From: Leptogorgia sarmentosa
Lineage: Eukaryota
Assembly (NCBI GenBank): GCA_964658305.1
Contig: OZ210885.1
Location: 9,362,001 to 9,426,000, forward strand
Reading direction: 5' to 3'
DNA: 64,000 bases
Each line of letters begins with the position of its first letter. The first letter of the stretch is position 1. Shown in pieces: positions 1-64,000 of this stretch. The translations under genes were made by a program, and so were the position numbers. The notes under the pieces were generated by a model. The model saw only the letters and a list, made by a program, of their open reading frames with translations. It had not been told where the DNA came from and ran no database searches.

Positions 1-269
1 GTACCGGCCAACATTTTTCAGGGGGGCGGTCGGCAATTTGCCCGGTTATCTAGAAAATTACCCGACTTTTATTTTGTAATTGATACTCATAATCGCGTTA
101 AATTTAATTAATACGTATACATAATACATTCAGAAGTTAATTTATTATGTAATATCAGTGTGTACGACAATCATTTACCCGACTGTGAGGCGAATATTGC
201 CCGACTGTCCTTGTTAGCCCAACAAACTGGGAGGGCTGCCGCCCCCCCCCCCGCCCCGGTACGCCCATG
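1..269. mobile_element. MITE with CATGGGCGTACCGG-type terminal inverted repeats, left end cut by the window edge
   Basis: Window starts GTACCGG. Positions 256-269 read CCGGTACGCCCATG, the reverse complement of (CATGGGC)GTACCGG. G/C runs lie just inside both ends. Confidence 0.6.
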
Positions 270-693
270 ATCAAGTGTGTAACTATATGTATCCCTTGCG
301 AACCACATTTCAAATGAACTGCTATGTTTTCCTTTATAGTAGACTGATAATCCTCCATCAGGGGTCTGTGTTATAGCACGATAGATACTCTCGTTAGGTT
401 TCTGAGCACAAGAATTCGTGTCCAAACTGACTGAGTCCACGAAGAGATAAAACATATCAAGATTATAACCAGAACCATTTCTGTTAAAAGCAGCGACGCA
501 ACCCTGCCTCTTCAAGTTCAACATTGCACCATTATCCCGAAACCGAAACTGAGCTGATGGATCAAGGCAGCTGTTACGTTGTCCGAAAATTCCAGAAATG
601 ACAAATTTCCCCAACTTCCGCTTGATTGTATTTTACCTGTGTCTCTAATACATTTCTATTTGTGTGTCTCCTTCACGAAGAAACAAATTGTAC
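270..693 (-). pseudogene. Disrupted coding exon of an unknown protein (possibly beta-trefoil/lectin-like)
   Basis: Acceptor TTTTTAG precedes 693 on the minus strand. Reads TICFFVKETHK*KCIRDTGKIQSSGSWGNLSFLEFSDN, frameshifts near 570-577, continues CLDPSAQFRFRDNGAMLNLKRQGCV...RAITQTPDGGLSVYYKGK, and runs into the MITE at 269. Confidence 0.45.
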
Positions 694-1251
694 CTAAAAA
701 GTTATATAAAAAGGCCCCTGTTGTACTCTTAATACAATTATCTGGGTATAGGCAGTTTCACTGGCATGTATGTAGGAAGATATATAGATTTTATAAAATT
801 AATGCTGATAGCTAATTTCTACTTTTACCATTTGGGAATGATTTGCATTGGTTGTCGATAAATTGCGACGCCGACGCGAAAGCCTATACGATAGATTCCC
901 GTTCGTACGTTACACATAGCACCCCTGCATAACTCTCGCTGATTGATTCTGAATTGCATTGCAATGATTTATTTTAACATGCATTTCCAATTTTGCCCAA
1001 ATTTCGTTATGATCAAGGCTTCAATTAATGTCGGGAACATTTTTGTTTGTAGAGGGCCTGACAAGATAATCTCGAGTTCGTTTTATAGTCAATCAGCCCA
1101 CAAAAAGGGCTGCCCGAATAAGAATCAATTTCTGTATTCACTCAATTATGCCTTCGTTATTCTTTATGGAACTAGCTGAAATTCCTTAATTATGTTTGGT
1201 TATGGCAACTATGCAAGGGCGTCAATCCGTTCCAAAAAGTGGGGGGGGGAC

Positions 1252-1520
1252 GATAAGCGTACGGGCTACATTTTTTCAGAGAGGGGGCAGAAAGATATTT
1301 GCCCGAATTTGAGGGTAGTGAATGTCATGAGGCGCCACCATGGTTGGCGCCGAGCGAGAAATTTTTGAACTTTTACAACCTCTGGATTGTCGGAAACGGC
1401 GATTTCTAACTCCACTTTCTTGGTACGGTCGGTCAGGTGAACGACTGGAGGATTGTTGACATTATTTGAATTTTTTGGGGGGCAGTTGCGCCCCTTGTCC
1501 CCCCGCCTCGTACGCCTATG
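1252..1520. mobile_element. MITE of the CATAGGCGTACG type nested in a related element
   Basis: Ends GATAAGCGTACG and CGTACGCCTATG, flanked by the 7-bp direct repeat GGGGGAC. Its internal sequence recurs inverted at about 27890-28050. Confidence 0.55.
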
Positions 1521-1642
1521 GGGGGACAAAAATCTGTCTGTTGTAAAATAGTAATGAGGGGCAATCTTCCCCAATCTTCCTGGGGGCAATCTTCCCCGAA
1601 AAATTTGGAAATTTGAAACATCATGAATGATAAGTGGTCATC

Positions 1643-1960
1643 ATGGCGGATGGACATTTATTTGAGAGCTCTGATACAAATTATAATGGAGCTGATATCA
1701 GTTGGAATTTCCTCAAAATACAAGATTATGTGGTGTCTAAGAGTATTACCTACGATGGTAAACGAATAAGTTGGTGCGATAGCTTCGAAACTCTGCAAGA
1801 ATTTATTAAAGTTGCACTTGGTTTTGAGGGTAAGTGGCGTTCATACGGAGGCAGTTCAAAGAGATTTGTCGCGTACACTTATGACTTTGTCGCTATTTGG
1901 TACCCTGGCAAACTGAACACCTTATCATTAAGCGGCACCGTAAATCTCTTTGAACCGTAA
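1643..1960 (+). mobile_element. Truncated 5' fragment resembling the N-terminus of a non-LTR retrotransposon ORF1
   Basis: Pattern W...FETLQEFIK..LG.EGKWRSYGGSSKRF...IWYPGKLNTLSLSG resembles cnidarian CR1/L2-type ORF1 N-termini (from recall). The ORF ends at a minisatellite. Confidence 0.45.
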
Positions 1961-2190
1961 TTACAGAAAATTGCACTGTGGTAACAGAAAATTACACTGT
2001 GATTACACAAAATTGCACTGTGATAACAGAAAATTGTACTCTAATTACAGAAAGTTGCAGTGTGATTACACAAATTTGGACTATGATTAAAGAAAATTGC
2101 ACTGTGATTACACAAAATTGCACTGTGATTACACAAAATTGCACTGTGATTAAACACAATTGGACTGTGATTTGGGATTAACTGCACTGA
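1957..2190. repeat. 21-bp minisatellite, consensus GTGATTACACAAAATTGCACT, about 11 copies
   Basis: Tandem units are directly visible and produce the spurious (VITQNCT)n ORF. Confidence 0.9.
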
Positions 2191-2884
2191 AGTGAACACG
2201 CTCGAGTAATTCTTTTATGTATATTATTAAGAAAAAAAGACGCAAAAGATTCGCTACCAACCCCAGTTGGCTCGATACCTATGTCTATGGACTTGCACAA
2301 CAAAGATGAGGGCATACTTTTATGAAATCCCAAGAGTAACGAATGAAAACACACGCCTGTTAAACACGCCACAGTAAATTCCGCAAAATTACAGTTATTT
2401 TGTTTTTAGTATTAAAAATCTTTTCGGTGTTTGTCTATCGCTTACATTGCTGTTTAAAACTCTACCTCTACAACCGCAATGATTCCGGGAATTATTGAAA
2501 TACCAATTTTATATTCTTATTTTTTTCACTGCGTATATACCGCACGAATTAAAGACAAACACCATTGAAATCCTAATAAAATGACCATTCGAACGGTGGG
2601 TCATATGCTAGTTAAAACACAACACAAAAAAAAAATATTAAAGATTGATCGTCGGAAACGTGCGGCAATTACCATTATATATCTGGGCAAAACCGAGTCC
2701 AATATCTTGAAATCCATGTCCTTATTTCTCCTTGAAGCCGCATATAGTCATGAAACCTGTGTTATGTTCTTTTTATTTTGCATATTTCGTGTTATTTGCA
2801 CAAATAATAACATTTCTACAAGATTTTTTGTAATTGTGGGAAATTTCCGCACGCGCACGGCATTTACCAAAAACAGGATAAATC

Positions 2885-3269
2885 GCAACAACGGTAACTC
2901 CAAATAACGTAAATATTTTGATTCAACGTTTCGACTTTATTTAGTCATCATCAGCAATGGTTATATTACATGTGCATGCGTTATATATACTCTACGTCAT
3001 TTAATATCTAATTTTAATATCTAATTAGAAGAAAACCGATAGTTCTCTAGATGCTTTTGTCCCATGATTGAGTTCCGGTTTTTGTCGATGAATGACGAGT
3101 GCTTCGTTAATTATAAACAGCAGATTTGACCAATGCTTAGCCCTGTCTATGATGTTGCAATTGTTCAGTAGGAAGGCTGTTAGGTTAAATTGGTCAGTGT
3201 TGGATTCGCCTGTGTTCAGTTGTAATAGATTTATCAGATAGTTAAATTGTTCGCAAGTGCTCATTTGCA
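2885..3269 (-). mobile_element. 5'-truncated Penelope-like retroelement (GIY-YIG C-terminus plus 3' tail)
   Basis: Peptide IIDRAKHWSNLLFIINEALVIHRQKPELNHGTKASRELSVFF* fits PLE endonuclease ends. 10-bp TSD AGGATAAATC at 2875-2884 and 3270-3279. An uninterrupted inverted copy of the host repeat lies at about 35397-35780. Confidence 0.8.
2921..2958 (-). ncRNA. Minimal type I hammerhead ribozyme-like motif in the Penelope tail
   Basis: Minus strand reads ATTG-CTGATGA-T-GAC-TAAATAAA-GTC-GAAA-CGTT-GAAT: both core boxes, stem II and a palindromic ACGT stem III. Stem I has a mismatch. Confidence 0.6.
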
Positions 3270-3743
3270 AGGATAAATCAGCTGGTTGCGCAATAGTCTG
3301 AAACACGTGGAAAACATGCAATATCGGGTATTCGTATATTTTTCGTTTTTATATAAAAACACGGCCGGTTCTCGAAGACTTTTTTACCTCTAGCATTGTA
3401 AAAAGGTAGAAATAATAATTTTCTACGGCGATTTCATTAATACTACTGTAGAACTGAAGATCAGTGTTTGCAGAGTTATGATTGGACTAAAGGTTGAAAA
3501 TATGCATCTAATTAGTATTCCGGGTCACATTTTTCTGCGATGTATATTTTAATGGCCTCAAGACAATACATTTTCCTTGTATTACATTGTATATGAACAT
3601 TGCTTAGATATATAAAGTTTTTTAAGCTGAACAAAAAGAGTGTATTTTGTCCTTATTGGGTGCGTAAAACCAGAGATACGGCCAATTATAGTTATGCGAC
3701 ATATCACAATATTAATATGATGTTGGAGAGAGGGGATTATAAT

Positions 3744-6700
3744 TATTAAAGAGAAACTTGTAAATGTATATGTAAAACCTCTCAGAACGCGGGAAATATG
3801 CGTGCGTTAGATTAAACATTTTCGAATCAGCTCACGGTTTACCAACTAACATATAGCCTTAACATGATTAGTTGTCATTAAAGTATGCAATATCATCTGT
3901 AATTTGAGAGAAACACAACCCATGAAGATTTATTATTTACTTGGTACTGTAGAAAAGGGGTCAACTATGATAAAACAAAACTATAATACCTTTTACCAGC
4001 AAGGAAACGATAGTCAATATGACGAAATAAAGATATTTGTTAGGCATCTTCTTTGCTTACCAACAAACGAAAGACGAAATGAAACGTGGCATTAAGTGGG
4101 TGGTAAAAATGGCTTCTTAAGTGCTTAATCCTTTCAATATAATTGGCCTTTTTTGGATACTAATTATAAGCCAGAGGAGAAATGTTATGATCATAATATA
4201 TTAATTAACCTGCGTTTGTATTGAGTTTCATAATGCACTGGTTTCACTTTTGATATCTAGAATATCAGTCTAGCCACAGGCGCTACAGTATGAAAGCAAC
4301 TATAAAGGTAACAGGAACGCGACTGAGCGAAGTGGATCTTTCAGTGAAAATGAGAAAATTTTTAATCAGCATTTATGAATAATTCGCCAAACACTCAAAG
4401 ACAAATAAGGGAAAACAAAGAGCTCTGTTAAAGTTTGTCCAAACGAATTATGCGTCTCAAGTGTAAGTTAATGACAAATAAAGACAAAGATAAAAAGGTC
4501 AAGTTATTCTTTGCTTTCGAACATTCATATTAAAACTCATTCATAATAAACTACATATTCGAAATTTCTATCTACTCAGGTAAACTTTGTGACATATAGA
4601 CATTTAAAGTTTGCCAATTTTCTATTATTGTTGCATTACGCATGCAAAAGTGATAATCAGATCTCCAATAATTTCAACTTCACTTCAGAGAAGATCGCCC
4701 CTCCATCGGAAAAAATTCTAACATCGAATCTCTGCTGCATTCGCATCGCTTCGAATATAACTATTATAACGAAATATGAAAATTGGCGCATTTAAATTGA
4801 AACCTCTTCAAAAACAATGTGGGTGCGGTTGTTCTCGAACGCAATTAATTAAATTGGTCGCTAAAAATGACAAAGAATTTAGTATGACCAGAATGCAAAT
4901 GCGGTATTTAACGTAAACATTGCCATTTAAGACAAAGCGTTCTTTTAAAGTAAACATTGCCATTTAAGACAAGGCGTTCTTTTAAAGTAAACATTGCTAT
5001 TTAAGACAAAGCGTTCTTTTAAAAACATTTCATTTGATGTTATCTTATAGCAACTTAGCTTTTCTTAGGTGCCAATGCTGAAGTACAGAGACAGAAACTT
5101 CGTGATTGAATTAGCAAAGTGTTCGTAATATAACAGCAAATTTGAGTACTCGTTCGTTTGGAGAATATTTTTCATGACTGATACACAATCTATACTTTTG
5201 AGCCTGAACTACATAAGAGGATAAACATGGACTCAGAGCGAAAGTGTTCGACTGTAGATCGCTAATCAGTGGTTCAGATCAGCCCTGAAAATGTTATCAC
5301 AAAATTTGATATCAGTCAAGATCATCGTAATGTTCAGGTGTATGGATTAGGACATTCGGCATTATAATAATAATTGCAATTTTAAATGGCCCAATGTGGA
5401 CGTAGATGTTCTCGAACAGTCATCGATTATATTTGTCACTAAAATGACAAAGAATTTACTGTGAAAAGAATGCAAATACTGTTTCTAATGTACACATTGC
5501 CCTTTAAAACAAAGAGTTCTTTCAAAATATTTCATTTTATTTCGCCATCGTCTGTTAAAACTGTTTTATGATGATCTGCTCTTTGTGTCTGTATAACTTT
5601 GGACAGGTACTCAGGAGTTTCACGTCCATTAAAAAACTATAAATGCAGGGAAAAAATGTTAAAGTGGAACTTGCCAAATAAAGCTTGTTGATGCAAATGA
5701 GGCTAGACAAAACGAATTTAGTATGCTGTTCGTCAGAAGTGAATTTAAACTTATAGTGAATTTATAACCCGAGATTAACAACAGAAGAGTGATTTCTATA
5801 AAGAAAACTTTTTTGGAACCGGCACCCTATACAAGTCAGAGTCGATTCTAATTCGCACACATAATCAATGTCTGATGCATGGTAAATACATGCTGCTCCT
5901 TGCTCCCACGCAACTCGTGACATATGACTAAGTTATATTATTCTTCGACCCAGCAGCATTCAAGTGAAACCCACAAGCGCAAAAGCTGGAGCGTTCTCAA
6001 TATGTGACGACATTTATTTACGTCGTAGAAGTTTAATACAGAAGCTTTTAACATCTTTGCGAATTCAACATTCGGTGAGTACTATAAAAATTTTTGAAAC
6101 TATTTCCAGTTTGCACAATAACGTTAGGAAATACAATATTACAAATTTCCTTTCAAAGCACAATATCCATCTGATGACGTTGCAACACAATGACAAACAA
6201 ACATGCCTTTACGCTTCTACCATTCGTGTAATATCGTCTCAGGTTATGTGAGGGTGTTCTATGTCGCTCTTGACTTTTAATTATCTGTGATTTCGTGAGC
6301 CTTGTATTGCACATAAACTCCACAAATCACAACTTAGTTTATCCAAGATATTTGTCATGCAAGAGCGCTTGTTTGTAAATTGAACTTAATTTACTCTGAC
6401 AAGATACTGATAAAACTAGACAAGATTTGGATCTTTATAAGCTTGGGTCATGAATCATTATACTTATTAAATGCTTTAAAGCTTTTCATTACGATCTGTA
6501 CTGATTCTTGGGTGGTTATATCATCGTGAACATACATATGACTGGTGCGTGTTCAATCGCTGACATGTCATGCATACAGCGCTACTTAATTGGGACGATT
6601 TGTTGAAAATCCTAAAATGAATTCAGCATTGCCAAATAAAGCAGCCTCCATCCTCACTTCGGGCTTATTCAATACAGACTTTAGCATGCAATAACCAGGG

Positions 6701-9700
6701 ACCAAACAAAGAAATTTTTATATTAAGGAGAACCTTGTAAATGTATATGTAAAACCTCTCAGAACGCAGGAAATATGCGTGCGTTAGATTAAACATTTTC
6801 AGCTCGCGGTTTACCAACTAAAAAAACATATAAATATAGCCTTAACATGATTAGTTGTCCTTAAAGTCTGCATATTATCTGCAATTTAAGAGAAACACAA
6901 CCCATGAAGATTTATTATTTACCTGGTAGCGTAGAAAAGGGGTCAACTATGATAAAACAAAACTATAATACCTTTTAGAGCAAGGAAACGATAGTCAATG
7001 TGACGAAATAAAGATATTTGTTAGGCATCTTCTTTGCTTACCAACAAACGAAAGACGAAATGAAACGTGGCATTAAGTGGGTGGTAAAAATAGCTTCTGA
7101 AGTGCTTAATTCTCTCAATATAATTGGCCTTTTTTGGATACAATCACTAATATGAGCCAGAGGAGAAATGTTATGATCATAATATATCAATTACTGACCT
7201 GCGTTTGTACTCTGACTGCATGGCACATCATTCTACAGATGGCTATAACAATTACTATTTTGCAGTAGATTAATTGCTAAATAATTTTTTGTGTATAATG
7301 CAGGCCAGCCTTTACGTTCGTCTTACAACTCAAGTTGTTCGATTGTCCAAACGAATTTTGCGTATCAAGTGTAAGTTATAATAAATAAAGACAAAGATAA
7401 AAAGGTCAAGTTATTTTTTGCCTTCGAACATTCATATTAAAACTCATTCATAATAAACTACATATTCGAAATATCTATCTACTCAGGTGAACTTCGTGAC
7501 ATAAAGACATTTAAAGTTTGCGAATTTTCTATCATTGTTGCATTACGCATGCAAAAGTGATAATCAGATCTCCAATAATTTCAACCTCACTTCAGAGAAG
7601 ATCGCCCCTCCATCGGAAAAAATGCTAACATCGAATCTCTGTTGCATTCGCATGGCTTGGAATATAACTATTATAACGAAATATGAAAATTGGCGCATTT
7701 AAATTGAAACCTCTTCAAAAACAATGTGGGTGCGGTTGTTCTCGAACGCAATTAATTAAATTGGTCGCTAAAAATGACAAAGAATTTAGTAAGACCAGAA
7801 TGCAAATGCGGTATTTAACGTAAATATTGCCATTTAAGACAAAGCGTTCTTTTAAAGTAAACATTGCCATTTAAGACAAAGCGTTCTTTTGAAAACATTT
7901 CATTTGATGTTATCTTATAGCAACTTAGCTTTTCTTAGGTGCCAATGCTGAAGTACAGAGACAGAAACTTCGTGATTGAATTAGCAAAGTGTTCGTAATA
8001 TAACAGCAAATTTGAGTACTCGTTCGTTTGGAGAATATTTTTCATGACTGATACACAATCTATACTTTTGAGCCTGAACTACATAAGAGGATAAACATGG
8101 ACTCAGAGCTAAAGTGTTCGACTGTAGATCGCTAATCAGTGGTTCAGATCAGCCCTGAAAATGTTATCCATGGCTAGAAATATGCGACATGCAGTATTAC
8201 GCAATGGGCATTCGGACTTTCAAAATGCTCGTAAATTTATAGTATGCAGCAACGCAAAATAGTATGTTTTCTTACATGCGAAGTATAAACATGGTAAATC
8301 GACTTGTAGCGAATCGAAAAAGCAAAATATTGTGATATTTAGAAGCCGATAAACCTTGTCCCCGAGCGATTCAAACGTATCCATGGATTGTAGCGTATTA
8401 GCCGCCATTAATCATCAATTCTTATATACTTCACTGAAAGAGAGCGGTGTTTTAGGATACATGAAATACAAATTCCAACATGCGAAGCTTGATTTGTCAA
8501 GATGGGGTTTCGGCGGCTTCAACTAATATAAAACCTATAAAAGGTTACGTATCTTTCCCTTGTTCAGCTTTACGTTTATGTTCGGCAAAGTGCTTCGCTT
8601 TGTTTGAAATATCCATAACTATCGAACATATAAACGTAAAGCTGGACAAGGGAAAGATACGTAACCTTTTATAGGTTTTATATTAGTTGAAGCCGCCGAA
8701 ACCCCATCTTGACAAATCAAGCTTCGCATGTTGGAATTTGTATTTCATGTATCCTAAAACACCGCTCTCTTTCAGTGGAGTATATAAGAATTGATGATTA
8801 ATGGCGGCTAATACGCTACAATCCATGGATACGTTTGAATCGCTCGGGGACAAGGTTTATCGGCTTCTAAATATCACAATATTTTGCTTTTTCGATTCGC
8901 TACAAGTCGATTTACCATGTTTATACTTCGCATGTAAGAAAACATACTATTTTGCGTTGCTGCATACTATAAATTTACGAGCATTTTGAAAGTCCGAATG
9001 CCCATTGCGTAATACTGCATGTCGCATATTTCTAGCCATGCACAAAATTTGATATCAGTCAAGATCATCGTAATGTTCAGGTGCATGGATTAGGACATTC
9101 AGCATTATAGTTGGGTTAATTGCTAAGTTCTGACGCACAAATTGATCCGGAACCAAAACGACAAAAAACAACATTTGCTCTCCTCTCTCTCTCTCTGGTG
9201 TGACTTCCATAATCTCTCACAATGAGTAGCGTAAGGTTTTCTTGCCATGAAATACGCTATTCCTCCCTTGTCATTATACGATCATTTCACTTTCCACGTA
9301 CGCTTCGAAAATCTTATAATAATGATAATAATAATTGCAATTTTAAATGGCCCAATGTGGACGTAGATGTTCTCGAACAGTCATCGATTATATTTGTCAC
9401 TAAAAATGACAAAGAATTTACTGTGAAGAGAATGCAAATACTGTTTCTAATGTAAACATTGCCCTTTAAAACAAAGGGTTCTTTCAAAATATTTCATTTT
9501 ATTTCGCCATCGTCTGTTAAAACTGTTTTATGATGGTCTGCTCTTTGTGTCTGTATCCAACCTTTGTTGTATAACTTTGAACAGGTACTCAGCAGTTTCA
9601 CGTCCATTAAAAACTATAAATGCAGGAAAAAATTGTTAAAGTGGAACTTGCCAAATAAAGCTTGTTTGATGCAAATGAGGCTAGACAAAACGAATTTAGT

Positions 9701-10495
9701 ATGCTGTTCGTCAGAAGTGAATTTAAACTTATAATGAAACCCACAAGGTGAAACCCACAAACACAATTGCTGGAACGTTCTCGATATGTGACGACATGTA
9801 TTTACGTCGTAGAAGTTTAATCCAGAAGCTTTTGTCCTTTTAACATCTTTGCGAATTTAACATTTGGTGAGTAATATCATAAATGTTTTGAAACTATTTC
9901 CAGTTTGCACAATAACGTAACAAAATCCCATATTACAAATTTCCTTTCAAAGCACAATATCCATCTGATGTCGTTGCAACACAATGACAAACAAACATGC
10001 TTTTACGCTTCTACCATTCGTGTAATATCGTTTCAGGTTATGTGAGGGTGTTCTATGTCGCTCTTACTTTTAATTATCTGTGATCTCGTGAGCCTTGTAT
10101 TGCACATAAACTCCTCATATCACAACTTAGTTTATCCAAGATATTGGTCATGCAAGAGCGCTTGTTTGTAAATTGAACTTAATTTATTCAGACAAGATAT
10201 ACTGATAAAACTAGACAAAATTTGGATCTTTATATAAAAGCTTGGGTCATGAATCATTATTTAATAAATGCTTTAAAGCTTTTCCTTACTATCTGTCTTG
10301 GGTGGTTATATCATGGTGAACATACATATGACTGGTGCGTGTTTAATCGCTGACATGTCATGCATACAACGCTACTTGGCACGATTTGTTGAAAATCCTA
10401 AATTGAATTGAGCATTGCCAAACAAAGCAGCCTCCATTCTCACTTCGGGCTCATTCAATACAGACTTGAGCATGCAATAACCAGGGACCAAACAA
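3744..10495. repeat. Head-to-tail duplication of a ~3-kb non-coding unit (copy 1 about 3744-6710, copy 2 about 6721-10495)
   Basis: Both copies begin TATTAA.GAGAA.CTTGTAAATGTATATGTAAAACC and end CCAGGGACCAAACAA. They are colinear apart from copy-specific indels. A more diverged partial third copy lies at about 16170-17040. Confidence 0.9.
8169..9040. mobile_element. 872-bp near-perfect palindromic (fold-back) insertion
   Basis: Ends CATGGCTAGAAAT and ATTTCTAGCCATG, arms about 415 bp around a short spacer near 8585-8621. Mirrored identical ORFs at 8220- and 8801+. Absent from the paralogous site near 5297. Confidence 0.9.
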
Positions 10496-10859
10496 CAGGT
10501 GGATCTTTATTGCTTTCAGGTTTTCAGCGATATAACTGCAACTTAGCAACGCCCAGTCTGTAGCGCTGTTAGAAAATTTACTGTTCTTGACTAATTATGT
10601 TGTGACGAAGTCTTCAAAGCAAACTAAGGAAAGCAAACTTCAATACTAGCAGTGTTTGCCTCACGCAAGTTTTTTTACAAGTTTCATTAAAAACTATAGT
10701 ATATGATTGGCAACATTTCAGTCTGTAACTGTTGATAGATTGCGTCTAACATAAAACAAAGACTCAGATTAAATTGACTGACAGCATGCAAGTAAACGAA
10801 CTATCCCAGCAAACACACGACGTCGTTTCGACGTCGAATTTAGGTTGATATTTGGTCGG

Positions 10860-11825
10860 GACGTCGATCGACTATATATCGACGTTGAATCGACGTCGAT
10901 AACCTGACCTCATATCGACGTCGACAAATTGACCTCGTTTCGACGTTGGATCGACGTCGTTAACCTGACTTGATATCGACGTCCACAAACTGACCTCGTT
11001 TCGACGTTGAATCGACGTCGTTAATCTGACCTCATATCGACGTCGACAAACTGACCTCGTTTCGACGTTGAATCGACGTCGTTAATCTGACCTCATATCG
11101 ACGTCGACAAACTGACCTCGTTTCGACGTTGAATCGACGTCGTTAACCTGACTTGATATCGACGTCGACAAACTGACCTCGTTTCGACGTTGAATCGACG
11201 TCGTTATCCTGACTTAATATCGACGTCGACAAATTGACCTGGTTTCGACGTTCAATCGACGTCGTTATCCTGACTTAATATCGACGTCGAAAAATTGACC
11301 TCGTTTCGACGTTCAATCGACGTCGTTATCCTGACTTAATATCGACGTCGACAAATTGACCTCGTTTCGACGTTCAATCGACGTCGTTATCCTGACTTAA
11401 TATCGACGTCGACAAATTGACCTGGTTTCGACGTTCAATCGACGTCGTTATCCTGACTTAATATCGACGTCGACAAATTGACCTCGTTTCGACGTTCAAT
11501 CGACGTCGTTATCCTGACTTAATATCGACGTCGACAAATTGACCTGGTTTCGACGTTCAATCGACGTCGTTATCCTGACTTAATATCGACGTCGACAAAT
11601 TGACCTCGTTTCGACGTTCAATCGACGTCGTTATCCTGACTTAATATCGACGTCGACAAATTGACCTGGTTTCGACGTTCAATCGACGTCGTTATCCTGA
11701 CTTAATATCGACGTCGAAAAATTGACCTCGTTTCGACGTTCAATCGACGTCGTTATCCTGACTTAATATCGACGTCGACAAATTGACCTCGTTTCGACGT
11801 TCAATCGACGTCGTTAACCTGACCT
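10860..11825. repeat. 61-bp tandem array, about 16 copies, left subterminal repeat of the CACTA-type element
   Basis: Unit ACAAATTGACCTCGTTTCGACGTTCAATCGACGTCGTTATCCTGACTTAATATCGACGTCG repeated without unique spacers. Confidence 0.95.
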
Positions 11826-13734
11826 GAACATTAAACAACTAATTAAAAATATATATATTTACGTTTTGGGCCATATAGCTGACGTTGAATATGGATCAGC
11901 ATATTTTTATACCCCAACATACAATTGCATATCAACACTTTATAAACTGATCTTTTGGGCAAAGTTCGTACCGACGACTACGTTTGCTATTTCAACCTTT
12001 TTCAACATGTGATTGATCGTATTTATTAAGACATTGATAGTTTTTAAATAATTTTGAACTTTTGGGTAGGGTTTAACCGTATTTGTATAGGAAATTACTC
12101 GGCTCGAGAAGTATTAATGAAAAATTGCACGCGTGTTTGGACTTTGGCGAAATACGAATAAGGTGTCGCGCATTCGGCCCAAACTCGGTTCGGGCCGTTC
12201 GGCTCGGCATACAATCGGCGATGACACGAGACTGAGAATCATGGGAAGTGTTGTCATAGACGCTCACAAACCGCGTGTATTCAAAATTTCACACAAAGGA
12301 TTTCATTGCTTGTCGTTGTTCTTGTCTTTTGGGGATAATTTCCCGTTCATTTAGTTGATTTAATTCAAGACTACAGAAAAGGTTAGTATAATATGCAACT
12401 TGTTTATTTTTATTTTGTGATATATCGCTTATATTTCGTTCAATCAGTGTGCACTGCGATGCGCTTCGAAGTTCGAAGTGCTCGATCGTGCTTCAAAAGT
12501 GCTGGTTCAATAAACTGAACTGGAACACTAGTGATCAGCACTATAATTCACAAAATTAATCGCTTCTACATAAAGGTCAATTCTGTATCACATATTCTTA
12601 CTATGCTACAGAAAAGTCGATTCCTAGCTCTTGCCTCGACAATGATGTGTAACGTTTGTGTATTTGATTAGTAGAGTTACATTTTACAATCCAAATCAAT
12701 CTAGTAGTTTAGTTAGACTTTGTCAGCCTGGTTTCATCAGTGATATACTAAAAAGCGAGTATTTCTGCGTAGGAAATTTTTTGTTATTGATTTAGGCTGG
12801 TTTTCAATTCTTTCAAATAGAATTTCGGACAACCAATTATACAGACTGAGCATACAAAGAGGCAGTGGAAGCGAATTTTTTAAGGGGGGAGGGCTTTAAG
12901 CAGATAATAACTAGTTAGTAGGGACATAACTCATCAGGTTTGGCAAAAGCAATTAAGCAAACTGATTTTTTTGATATCCTTTCAAAATTTGTTGACTTAA
13001 ACTGGCTACAGTAGATCGAGACTATAAACCTGAACTACAATGCCATTGCTATGCTAATTCCATACTGGCTGGCACACATATTGTGTTGAAGATGAAAATT
13101 GAGAATTACTTGCTTTCAATAAATCGATTAACAAAGCCATAAAAAAGATACATGCTTAGTTATGTAGAGGGATATACTGTAGCTACATTAGAGACAGGCT
13201 TAATTAATTGATATTTTTCACTTATTAGAGCACCGAAAGTGATGTTTATAAAGCAATGGGACAGATTTTAAAGTATGCTCCGGACAGGAAAGGGGGAAGT
13301 AGAAAGTCTATCTATAATCGATCATTATGAGACATTTTTCATAATAAACATATAGTCCATACACAAGATTGATAACTGTAGCTGCAGAAGAATACAACAT
13401 TTGCCAGGATTCTAGCTACATTTCACAACCAATCTTGGTAATTTTACCAAACTTGTAATTTTGATGTTCTTTCAAAATATGATATCGTGGTAACAAATTA
13501 ATTAACGTATAGCTAGTTGATAATAAATTAGTGCAGATAGTATAATATAGGTCCAAATTGGAATCGCTTAATTACAGTTCGGTGTTTGTAAATAATCAAG
13601 TGTATTAAAGTATATAATATGTAATATGTAAGATACTGACTGAGTTCGAAAATAAATATATCATCAAAACAAATTGCAACAGAAAATTTATTAATTTTAA
13701 TCAATTTGCAACTTCGTCGTATTTTCCAACGTAC

Positions 13735-14140
13735 TATCGACGTCGAAAAGCCAACGTTGAATCGACGTCGAAAGTCTAACGTCGATTCAATTTGCGTTTT
13801 CGACCTGTTTTTCGACGTCGTATCGACGTCGAAAAGTCAACGTTGAATCGACGTCGAAAGTTCAACGTTGAATCGACGTCGAAACGTTAACGTTGAATCG
13901 ACGTCGAAAATGTAACGTCGATTCAATTTGCGTTTTCGACCTGTTTTTCGACGTCGTATCGACGTCGAAAAGTCAACGTTGAATCGACGTCGAAAGTTCA
14001 ACGTTGAATCGACGTCGAAAAGTTAACGTTGAATCGACGTCGAAAATGTAACGTCGATTCGATTTGCGTTTTCGACCTGTTTTTCGACGTCGTTTCGACG
14101 TCAGTAGTAACGTCGATTCGACGTTGAATCGACGTCGGTG
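13735..14140. repeat. Right subterminal repeat array with AACGTTGAATCGACGTCGAAA motif
   Basis: Same TCGACGTCG core as the left array in inverted sense, with a higher-order unit containing GATTCAATTTGCGTTTTCGACCTGTTTTT three times. Confidence 0.9.
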
Positions 14141-14380
14141 TGCTTACTGGGATGGGGTTGTTTAAAGGAATGTAAGATATATGTGCTTTAGTTTTAAAAT
14201 TGTCACGTGTATATCTACCAAACTCTTTCCCGCATGACTTATGTTTGAAAATCACGGTAACATGTACTTCGCTGTGATGGGTATTTAACTGCCAAAATCT
14301 TTGCGAAATTTAGTATACGAACTGTCTTTAATTTTTCATTCATATGATAATTGTATTTCCTAAGAAGAGGGAAAATATAA

Positions 14381-15185
14381 AGCCCGGCGCACACTAGAGG
14401 AAACAGCTAAGCTGAGCGTCACTCGTGAACGTTGGCGTAAGCTGTTTCCTCTAGTGTGCGCAGCCGTTTTCTGTGATTTCTGCCACGCGTGCTATCGGCG
14501 ACAAATATTCAACATGTTGAATACTTTTGGCAGGAATGACATTTTCCTCCAAGTGTGCGCGCGTCCTGAGGAAATAGCTCAGCAGTCGAAGGGACTGCGC
14601 ATACGTATTCCAACCTCAAGATGGCGGCAAGCAGTTCGGTATTAGTTGCTGAAGCCATTCTGGAAGATAAACTAGCCGATATTTGGCCCGACTATCCTTG
14701 TTTGTACGATGTACGCTCTCCAGATTTCAAGAACAGGGATTTACGCGAGAAAGCTTTTCAAGAAATGGCCGAAAAACTTGAGACAACATGTAAGATTTAA
14801 TTCATTGAAAAGCTTTCTCGCGTAAATCCCTGTTCTTGAAATCTGGAGAGCGTACATCGTACAAACAAGGATAGTCGGGCCAAATATCGGCTAGTTTATC
14901 TTCCAGAATGGCTTCAGCAACTAATACCGAACTGCTTGCCGCCATCTTGAGGTTGGAATACGCATGCGCAGTCCCTTCGACTGCTGAGCTATTTCCTCAG
15001 GACGCGCGCATACTTGGAGGAAAATGTCATTCCTGCCAAAAGTATTCAACATGTTGAATATTTGTCGCCGATAGCACGCGTGGCAGAAATCACAGAAAAC
15101 GGCTGCGCACACTAGAGGAAACAGCTTACGCCAACGTTCACGAGTGACGCTCAGCTTAGCTGTTTCCTCTAGTGTGCGCCGGGCT
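14381..15185. mobile_element. PIF/Harbinger-derived palindromic element carrying a MADF (Myb/SANT-like) first exon
   Basis: TIR AGCCCGGCGCACACTAGAGG with TAA TSD on both sides. 14621-14789 reads MAASSSVLVAEAILEDKLADIWPDYPCLYDVRSPDFKNRDLREKAFQEMAEKLETT followed by GTAAG. Confidence 0.85.
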
Positions 15186-17240
15186 TAACCGAATGATTTT
15201 AAATTCATGACGGATTAAAAATAAGTTGAGTTGCATTGTGCCCTGGTGTAAAGTTACGAACTCATGTCAGGCGAAAAACATTTTGGTATTTTACGTCATA
15301 GGGTGAGCTTGTATTGGTCGTTCAAACGTCTTATTATTGTGACAGAAATCATTTCAATGTACTGTTTTGTTGCATGAAACCCAACATGCATTACTTTTCA
15401 CTTTGCAACAATATTCCCGAAGCTTAAACAGCAACTTGCTTCAGCTTCATGTAGTTTATACACAGAATGTCTTGTGGTGAGTAGAATTCATCAAATTTAT
15501 TATCACTGAATTATTTTTACCGAGTAGTGTGTAAGGAAATATTCAATATGCGGCGCGCCAGTGCAGGTAGCGGATCACAACAGCAAACACCAGAAAGGGT
15601 TTTGCTCACTACCTAAACGATGCAATTAATAAGTTTCAATATTTGGAGCGAACGCCTTTTGTCGGAGTTCATCGTTTAACTTAGGTTTAGTCTGACGAAT
15701 AATAGCATCAAGTGCAGCGGAAGATCCACTCAACAAGGACTGTATTTTACTCGACGAAGAGCCTTTGTTCGAAAATTCGAATCTGCGCATGGTTTTTATA
15801 GTACTGATCAACTGTCATCTCATAGAAAGCAAGTATTTCATTGCTTTATTAGAATCAGAGTTGAAACATAAAATATTCCAGATACAAATGTATGTTGACA
15901 ATGTCATGGTGACCTAAACGATCTTGGATGTTTCACAACGACCATAGTGCAGTTTCATATTGTATTTGATTAAAAAGATTTACCCTAATTTGCATAAACT
16001 TTAGCTTGAAATAAGCGCTGCTGTCGAAAAAAAACCCATGTAAATTGTGCTATCAGTTATATTTATATTCATTATTGCTGACGCTAATCTAATCATTGCG
16101 GCTCTCTGTTCCCACGTAAATGTCACATATGAGTGTCTTGCTGAGTTATATTGTTCTTCGACCCAGCACCATTCAAGTGAAACCCGCAAACAGAATTGCT
16201 CGACTGACGTTCGCGAGATATGACGGCGTTGAGTTATGTGACACAAAATGAATACAGAATGGCTTTTTCTTTCAAAACATTTTAACACTCGATCGGTGAT
16301 TCTACGAAAATGATTCGAAATTATTTCCAGTTTGCAGAGAAACGTTGTAAAATGTCACATTGCAAATTCCCTTTCAAAGCACGATATCATGCGTCTGCAA
16401 CAAAATGCCAAATAAACGTGAACTTGAAGTATGTCGATGTCTTGCTTTATTTTGTGATTTCGTGAACACATATAAACACCTCACACACCACTTAGTTTAA
16501 GCAATTCGTCAAGCAAGAGCGGTTGTTTGTATGTTGTACACTTAAATTTTTCAGACAAGATACTCCTAAAACTAGATATCATTTCAAACGTTTTGATCTG
16601 AAAAGGTCGGAATCATGAATCATTAATTATATTTATTGAATGCTATAAAAAGCTTTTCATTACTATCTCCAGTGTATTCTTGGGGTTATTATATCATGGA
16701 GACGTATGACTCCGGCGAATGTTCAGTCATTGGCATGTCGTGCATTAGACATACAGCGCTACGTGGCACGATTTACTGAAAATCCTAAATTGAACTGAGC
16801 TTATTCAGACTTGAGCATGCAATGACCAGAGAGCCAAACAACACGCAGACGGACCTTAATTGCATTGTAATTTGACAACTTACAGTCTGTATCGCAAATT
16901 TCCTGCTCTTAATTATGATTAGATTTAGACGAGGCCTTTAAATTCATACGAAAGCAAACTTCATTACTGGTAGTGTGTACCATCACAATTGGTTATTCAA
17001 TTATTGCAAGATTAAGAATATTTGACTGATAGCATGGAAGTACTGTAAATGCTCGCAATTTTTATTGCCCAAAAACCTAGAATAGAATATTAATATAATA
17101 GAATAATCAGAATAGAATATTAATTTCCTTCACATCATCGTCACCTTGACAACCGTGTTGTTAATAACGCCCCCTGCTTGAGTTCTCTATTATCCTCGAT
17201 TAACTGCCGCACTGTAGTTGCACACAGTGCACAGTGCAAA

Positions 17241-17560
17241 AGTGCGACGTTAATTAAATTCATTATTCCCTATATCAGTAGGCTATTTAACAATTAGTCG
17301 CCTCAGGCTTCGGTGATCACAAGCTCATAGTCACCTCGGCGCAATTGTTTTAGTATAAATTCCCAGGTCAAACTGATTTGATTCAAACTGTCTTTTAAAA
17401 AGTACGACGTTAATTAAATTCATTATTCCCTATATCAGTAGGCTATTTAACAATTAGTCGCCTCAGGCTTCGGTGATCACAAGCTCATAGTCACCTCGGC
17501 GCAATTGTTTTAGTATAAATTCCCAGGTCAAACTGATTTGATTCAAACTGTCTTTTAAGT
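17241..17560. repeat. 160-bp tandem duplication
   Basis: 17241-17400 and 17401-17560 are nearly identical. Confidence 0.9.
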
Positions 17561-17920
17561 AGAAACTCAAGTTTTGTTTACTTTGCTTATAGTTTGTTTA
17601 CATAAAATAATTCACGCTCATATCACCACTTTGCTAGTGAAAAAAGCCAGTTTTGTTGCAAAAAATAACAATAAATAAAATATTTTACTTTGAAAGATTT
17701 TTAAACCATATTTTGTCGTTTGTTTAACTTTCTTGGGGATGCTTTCTTGTTTAATTTCGTCAATTTCCTCCTGCGAAACTTCAGCAAACCGAGCGGCCAT
17801 TTTGAATTTTAATTATGAAAATCTTTATAGTCACTGCCCGGTGACTATAACACCAGAGACAGCAAATTTTAACCAATCAGATTGCAGGAAATGTTATAGT
17901 CACTTCAAAATTTATACTAA
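17447..17920 (-). mobile_element. Crypton-like non-autonomous element
   Basis: ORF start MAARFAEVSQEEIDEIKQESIPKKVKQTTKYGLKIFQ resembles Crypton/DUF3504-family N-termini. Short inverted repeat TTAGTATAAAT at 17510 and 17910-17920, plus a terminal hairpin. Confidence 0.6.
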
Positions 17921-18166
17921 GTATAAATATACATATGTCGCTTTACAAATTCAATAAATCTTGCTTGTCTGATTTTTCAAAACTGGGTTACTCATACAGT
18001 ATTTTCAAAGGACATACCAGTCTTTTCAAAGAAACTTCTACTTTCACAAATTTGTAAAACATTAAAATGTCAGAAAGTAATTATGTCTGTACTATTTACA
18101 AAAGCTTTGTGCTTTGGTAGCTAAAATTGTAACACCATTATTTTATGTTTACTTCATAGAACGATA

Positions 18167-18749
18167 ATGATATCAGAGGAAGAACAACATTGGGTTTTAG
18201 TTGGCATTGCCTTTACCAAAGTTCTTGCACCTGCATTGAGGAAAGTTGTCGCCACTGAACTTGGGAAATGGTATCATTCTTTATGCCAACCACCTGATGA
18301 AATTCAAAAGCAAGATTTCGCAGCATACAGAAGGAAGAAATTACCCCCTTCCACACATAACCTACAATATCAGAACATTAACAATAACATCCACAAGCGT
18401 ACTAAATCAGCTTATGATTATGCTGTTAAAGATCCTGTCTCTTTGGCGAAACTATTCGTCACGGACTTTATGGCACATTTCACTGGATTTGATAAAACCA
18501 TGGATATGTCAGCACTTTTGACTATTATCGGCAAGGCAGCACCTTTTGTATCTTCTGGTGCTGCAGCTGAAGCAAACAAAGTTCGGACGGACATCAGAAA
18601 CCCATGGGCTCATTGTAACATCTCTGAATGGAAAGTACATAAGTTTAATGCCTCGTTTCAAGGAATGAAATCTTTGGTCAATTTGTTAAATTTACCAACA
18701 GCTGACGGAAAAATAATTTGTGATGAACTAGATTTCTGGAATAAAACAG
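18167..18749 (+). CDS. Coding exon 1: HEPN-like domain (DZIP3/CXorf38-like) with RxxxxH
   Basis: Acceptor TTCATAG ends 18159, ATG 18167, donor ACAG|GTACTG. Helical sequence with DMSALL and VRTDIRNPWAH. Confidence 0.8.
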
Positions 18750-21700
18750 GTACTGTATTATTAGCATTATTGCCGGAATTTCATCATGCCTTTAAATATG
18801 TTTTGCGCAGATCATTTTTTATCTCCGGTAAGAAAACCCCCATGTGTTGAAAGAATTTCTCTTATTATTCATTTATTATTATTATTATTATTATTATCAT
18901 CCAATTTTATTCATATATTACCATATATACAATTCAATGCGATTCTCAATACGATCAATCGTTGAAATTATATGGGGTCGAACAGGTAAAAAAAATTAAA
19001 TTCTCCAATAGTGTAGCTATACTTTGAAACTTTACATAGAAATCTAGTGTTGAATTGGTGACAGTGATTTATTTTTAGACCTTCATATAAGTGCAGAAGT
19101 TAAATGCCTTTAATACTGTATACAACATGATATACAGTATAGTACAACTAATATATGCTGACATATGAATAAAATCAAAATTTTGACATGAATTAGACTT
19201 CGTAAATCGTACTAATTCCAGTTGGACATTTGTGTTCAAAACTTCAATCATTCAAAAGTCGGGAATGTTTAACGCAATTTTGCCAATTTTTTCATTTTAG
19301 TATTAGGCACGCAAAATTGATAGACTTTTCTCGATAAGGATATAAATGCATGGGTAATACTAAAATATACAAAATTTGAAAACTTTACAGGGTCATATTT
19401 TTCGCATTTTAAAACATTTCTCAACCAGACTTTACATTTTTACTAACTTCGTGATACTCTTTAACGCTGTTGCTCTGGATTGTACTATTTCGAAATTTTT
19501 GCATGTCTATATCATGCAAAAAATCTACTTTACTCAAAACGTCCAACCTATTTGCATTGTTTAGGTAGTGGGTATGACATGTGCTGCTTGCTGATGTTGT
19601 TATCCCCTACCTACTACACTGGCCGCATATTGAAGTTTGCTAGTAACGACGACAGACCATGCTTACTTATCAAATAGTTTGTATGGACAGCAAGGCATGC
19701 TTTTTCATGTATCCTTCGTGCTACGCGCATTAGCAGCGGTATATTTAAGTGTTTGCGATACTCAAGATAAATTTTCTTCATTATTTCCAGACATTCTTGT
19801 TGATGGTCGTCACGCAAAACTAATTGCAGAAAGTGTAGCTGAACTTTGCCGTTGTATCAAAAACTACGATTTGGACGCCACAAAGGTTTGAGGAACTTTT
19901 GATGTTTCATTTAACAGTCGTTGAATAAGTAGGAAGACGCTGTTTAAATTAATATAAGACATGTTTCAAATGCGAGCGAGTGCAAATTTTCAGCGTGGGA
20001 ACGCAATCTGTGCTTTTTTTCGATAATGCTGTTTTTATGAGTTTTGCTTTACCCGTTAAACGTTGCAAGTCAAACATGTGCATACTTTTTTGGGGACACG
20101 TTTGCAATAGAATACTTAGAACGAAGCGTGTACTGATAAATAAAACACACTACATATCAATTACTGATAAATAACATACTCTTTTAGGGGGAAAAAAACT
20201 AACCCAAGGGGCTGGGACATCCCATTAAGCAAAACAATTTAGCCATTCTCATAGGCAAGATTAGGCAAACCTAAATTTTGATAGATAACAATTATTTTTC
20301 CTTGCAAAATTGCTATTGAGGTTCCAACGTTGAACTACAAATTTCTGAAAAGTTCACAAACTAGGAAACTTGCATATCAAATTTCAATAGACCTTATGTA
20401 TAATGTCGTCACAAAAATTTTAGCTCGTATTCGACTTTACATCTGTGTCGACCAAACATTGAAATATTTCGTCCTCACAGTGAGGTAAAAATTATTTGAT
20501 GGTAATTCGAAAATTTTGGGAAAAAAGGGCCAATTTATAAGAGAGGAAAAAATAGGTACGCATAACGTACATGTGGGTAGCCCGTAAAAGATCGGCCAAG
20601 CAATTTCCCTTTCTCTAAAATCCCAACCATTAAAGGGAAATATTGATAAAGCTCAGACGGTTAAGCACACGGGCGTGCGTCGCTGTTCAAACAAACCAAG
20701 TCCACAGAGTTTCCGTCTTCTCTCTTCAGCTAGCCACAATGCGTAGTTTCTGTCCCGAGGATTCTTGACTTGCTCAGTAATTGCCTTCAAGTTCTCCTTT
20801 AGTAATTCTATGTAATTTCGGAATTAACTGCCTAAGCGACTGGCTTCGGTTTTTCACCTTTCCTGGGCGAGAGTTGGATATAACTCCATCGTTTATCGAC
20901 TAGAGCACTCCAACTATAGAACGACTGTCTTTAAACTTCAGGACATCAGACCGTAGTTGATTCTTTTCAGTGTTGGAGCTTAGTTCACCCCACGCTAGTT
21001 ACGCTTCGTCACCTTTTTTTCATTCAGGAACTAACAATTTTACTTTACTCATCTCGCCTAAGATTGTTTTCAGTCACCTCGATACACGCTTTCAATTCCA
21101 ACTCGAATCCTTGTGACCCTGCCCTCTTTACTTGTCTGGACGTCCAAAGCACCACGAACTCTGTCCTCGCCTCATATATATTGTCTCATTAATTTACATA
21201 CTCATCTTAATCTCTAATCTAATAATATACTTAAAAAAAATTCTCGATTCTGATTGGTTGAAAGAAGTGCAATTTTAAGGAAATACAGTACCAAACAAGG
21301 AAATTCAGTGCCAAAAAAAGAAATTCAGTGCAGATTTCTTCAGATGTTTACGCCTTCTGATTGGCTGAGATTATAAAGCTAGCCAATAAGATTAAGCCAT
21401 TTCTGGCGAACAATAGAAAATATGAAATTATTCGAGGATGAAATAATGGCTGCCTCTTTGGGTAGATTCTTTTAGCAACAGACAAATGATAGAAGGGCTT
21501 ACAAATTGTTCGAAAAATGAAAATACCGCCAAAGATATCTAGTCTTGTGGTTGATTGTGCGGATAAAGTGTTGCATTAAAAAGAAAATACAGCGCGAGTA
21601 CAAAATATTCCGCAAGAGGTGTTAGATTATATATTTTGCTCGATTGTTTTTATGCTGAACGAAAACTGTGAATTAAAAAAGAAACGGCGATGAATGTGAA

Positions 21701-24700
21701 CCAGACACTTAAAAGTGATATTAACAGCAGTCGATGTTGACAACCTTTTTATAATACAAGACAGAGATTTCTCTTCGTTCAAGCAAGTGCTAGGTGGACA
21801 AGCAAAACATCTCCGTATATTAGCGGCAGAACAAAGCGAGACAAGTATATTCTATTTAAATTCTCATGCAATTTGGAAAAAACATACACTCATGAGCTTT
21901 TCAAAGACTTCAAATAGCACTCGTCCTTTGGACTCCTGCAATTTTGAATGTCTTTGAAAAACTCACTCGTGCATGTTTTTTCCAAATTGCACTCGAAACC
22001 ATACAATCACCTATACTAATAACGTCAGATTATAACTATTGTTACATCACACACCTTAAGCCGCTTTGTGAAGTTGAGAGTGATTTCAAATTTGTTTCAG
22101 CCCGTCAATTGAATTTACTAAATTAATTTTATCTATTCAGATAAATCCAGTGATGGAGAAACTCGATAACATACAATCCACACTGCTTCGCAAAATTAAA
22201 GAGGTTGAAAGGTCTGCAGCTGAGAACTCAATGGAGCTTAAACGTCTGGCGGAGAAAACAGATGAAATCGAATGTCGTCAGAAAAAGCCGAGGACGGAGC
22301 ATTCAGATTTTGCAGAGAAAAAAGGTAGTGTTTCAATTAACTAGGAAAGATGGGAAACTATTTATGCAAAATATATTATGCAGGAAAATTTACAGAGTAT
22401 CAGGCAGCCATTCAATTTTCAAAATTTGTTCCCCACGAACCTTCCCGGTCTTGAACGTTCTGTTTCTAAGAATTTCTTGTAGGCAAATATCTCGTTAGAG
22501 TAAACGGCAACAGGAATCCAATATGTCTTCTAACACTTCCCAGATTTAGTGATCCAATCCGTTTATTGGCAGTGCAGTACGCGCTGTCGCACTCATCATC
22601 ACTAAAAATGAATTTTAATGTTGGGCGGGTTAACTGCATAGGACACAACCAAATAAAAAACGGTCGTGAAAAGTTGACGCCGCTCAATTGCGACAAGAAT
22701 GCTTAAATGTTGCTGATAGTAGTTAAATGCTTGTTCTTTTGATTTATGTCCTAAAATGCCTCATTATCATTTTGATTTATGATATTGACTTTAATTCAGT
22801 AACAAACATACTAAATACACGAGAACGGGACTGGATCCAATGCACGGTGTCAGCCTGACAAAAATATACAAACTACTAGGGTAACTATTATAATAATTTT
22901 ATTCACGCATTTAAATAGATAAAATTAGAATGACAAGGAGACGTCCTATCTAACGAACATATTAATAAGTACAAGGTGAATCGGGATCGAATGTTGTTGT
23001 GAAAAGTTCCTGATAAGTTTTGTACAAGATTCCAACCTGGGAAAGGTTAATAGAACAGGAAGAGCGTAATCGTATCATACGTTTTATTCAATTGCACTCT
23101 TATGTTAATTTGCATCTACATCTTTCTAGCATGCAAGCATTTTATTCTATATTCAATGGCTACTTTCTACGGGCAAACCCTGCCGACCGTACAGTTCATA
23201 TTTCTTCTCCCCCTCTGGAATAGTTTGTGACAACAAGTTTAATAAATTCATGATAACATGCTTCAACATCTGGCTACAGTTTAGGTATAACGGATAACTA
23301 CATCAATAAACAAAAATTGTTCAGACTAACTACTTGTCCCCCATTCCCCCCTGAAACAATCTTGTAACAACGATCTCACGCCATCTGGTTTGCTGAAAAA
23401 GATCCAGGCAGAATTGTTAACGGGGGAAGCCGGGAAGGGGGGAAATATTAAAACAAATTGAAGAAGATCTGGATAAATTCATGTGTGAATATGAGAAAAA
23501 TATTTGAAGTAGCTAAAGTCTCATTTTGCACGGGAATTGTAGATCCATCCCTGTTTAGTTGTATTCATCCAGCATATTCCGTTTATTTTATATTGTAGTT
23601 GCGTATGGATTACGCAATCTACCTCGTGACATGGTGGAAAGACCATCAGAAGTGAACGACATATTGAAACTACTTACAGAAGGAAATAATCGAGTTGGTG
23701 TGGTCGGGAATCGTAGCGGCGACGTCGTTGGTATCCGTGGTATGGGGGGTCTGGGTAAGACCATCTTAGCTCTGGCTGTCGCTTGGTCTGCCAAAGAATC
23801 TCGTCAGGTAATATGGCTTGATGTTGGAGAAACTCCTGACTGCTTATCACTCATTAACCTCCTCATAAAAGTTCTTGGTGGCGAAGCCTCGTTCACTGAC
23901 ATCCGGGCAGCGCAATCCTGGGTCTCAGCAAACACGGTATGTGTGAATTATTTGAACATTTTGTAATACTCATTGATGCGTTATTACACAAAATCGTTGT
24001 CAAAAGTTACTGGTGATGCAAATAGCGCGTTATATAAACTTCCACTGATTCCGTCATAAGAGGAAAACAGAGAAAGTGATTAGCGTGATGAGATGGATAT
24101 CAGGTTTTTTCGTTGTAAAATAACGAACACATATGTAAGCTTTTTACCACTCACATGCAGTATGCCAATGACAAAGACGAGGATACACTAGGTGAGGGTC
24201 GCCCTTTTAATCAGTGCCATACATAGCCCGATAATGCGCGGGGATCATATTCATGTATATTCGTATTCTTAATGACTTTTTCGAAATCTAGTGTCTTTGA
24301 ACTTTGTAAACGCGGATATATGAATGTGCCTTCTCCAATTATCGATTTGGCTACCCATCTATTGATAATTCTGAAGCAGTGGCAACGTTGCTTCTGCTTC
24401 GACCCAGTTAATTTTACCCAAGAAACTCGAAAAGCATCAGCACAGCGACAGTATATAAAGCAGTTTTCTATGTATTGCAGAGTGACAAAGATTGCTTGGT
24501 GATTCTTGATGATGTTTGGAGTGTAAACCACGCTTCTGTATTTGATCATCTCTCTGGAAAATGCCAATTATTAATAACTACAAGGAATTCTGAAGTTGTT
24601 CGCGGTTTACGAGGTTCTGCTTTGTATAAACTCAATTTTTTAAAACGGACTGGATCTTACAAGCTCTTGTATCAAAGCGCCCAAGTCACCGAGGACGAGC

Positions 24701-27700
24701 AGTCCGAGTTTAGCTCAAACATGCGGCGAATTATAGAGGAAATGTTAAACCATTGTGGCGATCTACCGCTAGCTCTGTCCCTTGTGGGTTCAAGTTTAGC
24801 CGACACTCGCGACGAACAAGACTGGGAAGACGTTTTAAATGACCTCAAAAAAGCAGACTTGGTAAAATTACGTTCAATATATCCCGCCGAAGCTTATCCT
24901 TACGATAACGTCTTAACAGCCATTAACGCCAGCTTTCAACATTTGGACGAAGAAATACGAGAAAAGTTTCTAGATTTCGCTTTATTTCCAGAAGATACGG
25001 ATGTACCATTAGACATTCTTGAGCTGTTTTGGTCTTCCAAAGTAGCCGGAAGAACTTCGTGCAGCCGTCGTGAAGGAAGACGTATACTTGATGAGCTCGA
25101 AAAGAAGTCGATGATTCAACAAGGTAAATGAAGACAGGGTGCATGATAACTAGACAAAAATCTATCGCCACAGTTGGAAACAGCGTGCAATAATTACTAT
25201 AACTGCAAAGTTTAAAGAAGAAATGTCATAAAATGGGAATATCATTGCCAGACATAATTCATTTTGTGTACCATTTTATCAGCACAAAGTAAATTATATC
25301 CATTTCAGACGATAATGTGTATTAACTTACTTCTGCGTCATAAATAGTATGTAAATTGTGCTAAATTTGCATGGGCATAATTTCCCCATTTTATGATTTT
25401 TATTCTTCAAACTTTGCTTTCATACTATTTTCAGCACGCTGTTTGATGATAGCTTGTTGATTTTTGTCTTATTTTTAAACTTTCGCGATCGCTAAATTTG
25501 TCTGTTGCTTTTGCTTCCTGCACCATAATCAAATGAAATTCACGAAAAAGACGAGAGGTTTCTAAAATATTTTTTTACTACAGCTCCTTTTGTGAAAGCT
25601 TTAACATTAGCATTAACTGTCAACAAGTTGTTAGGCTGAACTTTCAATCAAACCAATGTCGACGTCAAACAAGCCTAAGGAAATTAATTTTCAGCTATAA
25701 TCATATGACTTGCTGCCTCATATGTGGGTAAGCCAAATTTCCCCATTCACTTTCCCAATATTTTCAGTGTTTTCCTCTGACATTCCCAGATGAGCAACAA
25801 ATCGAATTGGATAGGAAATTTTTTCATCTCCCTGGGGTATACTGAATCTGAAATATTATAGTACTATAGCCTGACTGCAGGCCCAGAATGCTCTAGTGTC
25901 CTGTACTAAAACGTTTCGAATCACCATATGTGACTATGTTCTCCAATGGCAGAATTTAATTCAGTGCGAAATGGCGCACGATCGACTTCTAGCGAACGCT
26001 TTAATTTGAAATACAAACAGTCAACGATTCTCATTAACATTAAATTGCAAGCATTTCAAAAGAAAGCGATCGCTAACCAAAATTTTGCACTTAATTGAAA
26101 TTCGCCTTATAACGATAATTTTCAGGATCTGATATCCATGGAAAAAAGAGCTACCGTCTCCACGATCTCCTTTTGGGTTTTGCAGGTGCAAAACTAGGAG
26201 GCAAACTAAGTTCTGTCCAGTGTTTGTTCGTGGAGGCACTTCGTGGTCATTGCGAGAACGGTGATTGGGGAAAATTCAAAGGCAACAAGGATTATTATTT
26301 CAAGTACCTGACCCATCACCTTCATTCCTCCGAGCAATTTGATGAACTACATAAACTGTTCTTCAATTTTAACTGGCTTTATGAAAAGGTGAATCAATTC
26401 GATCACCCCTCCTTAATATCAGATTTTCGTTTTCTGGACCCTCCCTCGAAAGAAATCGAACTGCTCAAGACGTCGTTGATGCTGTCTTCGACGGTTATCG
26501 AGAAGAATTTGCATTCTATTGGTCCACAGCTGTTAGGTAATTACTTTATTTTTTTTTTGCTAAATTTTGTTTCACTACCTAAATAATACGATATAATAAG
26601 ATTCCACATTTCTACAAAAGGCTTTTGAAAGCTGGTGTATCAAATTCTTCCGATTGCTTTTTACTTGGTTTCCATTACACTCACTAATATAAAAACCCTT
26701 GTGTTTTCCCCCGACCCCACTACTAATTAACGACTAAGGGTCTTTGCTCGATACGTCGAAACGGCTACCACCACTGCCCAAGTACGCTTGCATGTAGATG
26801 AATGGCAATTGTTTTGGGTCGTTACCACACTATATAACGCGAAGTATTACTTCATGAATGTTATGCCTATCTTTATAAATACTCCATTAGGCATGCTATC
26901 CGAAAACAAAGATTCTCTGTTGTTAACCAACTAGTTCGTATGTATACGCGGTTCTTACATATGATGCGTCTCCATGGGTAATACACGCCCATGATTCACA
27001 CGAAGTATGCATGCGATTGGTCAATTTTAACAGTCACTGTCATTCACCCACACCATATATTATTGGAGATTGGAATCAAATTCATTTAGACATTAAATAA
27101 TCAATAATATTAAGAATTTACAAAACTGTAGGAAGTAACGTTCTGTTGTATTGGAATAAAGTATTTTTTGGTGTTAAGCATGAGATCGGTGCTTTGCGAA
27201 TTCACAGAACTTTAACAGTCTTTCTACTTTTGTTTTGCGAAGCGATGTTTTATGCTTTCTGGCATTGTAAAAAGGGCGTGAATGGACCGCTTACATAATA
27301 GAGAAAATTTTCAAAAACCTCGAAATAATATACAATTCAAAATAACAGCGTTAAAGAGCATTCCAAAGTTAGTACGATTGCAGAGTTTGGTTGCGAAATG
27401 ATGTAAAATGCGAGAAATATACCCCTGTGAAGTTTTCAAAGTTGGTATATTTTTGTATTACGCACGCAGAATTGATACCCAGGGGCGTAAATATGGGAGT
27501 GTGTGTGGGGGGGGGGGGGGTGGTCCACCCCCCCCAAAGTCACTGGCCAGTCGGTCTCAAAATACGTACAACAGGTCTCAAAATACAAAATTACGCAATA
27601 GAAGGATTAAATGCGTTGCTGAGCGAAGACCGACATATTATCTCGAGATCGACTGCATTCATAACAATAAATTATAAAAAGTAAAGTGATTATGCAGTTT

Positions 27701-30700
27701 ACGAATGGTGTTATGCGGACAGGCGTCATTTGGGACCTTAAGATTGCGAGAAAACTGTGACGGCAACACCAACCGGAAGTAACGGGTGAACTAGTTTTTG
27801 CTGACTTTGCAGTAATTTCAAATTGGAAAATTCGGGCACTGATTTTGGGCATAATTCGGGCAAAAATCTGAGGAATAAGGTAATGTCAACAATCCTCCAG
27901 TTGTTCACCTGAACGAGCGTACCAAAAAAGTGGAGTTAGAACTCTGAAATCACCGTTTCCGGCAATCCAGCGGTTGTAAAAGTTCAAAAATTTCTCCCTC
28001 GGCGCCAACCATGGTGGCGCCTCATGACATTCGCTACCCTCAAATTCGGCCCAGCTCATTCAACGTTGCTGTTGCCGTTGAAGTCGCCGTCGTGTAATCT
28101 TAAGGTCTCTAATGGTGTTGTGCGGACAGGCGTTCTAACACCTTCCTTCTAACAGATAACATGCTCTCAAAACGCTGGAAATGCCATTTCCGAGACCAAA
28201 ATTTCAAAATTTTCCCGGGGGGGGCATGCCCCCAGACCGCCCTAGGTTACTCGTGCCTTCGGCAGTCGAATCGGTCTACATTATGATTTACACCCCCCCC
28301 CCCAAACAAAACAAAACAGTTTCAAACTTTGATATTACTTTATGTCCCCTTTATATGAATGTCACTGAAGGGGAACAAACATTTTGTTAAAATAATGAAA
28401 AACTTCCTTTAGAAATTAGAAAAGAACTCATATGATGAACCTATTGTTTTAATAATCAAGAAACAGATATATATAGTATAATCAGATAGGCCCGTTAGTT
28501 GTTCAGTTTTAATATTTTCCCGGTCAATATTTGTCTTCATCTTTAAATGCTATTTTAAATTTTCTGAATTTGTTACGTGCGCTAATACTGTTGTGTATTT
28601 TTCTTTTCCAGGCAGACTGCTATCTTATGAAGAGTTTCCGGGGATAAAGACGCTATTAGAGCAACTCCGTGCAACATGCACGGAGAGTTGCCGTCTTATA
28701 CCGGAATTCTCATGTTTAGATCTTGGAGGCCCTGAGATCTTTCGAAAAACGTTTGATTCAAAAGTATACTCATTAGCGACGTCCACAACCTCATCCACTA
28801 CTCTTGTAATTTGTGGTTTCTGGAATGGTTCAATCACAATCTTTGATCTTGACACAGGTAGGTAACCGTGTGGTAACGTACTATGGATAAACTAATGGCA
28901 AGGTTTGGGGTTTTCATTAGTTTTTTTTCTTTTGACCGATCGTCGGTCCGGAAAAGGGATAAAACACAGATTCAATGCCGCCTCTGCTTGTAATTGTAAT
29001 TATATGTGCAACCATATCCTCACTCACATTTGAAAGAATTATCAGTTCTGAGTTATGCAAGTTGAGCGGCTGCGCGATATACGTGTATAAAAAACTGATC
29101 AAATTTGAAATCGCTCTCAATTTCGCAAAGCCACTCGGGTGACGTTATTAATTAACAAAACTTTGCAGTGCAAAAGTTTTGAAAAAGAAACGTTGTACTA
29201 GCCTTCAGCTTCAATTGTTTTTGTTAGCGCTGATAATGAACTAAATATAGATAAAAAGTTTAGTAAAGTACATGTTTGACTTACCTGCTGTCACATGTAC
29301 AGTACTTGATTACATCGGAAATTTACGGCGCTATAATCTCATGGAGCTCACTGGCCTCAGGGCTCAGGGCTCGTCCCATTATGCTTCGCATCACTCTAGG
29401 TAATGTGGCTATGCTTTGCTTCAGTTATATATCGGTTGTTCTCAGATTACTTACGTGCTTCTCTTTTCGGGACCGGCAAATAATTGATCCGCTAGCCAAC
29501 GATAAATCGCGGTATTTCGTGCGACGTCGTCCAATAATTGATAGTAGGTACCTTAAGATGTAAAACGCCACAAACTCGACAACGGGGTTTAAATTTCAGC
29601 TTGAAAATGAGTGCTGACCTTTTTATGCTTTAAATAGATGTTGGATTTTTTTCAAGAAACATTTACACAGGTTCAGCTAAAGCAATGCGATCGTTGCTGC
29701 CGAGTCAACTTGAAGTTACAGCTCTCACGTTGTAATCAGCCTTCACGTTGCTTTGAAGACGTTATAATGCTTGCCTTAACGTTGCGTTGATAACAAAAAA
29801 GCCGTTGATACCACAATTTATGCTTGGTTTTTGTTCAGCATAAAAATTTGTTTGTTCGGAAAGCTCGTCGTCGAGTTGGTCACGTTGTAGATCTTAAGGT
29901 CCCTAATCCTCTGCTACAAAATTGCTATGAAACCATTTTTGAACATATCCACAATGCAGTTGTCTTTCTATTAGGAATGACAGAAATGTCTGGTGATAGT
30001 TACAGTTTGATAAAATAAAAATAAACCACTGTATACACGCGTCATATTTCGCGCAAATAAGTAAGTATTAATAATATCACGCCATCCAAGTCTCATTTCG
30101 TTACACGGATAATTATCCAAATTTTTTAGACCTGCAGCCACTGGCTCGGTTTTTGAGAAAAGTTTCAGTTTTGGAAGCAGACAAATTCAATTATATTCAT
30201 TGAAATGAGAATATAGTTAATATGCAGTTGATATGGGTGAGGGAACAAAGGTTTACACTCAAAGTAATTGATAATTCATTAGAAAATTAGCCAATTATGT
30301 ACTGTAGTCGTCGTCATATGATGATGTTTGAAATTTGGATTAGATTCTGGAAGAGACATGTTCATCCATATAGTAAAATATTCAGTCATTTCTTGAACGG
30401 GATCAATGTTTACTGGGTAAAAAAATTTAAAAATCTCACAAATGGCTGGAGGGAATGCTTTTGTCTGCAACATATTAATAAAAGTATAAAAATCAATTCG
30501 GACAGAGTGACATATTATTTCTTCTAAACAATAAAACATACAATTATTGAGAAATCGTGTGCATAAAATTAATGGATATATGCCAATTTTAAAATGTGAA
30601 AGTTCAGTAATTACAAATACAAGTAGGACAACATTCCTGTGCAATCATTGGTATTCGCTGTATAGAATATTTCCTGTTCATAGCTTCATGCATGTTCTAC

Positions 30701-33700
30701 CGCCTGTTCTACCGCCAACATCAGCCACTAAATTTTAAACACTAGTAAATATATTATTATAAGTTTCAGTAAATTGTTCGGCATTGACCGTTACTCTACC
30801 ACTTTAGTTATCGAGGCAACAGGGGCCGGTAGCGAGTCTTACCCAAGCGTTCAAGTTGGCTCGATACCTATATCTATGGACTTGCACAACAAAGATGAGA
30901 GCATACTTTTATGAAATCCCAAGAAGTAACGAATGAGAACACACGCCTGTAAAACACGTCACAGTAAATTCCGCAAAATTACAGTTATTTTGTTTTTAGT
31001 ATTGAAGATCGTTTCGGTGTTTGTCTATCGCTTACATTGCTGTTTAAAGTACCTATATCAGGGTCAGGGAAATGACTTATTTAATATGTAGTTCAGGTGA
31101 TTTTAAGAACATTTGCAATATATTTGATAAGACGAAAATTGGATCTTCCTGTACTTTTCGGACCTCAAAGTTGGTAATTTTCAGTAATTTTAGCGCTTGA
31201 CCGTGAGATACAATTACTGGTAACTAGTTATGGGATGTGACGTAGAAAGAGAACACATGCGTTGACAACAATAGGGCTTTATAGTAAAAACAGCAACATT
31301 GAACACTGTATCTTCGAAAATAAATATTTTTTCTTACTGCTCTAAACGTTTATGGGCTTAAAATGCCACACAGGTGTGCAGTTTATGGATGTTCGAATGT
31401 TACCAGTTCAGACGAAGGAATATCGCTGCACGTTATTCCTTTTGCGAATGATGATCGACCAGAGGCCAAAAAACGAAGGAAGAAATGGGTCGATTTTGTT
31501 CGAAGAAGGCGAGTAAACTTTGAACCATCTGCCTCTTTTTCATCAACCTCCTTCAAAGATATGTTCCAGGCATTTTAATGCAGGAGATTTTACTCGGCGT
31601 TTCGATGTTCGCTTGACTGGCGATAAAGCGAAATTGAAAGCCATACTAAAGAGCGACGAATTCGGGATTTGTGTATATCCAACCATTTCTTTGCCAGATT
31701 GCACAGATCCAACTTCCTCTACGACAAGTTCTGCCTTTAACGCTTCTCCACGCAACATTTGCAATCGGTTCGTCTTGGTACGGTTGCAAGCTTTGCCATC
31801 GTTCTTCGCTTGCTCGCATTGCATATTCCGTTATGGAAAACCTATCCGAGTCTAGTTGGCTGTCAAAATTGTCGGAAAAACTTGACGACATCTTCTCACA
31901 GGAACTTTAACCGAAAAGTCTATATTTCAAAGAGGTTCGAGCGCTATTTCCTCTCAAACGCTTTGTTTTCCTATGGCATTTATACTTTGCATATTTGACG
32001 TGTTCTCCTTTTTACGTCACTTCCGTCGGTAATGTCAATTAGTTACCAGGTACTTTGAAAAAATTACCAACTTTGAGGTCCGAAAAGTACAGGAAGATCA
32101 AATTTTCGTCTTACCAAATATATTGCAAATGTTCTTAAAATCACCTGAACTACATAAATAAGTCATTTCCCTGACCCTGATATAGGCACTTTAAGTTGCT
32201 ATACGGACGTAATAGTAACAATGGAAGTTAGCGGTGTAAACAGAGTGTAGCTGATGGGTTAGTTAATGTAGTTACTTGTCTCAATCATTTATTTTATCGC
32301 CGCAATGTTTTGAAAAATACTCCCAATGTAGTAACGATGGGAGTGAAAATTACCTATTACACCATTTTATATACGTGCTATCTTATTTTATAAACAGGTA
32401 GAGAAGTTCAACAACTACTGGGACATTCTGAGAGAGTTAGCTGTTTGGCTGTGTCACAAAGTGGAACAATACTAGCGTCGGGGTCGTGGGACCGAAGTAC
32501 AATCCTTTGGAGAATGGATAATTATGAACAGCTTTTTGTGTTCCAAGGGGAGAGTGCAGTTAATGCTCTGGATTTCAGTGCAGATAATCAGCGAGTGTTT
32601 ATTGGAACATACGATGGTAAGCATCTTGAACACAAATCAAACAAGGATATCAAAATGTTCTTCAGAATAGGTAAACGAAAATTTGCATAAACGTTTTCTC
32701 GACTTCCGCTCTGCTTAAAAGTGCGCGAGTTTCGATAAGAAATAAGATTTTGCCTACGTGTACGGATTTAACGGTTCTGAAGGAACGCCAGCAACGATGC
32801 CATTGGAGAAAAAATTAAATCCTTTTCATACTATGTTTGTCAAATAACTCCGCAAATAATCATATTTTCGGAAATATGTTACTCCGCCGGTACCAAATTG
32901 AATATTGGAATACTTTTATTAAATTAAAATAATTATTTTTTCTTCAAATAAAAATACTTGAAAGTACGTTCACAAAATGTTTGTTTTACGTTGCAATTTC
33001 AGCGGCGTAAATCTCCAGTGTCGGCCCTAGGTTGAACTGTTGTGGATGGCCTCTTTATTATACCTCTTAGCTTCACATTTTTACTATGCTAACTCTACGA
33101 AATATTCTCCTGAATTCTGCATATGATATGCATTTTAATTCTGCTATTTCTTATCGAGCATATTATAGCTATTTAACATCTCTTCTGCTTCAATTATACC
33201 CAAAAGGCAAAAACGTTCCGTAAAAAGAAGCACACTAAAATAAGTTCCTATAAAGCAGAGACAATGACAACAGTAAAAGTTTGACTGTGATATACAACTA
33301 TTAATATACATCCAAGCACAATTTAAAAGGCGACAAAATTGTTTCAGCTAGCTACTGAATGATATCAAACATTTTGTTAACTTCGAACTTTTTTGCATCT
33401 CCAGTTTCAATCAAAATTATTTGAATCAAAATTATTTGAATTTCACATTAGCCACGGCCCTGAAGAAACCTCTTCCCAGGGCCCCCGGCCAGGTTGGGCC
33501 CCTTGTAGTTACGCCACTGTGTACATCGCTATTTACTAAAAAAATTGGCTTCACATTTTAATACAAGAACGTTTATGAAGCGGATTGATGCATATCGTTT
33601 CAGTTCTTGGGTTTCACGTAACGTTCCATATTTGAGTGGGTATACACTCTAAATAGCGACGCAGTCATCACAGTGAGTTAAATATTCACTGTATGTATTC

Positions 33701-36700
33701 AACTTGTGTTTCGTAGCGAATATGTGAAATTCAGAAGCATTTCCTCAGTTTCGTGCAGCATAATCGTTAATACATTTTAGATTGACTCCCACTCAATTTC
33801 TTACGAAAAGTACTCTTTCTCTCCAACACCATATTAATTTAGGTCGAATTCGTCCTCTGACTATAATTGGCTGGGGGGGGGGCGAAATTCCTGGGACACC
33901 TGTCGTGTTTTTATGTCGCGTGCGAATAAACCAGAAGTGAGTTTATCCAAGACTGAAAAACATACGAATAACGACGATGAGATAGATGGCTCGTCTTTCA
34001 CATTCGTGGCTCTACATTCGCGTTCGAATGTAGAGCCAGACATGAGATTTCTGTAATAACAATGAATACCAATGATACATAACAGAAATGCGTAAATGAA
34101 AAATACGAAATGACGACGAAATGTTCTTAGTGTGGCGTACCGAGACTCTCGACAAACACTTGAACACACCCAGAGAAAGTTAAAATTTAACTACCATTTA
34201 ACCACGGATGGGTTGTTAAGATTTTTATACAACCGGCCCCTGGAAAAAGTCATCTTGGATTAATAAGTCCTTAGTATCGCAGGGAAAACCCAGCTTTGTT
34301 GACAGATTTTTTCCAAGCTTGTTTTGACCGGTGAATCAGGGGGGTGGGTACCGCTATAGTAATCGCTTTAGATTGCTCCACAAGAAAAACTAGGAAGAAA
34401 TGGCAAACGAATTTTAGATGATTTTATACATGTTAAACTAGGGAAGAGTGACATGAAATGTTTTGAGAACACAGCCTTGGGTTGACGAGATATTTTAGTT
34501 TGTATGTGTAGGCCTTCCCTCTGTGTTCAGCTCTTGGTAAGAGGACAAGCGCAAACAACACTTGTTATGCGCTCAATTTCTGCACAACGAAGCGCCCTAG
34601 AAAGCCGAAAAATACCAGAATTTATTGCTTTCATATCAGTCAAGAATGGCATGAAGCGGTCAAAGAATGCATTGCATAGTTTTGGAGAAATCACGCATTA
34701 AGTGCGCGGCAAGTGTCTAGGGTCTTCAAATTTACATAATGGCGGCGCACTTGGACGCAAATGTTCGGCTCGGCCTACAGATGATTTGGAACAAGTTGAG
34801 AACATGCCGATTGCTTCTTTGAATGTTCCTGGAACTAATGAAGAATGGCATGAAAATATATTTCGATACACACAGCCGTTTTGAAGATATACCGATTTTA
34901 TATTATAGTTTGCGTCTTTGCTTGCATAAAACGGCAATTTGATACCGCACAACAGCAAGTATTTCGCTCGGCCTCGGGAGAGAACTTTACACTGCATGAA
35001 CTTCTAGACTTGTTTATTTCATACTTTTATAACTCTTGCAGAATGGCATTGAAGGATTTCATTTCAAACGAGTTGGTTCTTGAGATACAGCTATGTTTCT
35101 GTCAGGTTTACAATTCTGGCTCAACATTCAGTCATGTCAGTGACATGTGTTCAGCGCGACCTCCAGAAAAAACCTAACTAGTTAAAAATCTCCAAATTGC
35201 TTTATTGTATTCCTTTGATGTTGATGAAGAATGGCATTGGATATTTTTTCGATTGCTTGAACCGTTTTGAAGTTATCGCGATTTTATTACAGAAATCTCA
35301 TGTCTGGCTCTACATTCGAACGCGAATGTAGAGCCACGAATGTGAAAGACGAGCCATCTATCTCATCGTCGAATAACGCACCCTACGTAATCAAAGGCAT
35401 GTTTTCCACGTGTTTCAGACTATTGCGCAACCCGATTTATCCTGTTTGCGCGTGCGCAAATTTTTGACAATTGCAAAAAAGCTTGTAGAAATGTTATTAT
35501 ATGTGCACAAGAAATATTCAAAATAAAAAGAACATAACACCGGTTTCATGACTATGTGGCTTCAAGGAGAAATAAGGACATGGAATTCAAGATATTGGAC
35601 TCTGTTTTTCTCAGATAGATGCTAATATGCCTTACGTTTCCGACCATCAATCTTTATTTTTTTAGTGTGTTGTGTTTTAACTACCATGCAACCCACCGTT
35701 CCAAAGATCATTTTATTAGGATTTCAATGGTGTTTGTCTTTATTTCGTGCGGTATATACTCAGTGAAAAAAAGATTTATAAAAATTTTTATTTCAACTTT
35801 CGGAAACGTGTTGGAGAGAAAGAGAGCTCGTTTGTAATCCGTCGTACATTTCAACCATTTTATCTGAACTCGTACCTGTGACCTGTTGTACATTATCGAC
35901 TGCATTTGAAAACAAAGTATATTTTCATTATTTTGAAGCGAAGCCCACTGGCATACATGCCCCTTGCTTCACGGTTCTAACTTTCGCGATCTGTAACCAA
36001 GTTTTACCAACAGTATCACTGGTATGGATGCCCTGTACAATGCATACAATTTGACCACAATGTGGCTATGGTATAGGTTCAGTGGGTTTATGAAATTTAC
36101 AAACGGCATCGTATCGTGTGATTGGACCATGTTCACTAATTCTTTTTGTGTTCTATGCCAGGAACAGCAGTTTTACAACGTAGCTGTAGTAAAATGATTT
36201 CCTGGGAAAAGCAGATACGTCTGTTTTTGTAGCACCTCTCAACCTTCGCCAAAAGTACAAATTGTTCATATTCAAACAATAATTGCAACAGCTGGTTTGA
36301 GGATTCCAGCGACTGCGTATCTTCAAACCAGCGGTTAACTGTGAACGTCGTGTAGAGCGCAGTGAAACGCAGTGTAAAAACATAAGCCAGCAACAGCCAG
36401 AGCAGGTTCAGCGCCGGAGAGGGACACAGTTAAAAACAAGATTTCACAAAATCGTCTAGGGTTAGACATTATTGAAACATCAGTCTGACGAGTATCCATC
36501 ATGCGTTGTAGGGCTGAAAGTGTATTGTGTATCTACCGGAGAAAACCTCTCAACAAGTATTCCTGAGGTAGTCAAGTCGCTGTGTACGACCAAAGATGGA
36601 CAGTTCATTGCTACTGTTGGATATCGTGACAAGACTATCAAGTTGTGGAAAGCGGATACACTAAATTTTGAGACCAGTTTGGTTTGCCATACAGATTGGG

Positions 36701-39700
36701 TGACATGTGTTGTCGCAACAGGTATGCAATACTGTATGAGTTAATATTTCATAACATTTTGAAGATCTTACTTCAATGGAGTCTCTTCAGAATTATATTT
36801 GTTATTTCTTTCGCATAAAGCATATTCTTTATTATAAACTTCCTTAATGGTTCAATAAAGCGATGATTAATCAATTGGAGGGGAATATCATGTTTTGGAA
36901 TAAATTTTCCCAATTATTGCACAAAAATACCTGCTTGCAACAGCATTCTAATATTGTAATGAAAAATTATGCCTAGAAAGAAAGCAATGTCTTTTCTTAA
37001 TTGTTAGTATGGTGGTAACCAGTGCTTTCATGTACAAGCACTACATTAGGACTTTCTCATTTCTTTCAAATTTTTAGGCTGGTTGTATTTGTATATGCTA
37101 AGAGTATTTTAAAATGGCTATTAGATTTATCTATGCTAGCTTTCTAAATATACTTTGAGACAATTTGCTTGTGTGTGTATATTTCAACTGATTACCCTGT
37201 GTCGCAGACCTTGATGTATAAATTGTGATACTGTACAAGTAGATTCAAAAGACTTGGCATTTAGGCCGGGTATTGTATATTTTATTAGCGTTGAGACCTC
37301 TTGTAAGTAATAATAGTGTGCCCTAAAAATAGAAGCAAGCTCTGAAACAAGGGCATAGGAATAAAGTTGTAGTTTGTGGGGGAGGGGGGGGGGGGGAGGA
37401 AGAGAGAACAGAATCCAAATCTTTACTATTAAATGTTGCAACTTTAAATAAGTTTCAACTTTAACTTCGATAACTTAGCAACAAGAAGACATGATATTTT
37501 TGGTTGGGAAAACTTATTCCTGTATTTGCAACTTGCAATCAGCAAGGTGGCATCTTGAAAAAAAAACATTTAAAAGCTAGTGAATGATGGAATCCTACAA
37601 AATATTTTAGTACATTTGGGCAAATTCTCATGTCTATCAGAAAGCTGTACAAATCCTAGGCATGAAAGAAGGGCATTTCTTTTTAAAAGGGCACTTATAA
37701 CCGTGAAAGTTGGGGGGTGGGGCACCTGGCCCCAAGTGCCCCACCATCCTACGCCACTGCTCTGAAATGCATTTCATAGGGATACATCAATCAAGAACAA
37801 TTCTAGCCGTTTCACATGTATTTAATTAAATGCACATGTATCGGATTGAACTACAATATATAATAGAATTCAATAACAGGAGAATGAATTGAATTACAAG
37901 CTGACAACAGAATATGACAGCATTTTATACCATTTGTTTTTAACTTATGAAATTATATAGATAAAGTTACAAATGGAAGCCAACATGAATGTTGTTTGTA
38001 AAGTAATATTGTTTTAGATATACTGTCCATTGCCAAGATATATAGCCAGGTGTCGTTTGACATATCTTGTCCATCTTCACCTCAGATCCTCTTTTTCCAA
38101 CAGACAAAATTGATATAGTTTGACCTGTTTTATAATTGTTGTGACAAACATTGTGCTGTACTGTTAGAACTTGGTAGGTTAGTTGCCTGAAAAAATGTGA
38201 TAATAATTTAATTTAATCAGTCAATTTTCACAGCTACTCAGTGACATGAAAGAGCAGTTAGGCAACAGTTAAGAGCAGTTAAACACAGTTATGTTCCCAA
38301 ACATAAGTATGAATACATGTGCAAACTAATAATGATGAAATGCAGCAATGAAAATTTCCCATTGCGGTACGTGCTACAGTGTACGTACTATTCAGTACTG
38401 TTACACTCTGGTTTTGAGTAATTGCACCGACGCAGAGTTCTTACGATCTTTCATTAGAGTTTTCAGTAACTTTACACTACATAGTATTGATATAGGTTGA
38501 AATAGCAATTATAAATTTGGGTACTCGAATATTTCCTGAGGAAAAAACTTTTTTGACTTTTCAGAAGTTAATCATCGTTGTAACATTTATAATATCATAA
38601 AATTTTGAAATTTTGAACGTTGAGGCCCAAATTAAATGTTGATTACGACTGCGTATTTCCTATGTATTTTTAGTAAACGAGAAGGAAATTTGTTTTGTAT
38701 AAAATCCAATTAAACACGTATTGCGAAATTAACTATTCGAGCAGCTTGAAGAAAGACTACCGTATTTCCTCTATTTAGCCCCTTGGGGGATTATTTATGT
38801 TTGCCTGCTTTCAGGTGGGCGATTATCTGATGAGGAGACTAAGTAGATGGTGGGGGCTTAATAAATTTTCACCCAATTTTGGTACCTAATTCACACAACA
38901 CATTCTGAATATAAATTAACTTCATTACGCATTCATATTTGAAAAAATGAAGCAACGAAAGTTTTATTTCATAGATGTTTTACTTGATTCTCAGCCGAAT
39001 TGAACCAAAATGTAATCATCTCTTCCTTGTGCAATGCCAAACAATTGCGCAAGATGTTCGATATTTCCCAAGTTATCGTGTTCACAGACCAACACACAGA
39101 CACACAAACAAACCAAGATGATTACATAACCTCCTCGCGGAGGTAATGAGCTTTAACATAATATGCAAAACTAACTGGAAGAATGATGTTACTTTGCACA
39201 ATTCATTCGTGATCATAACTATTGTACGTGCCAGACGGTTCGCCCATATTTTGAGTATTTCAAATTTATCCTGACACATTGGAATTTCTTTTTGCGTCAA
39301 TTTCTCTTCAATATCCTAACGGTACCAACAAAATAAACTTTCGGTATTCTACTACTGTAGAATCCATTGCCTGGACATGCAGAATGCATATATGAAAATT
39401 TCTCCTGTCAGCGATCGAGTTATTGAATATATTTAGGATACCATGTACTTTGCTTTCCCTAGTTTTTTTTGTGCCAGTTCGACTAAAGTGCGAAGTTTCT
39501 CTTTTAGATTCAGGAAAAAACAATCCAATGCTTGTGTCTGCTTCACACGATGGGACAATAAAAATTTGGGATTTAAAAACGTACCAGGAAATTCGTACCA
39601 TTGACGTTCAATGTCTTGTTACTTGTATTGCTGTGAGCGATGATAAAAAATATATTATCTCTGGAGACGATGAAGGAAGTGTGAGGTTGTGGTGTTTGCA

Positions 39701-42700
39701 CACTGGAAAGTCCCTTTCCTGTTATGAAGGTCATACCGCGGACATCAGGTGGGTTCACTCTAGCAGCTATGTCTAATTTAGCGAAAGGATCGTTATGCGG
39801 GCAAGGCAACAACGAAGACCCGATACATAACATTAAGCTTAACATACAACACATTCTGTTTTGTGTAATTGTATTAATTTATTACGATATTTAACAGTCA
39901 CACTTAGACGTACTGCTTCTTGAAATCGGTTATTGATGAATTGAAATGATAGCGAAGATGAACGCCATGAAAGTAATTTTCAGTCATCCATTTGTTCGCA
40001 ACGCTACAAGAATTTCTATTTATTACACTAATATACTAATTGGCTTGTGGCTATAGTCGTACTTATTTGCAAGTAATGAGGGATAAACGTAGGAAATTAA
40101 GCGTATGACATCCAATGCAACATAATTTTACCTGTTGTACATCTATCATTATCCGATCTTGTATTGTTGCTTTCGTTGATTTTCCGCAGTACTGAACTCT
40201 ACAATATGTCTATAGGGCTCCCGTTGATAACAGTTATTTTTATTACTGACGGGACTACCCTATGTAAATAAAAGTTTTATCTATCTATCTATCTTCTTAA
40301 TTGTTGACATAGTAATAGAAAGATTTTTGCAAAAATTAAAGTGACCATAGGTGTAGTTTTCATTTGCACTAAAATTTGATGAATACGACATATTTCCCAG
40401 ATCATGCACTGTTATTTTAGGGGAGTTATTTTAACACCCCTTTAGTGGAGTTAAATTCCGTAACCCCAAATGTGGTGCTAAAATAACTCTCTTTTTGGTG
40501 TTACAATATTTTGGCATATAATTATCATGAAAAATTAACTCCCTTTAGGGGGGTTAGCCCAAGTAACTCTTTTTCTGGAGTTAAAATAACTCCGTTTGTG
40601 GTGTTGAACTGAGTAACTCTTCTTTTGGAGTTAAAATAGAACTGCATTCCGGATTCCGGAATGAGACAAACTCAATTTAACGAGAAAAAACAGTTAAAAT
40701 CAATTTGTAATTCGTCTGAACTGTTAGTGAGAAAGGATGAGAAAGAAACTTGGTCTTTTGGCTTCTGTTTATTCCCTTTTTTTTAATTGTACTGGTCAGA
40801 ATACTCAATAAATTATATGGGAAATGATGTATTGATGCAGTAAAAACTCGAAACGAATGATAATTATGCTAATTATGCATACAGGATAACCAAAGGATAA
40901 CTTTAAGCCAATAAGGATGCGCGATTACAGATAGTAGTGCTTTCGCAGACGTCCGCCTTTGATAAATGATCCGAGTCTGTTTTTCAGTTTTGAAATTTGA
41001 AAAGCGAATGTCGTTTTGACAACATTTTGAAAGAAATTTTTGATAATGTTTTGACGAAGAAAGGAGACATAGATGGCAATTGTTTTGGCTTTACACAATT
41101 TTTTGGCAAGTAAGTGTTCGTACATCCCTATTTAATCGAATTTTATGTGCATTTGTGCAACAATAAAGCGATATTTTTACATGCACAAAATAGATATTCA
41201 AAAACTCAGTAGCGAATTGTGACTTCAGGATGTGGTGGTTCACTGGTTCATATCAAGACTGGAGTCGTTCTTAACTGGTTCTTATTTCCTGTCAAAAATG
41301 ATTACTGAGCCCTGAGGAACGAGTGTTAATATCAAGATTGAAGACATGTCCATTAACGATCGAAAGTGAATTATGCTGTAAGTTGATTTCTGTTCTGATA
41401 AAATAAATTCATGGATGAAAGACGTGTTAAGACGGTGGTTTACAACCCACTGGTTAATTTTTGCTGGGTTTTACCGTAAAGTAAATCTCCGCTGTGAAAA
41501 TTAAGTGAATTTAGCACACTGTGTTCCATCATAAAGCCAAATATTTATACTGCTATATCTTTTGTATTCAGCAACTGTTTCTGTCAAGCTATTTTGAAGG
41601 ACAATGGCCTTTGAAGGACAAATGGCTGATTTTGAAGGACAAACTGCAGGTAAATCCACATTATTATTTGTTAAAAATCAACAGGTTCCACTACAGTACA
41701 AGGTCAAGGGACTTGGACACCAAACATAAACCATATGAACTGCTTTATGGCAATACTTTTGCCTAATTTTAAAACGACATTGAAGATTTATAGTAGCATT
41801 TAACTTGCATAAAATGCACTATGACTATAATTAAGATTGTTTCTACATTTTTTTTTAGGTTGATTATGAACAACATGATTCAAAAGCCTCAGGATGGAAT
41901 AAATACTGCTCAACTAACTGCTGGACACATGGATTTGAGCCACATATTATAAGGATTTGTACGAATAAACAATGCCACAAAGATAAGCTATTTTCTCTAA
42001 TGGAGGAACATCAATGAACTATATTGAGGCTATGCTTGTAAATTCATTTTTTTATAAATTAAATCACTTATTTTGCTGTCAAAAAAAATTGTGAGTGCTT
42101 TTGAAATTTACAGTAATATTTCTTTTATATTTTTAGACCAACTTTTGAATTGGAGAAATTCATCAGACCAGCTGGAAAGAGCATCATAAATTTGGTAAAG
42201 TTGTGAAGTTTGGTTACAAAATATCGTAAAAATGGAAATACAGTCATGTTATGATAATTTAGCGTGCGTAATACAAAAGTATACAAAATTCACAAATTTG
42301 ACATGACTGTATTTTCCAGATTTTACGATATTTATTTCCGTAACCGAACTTCGCAATTATAGTGGATTTATGATGTTTTTTCCCGCTGTGCTAATGAAAA
42401 TTGTCAATTCAAAAATTTGTCTAAGGGGGAAGGTCCACTAAGGTAAAAGAGGAGTTAAATTTTAACTCCAGAAAGGGTGTTAAATTTACTGTAACTCCAA
42501 AAGTGGTGCTAGTTTAACACCACTTTTGGAGTTATATTTTAACTCCACGAAGGGTGTTACATTTTTAACTCCAAATATTGGGTTAAAATAACTCCAAAAC
42601 AGGAGTTAATTTTAACACCAAAAGTGGTGTTAAGTGTAACACCAAAAAGGGTGCTATTCTGAACCTTTTTATTTAACCCCGTTTTTGGAGTTAAAATAAC

Positions 42701-45700
42701 ACCCCTAAAATAACAGTGTGTATGAATAAATTATACAGCATATTTTGATAACATTGGTCTGACAGAGATCGTCTTTGCCTTTTTTCGGTAGAAAAAATTA
42801 TTATTAGAAATAAACAATCAACTTGTAATATTTCAGCGGTGTCGCAATAATTCCCAATGCAAAGAAGGCATTGACAGCGTCATGGGATGGAAGTATCAGG
42901 GTTTGGAACCTGGGAACTGCTGCGTACATGGAACAATACAGTCTCTCTGATCATTCAACTGACGTCACAGATATCACAATCGCTCGTGATGGCCCTATAT
43001 GCGTTTCCGCTTCAAATGATGGTACTTTCAAAGTTTGGAATCTTCACACACATGCACAGTGCTTTTCTGTCAAAGGTATAGTTCAAATTGACTATTTGGG
43101 CCAGCTTTCTTATAAATAGGTTGCGGACGATCTCGTTTTCATTTCATTTCACTGACTAAATTCGTTTTCGTTTTACTAAATTGATATTTTCTGCAACGCT
43201 CTGCACTGATATGAAGACAGAAAACCGATGGTTAAGTACAGTTGAATGGATAGCAGGCTTTCGTAAATTAATAACGTTAATTGCCGTTAATTTGTATTTC
43301 TAAGATAATTGCATGTAAAGAAAAGAATTACCTTGATATTCTTATAACCAATCATAATTACAAAATTTCAACTAGTTTCATGCAGAATGAGGAAATAAAA
43401 CTTGAAAACAAAACAATAAGTGCTAAGATATTTTATATTTTGGTATTTCGCTCGTGTTGTGTTTGTCATTGTCGTCTGTGTGTATCAGATATTCCGTATT
43501 TCTACACTATTCCTTGTATTCATTAATAAACAAATTACTTCATGCGCAGTTGGCTCGTTTATTCGAATTTTATTATTTGCGAATCGTACACATCTCTATT
43601 TACATCATTGACGAAAGGGAAATGTTTTATGAGATTTGGCGATTGTCTACTTATACACTTTGTTTCAGAAATTTCGAAGAGTTCCTCTCGTTTACGGAAA
43701 GACAATACATAGAGATTAATGGCTACTCCACGGTTGGCGAGTGCATACGATTTGTATTTACCAATTGTGAAGGATCGTTAAAATAAAGGAGATCGCTGGA
43801 TGGTATACTCCAAAATAAGATATCCGCGACTGCTGTACATTCACGTCAGCGGTGATAGAAATTTCTATTGGCGTATTCACAAAATAAACCAGTCCCAAAC
43901 CATAAATCTGACCCTAACCTTTGGTTATGGTTTGGGACTCGTGGTTAGGGTCAGATTTATGGTTTGGGACTGGTTTATTTTGTCAAATACGCCAATAGAA
44001 ATTTCTATCACCGCTGACGTGAAGGTACAGCAGTCGCGGATATCTTATTTTGGAGTATACCATCTAGCGATCTCCTCAAAATAAACGAGTGACCCCGTGA
44101 GAAATCGAGTGACCCCGTGTGAGCTTTGCGATCACAAGGAGTAAATAATAATAACGGTACAATGGAGCAACTGTGAAGTTGTTTATTACAGGAGTATAAA
44201 GAAGAGTGTAGAGATACGGAATATTTGATACTGAAAGACAACAATGACAAATACAACGCAAGCAAAATATCAAGATATAAAATTCCTCACCACTTATTGC
44301 AACAATGAGGTTTTGCCTTGAACAGCGGATAGATGCACACTCATTTCTCTTCTGGTTGGAAATATGTCAATACGAAGTCTTGGAAAGGATTTAATGTGAA
44401 GTTACGTGGTTCCACATAAAGCCTATCACGGTTGTTGTGCAGTTTCAGCGTGCGTTTTCCAGTCCATTCTTTTGATAGTTTATGGTCTAGCCCACTAAAA
44501 TAAGGTTCAATATACGACCCGTGAAGGTTCGGCCGGATATTATAACATCAACAAGCAACAAAAGTTCTACTTACTACCTAAACGTTAGAAAACAAATTCA
44601 CTGCATATCGTTCAGTTGGTGAATAGAAATTTTGCTGCTTGTTAAAGTATCCAGCCATATTAGATACAGTATTTAATCCACTCCTCAAGAGTTTTCTTTT
44701 CATTGCATATAAATCCTTAAATTGCAAAGATTTTTACATTAATTTTAATAACGCGTCCAACATGATCATGCACATCTCATTTCTGACTGTTTCAGAAAAT
44801 ATCCTTTTAATGTTTACTTAAATTTCTGAATCGATTATTTTTCCTTCCTGATTAATAGGTGACCTTGAATGGGCAAAACATGTTGCAGTCTCTGCTGATG
44901 GTCGCTATGTCGTGTCGTTGTCAAAGGAAGTTCTACGAACGAACCCAACGAAGTCCTCGATAAAGGTATGGTACACAAGGCTACTAGCCATACTGTACAT
45001 ATAGAAATACAAGCATCCGAACACAAGAAATTTTTTGAATTGTTTGTTCCACGTTTCGACTCGGCGTATTCATTATTAGGAATGTATACAATTTTTACAA
45101 AACATGGGTATATATACTTCTGAAACTCATTAATAATTCATGAAGAAAACACAGATGAAATCGTCAGGGTGCAGGTGTCAGTATATGTAATACGCAGATT
45201 TCGGTTGATTTGGCATAAACTATAACTTTGATTTTCTGATGTTATATCAGATGTGTTCTTAAAATTAAAGAAGGTTTGTATCAGACCTTAGATAATCGAA
45301 GGCATACATGGACTGGAAACTCTGGCTTATACTGCACGACATCCGCGCTTTGCGCTTTGTTTTGAAACCTGTAACTTCACATTTAATCCATTCCAGGACT
45401 TCGTACTGACATATCCTAAACCGGAACCGAAAGAAATGTACATTTACATATAATATATAATAAGAAAACATAACAAATGACCGTTTGAAGTAAGTTATAT
45501 TTTAATATTAAAAATAGTCTAGGAAAATTGTATATCAGTATATGGATACGAGCATTGAAGCATTGGCTTTCAATTTCATAAACAGCTTTAAATTTCGACA
45601 GATTCAGTAAGTTACTAATTTACCATGTGTTATGGAATGGATTGTCATGCAAGATTTAAGATAAACTATACATCAACTTCATTCAGACCTATGTTTCAGG

Positions 45701-48700
45701 TGAACGTACACATATGTACTTACTACCTATTTTGTCTTGCTGGAAGACCCAGCAACAACTTACTGAATGCTGAAGTTCTGTCATGTACGAGTTTACCTAT
45801 TCGTGATGCGACGCAATATATATATTGTTCAAGATCGGTATCTATAGTTACGTATAATTGACATTTGATATATATATATATATTTCTTATTCCAAACTCA
45901 TAAGCCTAATTCCTAACGTCGCAGTTGGTACTGAATCTTAGGATTAAAGCAGCCCCCCCCACTCACCTGAAGTAAATGAAGTCGTGAATTAGTTGTCTTT
46001 CGCAACATAGGAAAATATATTTTTTTTTATACAGTTGTGAACTGATATTAGGTTTTTGCCACATGATCATGCATGATTATACCAATTGAACAAAATCAGC
46101 CCTGAAAATGCCCGAAAACATGTTCGACGATGTCCCTTTCAATTCACCATAAACTCGATCCATTGCTATTCAAGTTATGCGTTGAAACAAAACAACTTTT
46201 TAAATAAAGGGTATAAAATATCTCAATAATAGTCGCTCGTAATACAAAGCAGTACAACTGTAAATGTTGTTCATTAAGATGGCTTTCTGGGAATTTTGCG
46301 CGACTTCTTTTCATGAAATGGCAAAACTTGCTGTTCGAGCCCTTTAACCCACTGATCTCGAAGTAATGAATTTATCATCCTTTTCAATTCAGTCAATAAT
46401 TTTGAAGTTCCGTAATGAGATCAAATACTAAAATGAGTGAAATCGATCGCAATTTCCGTAAATGGTATCACAACATGCATGGTCGGATTATAAAGAAAAT
46501 GTCTTTTGCAGTTTAAGACATACACAGAGCTTGTCATAACTTTTCTAGTGGTTTCTAGAACGTTTAAAAGCTTTATCATGAATCACACGGCGTCCATCTT
46601 GGTGTGACCTCATTAGTTATTCACGGCCAAATTTAATAGGAAAAAGACGCCATTTTTGGAGGAAATTTATTCAGACCAATATGGCCGCCATTGGTTTATT
46701 TATGCATACAGAAGCTTTGTTCAGTCATATTATTGCTCAAGTGTACGTATATTTACGAAAATGAAACGTTAAAACTAACTGGAACGTAGTAACTAACTTT
46801 TTATGCTCTTTCTACATCTTTAAAAACTGGCTTCCAGTAATCGCTTTGAGTAGCACGCAAAATATAAGCAACGAAACTTATTTTGCTTGTTAGTTATTAT
46901 ATTCACAATTAGTTTGGATAAATCATTATATCACAAGTTTTAAGCTTCATGCAGAATATTAATTTTTCCTTTTATTTTTTAAGGTGTGGAATTTGTCTGA
47001 TGGCAGTGTGATCAATGGAATTGATAGCGATGGCACACCTGAGATTGTTCGCTTTAGTTCTGATGGGTTGCATGTTATAATTGGATGCAAAGATAACCAT
47101 GTGTTCATCTGGGACTGGCAAAATCCTGATGCGTCTTTGAAAGAAGTCATTTTACCCGTGTCCTATACAGTGGAAATAGCATGCGATCGCAACATGATTT
47201 ACACATGCTGCGCTGATATGCATATTTGTGAAATCAATCTCGACTCTTTGCAAGTATCGACTGTACGTCCGAGGGTCGCACCTGTAATATCACCCGACGG
47301 CAAAGATCTTTTGTTTGGCTTGCTTCAGAATAATGTGTTTCTCCACCGGAAACTTTCAACTGCTAGTTGGGTCGACCATAATGCAGGTGGGTAAATCAAG
47401 GAATATTTGAAACTTCCAAATACTTTTAAGTCTTTGATGCGACTACAGGATTTTTTACTATATTCATACACACAATAATTTATATGTGTGAAATATCCGT
47501 TTTAAGTGAGAATATATTTTTCCCGAAAATTTACTTTGCATTCACTCGCGAATGAGTCAAATATTGAATTCGATTACGTGTTAGCTCTGAAATTGTCTTG
47601 GCTAGCTTTACAGGCTATTTTCTGTTCTGATTATAATTTATGTATTAAAGGATTACGGAGAATACAATTAAAACGGTTTCGTCACGAGTATCTACAAACC
47701 TGTATCCGCTATTTAGGTCGTGTTGCATGTAGCGAAAGAATACCAAAACTACGAGATTCCAAAAATTAGTCAACCCAGTCCAATGCGCAATAATAGTCGA
47801 ATCGAACTCTGACAATTCCTGTTTTCTTCTATACGCTTGAAGCTCACGAAATTTACATGAAATATGTCGTTTTTAGTGCATAATCACTAACTATGCTGAC
47901 TACGTTACTTATCGTTGCCGCTTATATTGTGTCTTCTGGGTCATCCTATATACTTATAAGAATACAGAATCCAGTCGCAAATCAATGGTCTATTCGCCCG
48001 TCAGTTATGAGTTTGACGGAATGCAAAATGAATGCAAAACAATCCGGGTAACAATTGACCTGCAAATGTGTTGGAAAAATAATACTGAAATTATTTCCAA
48101 AAAAGGTAACAGCACGAATCTCTGCTATTCGTCGTGTCGAAGCGTTTCTTGAACAAAATACACATATTTTGATATATAACGCTATTGTTTGTCCGTACAT
48201 TCACTACTGACTATTGCAGTGAAGTAAGGAAGGTACTTAGTGAAACGCAATCAAAACGACTTCGAAAACTGTTGTGCTGTAAAACCGCTGAAACTATAGT
48301 AGTTAAAACTTCCAAAATATGTTGCTATTTGGATACCTATAGGGCCATTTATACGAAGAAGAATAAGCCGCGGCCTATTTAGGCCGCGGCTAAAATAAGT
48401 CGCGAACGTCTGTATAAACGCACAATTTCTTCGCGACTAAAATAAGCCGCGGCTAATTTTAGCCCAGGGTTCCTGCCTCGTCTTAAATTAGCCGCGGCTT
48501 ATTTTAGTCGCGAAGAAATTGTGCGTTTAAACGGTTACGTTCGCGACTTATTTTAGCCGCGGCCTGTTTAAGCCGCGGCTTATTCTTCCTCGTATAAATG
48601 GCCCTTATATCTCCTTAAATTTTTATGTTTTCTAAAAAACATTCTAATATGTTTTCTAAATTATTCGACCGTGTAAAATTATTTTCGGACACACGGCCGT

Positions 48701-51700
48701 GTAGAAATCAGCCAACGTCAATGGGGTCAGCGTGTATACATAAAGATCTACTACGTTCTTTCGTAGATCTTTCGTTTCAACTTCCTTTTTCAAATTGAGA
48801 TGAGATTACTTCCCTCATTGTTTGAATTTGAAAATTAGACGCCTAAATCGAGCCTAACTAGTCAAATTTTCAAATTTGAAAATAAGTATAGAAACAAAAA
48901 TCCATCGCTACAATGGATAAAAGTGTGTCAAAATTAATTAGCATAACTGCAATGATTGGGAACAATAAAAAACATATTATGGCCATTCAAATCAAAGATC
49001 GTACAATGTACGTACCATTTATCAGGTGAAAGTGATTAAATTTCGGATGAAATAGGCGTGATTTACGGCCGTTTTCCATTGCAGTCGCTTTGCCCGCACG
49101 GGCAGAGCAAACATGTTTCAACTTTTGCTATGGGTGTCTAATCTGAGCGTTCTCTGTCTAATTTTGCACGCGCGGACACGCTTCGAAGTTGAACTACGTT
49201 CAACTTTCTTGGCGTGCCCGCGCGACGGATTTTTGACGAAGTTAAAGTTGTTCGCTCAGCCCGCGCGGGCAAAACGACTGTAATGGAAAACGGCCTTTAT
49301 TCCAGTATACTAGTCTTTTATTCACAACAGTGAATGACTTATTTTTGCATTTTCGATATCAGCGATGCATTTTCCTACCTGGATTTGAATAAAATTTCTA
49401 TTGCTACACCTATAAAGATTACTTGTCGTCTGAAGGATATTTTTCAATGATTGGCAGGCTACACCGCTGAAGCGTTGCATACTTGAATACTTCAAATAAA
49501 AATTTTACTTCCTTCATGCAGGTCACCCTGACGACTCGATAGTTACAGCAATTGACATCACATCAAATGGTAAATTTGCTCTGTCTGGAAGCAGTTCGGG
49601 AACATTGTCGCTGGTCGACATAGAGCGTTCTAAAATAGTTCAATTCGCAAACACCGAATCTGGAGTCGCCATACGTTTTGTCTGCTTATTAAGTGATGAT
49701 GTCCGTTTCGTTTTTGTTGACGAGGTAAACAGAATCGAACTTAGAACTTTTAATGATATCGAGGCCAGTATGAAATTGGGTCAACCAGACGTTAAAGTCA
49801 CTTGCATTACTGCTCTTGGTTCAAACTATGCATTGCTTGGTTGTGATGACGGAGAACTGTTATGGTTTCATCTTAACAATAAGTCGCAGTTGAAGTTCCC
49901 AGCACACGAGGTTGCCATTTCTCAAGTTAAAGGCGAGCTAGGAGGACATGATCGTTCTCTTCACTTTGCATCGGGGTCTATCGGTGGGTCTGTGAAGCTT
50001 TGGAATGTTGAAGAAAACGTGCCGACGTTAATATGGTCACATGACAACATTTGTTCTGATTCCATTTCCGAGTTAGAATTCGTGCACTGCTCCGATGATA
50101 TCATAATTGCTTCTGGCGACGAGGTATGTATATCATTATCCAAACGAGATTGTCAAACACGTTATTTTTGGCCGTGCTACTTGTTGCATAGGTTGAGCTG
50201 CAATTCAAATTTCGTGATGTCTCTTTACCGAACAAGATTGTCAAATGTTATTTTTAGGACTTAATACTTGTTGTAGTTGAGCTGCACTTCAAATTTCATT
50301 TCTTGCAGTACATGAAAAATAACACATACCATGCTCATAAGTTGTGAAGCGCTTCTACAGTGAATTAACTTTGTTCCAAGCATTATCTTAGAAATCGGGA
50401 GACAAATTTGGAAGAAAGCCCCTAGTTGAGCCCTTGACTGGAAGAACACAGCCAAATGAATGGTGGTGTTTAACTCGTGTGCATGTTTGTTTTTTCGCTG
50501 ATCGATGTTTTTTGCACTGTGGATAATGTAAAAAAAAGAAAAAACATGGTGTGCACGTCATTGTTACCGATTCCATGGCGAGAATCGCATTAAGATTAGA
50601 TCTGTCCGTATGGTTAAGCACGCTACCTGAGCGTGACTATTATGAGCGAATAGTCAACTCGGACCAATTGTGAAATATTCCCTAAACTAATAAAAGCGCG
50701 AAAAAGTTCTGAAAACACGCGTTCAGTTAGCCTAGGTAGCTTAATATACTCTGCAGTCTCGTACATCTGCATGGACTACATTTATTCAAAAATAGGTGCA
50801 CAAGTGTACATGTATTTGCGCTCAAGCTACCGGCGCGGTGATACAAACTTGTCAATGCGCGACTTGTTGGGTTTGTCCCAAATATTTGTCACCTTGCAAG
50901 TATAAAATTGTAATCCGCTAGCAAATAGCGCGACTGTTTTTCCGAAAGTACTGATTTCTGAAACGCGAGGTTGGGCGTTGAAGACTTGATATAAGCTTTC
51001 ATGAATATATCGCATTCCAAATATCAAATTGCAATGGAATTCAACTGGGCGACATACGATATGGCATATTTTAAATACCTCCTTCAAATTTATTGATTTA
51101 AACATTCGTTCTTGTAGACTACACTTTGCAATGTATCGGTACAAACATTGCAACATTGTTGTTGGTGCGAAGACAATATTTTACGACTTTTTATTATACA
51201 GTCGCAAATATTAATAACCCCCAGTCAGTAAAACTGATTATTATACATTTAAAATTTATTCTCGTTCCTGATTGGTCAGAAAGCACCGGCTAATTCTCAG
51301 TATTCGGTATTTATTACGTATTTTTCGCCGATGACGTCATCAGCGTCCAATAATTATTTTTTTGGATCGAACTTGCATCCAAAAAAAAATTATTGGACTC
51401 TCTCGTGCCCAAGCCCCAGCGCTGTCAAAAGCTTGAAGCTAAAAGCGCGCGAAAAAACAAACAAACAAGCAATGGCCTGCAGTAGATTATACTTCACAAA
51501 CTCCGGTCGAAATATATGGGAAAACATATGGTAAAGCTTGCCTTACCGTGCTCTAACTCACGTTTCAACGCTTCCGGAACCGGAAGAGAACAAGAAAGAA
51601 AAGAGAAAGGTCACATGACCCCGGGTATAAATACGCCAACCCCCCGGTGCACCGTCGGCTTTTTTCCTCGTGCTCACTCACGTAAGTAGACTCATACGGT

Positions 51701-54700
51701 AAGTTTTCGTACTGTTTTAAGCTTTTACTTCACTTTTGAGCTTTAGATTTGCAGGATGTCTGATAAAGCAACTCGTAAACGTCGCCGTAGTGATCGTACA
51801 TCGCCCACCGAGCGATCTTCGTCACCAAACGCGGAAAACCGCGGAGAACACCACGGTAAACACCGACGCAGGCGGGACAATAACACTGCCCCGACCGCCA
51901 ACAACGAAACGTTGACTAAGATTCTCGAGGGGTTTAACGACATGAAGCAACAGTTTGTGACTTGGACCACTCGTGTCACTGCCATTGAGTCTAAATTGAA
52001 CGAAACCTCTGCCACAACGGCCCAGTTTTCCGGCGAAATCGTCGACGACGATCGACTGTCAATTCACTCGCCGCAGGAAATCGACAATATGGCGTTCACC
52101 AATTCTGCCGTTGAGGCACCTTTAGCTGGCTCTTTGCCACCTTTAGACGGCGTTGAGTCGACACATCTGACCGATATCCCCGACCTGACCGGTCTTGTTT
52201 CGGAGGATGAAACTCCATGCGGGTTTTTTGACCCCGAGAGTACATCTCAACGACGATGGGCGCCTTCCGCCCCCTTTGGCCGATTTCTGGAGAAAAACAT
52301 GCGTAGACGCCTAACTTTAGAGCAAGTTAACGAAATAATCGGAGAAAATTTCTCCCTGAAACTGACGCATGCGTTGCGCCTTTACTCGACAAACAGATTC
52401 TAGACTATATTCCCGCCAGAAACAAAAGGTTCGTTGAACAACGGGATAAGGATTTAGCGCTTGTTCAACGCGCCTTGCTAAACTCGGCAGGCCCTCTGTG
52501 CTGCTTACATGACCGCCTCGAAAATCAGGACAAGATTTCCAATGAGGAACTGTTAAACACCCTTCAGCAATCACTCTGCCTGTTGGGCTCAGCCAGCCAC
52601 ATAGTGACAACTATTCGGCGTAAGAAGATTCTGGGAGCGATTAATCCGGATAAGGCTCAATTAGCCGACCGTGACTTCCCAAATGCGGGAAAGATGCTCT
52701 TCGGCGAAGATTTGCCCTCCTTAGCGGCCAAACACTCCGAATTGTCGCGGAGCCTGGCGAAAAACCTGCAAAAACGGCCGTACAGTGCCCAACCCCAGAC
52801 ACCGAGGGGCAGTTCTGGGGCCTTCGTGCCCCCCGCCAACAAGTATAGCTATTCAGGGCCTAAACAGGTCAGGTTAGCGAAGTCAGGCCAGCGCGGATCT
52901 TTTCCCAATAATACTAGACCCCCGAATTTTCGCGGCAGGCGGGACCAGACGAACCGCAGCTGGCCCCGCCAATAACTCGGCGAACGGCACGACTGCCTCT
53001 GTTCCTCCGTCACTGGCAGCGTATAACTCAAGACCGACAGGTCTTAGAGATCGTTCAGGGTTACCGGCTAAACTTTCACGCGAAACCGTTGCAAAGATTT
53101 ATTCCGCGAACAACGCCCACGGAAAACGCAAACGTAATGAGCAAGGAAGTTACAGCACTGCTGACCAAAGGGGCTATTATCCCCGTACAGTTTTCCCCGA
53201 GCGGATTTTACAGCCGCATGTTCCTAGTCCCAAAAAAGGGAGGCTCTTTTCGCCCAGTTATCGACCTCAGTCAGTTGAACAAGTTCGTCATAAACGAACA
53301 CTTTCAGATGGAAAACTTACTGTGCGCAAAACAAATTATAAACCCACAGGACTTCCTGGTAAAGTTAGACCTCAAGGACGCTTATCTGACGGTCGGGGTC
53401 CACCCCGATTCTCAACCATTCCTGAGGTTCATTTGGCAGGACCAACAAGGGGGAATTTCGTTCTCGACCAATCAGCGCATTTGTTGACATTTTTGCGCTA
53501 AGCCAATCAGAACGCGTAAATCGCTATTTTTTAAACAAAGATGGGTACAGATATATACTTTACTCTTCGGCTTTGTTGCCATTGGAATCTTGATATTTTA
53601 ATCTGAAATTAATATATGTTGTTTAGGAAAGATTTTCCTACAATATTACCGTGGCGATTTGTAAATAATGGCGATTTTGGGGAGATATGCACGTCCAAAC
53701 TTTGCCTCGCGCAAGCATAGATAATGCCCTTCGAATCCACCAACCTTTTGACATCTTAACTTATTAACTTGTTAATTTCCCGTGTCTAAACATGGATCAA
53801 TTCACGATCACAGTGTCATGAGTCATGATATGCACTACATGACTAACGGATGCTTTTGCGAACGTTTCAATCGCTTTTATTTTGCGAAGGAAAGCGAACG
53901 ATATTCTGAAACTCACCGAACTTCAAGACATCGAACTCAAACCTATGCCTTGGTTTTCACCCTCGATATCAAATTGAAGACATGAGGAATTCTTAGCAAA
54001 TCTTGCACACGCTTGTGTCTGGAATGTTGCACTGGAGATGAAACGAATTCCCACAGCCAAGAAAGACGCGCCATAATGTGTTTGTGTGAGTGAATGGACG
54101 GCATCACACACTCTGGTTTAAATCACAGAGTAAGAATAAGGTAAGAATTGATGTATATATTTTTATTGTACTATTTTAGAGACAAGGAAAGAACAGTGCA
54201 GCTGTCATTCAGTTATAGAAAATATATATTAGTAAAATTTATTGGACAAAAGTTCTGAAATTCCTTATCTAGTTTTAAATTTGATGTTTTAATTTTGCAA
54301 GCAATAACACATTAATATATTGCACTGCAATTATATGACCAATTACATGTAACTTACTTTTGTAGATTTAGTGACATTTCCTCTGAGGAAAATCCAAGTG
54401 GGAGCACTCTGTTGGTTACAACTTGTTCACCAAATAAATTGGGTAAGACCCATCTGCTTATGTCCTTCCTCTGCCTGCATTGCATCCCATGGTTGTTGGG
54501 TGGCTTGTCCTGAGTTGGAGTGGATTAAATTTTACTAATATATACTTTTTATAACTGAATGACAGCTGCACTGTTCTTTCCTTGTCTCTAAAATAGTACA
54601 ATAAAAATATATACATCAATTCTTACCTTATTCTTACTCTGTGATTTAAACCAGAGTGTGTGATGCCGTCCATTGCACTCACACATGCACATTATGGCGC

Positions 54701-57700
54701 GTCTTTCTTGGCTGTGGGAATTCGTTTCATCTCCAGTGCAACTTCCAGACATAAGCGTGTGCAAGATTTGCTAAGAATTCCTCATGTCTTCAATTTGATA
54801 TCGAGGGTGAAAACCAAGGCATAGGTTTGAGTTCGATGTCTTGAAGTTCGGTGAGTTTCAGAATATCGTTCGCTTTCCTTCGCAAAATAAAAGCGATTGA
54901 AACGTTCGCAAAAGCATCCGTTAGTCATGTAGTGCATATCATGACTCATGACACTGTGATCGTGAATTGATCCATGTTTAGACACGGGAAATTAACAAGT
55001 TAATAAGTTAAGATGTCAAAAGGTTGGTGGATTCGAAGGGCATTATTTATGCTTGCGCGAGGCAAAGTTTGGACGTGCATATCTCCCCAAAATCGCCATT
55101 ATTTACAAATCGCCACGGTAATATTGTAGGAAAGTCTTTCCTAAACAACATATTTTAATTTCAGATTAAAATATCAAGATTCCAATGGCAACAAAGCCGA
55201 AGAGTAAAGTATATATCTGTACCCATCTTTGTTTACAAAATAGCGATTTACGCGTTCTGATTGGCTTAGCGCAAAAATGTCAACAAATGCGCTGATTGGT
55301 CGAGAACGAAATTCCCCCTTGTTGGCAGGACCAGGTTTATCAGTTTCAAGCCCTGCCATTTGGCCTAAACACAGCACCGCGGGTCTTCACAAAATTACTC
55401 AGACCAGTGGTGGCCTTTCTCCGCACGCGAAACATCAGACTTCTGATTTATCTGGACGACATCCTCCTGGTGGCATCAAGTCCTTTGATTTTGCACCAGC
55501 ACACGAGCGTGGTGATAAACCTACTCCAAGATCTGGGATTTCTAGTCAATTTCGAGAAGTCAATCCTAACACCAACCCAAATCCTAGAGTTCCTAGGATT
55601 CATAATAAATACAGTAACTATGAGGTTTTATTTACCTGCGGAGAAGATAGCGAAAACCTCTCGCCTGTGCAAAGCCTTAATGAAGGCGAATCCAGCACCT
55701 TTACATCCCCTATCTCAGCTTCTGGGCTTTCTAGAATCGTGTCGACCAGCAGTATTGCTGGCCCCACTCCATTTCCGCCACCTCCAGTCGTCCTTAATCG
55801 AGCAGGTAGCGTTGAACAATGGGGGTTATCACGGCACAGTCCGCCTGAGCGGACCGGCACGGAACGAGCTGTATTGGTGGATCCAGAATATCCATCAATT
55901 GAATGGAAGTCCAATTCGCCCCCCCTCATCCGAAATGACTATCACGTCGGATGCCTCCAAGATGGGCTGGGGGGCCACTTGTGGCGATTTTTCAACCAAC
56001 GGACGTTGGTCACACGGAGAGAGCCTTCTTCACATAAACGTCCTGGAACTCAAGGCGGCTTTTCTCGCTATACAAACATTTCTGAAGTATCAAGCCAACA
56101 TAGTGGTGAAACTTCGCCTGGACAACACGACGGCTGTCTCGTATATCAACAACCAGGGCGGAACCCGCTCTTCAATCTTAACGTCCCTGACACTAGAATT
56201 ATGGAATTGGTGCCTAAGACACAACATACTTCTGAAAGCGGAATATCTTCCGGGGATCCAGAACGTACAAGCGGACAGCAAATCGAGGGTATTCAACGAC
56301 TCGAGCGATTGGAAAATACAATCAGAGATTATAGAACCCTTTCTCAGGGACAGGGAGGTCGACCTCTTTGCCTCCCGATTGACCAATCAACTGCCACGCT
56401 ATATCAGCTGGCGCCCGGATCCCCACGCTTACACAACAGACGCGTTTACAGTGGATTGGAGTACCATGAGGGGATACGCATTCCCCCCATTCAATCTGAT
56501 CCCTCGCACACTGATGAAGGTGAAGGACGACAATGCCACTCTAATGCTAGTAGCCCCAATTTGGCAAGCGCAGCATTGGTGGCCCCTGTTGCTACAACTG
56601 GCGATAAGCCTCCCAGTTCGCCTTCCATTGTCTCCAACTCTTTTGGAGGATCCGTCCAACCCAGGGGCCACTCATCCAATGTACCCAAGACTCCGGCTAG
56701 CCGTATGGGTCATCTCCAGCAACGCTGCTCAGCAGAGGGCTTTCCAAGCACAGTTACCCGACTATTGTCTTCCTCCACACGGCGGTCAACCAACAAGGCC
56801 TACGACTCCGCATGGGGAAAGTGGCATAGCTGGTGCCATAGCAGGCAAGTTGATCCGATTTCGGCAAGTATCAGAGATATCTTAACCTTCCTAAGTGATC
56901 AGTTTGACAACAAGCTCCAATACCGCACCATAAACGTTCTCCGTTCTGCCATCTCGTCTGTGCATCCCTGGGTTGACGGCAAACAGGTTGGACAACATCC
57001 TATGGTCATCCGACTCATGAAGGGCATCGCTAATGAACGTCCTTCGAAGCCGAGGTATTCGTCAACGTGGGATGTCTCCCAGGTCACGTCATATTTATCG
57101 TCACTAGGGGAGAATGAGCAGCTATGCCTAAAGTTGCTGACTAAAAAACTCCTGATGTTGCTGGCATTGATCTCACCAGAGAGGTCCTCTGTTCTATCGG
57201 AACTGGATATCAATTTCCTGAAGAAACAGCCAGATGGCTTTACATTCACATTAACGCAACCTCGCAAGACAGGGGACCCACGATCTCTCACAGCGATAGC
57301 ATTTCCATCCTTTCCGGACGACAGCACGCTGTGTCCCTTGGGATGCTTGGAAGCATATTTAAACGCTACAGGTGCGTTTCGAACTCGCCCTGACTGTAAG
57401 AAGTTATTCCTGTCGACCGTACGCCCACATCGACCCGTCTCGAAAAGTACAATTGCCAGATGGCTGTGCGACATAATAACAGCGTCTGGTATCGATTCCA
57501 CAATATTTAAGGCTCACTCTACAAGAGCAGCATCAACATCAGCGGCAGCTAAGAAACAGCTACCACTGAATGACATTCTGAAAATGGGTGATTGGACATC
57601 CTCTACCACTTTTCGACAGTTCTACTACAAACCAACGATTGACGATAGTTATGCGAAGACAGTGCTGCAACCCTAACGTTTTACGGGTATTTAACAGTTA

Positions 57701-60700
57701 TTCTGCGAACTCGAATCGTATATGCGCTGATAGTCGACGAGGCGCGTAGCGCCGAGTCGACTATCAGTCATATACGACGAGAGTGAGCAGAATAACTGTT
57801 TTATTATGTACACAAGCACTGGACAAAAACACTTCCAAATTTATTTGTATTTTAGTTAATAACTGAATTTTCAAAGTGTTCTATCGCTTTGAAATCGACA
57901 TATTTACAAAAACAGTTTTACTTGATAAATACACGCCAAAAAGCATGGAAAAAACAACAGTTACGGAATTAAAATAGTTGACGTTTCGTTTAAACTATAG
58001 CTAGTTTTAAATTTCAGCTGTTTTCATCTGTATTTTTCTGCATTTGAAAGTACAACACAAATTTTACAGTTGTAAAATGTCAACAAACAGCAACAAGCGA
58101 TCCAACTCAATCAAGCGATGAATTTTACAGCGTCGAGTCCGGTTTTCCAGATTGAAAACTGCACAATAACCATTTACAACTAAACTTCTTGAGTTTTATT
58201 CTTTTAATCGGTCGCAAAGACGTTTTTAACTGCTGAAAACTTCAATTCCAGCCTCGCTCTTTCCGCCATTTTGTTTGTTTTTCTCTACTAGCAGGATATG
58301 AGCTAATATCCTGCTAGTAGAGAACCAATCAGATTGCAGAATAGCTCATATCCAGCGCTTGTGTATATAATAAAGACAATTATTGTTGAGTTTGGTTGTT
58401 CCTCATGTAACCTTTAGGGTTTATTTGCTGTACTTTATTAAAGTGGTCTCTTGGGAGTATGGTGGTTGTTTCAGACCGTTACGTTGAAATCTACCATATG
58501 TTTTCCCATATATTTCGACCGGAGTTTGTGAAGTATAATTTAAATTACACAAAGGCCTCTTAGGCCTGTTAGTGTAATTATGATTATACGAGCAAACGAA
58601 GGGAGAAATATATGGGCCCACCCTTAACCGTCAAGCGGTTTTTTCTCCCGGACCCTGTCTCCTTTTGTTTTCGGTCTGTCGGACGTGTTGAAAAAAAGCC
58701 GACGGTGCACCGGGGGGTTGGCGTATTTATACCCGGGGTCATGTGACCTTTCTCTCTTCTTTCTTGTTCTCTTCCGGTTCCGGAAGCGTTGAAACGTGAG
58801 TTAGAGCACTGTAAGGCAAGCTTTACCATATGTTTTCCCATATATTTCTCCCTTCGTTTGCTCGTATAATCATAATTACACTAACAGGCCTAAGAGGCCT
58901 TTGTGTAATTTAAATTTGCTTCGCTGAATGAAAGTGAACTCTTTTAAATGTATAATAAAACAATTATTGGATTCGGCTTTCGCATGATGTCAAGAATTAT
59001 TCAGACCTCGGTCAATGTTATCCGCCTCAGCTTCGCTTCGGCAGATAACATTGACCTCGGTCTGAATAATTCTTGATATCATGCTCAGCCTCATCCAATA
59101 ATTGTTTATTATTTCAAAATTAAAAATTTCAGCTAATTACATCATATCGAAATTTAAAGATAACCTGTGGATCATTTTACTATTTTCTGTACTATTTTCA
59201 TTTTTTCGTCAAAAGCATGTTCGTTTTTTTTAAACTACGATGAAGATTGGTTCGCGGCTCTTACACTAACGTCGCCATTTTAAAAACGCAAATTTATTGC
59301 CGGGAAAGGATCACGTGATCGATATCTTCACAAATGAAGAAATGGAAAATATCTCACTCTTATACTGTGTGTTTTTTGGTATCTAACTTTGGTATCTATG
59401 TTATAAAACTACTCGACTTGGACAAACAACAACTATAGAGCTATAGATAGTATGAAATTTATTTTCGGCTTAAAAATCATTGAATAAAGTTTCAAAATAT
59501 CTTGATTTTCTGTATCATGGTTTCATGTGGTCATGTAGTTTTATTACTTCATCATATTTTTGTAATAATCGCAATCTTTTGTGTTAGGGTTAGGCTTGCA
59601 TCGCTTTGAGCGTAAAAAAGTAAAGAACGTAAATAGTGCTCAGTGCAGTACAGTATGCAAAATGTCGCATGCCTCAAGCTGATATTCATTTCAAATTTCC
59701 CAGTTGAAGCAATATACCTTTCCCATCCATACAAGTCTGACTGAGATTTCTATGTTGAGTTTATATTCATAAGTATATTAATTCAACATCAAGATGATCT
59801 CAATACACGGAAAAGGACTGAGACTAGTTGTCAAATTCAAATCCATTTTTCAATTGAAATCTCGCATAATGTAATTTATTTCATTTCCATAGTTTTCTCA
59901 GGGCTAAAGTTCTCATAACGAAATATAATTGCAAAATTTCAACTAGTTTAATACAGAATAACAAAAGATATAATCGAGTGAATATGGCATAATGGATTTC
60001 CGTCCGGACAGCATTCTAAAACTCACACCTTCAGTTGTCACAAGTTCAATAAAAATTGATATGTTACCTAGAATTAACATATCATTACATTATAGAAACA
60101 ACGCCTTATGCATGACCTGTGTGTTCGGAATCAATTTCATCCAATAAATGTAGCACTATAAAAGCCACCAAGCACTCATATAGTCAAATTACTGGAATAT
60201 TATAAACTGCTTTACACCTACAAAAATTTCAACCATCTGCAAGTTTGACAAAGAAATAATTCTTACAAAAAGAAAATAAATCTTGTATAACGTAAAGTTT
60301 GACCCACAAGCAGGAAAAACGGCGCGCATGCCTTCCCGAACTAAGTTTAAAAACAAAGTACTGTAAGAGAAAAATAACAAGATATCACTGAATAAACAAA
60401 AATATTTATATTTGGGTCATAAAAAAAGGAAAGGGTATGACAAAAAAATGATCCGAATATAGAAGGAGGAAAATTCGTACAGTAGACACCAAAGTTAATA
60501 TAAAATCTAACATGTTACAGCAATTTCCCGGGAAAATAAATATACCAAGACGTAAATTATGAAGCGAATTATATAATTCAACGCATCATATTTATAATTA
60601 AACTGAAGTAAACACCAATGCAACTGTATCCCTCTAATTGCATGTGTAACAAGTTAACCCGGTGCGTAATAAACAATTTGAAAAGAGGATAATACATATC

Positions 60701-61249
60701 AACATTGTGAATACAGTCATATCTTATTTTGATATCATTGTGGTCAATTCCGTTGATTGTCGAAACTTCCAAGAACTGTACGAATTAAACATTAATTACA
60801 CAGGCGTGTACTAACTATTTTTATTAATTACACCGTTCCGAGCCGGCGTTGATTTTAAAAACAACCAAAACAACGCAGTATTAATTGCATATATGTTTGT
60901 TGATCAGAAATACCACTCGTAATCGGAAGTCGTTCATCTTATTTTGCTGAGAAAATAACCAATGTTGTATTAAGCAGTAATTTATTATTTTGACAGGTTG
61001 AGCGGATAAATGCCAAAGGAATTGTGCATCGTTACAAATCAGATGTGTGGTGTAGAATTGAAACAATTCGCGTGGTCCAGAACTTCCTCTTTGGTGTTCT
61101 TTCTAACAAGTGGGTAGTTGATAATGGAGCTGGAGAGCGAACATCGGTCAGAAAGTGGAAACTGAACGAAAAGCGGTACGACGAGAATTCTGAATTTACT
61201 AAAAGAGTTTTAAGGGTGAACAATTCTGACAGCCATGTGGCTGTTTTAG
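18167..61249 (+). CDS. Multi-exon APAF-1-like STAND protein: HEPN-like N-terminus, coiled coil, NB-ARC, helical domain, WD40 repeats (3' end not found in window)
   Basis: Exons 18167-18749, 19791-19885, 22141-22324, 23599-23936, 24481-25123, 26126-26536, 28612-28857, 32398-32616, 36512-36721, 39508-39748, 42837-43075, 44859-44965, 46984-47386, 49522-50123, 60997-61249. All GT-AG with matching phases, 4774 nt with no stop seen. Motifs: RNPWAH, GMGGLGKT, LVILDDVW, LITTRN, GDLPLAL, LHD, repeated GH...WD-type units. Confidence 0.85.
19791..19885 (+). CDS. Coding exon 2 (linker helix)
   Basis: TTTCCAG|AC...AAG|GTTTGA, phase 1 to 0. DILVDGRHAKLIAESVAELCRCIKNYDLDATK. Confidence 0.65.
21225..22020 (+). 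mobile_element. Degenerate Crypton-like non-autonomous element
   Basis: CTGATTGG boxes, decayed ORF start ATGGCTGCC...TCGAAAAATGAAAATACCGCCAAA, and a long terminal hairpin at about 21868-21991 (GCAATTTGGAAAAAACAT...ATGTTTTTTCCAAATTGC). Confidence 0.4.
22141..22324 (+). CDS. Coding exon 3 (coiled coil)
   Basis: CTATTCAG|ATA...AAAG|GTAGTG, phase 0 to 1. Heptad-like MEKLDNIQSTLLRKIKEVERSAAENSMELKRLAEKTDEIE. Confidence 0.75.
23599..23936 (+). CDS. Coding exon 4: NB-ARC P-loop
   Basis: VVGIRGMGGLGKTILA Walker A. TGTAG acceptor, ACG|GTATGT donor. Confidence 0.92.
24481..25123 (+). CDS. Coding exon 5: NB-ARC Walker B, sensor 1, GxP motif and winged helix
   Basis: CLVILDDVW, LLITTRN, CGDLPLALSLVG, FLDFALFPED...LELFW. 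Confidence 0.92.
26126..26536 (+). CDS. Coding exon 6: LHD motif and APAF-1-like helical domain
   Basis: YRLHDLL, DYYFKYLTHHL, LFFNFNWLYEKV, PQLLG. TTTCAG acceptor, TTAG|GTAA donor. Confidence 0.9.
28612..28857 (+). CDS. Coding exon 7: end of helical domain and first WD40 repeat
   Basis: GRLL...LIPEFSCLDLGG...VICGFWNGSITIFDLDTG, phase 1 to 1. Confidence 0.85.
31048..32190 (+). mobile_element. Internally deleted Kolobok DNA transposon with THAP and probable KolX remnants
   Basis: TTAA TSD at 31044-31047 and 32191-32194. TIRs of about 130 bp begin AGT(A/G)CCTATATCAGGGTCAGGG. Frameshifted THAP from 31363 (MPHRCAVYGCSN...KW...KICSRHF...VYPTI). Convergent ORF 31891-31646 has PYQDEPIA. Confidence 0.85.
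32398..32616 (+). CDS. Coding exon 8: WD40
   Basis: LLGHSERVSCLAVSQSGTILASGSWDRSTILWRM. Confidence 0.9.
33973..35370. mobile_element. 1.4-kb non-autonomous TIR element
   Basis: About 85-bp TIRs (GACGATGAGATAGATGG...CTGTAATAA) flanked by the direct repeat GAATAAC (5, 7 or 9 bp depending on where the ends are placed). Each TIR has an internal hairpin. Confidence 0.8.
36512..36721 (+). CDS. Coding exon 9: WD40
   Basis: DGQFIATVGYRDKTIKLWKADT...CHTDWVTCV. Confidence 0.88.
39508..39748 (+). CDS. Coding exon 10: WD40
   Basis: LVSASHDGTIKIWDL...IISGDDEGSVRLWCL...EGHTADI. Confidence 0.9.
40407..42718. mobile_element. Non-autonomous CACTA/EnSpm-type element with CACTG termini
   Basis: Ends CACTGTTATTTTAGGGG and CCCCTAAAATAACAGTG with 2-bp TSD TG. 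Repeated GGAGTTAAAATAACTCC motifs near both ends. Confidence 0.82.
42837..43075 (+). CDS. Coding exon 11: WD40
   Basis: ALTASWDGSIRVWNL...DHSTDVTDITIARDGPICVSASNDGTFKVWNL. Confidence 0.9.
43787..44076. mobile_element. 290-bp palindromic MITE inside an older inverted-repeat element (about 43417-44297)
   Basis: AGGAGATCGCT.GATGGTATACTCC and GGAGTATACCATCTAGCGATCTCCT bound a near-perfect palindrome. Degenerate outer inverted repeats at about 43420-43540 and 44170-44297. Confidence 0.8.
44859..44965 (+). CDS. Coding exon 12: WD40 (not in the ORF track)
   Basis: AATAG|GT...AAAG|GTATGG. GDLEWAKHVAVSADGRYVVSLSKEVLRTNPTKSSIK joins VWNL of the next exon in phase. Confidence 0.85.
46984..47386 (+). 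CDS. Coding exon 13: WD40
   Basis: VWNLSDG...VRFSSDGLHVIIGCKDNHVFIWDW. Confidence 0.88.
48341..48605. mobile_element. Harbinger-like palindromic MITE
   Basis: Ends AGGGCCATTTATACGA and TCGTATAAATGGCCCT, 3-bp flanks TAT/TAT, internal AGCCGCGGCT palindromes. Confidence 0.8.
49066..49296. mobile_element. Harbinger-like MITE
   Basis: Ends GGCCGTTTTCCATT and AATGGAAAACGGCC with TTA TSD. Confidence 0.8.
49522..50123 (+). CDS. Coding exon 14: WD40
   Basis: GHPDDSIVTAIDITSNGKFALSGSSSG...AHEVAISQV...FASGSIGGSVKLWNV. Donor GAG|GTATGT. Confidence 0.88.
51626..51633 (+). promoter_or_regulatory. TATA-like box in the DIRS left ITR, mirrored in the right ITR
   Basis: TATAAATA 130 bp upstream of the gag ATG. 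Reverse complement near 58724-58731. Confidence 0.45.
51756..52975 (+). pseudogene. DIRS ORF1 (Gag-like), frameshifted near 52352
   Basis: ORF 51756-52403 and ORF 52475-52975 are joined by a second-frame stretch PETDACVAPLLDKQILD...LLNSAGPL. C-terminal IRRKKIL...LFGEDL is typical of DIRS ORF1. Confidence 0.8.
52918..56885 (+). pseudogene. DIRS ORF2: reverse transcriptase, RNase H and adenine-methyltransferase-like domain, interrupted by a 1.9-kb insertion
   Basis: FYSRMFLVPKKGGSFRPVIDL, LDLKDAY, LPFGL, YLDD, SDASKMGWG, HINVLEL, DNTTA, VDLFAS, YAFPPF. Removing 53443-55331 restores FIWQDQVYQF in frame. Confidence 0.92.
53443..55324. mobile_element. 1.88-kb fold-back element with ~800-bp TIRs inserted in the DIRS RT
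   Basis: Ends CAACAAGGGGGAATTTCG and CGAAATTCCCCCTTGTTG, TSD GCAGGAC (boundary ambiguous, 5-11 bp). Mirrored identical ORFs at 53782+ and 54985-. Confidence 0.92.
55332..57676 (+). CDS. DIRS ORF3 tyrosine recombinase (recognisable domain from about 56690), overlapping ORF2
   Basis: RRSTNKAYDSAWGKW, LLMLLALISPERSS, LCPLGCLEAY, FKAHSTRAAS, GDW, FRQFYYKP: R, HxxR, W and Y catalytic residues present. Confidence 0.92.
57689..58373 (-). mobile_element. Crypton-like non-autonomous element in the DIRS 3' region
   Basis: 23-bp inverted repeat at 57801-57823 and 58351-58373, terminal hairpin 57693-57800, CTGATTGG box and ATGGCG start on the minus strand. Confidence 0.6.
60997..61249 (+). CDS. Probable coding exon 15 (degenerate beta-propeller)
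   Basis: TTTTGACAG|GTT is in phase 0 with exon 14. VERINAKGIVHRYKSDVWCRIETIRVV...SVRKWKL...HVAVLG, donor TTAG|GTAATT. Confidence 0.65.
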
Positions 61250-62375
61250 GTAATTTATTTCATTTTTTAATCTCAATTGCAACAACGTGTGGTTCCTCAA
61301 TTCTTCAAGTTTCAGCACAGCCTTACTCCCCGACATTCCGTCCACGCCCTTGTTTCCCCGTCCACTGCACAACTGCCTAGACACGAGACTTTTCAAACCA
61401 ACAAGAAGTTATCCAAGCAATGGAAGTAACATGCGAATATGCTTCATTTTGAACCTCCGAATGCGAAACCTCCCCTGCGAATATACCGCATTCCAGTAGG
61501 CTTAACCTCACGTAACACCACGTGCATTACCAGTTTGACTTGCAACTATGTTATTTAACAAGTATTCGCACGGAAACTTCGAGCATTACCCACAGTTTAG
61601 TCTGCGTGTATTTTCCCTGAGCGTACGAGCGTAAGGCCTGGCGAGGGTACTAAGTCCGCCCGGCAATTTTCACCCGGGAAAATAAAAAACCAAGGCAAGT
61701 TGGAAGACCTGTCGTGGATAGACCACCCACTGATCTGAGAACTGGATTATGCGAATCCTGCAATTAAGCCTCACTCCTTTATGAGAAAATTGATAAGAGC
61801 ACTCTCTGCAGTCTTTCTTTAGCTCAGTGGTTCGTGTCTTAGCCAGTCAGCGCTCAGAAAGAGTTGTCCGAATGGAAATCCATTTCGCTATATTCACTCG
61901 ATTATATCTTCCGTTGTTCTGTATGAAACTAGTTGAAATTTCATAATTATGTTTGGTTATGAGAACTATAGCTCTGACAAAAATATGGAATCAAAATGAA
62001 GTATATAATGGCAGAAATTCATTTGTTTCAATCGAAAAATGGTATGGTACATCTAGTCGCAGTCCTTGAGTGTATTGAGATCACCTGATAGATAGGCATG
62101 TTTGCATATCGGCTATATGAGTCAGCAATATTCCTTGACTAATTGACCCTTCGATCAGGCAGTTTTAGCTGCATGTTACGAAACGTCTGATTTAAAGCTA
62201 TGTTATTCAGACGAGACTCGCTGAAAATTTGTGCACATAAGTCCCTTCTATTAATATTCCCTAATTAGTATGTCATGTAAAGAATAGTGAAAAGGGAGTG
62301 TAGTAGCGGTCTACGTGAACAATTTCTGAGACGGCTACTTAAATAACGTGACCTCTGGACCCAGCCTGCTCCACA

Positions 62376-63862
62376 CGCGCTTTACGCTTTTAATAGAAAT
62401 TATACTAATGTTTGCGGGCGCAAATTCTGAGGTGCGCGGGAAGTTTTGACACTTGCGGGAAAGTTGAGGTGTCAAAAGTACCCGCGCATTCCTAAATTTT
62501 TTAAAAACAATATGTATCAATGTTTTGACAAAGCGCGTTTTATACTCACACCTCTATTTCAAGGACATTGAAATAATTTCATTGCGTAGTGGATTAACTG
62601 TTAAGTTTTTAACATTCCATTTTCGAAACAAATTCTAATTAATGAGCGATTTTTACTCAGGGCTTTCGATGGAAACCGCATTTAGCCCATCACTCATCGC
62701 TAAACTTCACAATTATAAACAGCTTATAACGATGAGACTAGTACCAATCTTTGCCGAATATTACATATTTGACCAATTTTGAATTGGTTGGAGTTGTAAT
62801 CTCACTGGCGGAAAATGAGTGGACTCAATAACGACTGAAACCAATAAGATTACATTCGGGGTTGAATGGTGCGCAGCTGATTACTCGAACTCGATAGAAT
62901 GGACGATACACAATTGAACACGGACACAGCCCGTAAATACGGTTAAACTTTATGCCAATCCAATGTTAACGAAATAGAATACAATCGTATACAATCGGTT
63001 CGAACTAGATAATGCAACGATGAAAAATACCTACTTAAACTACGAAAAACACTCTTGCGTGACTATATCATGAAGCACGCGATCGCACGGCGAATACGCA
63101 CGACTATAACTAAATGAACTAGATCATAACCTAACATGCATTACCTAAACATTAAGTGTAAATTTCAATTGGATATATACAACAACTAATTCATTTAACG
63201 ACATATAAGACGTACAATTGCAATGAACAAGAAAGGTCAAAATGTGAACTCACGTTGGTTTACACGCGCATCAAATGACTTTACTATATATATCGCTTGA
63301 AAACCACTGCGAGTACGTAGTACGTAGAAAACGTTGTAGATAGAATGATACTTGAATACTTCAATATTTCACTGCTATGGCGATAGCGGATAGAAAAACT
63401 TGTCCTTACACGACGAAACGTACTAGAGAATGACCTTACCAGAGTCACACAACTAACTAAAAAAGACGATTCCCTGGGCGCAACTAGACTGACATGTGAT
63501 TGACACCAGGCTGCATAATTTGCGTCCCGTGATTAAGGTGATGACGCTTACGAAACATTCGCGTTTTAAAACTAATAGGAGTTAGTTACCAATAACTTAT
63601 TTGTAAAAGTGACCAATATTTAATTGCTCATATATATTAACCAATTGTGAATTGGTTTAAATGACCAATTGACATTGGTTGCAACCTAAAAAATTGGTCA
63701 TTTTAAACAATCTGTTTTCACAGTGTACCTCCCCCACAGGCGCTTTATGCTTTTAATAGAAATTATACTAATGTCTCCGGGCGCAAATTCTGGGAGGCGC
63801 GGGAAGTTTTGACACTTGCGGGAAAGTTGAGGTGTCAAAACTACCCGCGCATTCCTAAATTT
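62376..63862. repeat. Pair of ~120-bp direct repeats (about 62376-62497 and 63740-63862)
   Basis: Shared GCTTTTAATAGAAATTATACTAATG...CCCGCGCATTCCTAAATTT. Confidence 0.75.
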
Positions 63863-64000
63863 ACGCCCGCACCTATTACTAATTTCTATGAGAGCATAAA
63901 CGCGCCTCGTAACAGCCACTATAAATATAAAACATGGCTATCAACCCAAAATTGATCACAAAAATTGCCTCGCGTAACATTGCCTTAACAGATTTAAAAA

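What the first reader, a model, noticed from the sequence alone, without database searches (positions are those of the whole stretch)
18167..61249. APAF-1-like STAND receptor with a HEPN ribonuclease-type domain instead of a CARD
Seen: a 15-exon, phase-consistent frame joining an N-terminal helical domain with RNPWAH (RxxxxH) to a coiled coil, a complete NB-ARC (GMGGLGKT, LDDVW, ITTR, GDLPL, LHD), an APAF-1-like helical domain and many WD40 repeats. No death-fold domain is visible. Established: HEPN RxxxxH domains are dimerisation-activated RNases (RNase L/Ire1 KEN, Cas13, Csm6), STAND ATPases oligomerise on ligand binding, and prokaryotic antiviral STANDs couple repeat sensors to nuclease effectors. 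DZIP3-type HEPN domains fused to NACHT receptors are known in cnidarians, so the NB-ARC/WD40 apoptosome-type chassis is the less familiar part. Inference: a ligand-gated RNA-cleaving immune or cell-death receptor.
Basis: partly seen in the sequence, partly recalled or inferred. Interest (0 to 1): 0.9.

Follow-up and report, generated by a model that had tools for sequence, protein, structure and literature searches.

The report
Coral apoptosome-like receptor with RNase head
A gene, likely from a soft coral, joins the sensor and switch of an Apaf-1-like cell-death receptor to a likely HEPN ribonuclease domain where its close relatives carry death-fold domains, so it is predicted to cut RNA itself when triggered; HEPN receptors built on other switch domains are already known in corals.

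Summary
The gene is real: 15 GT-AG exons give 1,591 codons without a stop. Contigs from two public runs join several exons, and two homologous proteins share the architecture. The last ~105 residues are not in the window. Exon 1 has no Pfam hit itself but belongs to a large family (373 clusters) with RxxxxH in 204 of 219 rows. Relatives match HEPN_Swt1 and DUF4559/CXorf38 weakly; the fold match is weak (Z 7.2). It is probably HEPN, not DZIP3-type. Two corrections: the closest relatives of the NB-ARC/WD40 body carry DED or death domains, not CARD, so this is a death-fold-to-HEPN swap on an Apaf-1-like paralogue. And HEPN-STAND-repeat receptors are in print for corals: 112 of 180 WD40 rows in one survey are HEPN-NACHT-WD40, while all 5 NB-ARC-WD40 rows carry DEATH. 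I found no report of this combination, and the scan had not noted it elsewhere. RNase activity, dimerisation and ligand are untested. Verdict: new variant of a known kind.

The parts
18160..18749 (+). Exon 1 as seen here (acceptor at 18160, first ATG at 18167): the whole likely HEPN domain, residues 1-194, RNPWAH at 144-149; ends in phase 1
   Evidence: family conservation; model pLDDT 96.3; loose ends at 18159 and 18749 in X2 and X5
19791..19885 (+). Exon 2, residues 195-226, helical linker
   Evidence: loose ends match this exon's start (8 letters) and exon 3's start (17 letters); 89% nucleotide identity to L001 over 76 bases
22141..22324 (+). Exon 3, residues 227-287, predicted coiled coil; ends in phase 1
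   Evidence: heptad pattern; GT..AG joint to exon 4 in X2 and X5
23599..23936 (+). Exon 4, residues 288-400, NB-ARC start with Walker A (GMGGLGKT)
   Evidence: PF00931 E 9.9e-6
24481..25123 (+). Exon 5, residues 401-614, Walker B (LDDVW), sensor-1 (ITTR), GLPL-type motif (GDLPL), start of winged helix
   Evidence: PF00931 E 2.4e-19, weak WHD hits; GT..AG joint to exon 6 in X2 and X5
26126..26536 (+). Exon 6, residues 615-751, MHD-type motif (LHD) and APAF-1 helical domain
   Evidence: PF17908 E 1.1e-10; loose ends to exon 7
28612..28857 (+). Exon 7, residues 752-833, end of helical domain and first propeller blade
32398..32616 (+). Exon 8, WD40 repeats
   Evidence: PF00400; L001 block
36512..36721 (+). 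Exon 9, WD40 repeats
   Evidence: PF00400; L001 block
39508..39748 (+). Exon 10, WD40 repeats
   Evidence: PF00400; L001 block
42837..43075 (+). Exon 11, WD40 repeats
   Evidence: PF00400; L001 block
44859..44965 (+). Exon 12, WD40-like repeat
   Evidence: tblastn with P0157 and P0159, weak (E 0.055, 0.024); phase fit
46984..47386 (+). Exon 13, WD40 repeats
   Evidence: PF00400; tblastn
49522..50123 (+). Exon 14, WD40 repeats
   Evidence: PF00400; tblastn
60997..61249 (+). Exon 15, residues 1508-1591, divergent propeller part; not the last exon
   Evidence: 43% identity to P0159 residues 1512-1604, E 1e-10; remainder not found in 61200-64000

Best explanation
This is a spliced gene for an Apaf-1-like STAND receptor whose usual death-fold head is replaced by a likely HEPN ribonuclease on a predicted coiled-coil stalk, and it is predicted to cut RNA when a ligand makes it oligomerise. 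Shown: the exon chain, the intact NB-ARC motifs, the WD40 region, the conserved RNxxxH motif, and that close relatives of the body carry DED or death domains while close relatives of the head sit on unrelated bodies. Inferred from STAND and HEPN biology: the WD40 propellers hold an ADP-bound monomer shut; an unknown cytosolic ligand (pathogen-derived or a damage signal) opens it; ATP exchange builds an apoptosome-like wheel; the stalks pair neighbouring HEPN heads so that two R144/H149 motifs form one composite active site; RNA decay then blocks translation or kills the cell without caspases.
For: Architecture. P0001 (58% identity over residues 2-1137) and P0159 (53% over 1-1591) share it. L001 is intronless, with an in-frame stop upstream of its ATG, so that homolog has no extra N-terminal domain. 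HEPN: R..H in 204 of 219 rows and R[NDH]xxxH in 200 of 219. In the model the motif closes a long helix (132-148; pLDDT 96.3). 15 of 61 relatives hit HEPN_Swt1 and 14 of 61 hit DUF4559 at E<=0.01; two pass the DUF4559 cut-off. Atlas scores are 0.97 to clusters where 11% of members carry DUF4559 or HEPN_DZIP3. The top structural row is the yeast Swt1 C-terminal domain (Z 7.2, rmsd 3.4, 119 aligned). Effector behaviour: among 45 longer relatives the domain sits with NB-ARC-TPR, NACHT-LRR, nSTAND3-ankyrin, Roc-COR, AIG1 GTPase and kinase-KEN modules. Swap: the core is 63-65% identical to DED-headed P0156-P0158, which lack the HEPN, while the head is 58-59% identical to P0002/P0004/P0005, whose cores match at only 22-24%. 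The three HEPN-headed cores group at 94/87 inside a 99/97 clade with DED- and DD-headed ones. Precedent: HEPN catalysis needs a dimer (10.64898/2026.05.28.728550, passages); bacterial Apaf-1 orthologues carry a direct enzyme head (PMC13581612, passages).
Against: No activity data. The window's own domain has no Pfam hit. Among 9 relatives rescanned, none reaches the HEPN_Swt1 cut-off (best 25.9 against 27.5). Foldseek gave no match at E<=0.001, and Z 7.2 is within the range for unrelated helical bundles, tied with acyl-CoA dehydrogenases at 6.9 and 6.5. Atlas recognition was 2081, under the tool's 2300 mark. N72, N74, D113 and W155 are as conserved as R144 and H149, so the motif does not stand out alone, and the rows were not dereplicated. 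The closest solved fold, Swt1's HEPN, is described as inactive (PMC3710099, passages). The exon 1-2 junction in reads rests on 8 loose letters; the exon 4-5 junction and those after exon 7 were not seen in reads of this species. The 94/87 node is below the tool's threshold for strong support.
Confidence: 0.6

Rival explanations
1. The head is HEPN-like but works as an adaptor or RNA-binding module. Like the DED pair it replaced, it would recruit partner proteins that carry the same domain (for example kinase-KEN or GTPase fusions) by head-to-head pairing, and the signal would be passed on rather than executed by this protein.
For: It occupies the position of a protein-interaction domain. The same domain heads many unrelated proteins, some with their own effector, such as P0100 (kinase plus KEN RNase) and P0008 (a second, DZIP3-type HEPN). 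Swt1's HEPN, the top fold match, is described as inactive (PMC3710099, passages).
Against: The full R-N-x3-H motif is kept in 200 of 219 rows as R[NDH]xxxH, whereas inactive HEPNs lose it (PMC3710099, passages). Pairing and catalysis are not exclusive.
Confidence: 0.2
2. The head is not HEPN. It is another all-helical domain family in which RNxWxH is a structural helix cap, and the protein is an Apaf-1-like receptor with an effector of a different kind.
For: No Pfam hit for the window domain; no Foldseek match; top Z only 7.2, with bromodomains and acyl-CoA dehydrogenases close behind; a long insert (residues 40-110) has few regular elements.
Against: Two HEPN-superfamily profiles hit 15 and 14 of 61 relatives, and the Swt1 matches cover the motif-bearing end of the profile. 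The Atlas neighbours are DUF4559/HEPN_DZIP3 clusters. The best row in both structural runs is a HEPN-bearing protein (Swt1; Csm6).
Confidence: 0.1
3. This copy is truncated or disabled. The 7.4 kb retroelement lying in the same direction in intron 14 would end transcription early, leaving a short-sensor isoform or a decaying paralogue in a fast-turnover family.
For: Element at about 51483-58916 in a 10.9 kb intron. The last ~105 residues are not in the window. The homolog L001 stops after the exon-11 equivalent.
Against: All 15 exons are open with canonical splice sites, and exon 15 still matches P0159 at 43%. Exons 1-7 appear in spliced-looking contigs.
Confidence: 0.1

Closest known systems
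Coral DZIP3-like HEPN-NACHT-WD40/LRR and HEPN-NB-ARC-TPR receptors (PMC10236652 text passages and Additional file 17; PMC8260672 passages; bivalve counterparts PMC9646362 passages)
   Same: Three-part design: N-terminal HEPN with Rx4H, STAND switch, repeat sensor; expanded families; proposed RNase effector role.
   Different: The head here does not match PF18738. The switch is an Apaf-1-type NB-ARC with APAF1_C and WD40. In that survey's 180 WD40 rows, 112 are HEPN-NACHT and the 5 NB-ARC rows all carry DEATH (counted by hand from the rows). That survey covers five stony corals only.
CXorf38 (DUF4559) family of Swt1-like HEPN domains (PMC3710099, passages and Table 1)
   Same: Weak profile matches among relatives, RN-x3-H motif, an Asp about 30 residues before the Arg (D113 here; D134 proposed in CXorf38, 10.64898/2026.05.28.728550; the equivalence is my inference), and reported fusions to NACHT, ankyrin and death folds in cnidarians.
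   Different: No conserved cysteine pairs for the inserted Zn ribbon (only C150 is conserved); no hit for the window domain itself; fusion to an Apaf-1-type NB-ARC-WD40 is not among the passages read.
Apaf-1 and invertebrate Apaf-1-like paralogues (PMC2246300 passages; PMC10959488 passages)
   Same: NB-ARC with all switch motifs, winged helix, APAF1_C, WD40 sensor. Apaf-1 chains are the only NB-ARC proteins among the 60 listed solved-structure matches to P0001. N-terminal replacement by DED, death, TIR or double CARD is already described.
   Different: No CARD or other death fold. The head is a predicted enzyme rather than an interaction domain. The WD40 region is longer (about 870 residues judged by P0159). 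Orthology to the CARD-bearing Apaf-1 clade was not tested.
Prokaryotic antiviral STANDs (Avs) and bacterial Apaf-1 orthologues with a caspase-like head (PMC13581612, passages)
   Same: Direct enzyme head on an oligomerising STAND. The next-best named matches to this NB-ARC core after anthozoans are cyanobacterial, as that paper reports for Apaf-1.
   Different: Animal, multi-exon; RNase-type head; no close prokaryotic relative of the head in GTDB genomes by pattern scan (close relatives only).
RNase L / Ire1 (KEN HEPN; PMC3710099 passages, activation mechanism recalled)
   Same: Ligand-driven dimerisation of a HEPN-superfamily RNase as an animal defence output.
   Different: Switch is a STAND ATPase, not a kinase; HEPN is N-terminal; ligand unknown.

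Membership tests
HEPN superfamily | Rx4-6H motif with a polar residue (D/N/H) after R, conserved in the family | tested here: met
   RNPWAH at 144-149; R..H 204 of 219, R[NDH]xxxH 200 of 219 rows (not dereplicated); 128 of 137 in the first set
HEPN superfamily | All-helical HEPN fold with the motif at the end of a core helix | tested here: inconclusive
   Confident helical model, motif closes helix 132-148; top row Swt1 C-terminal domain Z 7.2, rmsd 3.4, 119 aligned, not clear of unrelated bundles; Csm6 Z 5.9
HEPN superfamily | Profile match to a curated HEPN family | tested here: inconclusive
   Window domain: none. Relatives: HEPN_Swt1 15 of 61, below cut-off in those rescanned; DUF4559 14 of 61, two above cut-off
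HEPN superfamily | Dimer forming a composite active site | not tested
HEPN superfamily | Metal-independent RNase activity dependent on R and H | not testable with these tools
   Needs a bench assay
DZIP3/hRUL138-like HEPN (PF18738) | Match to PF18738 | tested here: not met
   No hit on the window domain; the single hit among 61 relatives is a second, downstream domain of P0008 at 248-308
CXorf38 (DUF4559) HEPN | Zn ribbon inserted into the HEPN domain | tested here: not met
   No conserved cysteine pairs; only C150 reaches 60% conservation
NB-ARC / AP-ATPase STAND | Walker A, Walker B, sensor-1, GLPL and MHD motifs; NB-ARC profile | tested here: met
Apaf-1 proper | Winged helix, APAF-1 helical domain and WD40 propellers after NB-ARC | tested here: met
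   PF17908 E 1.1e-10, weak WHD, PF00400 on six exons
Apaf-1 proper | N-terminal CARD | tested here: not met
   No death-fold hit on exons 1 and 3 or on residues 1-290 against a DED pair; homolog L001 has an in-frame stop before its ATG; the window's unseen 5' exon is not excluded as coding
Apaf-1 proper | Orthology with the CARD-NB-ARC-WD40 clade of vertebrates | not tested
   No vertebrate sequence was among the stored proteins used for the tree
Apaf-1 proper | Cytochrome c-triggered oligomerisation | not testable with these tools
   Needs a bench assay

The most novel reading that the evidence does not exclude
An RNase apoptosome: octocorals have rebuilt an Apaf-1-family wheel into a caspase-independent executioner that degrades RNA directly, by swapping its DED pair for a mobile, so far unmodelled HEPN cassette that also arms NACHT, TPR-type NB-ARC, nSTAND3, Roc-COR, AIG1 and kinase receptors. 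It would be an animal counterpart of bacterial Apaf-1 orthologues and Avs systems with direct enzyme heads.
Probability: 0.45. Interest if true: 0.8.

Novelty: new variant of a known kind. Interest (0 to 1): 0.58.

Why it matters
Animal Apaf-1-family proteins described in the papers read here signal through interaction domains that recruit caspases. A natural pair of close paralogues, one DED-headed and one HEPN-headed with cores about 64% identical, is a clean system to test whether an animal STAND oligomer can switch on an RNase directly. That idea has been proposed from architectures since 2013 for many invertebrate HEPN-NLRs; I found no experimental test in the papers read. The head also defines a large family that Pfam misses, so domain surveys of coral immunity likely undercount these receptors.

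Tried and rejected
No whole genome is held for this window, so paralogues and the true CARD-Apaf-1 of this species could not be searched. No RNA holder listed: none of the 6 runs found is on record as RNA; X2 and X5 were judged spliced only from their GT..AG joints, and they hold 0.33-0.42 of the words, so they may be other alleles, paralogues or a close relative. Read support for exons 11-15 was not obtained. Foldseek found nothing at E<=0.001; a profile search of solved structures gave only chance helical hits. The 5' exon was not found upstream by exact or fuzzy search. The last ~105 residues were not found in 61200-64000 (no hit below E 0.3). No close prokaryotic relative of the head in genome contigs (close relatives only). 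Phrase searches across table cells gave nothing, so all 180 WD40 rows were read instead. The one supplement held for PMC3710099 is only 4,325 characters and had none of the terms, so its full architecture lists were not seen and might include this combination; supplements of the bioRxiv preprint were not seen. Rejected: DZIP3-type head (no PF18738 match); 'CARD replaced' (nearest relatives have DED/DD); chance exon chain (homologs align across 1-1591). The scan's earlier notes gave one unrelated protist case and nothing by sequence or place. Tree: 26 of the 120 listed core relatives plus the window, 94 left out, midpoint root for drawing only, no one-clade test run.
Full report
1. The observation. 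The window is animal DNA with no N; the closest named relatives of both halves of the gene are from the octocorals Dendronephthya gigantea and Xenia, so the source is likely an octocoral. No whole genome is held. A search over AG and GT sites near my approximate borders gave a 15-exon chain of 1,591 codons without a stop: 18167-18749, 19791-19885, 22141-22324, 23599-23936, 24481-25123, 26126-26536, 28612-28857, 32398-32616, 36512-36721, 39508-39748, 42837-43075, 44859-44965, 46984-47386, 49522-50123, 60997-61249. All 14 introns are GT-AG. Pfam confirms NB-ARC, APAF1_C and WD40, and finds nothing on exon 1.

2. Is the head really joined to the body? Four runs were laid on 18000-27000. Contigs of X2 and X5 (two samples, one study, kind not on record) show GT..AG joints for exons 3-4 and 5-6. 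They have loose ends that match the start of exon 2 (8 letters, both runs), exon 3 (17 letters, X5) and exon 7 (both runs). The exon 4-5 junction was not among the rows shown. Independent support comes from homologs. P0001 matches the model at 58% over residues 2-1137. Its 4,084-base contig L001 is intronless, its matching blocks begin and end at the window's exon borders, and it has an in-frame stop before its ATG. P0159 (1,709 aa) matches at 53% over residues 1-1591, including exon 15. The gene is incomplete in the window at both ends: a 5' exon is implied by loose ends before 18160 but was not found, and about 105 C-terminal residues are missing. I have no read evidence for exons 8-15 in this species.

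3. What is the head? It belongs to a large family: 373 clusters at 50% identity with E<=0.001, 198 at E<=1e-10. With 243 stored proteins given, 219 aligned rows cover the motif; 204 have R..H and 200 have R[NDH]xxxH (rows not dereplicated). N72, N74, D113, S115 and W155 are conserved about as well. Of 61 aligned members, 15 hit HEPN_Swt1 and 14 hit DUF4559, the CXorf38 family (name link recalled), at E<=0.01. In a rescan of 9 of them none reached the Swt1 cut-off and two passed the DUF4559 cut-off. The one HEPN_DZIP3 hit is a separate downstream domain. The ESM Atlas gives 0.97 to mollusc-rich clusters where 11% of members carry DUF4559 or HEPN_DZIP3, with a recognition value below the tool's mark. 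AlphaFold2 gives a confident helical model (pLDDT 96.3) with the motif closing helix 132-148. Foldseek finds nothing. The wide structural search ranks the yeast Swt1 C-terminal domain first at Z 7.2, tied with unrelated bundles; the second look ranks Csm6 first at Z 5.9. No single line is strong; together I put HEPN at about 0.9. It is neither DZIP3-type nor CXorf38 proper (no Zn-ribbon cysteines).

4. The head is a mobile cassette. Among 45 longer relatives it sits with NB-ARC-TPR, NACHT-LRR, NACHT or NB-ARC with a beta-helix and MYND finger, nSTAND3-ankyrin, Roc-COR, an AIG1 GTPase, a kinase-KEN module and a GIY-YIG domain; only P0001 showed WD40. The domain is encoded by one exon. Several further hits share a contig length, which suggests clustered copies (inference).

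5. The body is an Apaf-1-like paralogue that normally carries death folds. Searching with the NB-ARC core of P0001 gave 861 hits, 120 listed. The best are anthozoan where named, then mostly bacterial, with cyanobacteria first. Of the 119 other than P0001, only P0159 carries the HEPN. P0158 has two DEDs; P0156, P0157 and P0160 match that DED region well and the Nematostella protein P0163 only weakly (E 0.008); Xenia P0161 has two death domains. The window's core is 63-65% identical to DED-headed P0156-P0158, while its head is 58-59% identical to NB-ARC-TPR proteins whose cores match at 22-24%. In a tree of 27 cores the three HEPN-headed ones group at 94/87 within a 99/97 clade of DED- and DD-headed ones (94 of 120 listed hits left out, midpoint root, no vertebrate Apaf-1). 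A FastTree of 28 heads joins them with the TPR-type heads at 1.0. The likeliest history is one replacement of a DED pair by the HEPN-coiled-coil cassette within octocorals, at the phase-1 intron just before the NB-ARC, where similarity to the paralogues begins; the exon-shuffling step is inference.

6. Mechanism. Best explanation (0.6): ligand binding to the propellers releases the NB-ARC switch, the wheel pairs the heads through the coiled coils, and paired R144/H149 motifs cut RNA, stopping translation or killing the cell without caspases. The parts are shown; ligand, oligomer, dimer and cleavage are inferred. Rivals: adaptor or RNA-binding head (0.2), non-HEPN head (0.1), truncated copy (0.1).

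7. What is known. PMC3710099 (passages and Table 1 rows; the one supplement held was uninformative) reports CXorf38- and DZIP3-family HEPNs fused to NACHT, ankyrin, TPR and death folds in cnidarians and proposes RNA degradation in defence or apoptosis. PMC8260672 (passages) counts 17-83 DZIP3-HEPN-NACHT proteins per anthozoan, 83 in D. gigantea. PMC10236652 (passages; Additional file 17: 30 of 323 HEPN rows and all 180 WD40 rows seen) lists HEPN-NB-ARC-TPR and HEPN-NACHT-WD40; 112 of 180 WD40 rows are HEPN-NACHT and all 5 NB-ARC-WD40 rows carry DEATH. PMC9646362 (passages) shows the like in pearl oyster. PMC2246300 and PMC10959488 (passages) describe Apaf-1-like paralogues with DED, death or TIR heads. 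PMC13581612 (passages) reports bacterial Apaf-1 orthologues with a caspase-like head, closest in cyanobacteria. PMC8195603 (passages) lists HEPN among variable effectors of marine invertebrate immune proteins. The preprint 10.64898/2026.05.28.728550 (passages) treats CXorf38 activity as still predicted. Seven searches (HEPN with STAND/DZIP3/cnidarian, NB-ARC/WD40/coral, CXorf38, octocoral, Apaf-1, and others) showed no paper describing HEPN on an Apaf-1-type NB-ARC-WD40; the library lacks most subscription papers.

8. Verdict. Observation confirmed; interpretation partly supported. It works like a HEPN-armed STAND receptor, a known kind. It is not an Apaf-1 in the strict sense (no CARD) and its head is not DZIP3-type. 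What is new is the apoptosome-type body, the traceable swap from DED to HEPN, and a head family that Pfam misses. New variant of a known kind; interest 0.58.

Noticed in passing
window 51483-58916: DIRS-like tyrosine-recombinase retroelement in intron 14, same strand as the gene: inverted termini (51 and 169 nt arms, 96-98%), reverse transcriptase (PF00078) and integrase-family (PF00589) frames.
   Followed up: partly
window 53442-55325: A 1.9 kb foldback element with about 800 nt arms (583+67+149 nt, 97-99% complementary) and a 284 nt centre interrupts the retroelement's reverse transcriptase frame.
   Followed up: partly
window 31363-31575: THAP zinc-finger fragment (PF05485) in intron 7, likely a transposon remnant.
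   Followed up: no
window 14591-14797: MADF domain fragment (PF10545) upstream of the gene, inside a locally duplicated stretch, likely from a transposon.
   Followed up: no
window 18159-18160: An unseen 5' exon is spliced to the acceptor at 18160 in contigs of X2 and X5; the 30 loose letters from X5 are open in frame, so a short N-terminal extension is possible.
   Followed up: partly
protein P0100: The same HEPN-like head and a coiled coil are fused to a kinase plus KEN (RNase L-type) module, giving a protein with two predicted RNase domains.
   Followed up: no
L001 1-4084 and L002 1-1388: The homologous intronless contig L001 ends its frame right after the exon-11 equivalent, and in L002 the head exon reads on to a stop about 20 codons later; short-sensor or head-only isoforms are possible but unproven.
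   Followed up: partly
proteins P0002, P0004, P0005: Octocoral receptors with this head on NB-ARC/AAA_16, TPR, a right-handed beta-helix and a MYND finger; NCBI lists the two Dendronephthya ones as uncharacterised.
   Followed up: partly
window 18388: A 3-base in-frame insertion in the head exon is common in contigs of X1, X2 and X5, one of many differences that point to alleles or paralogues.
   Followed up: no
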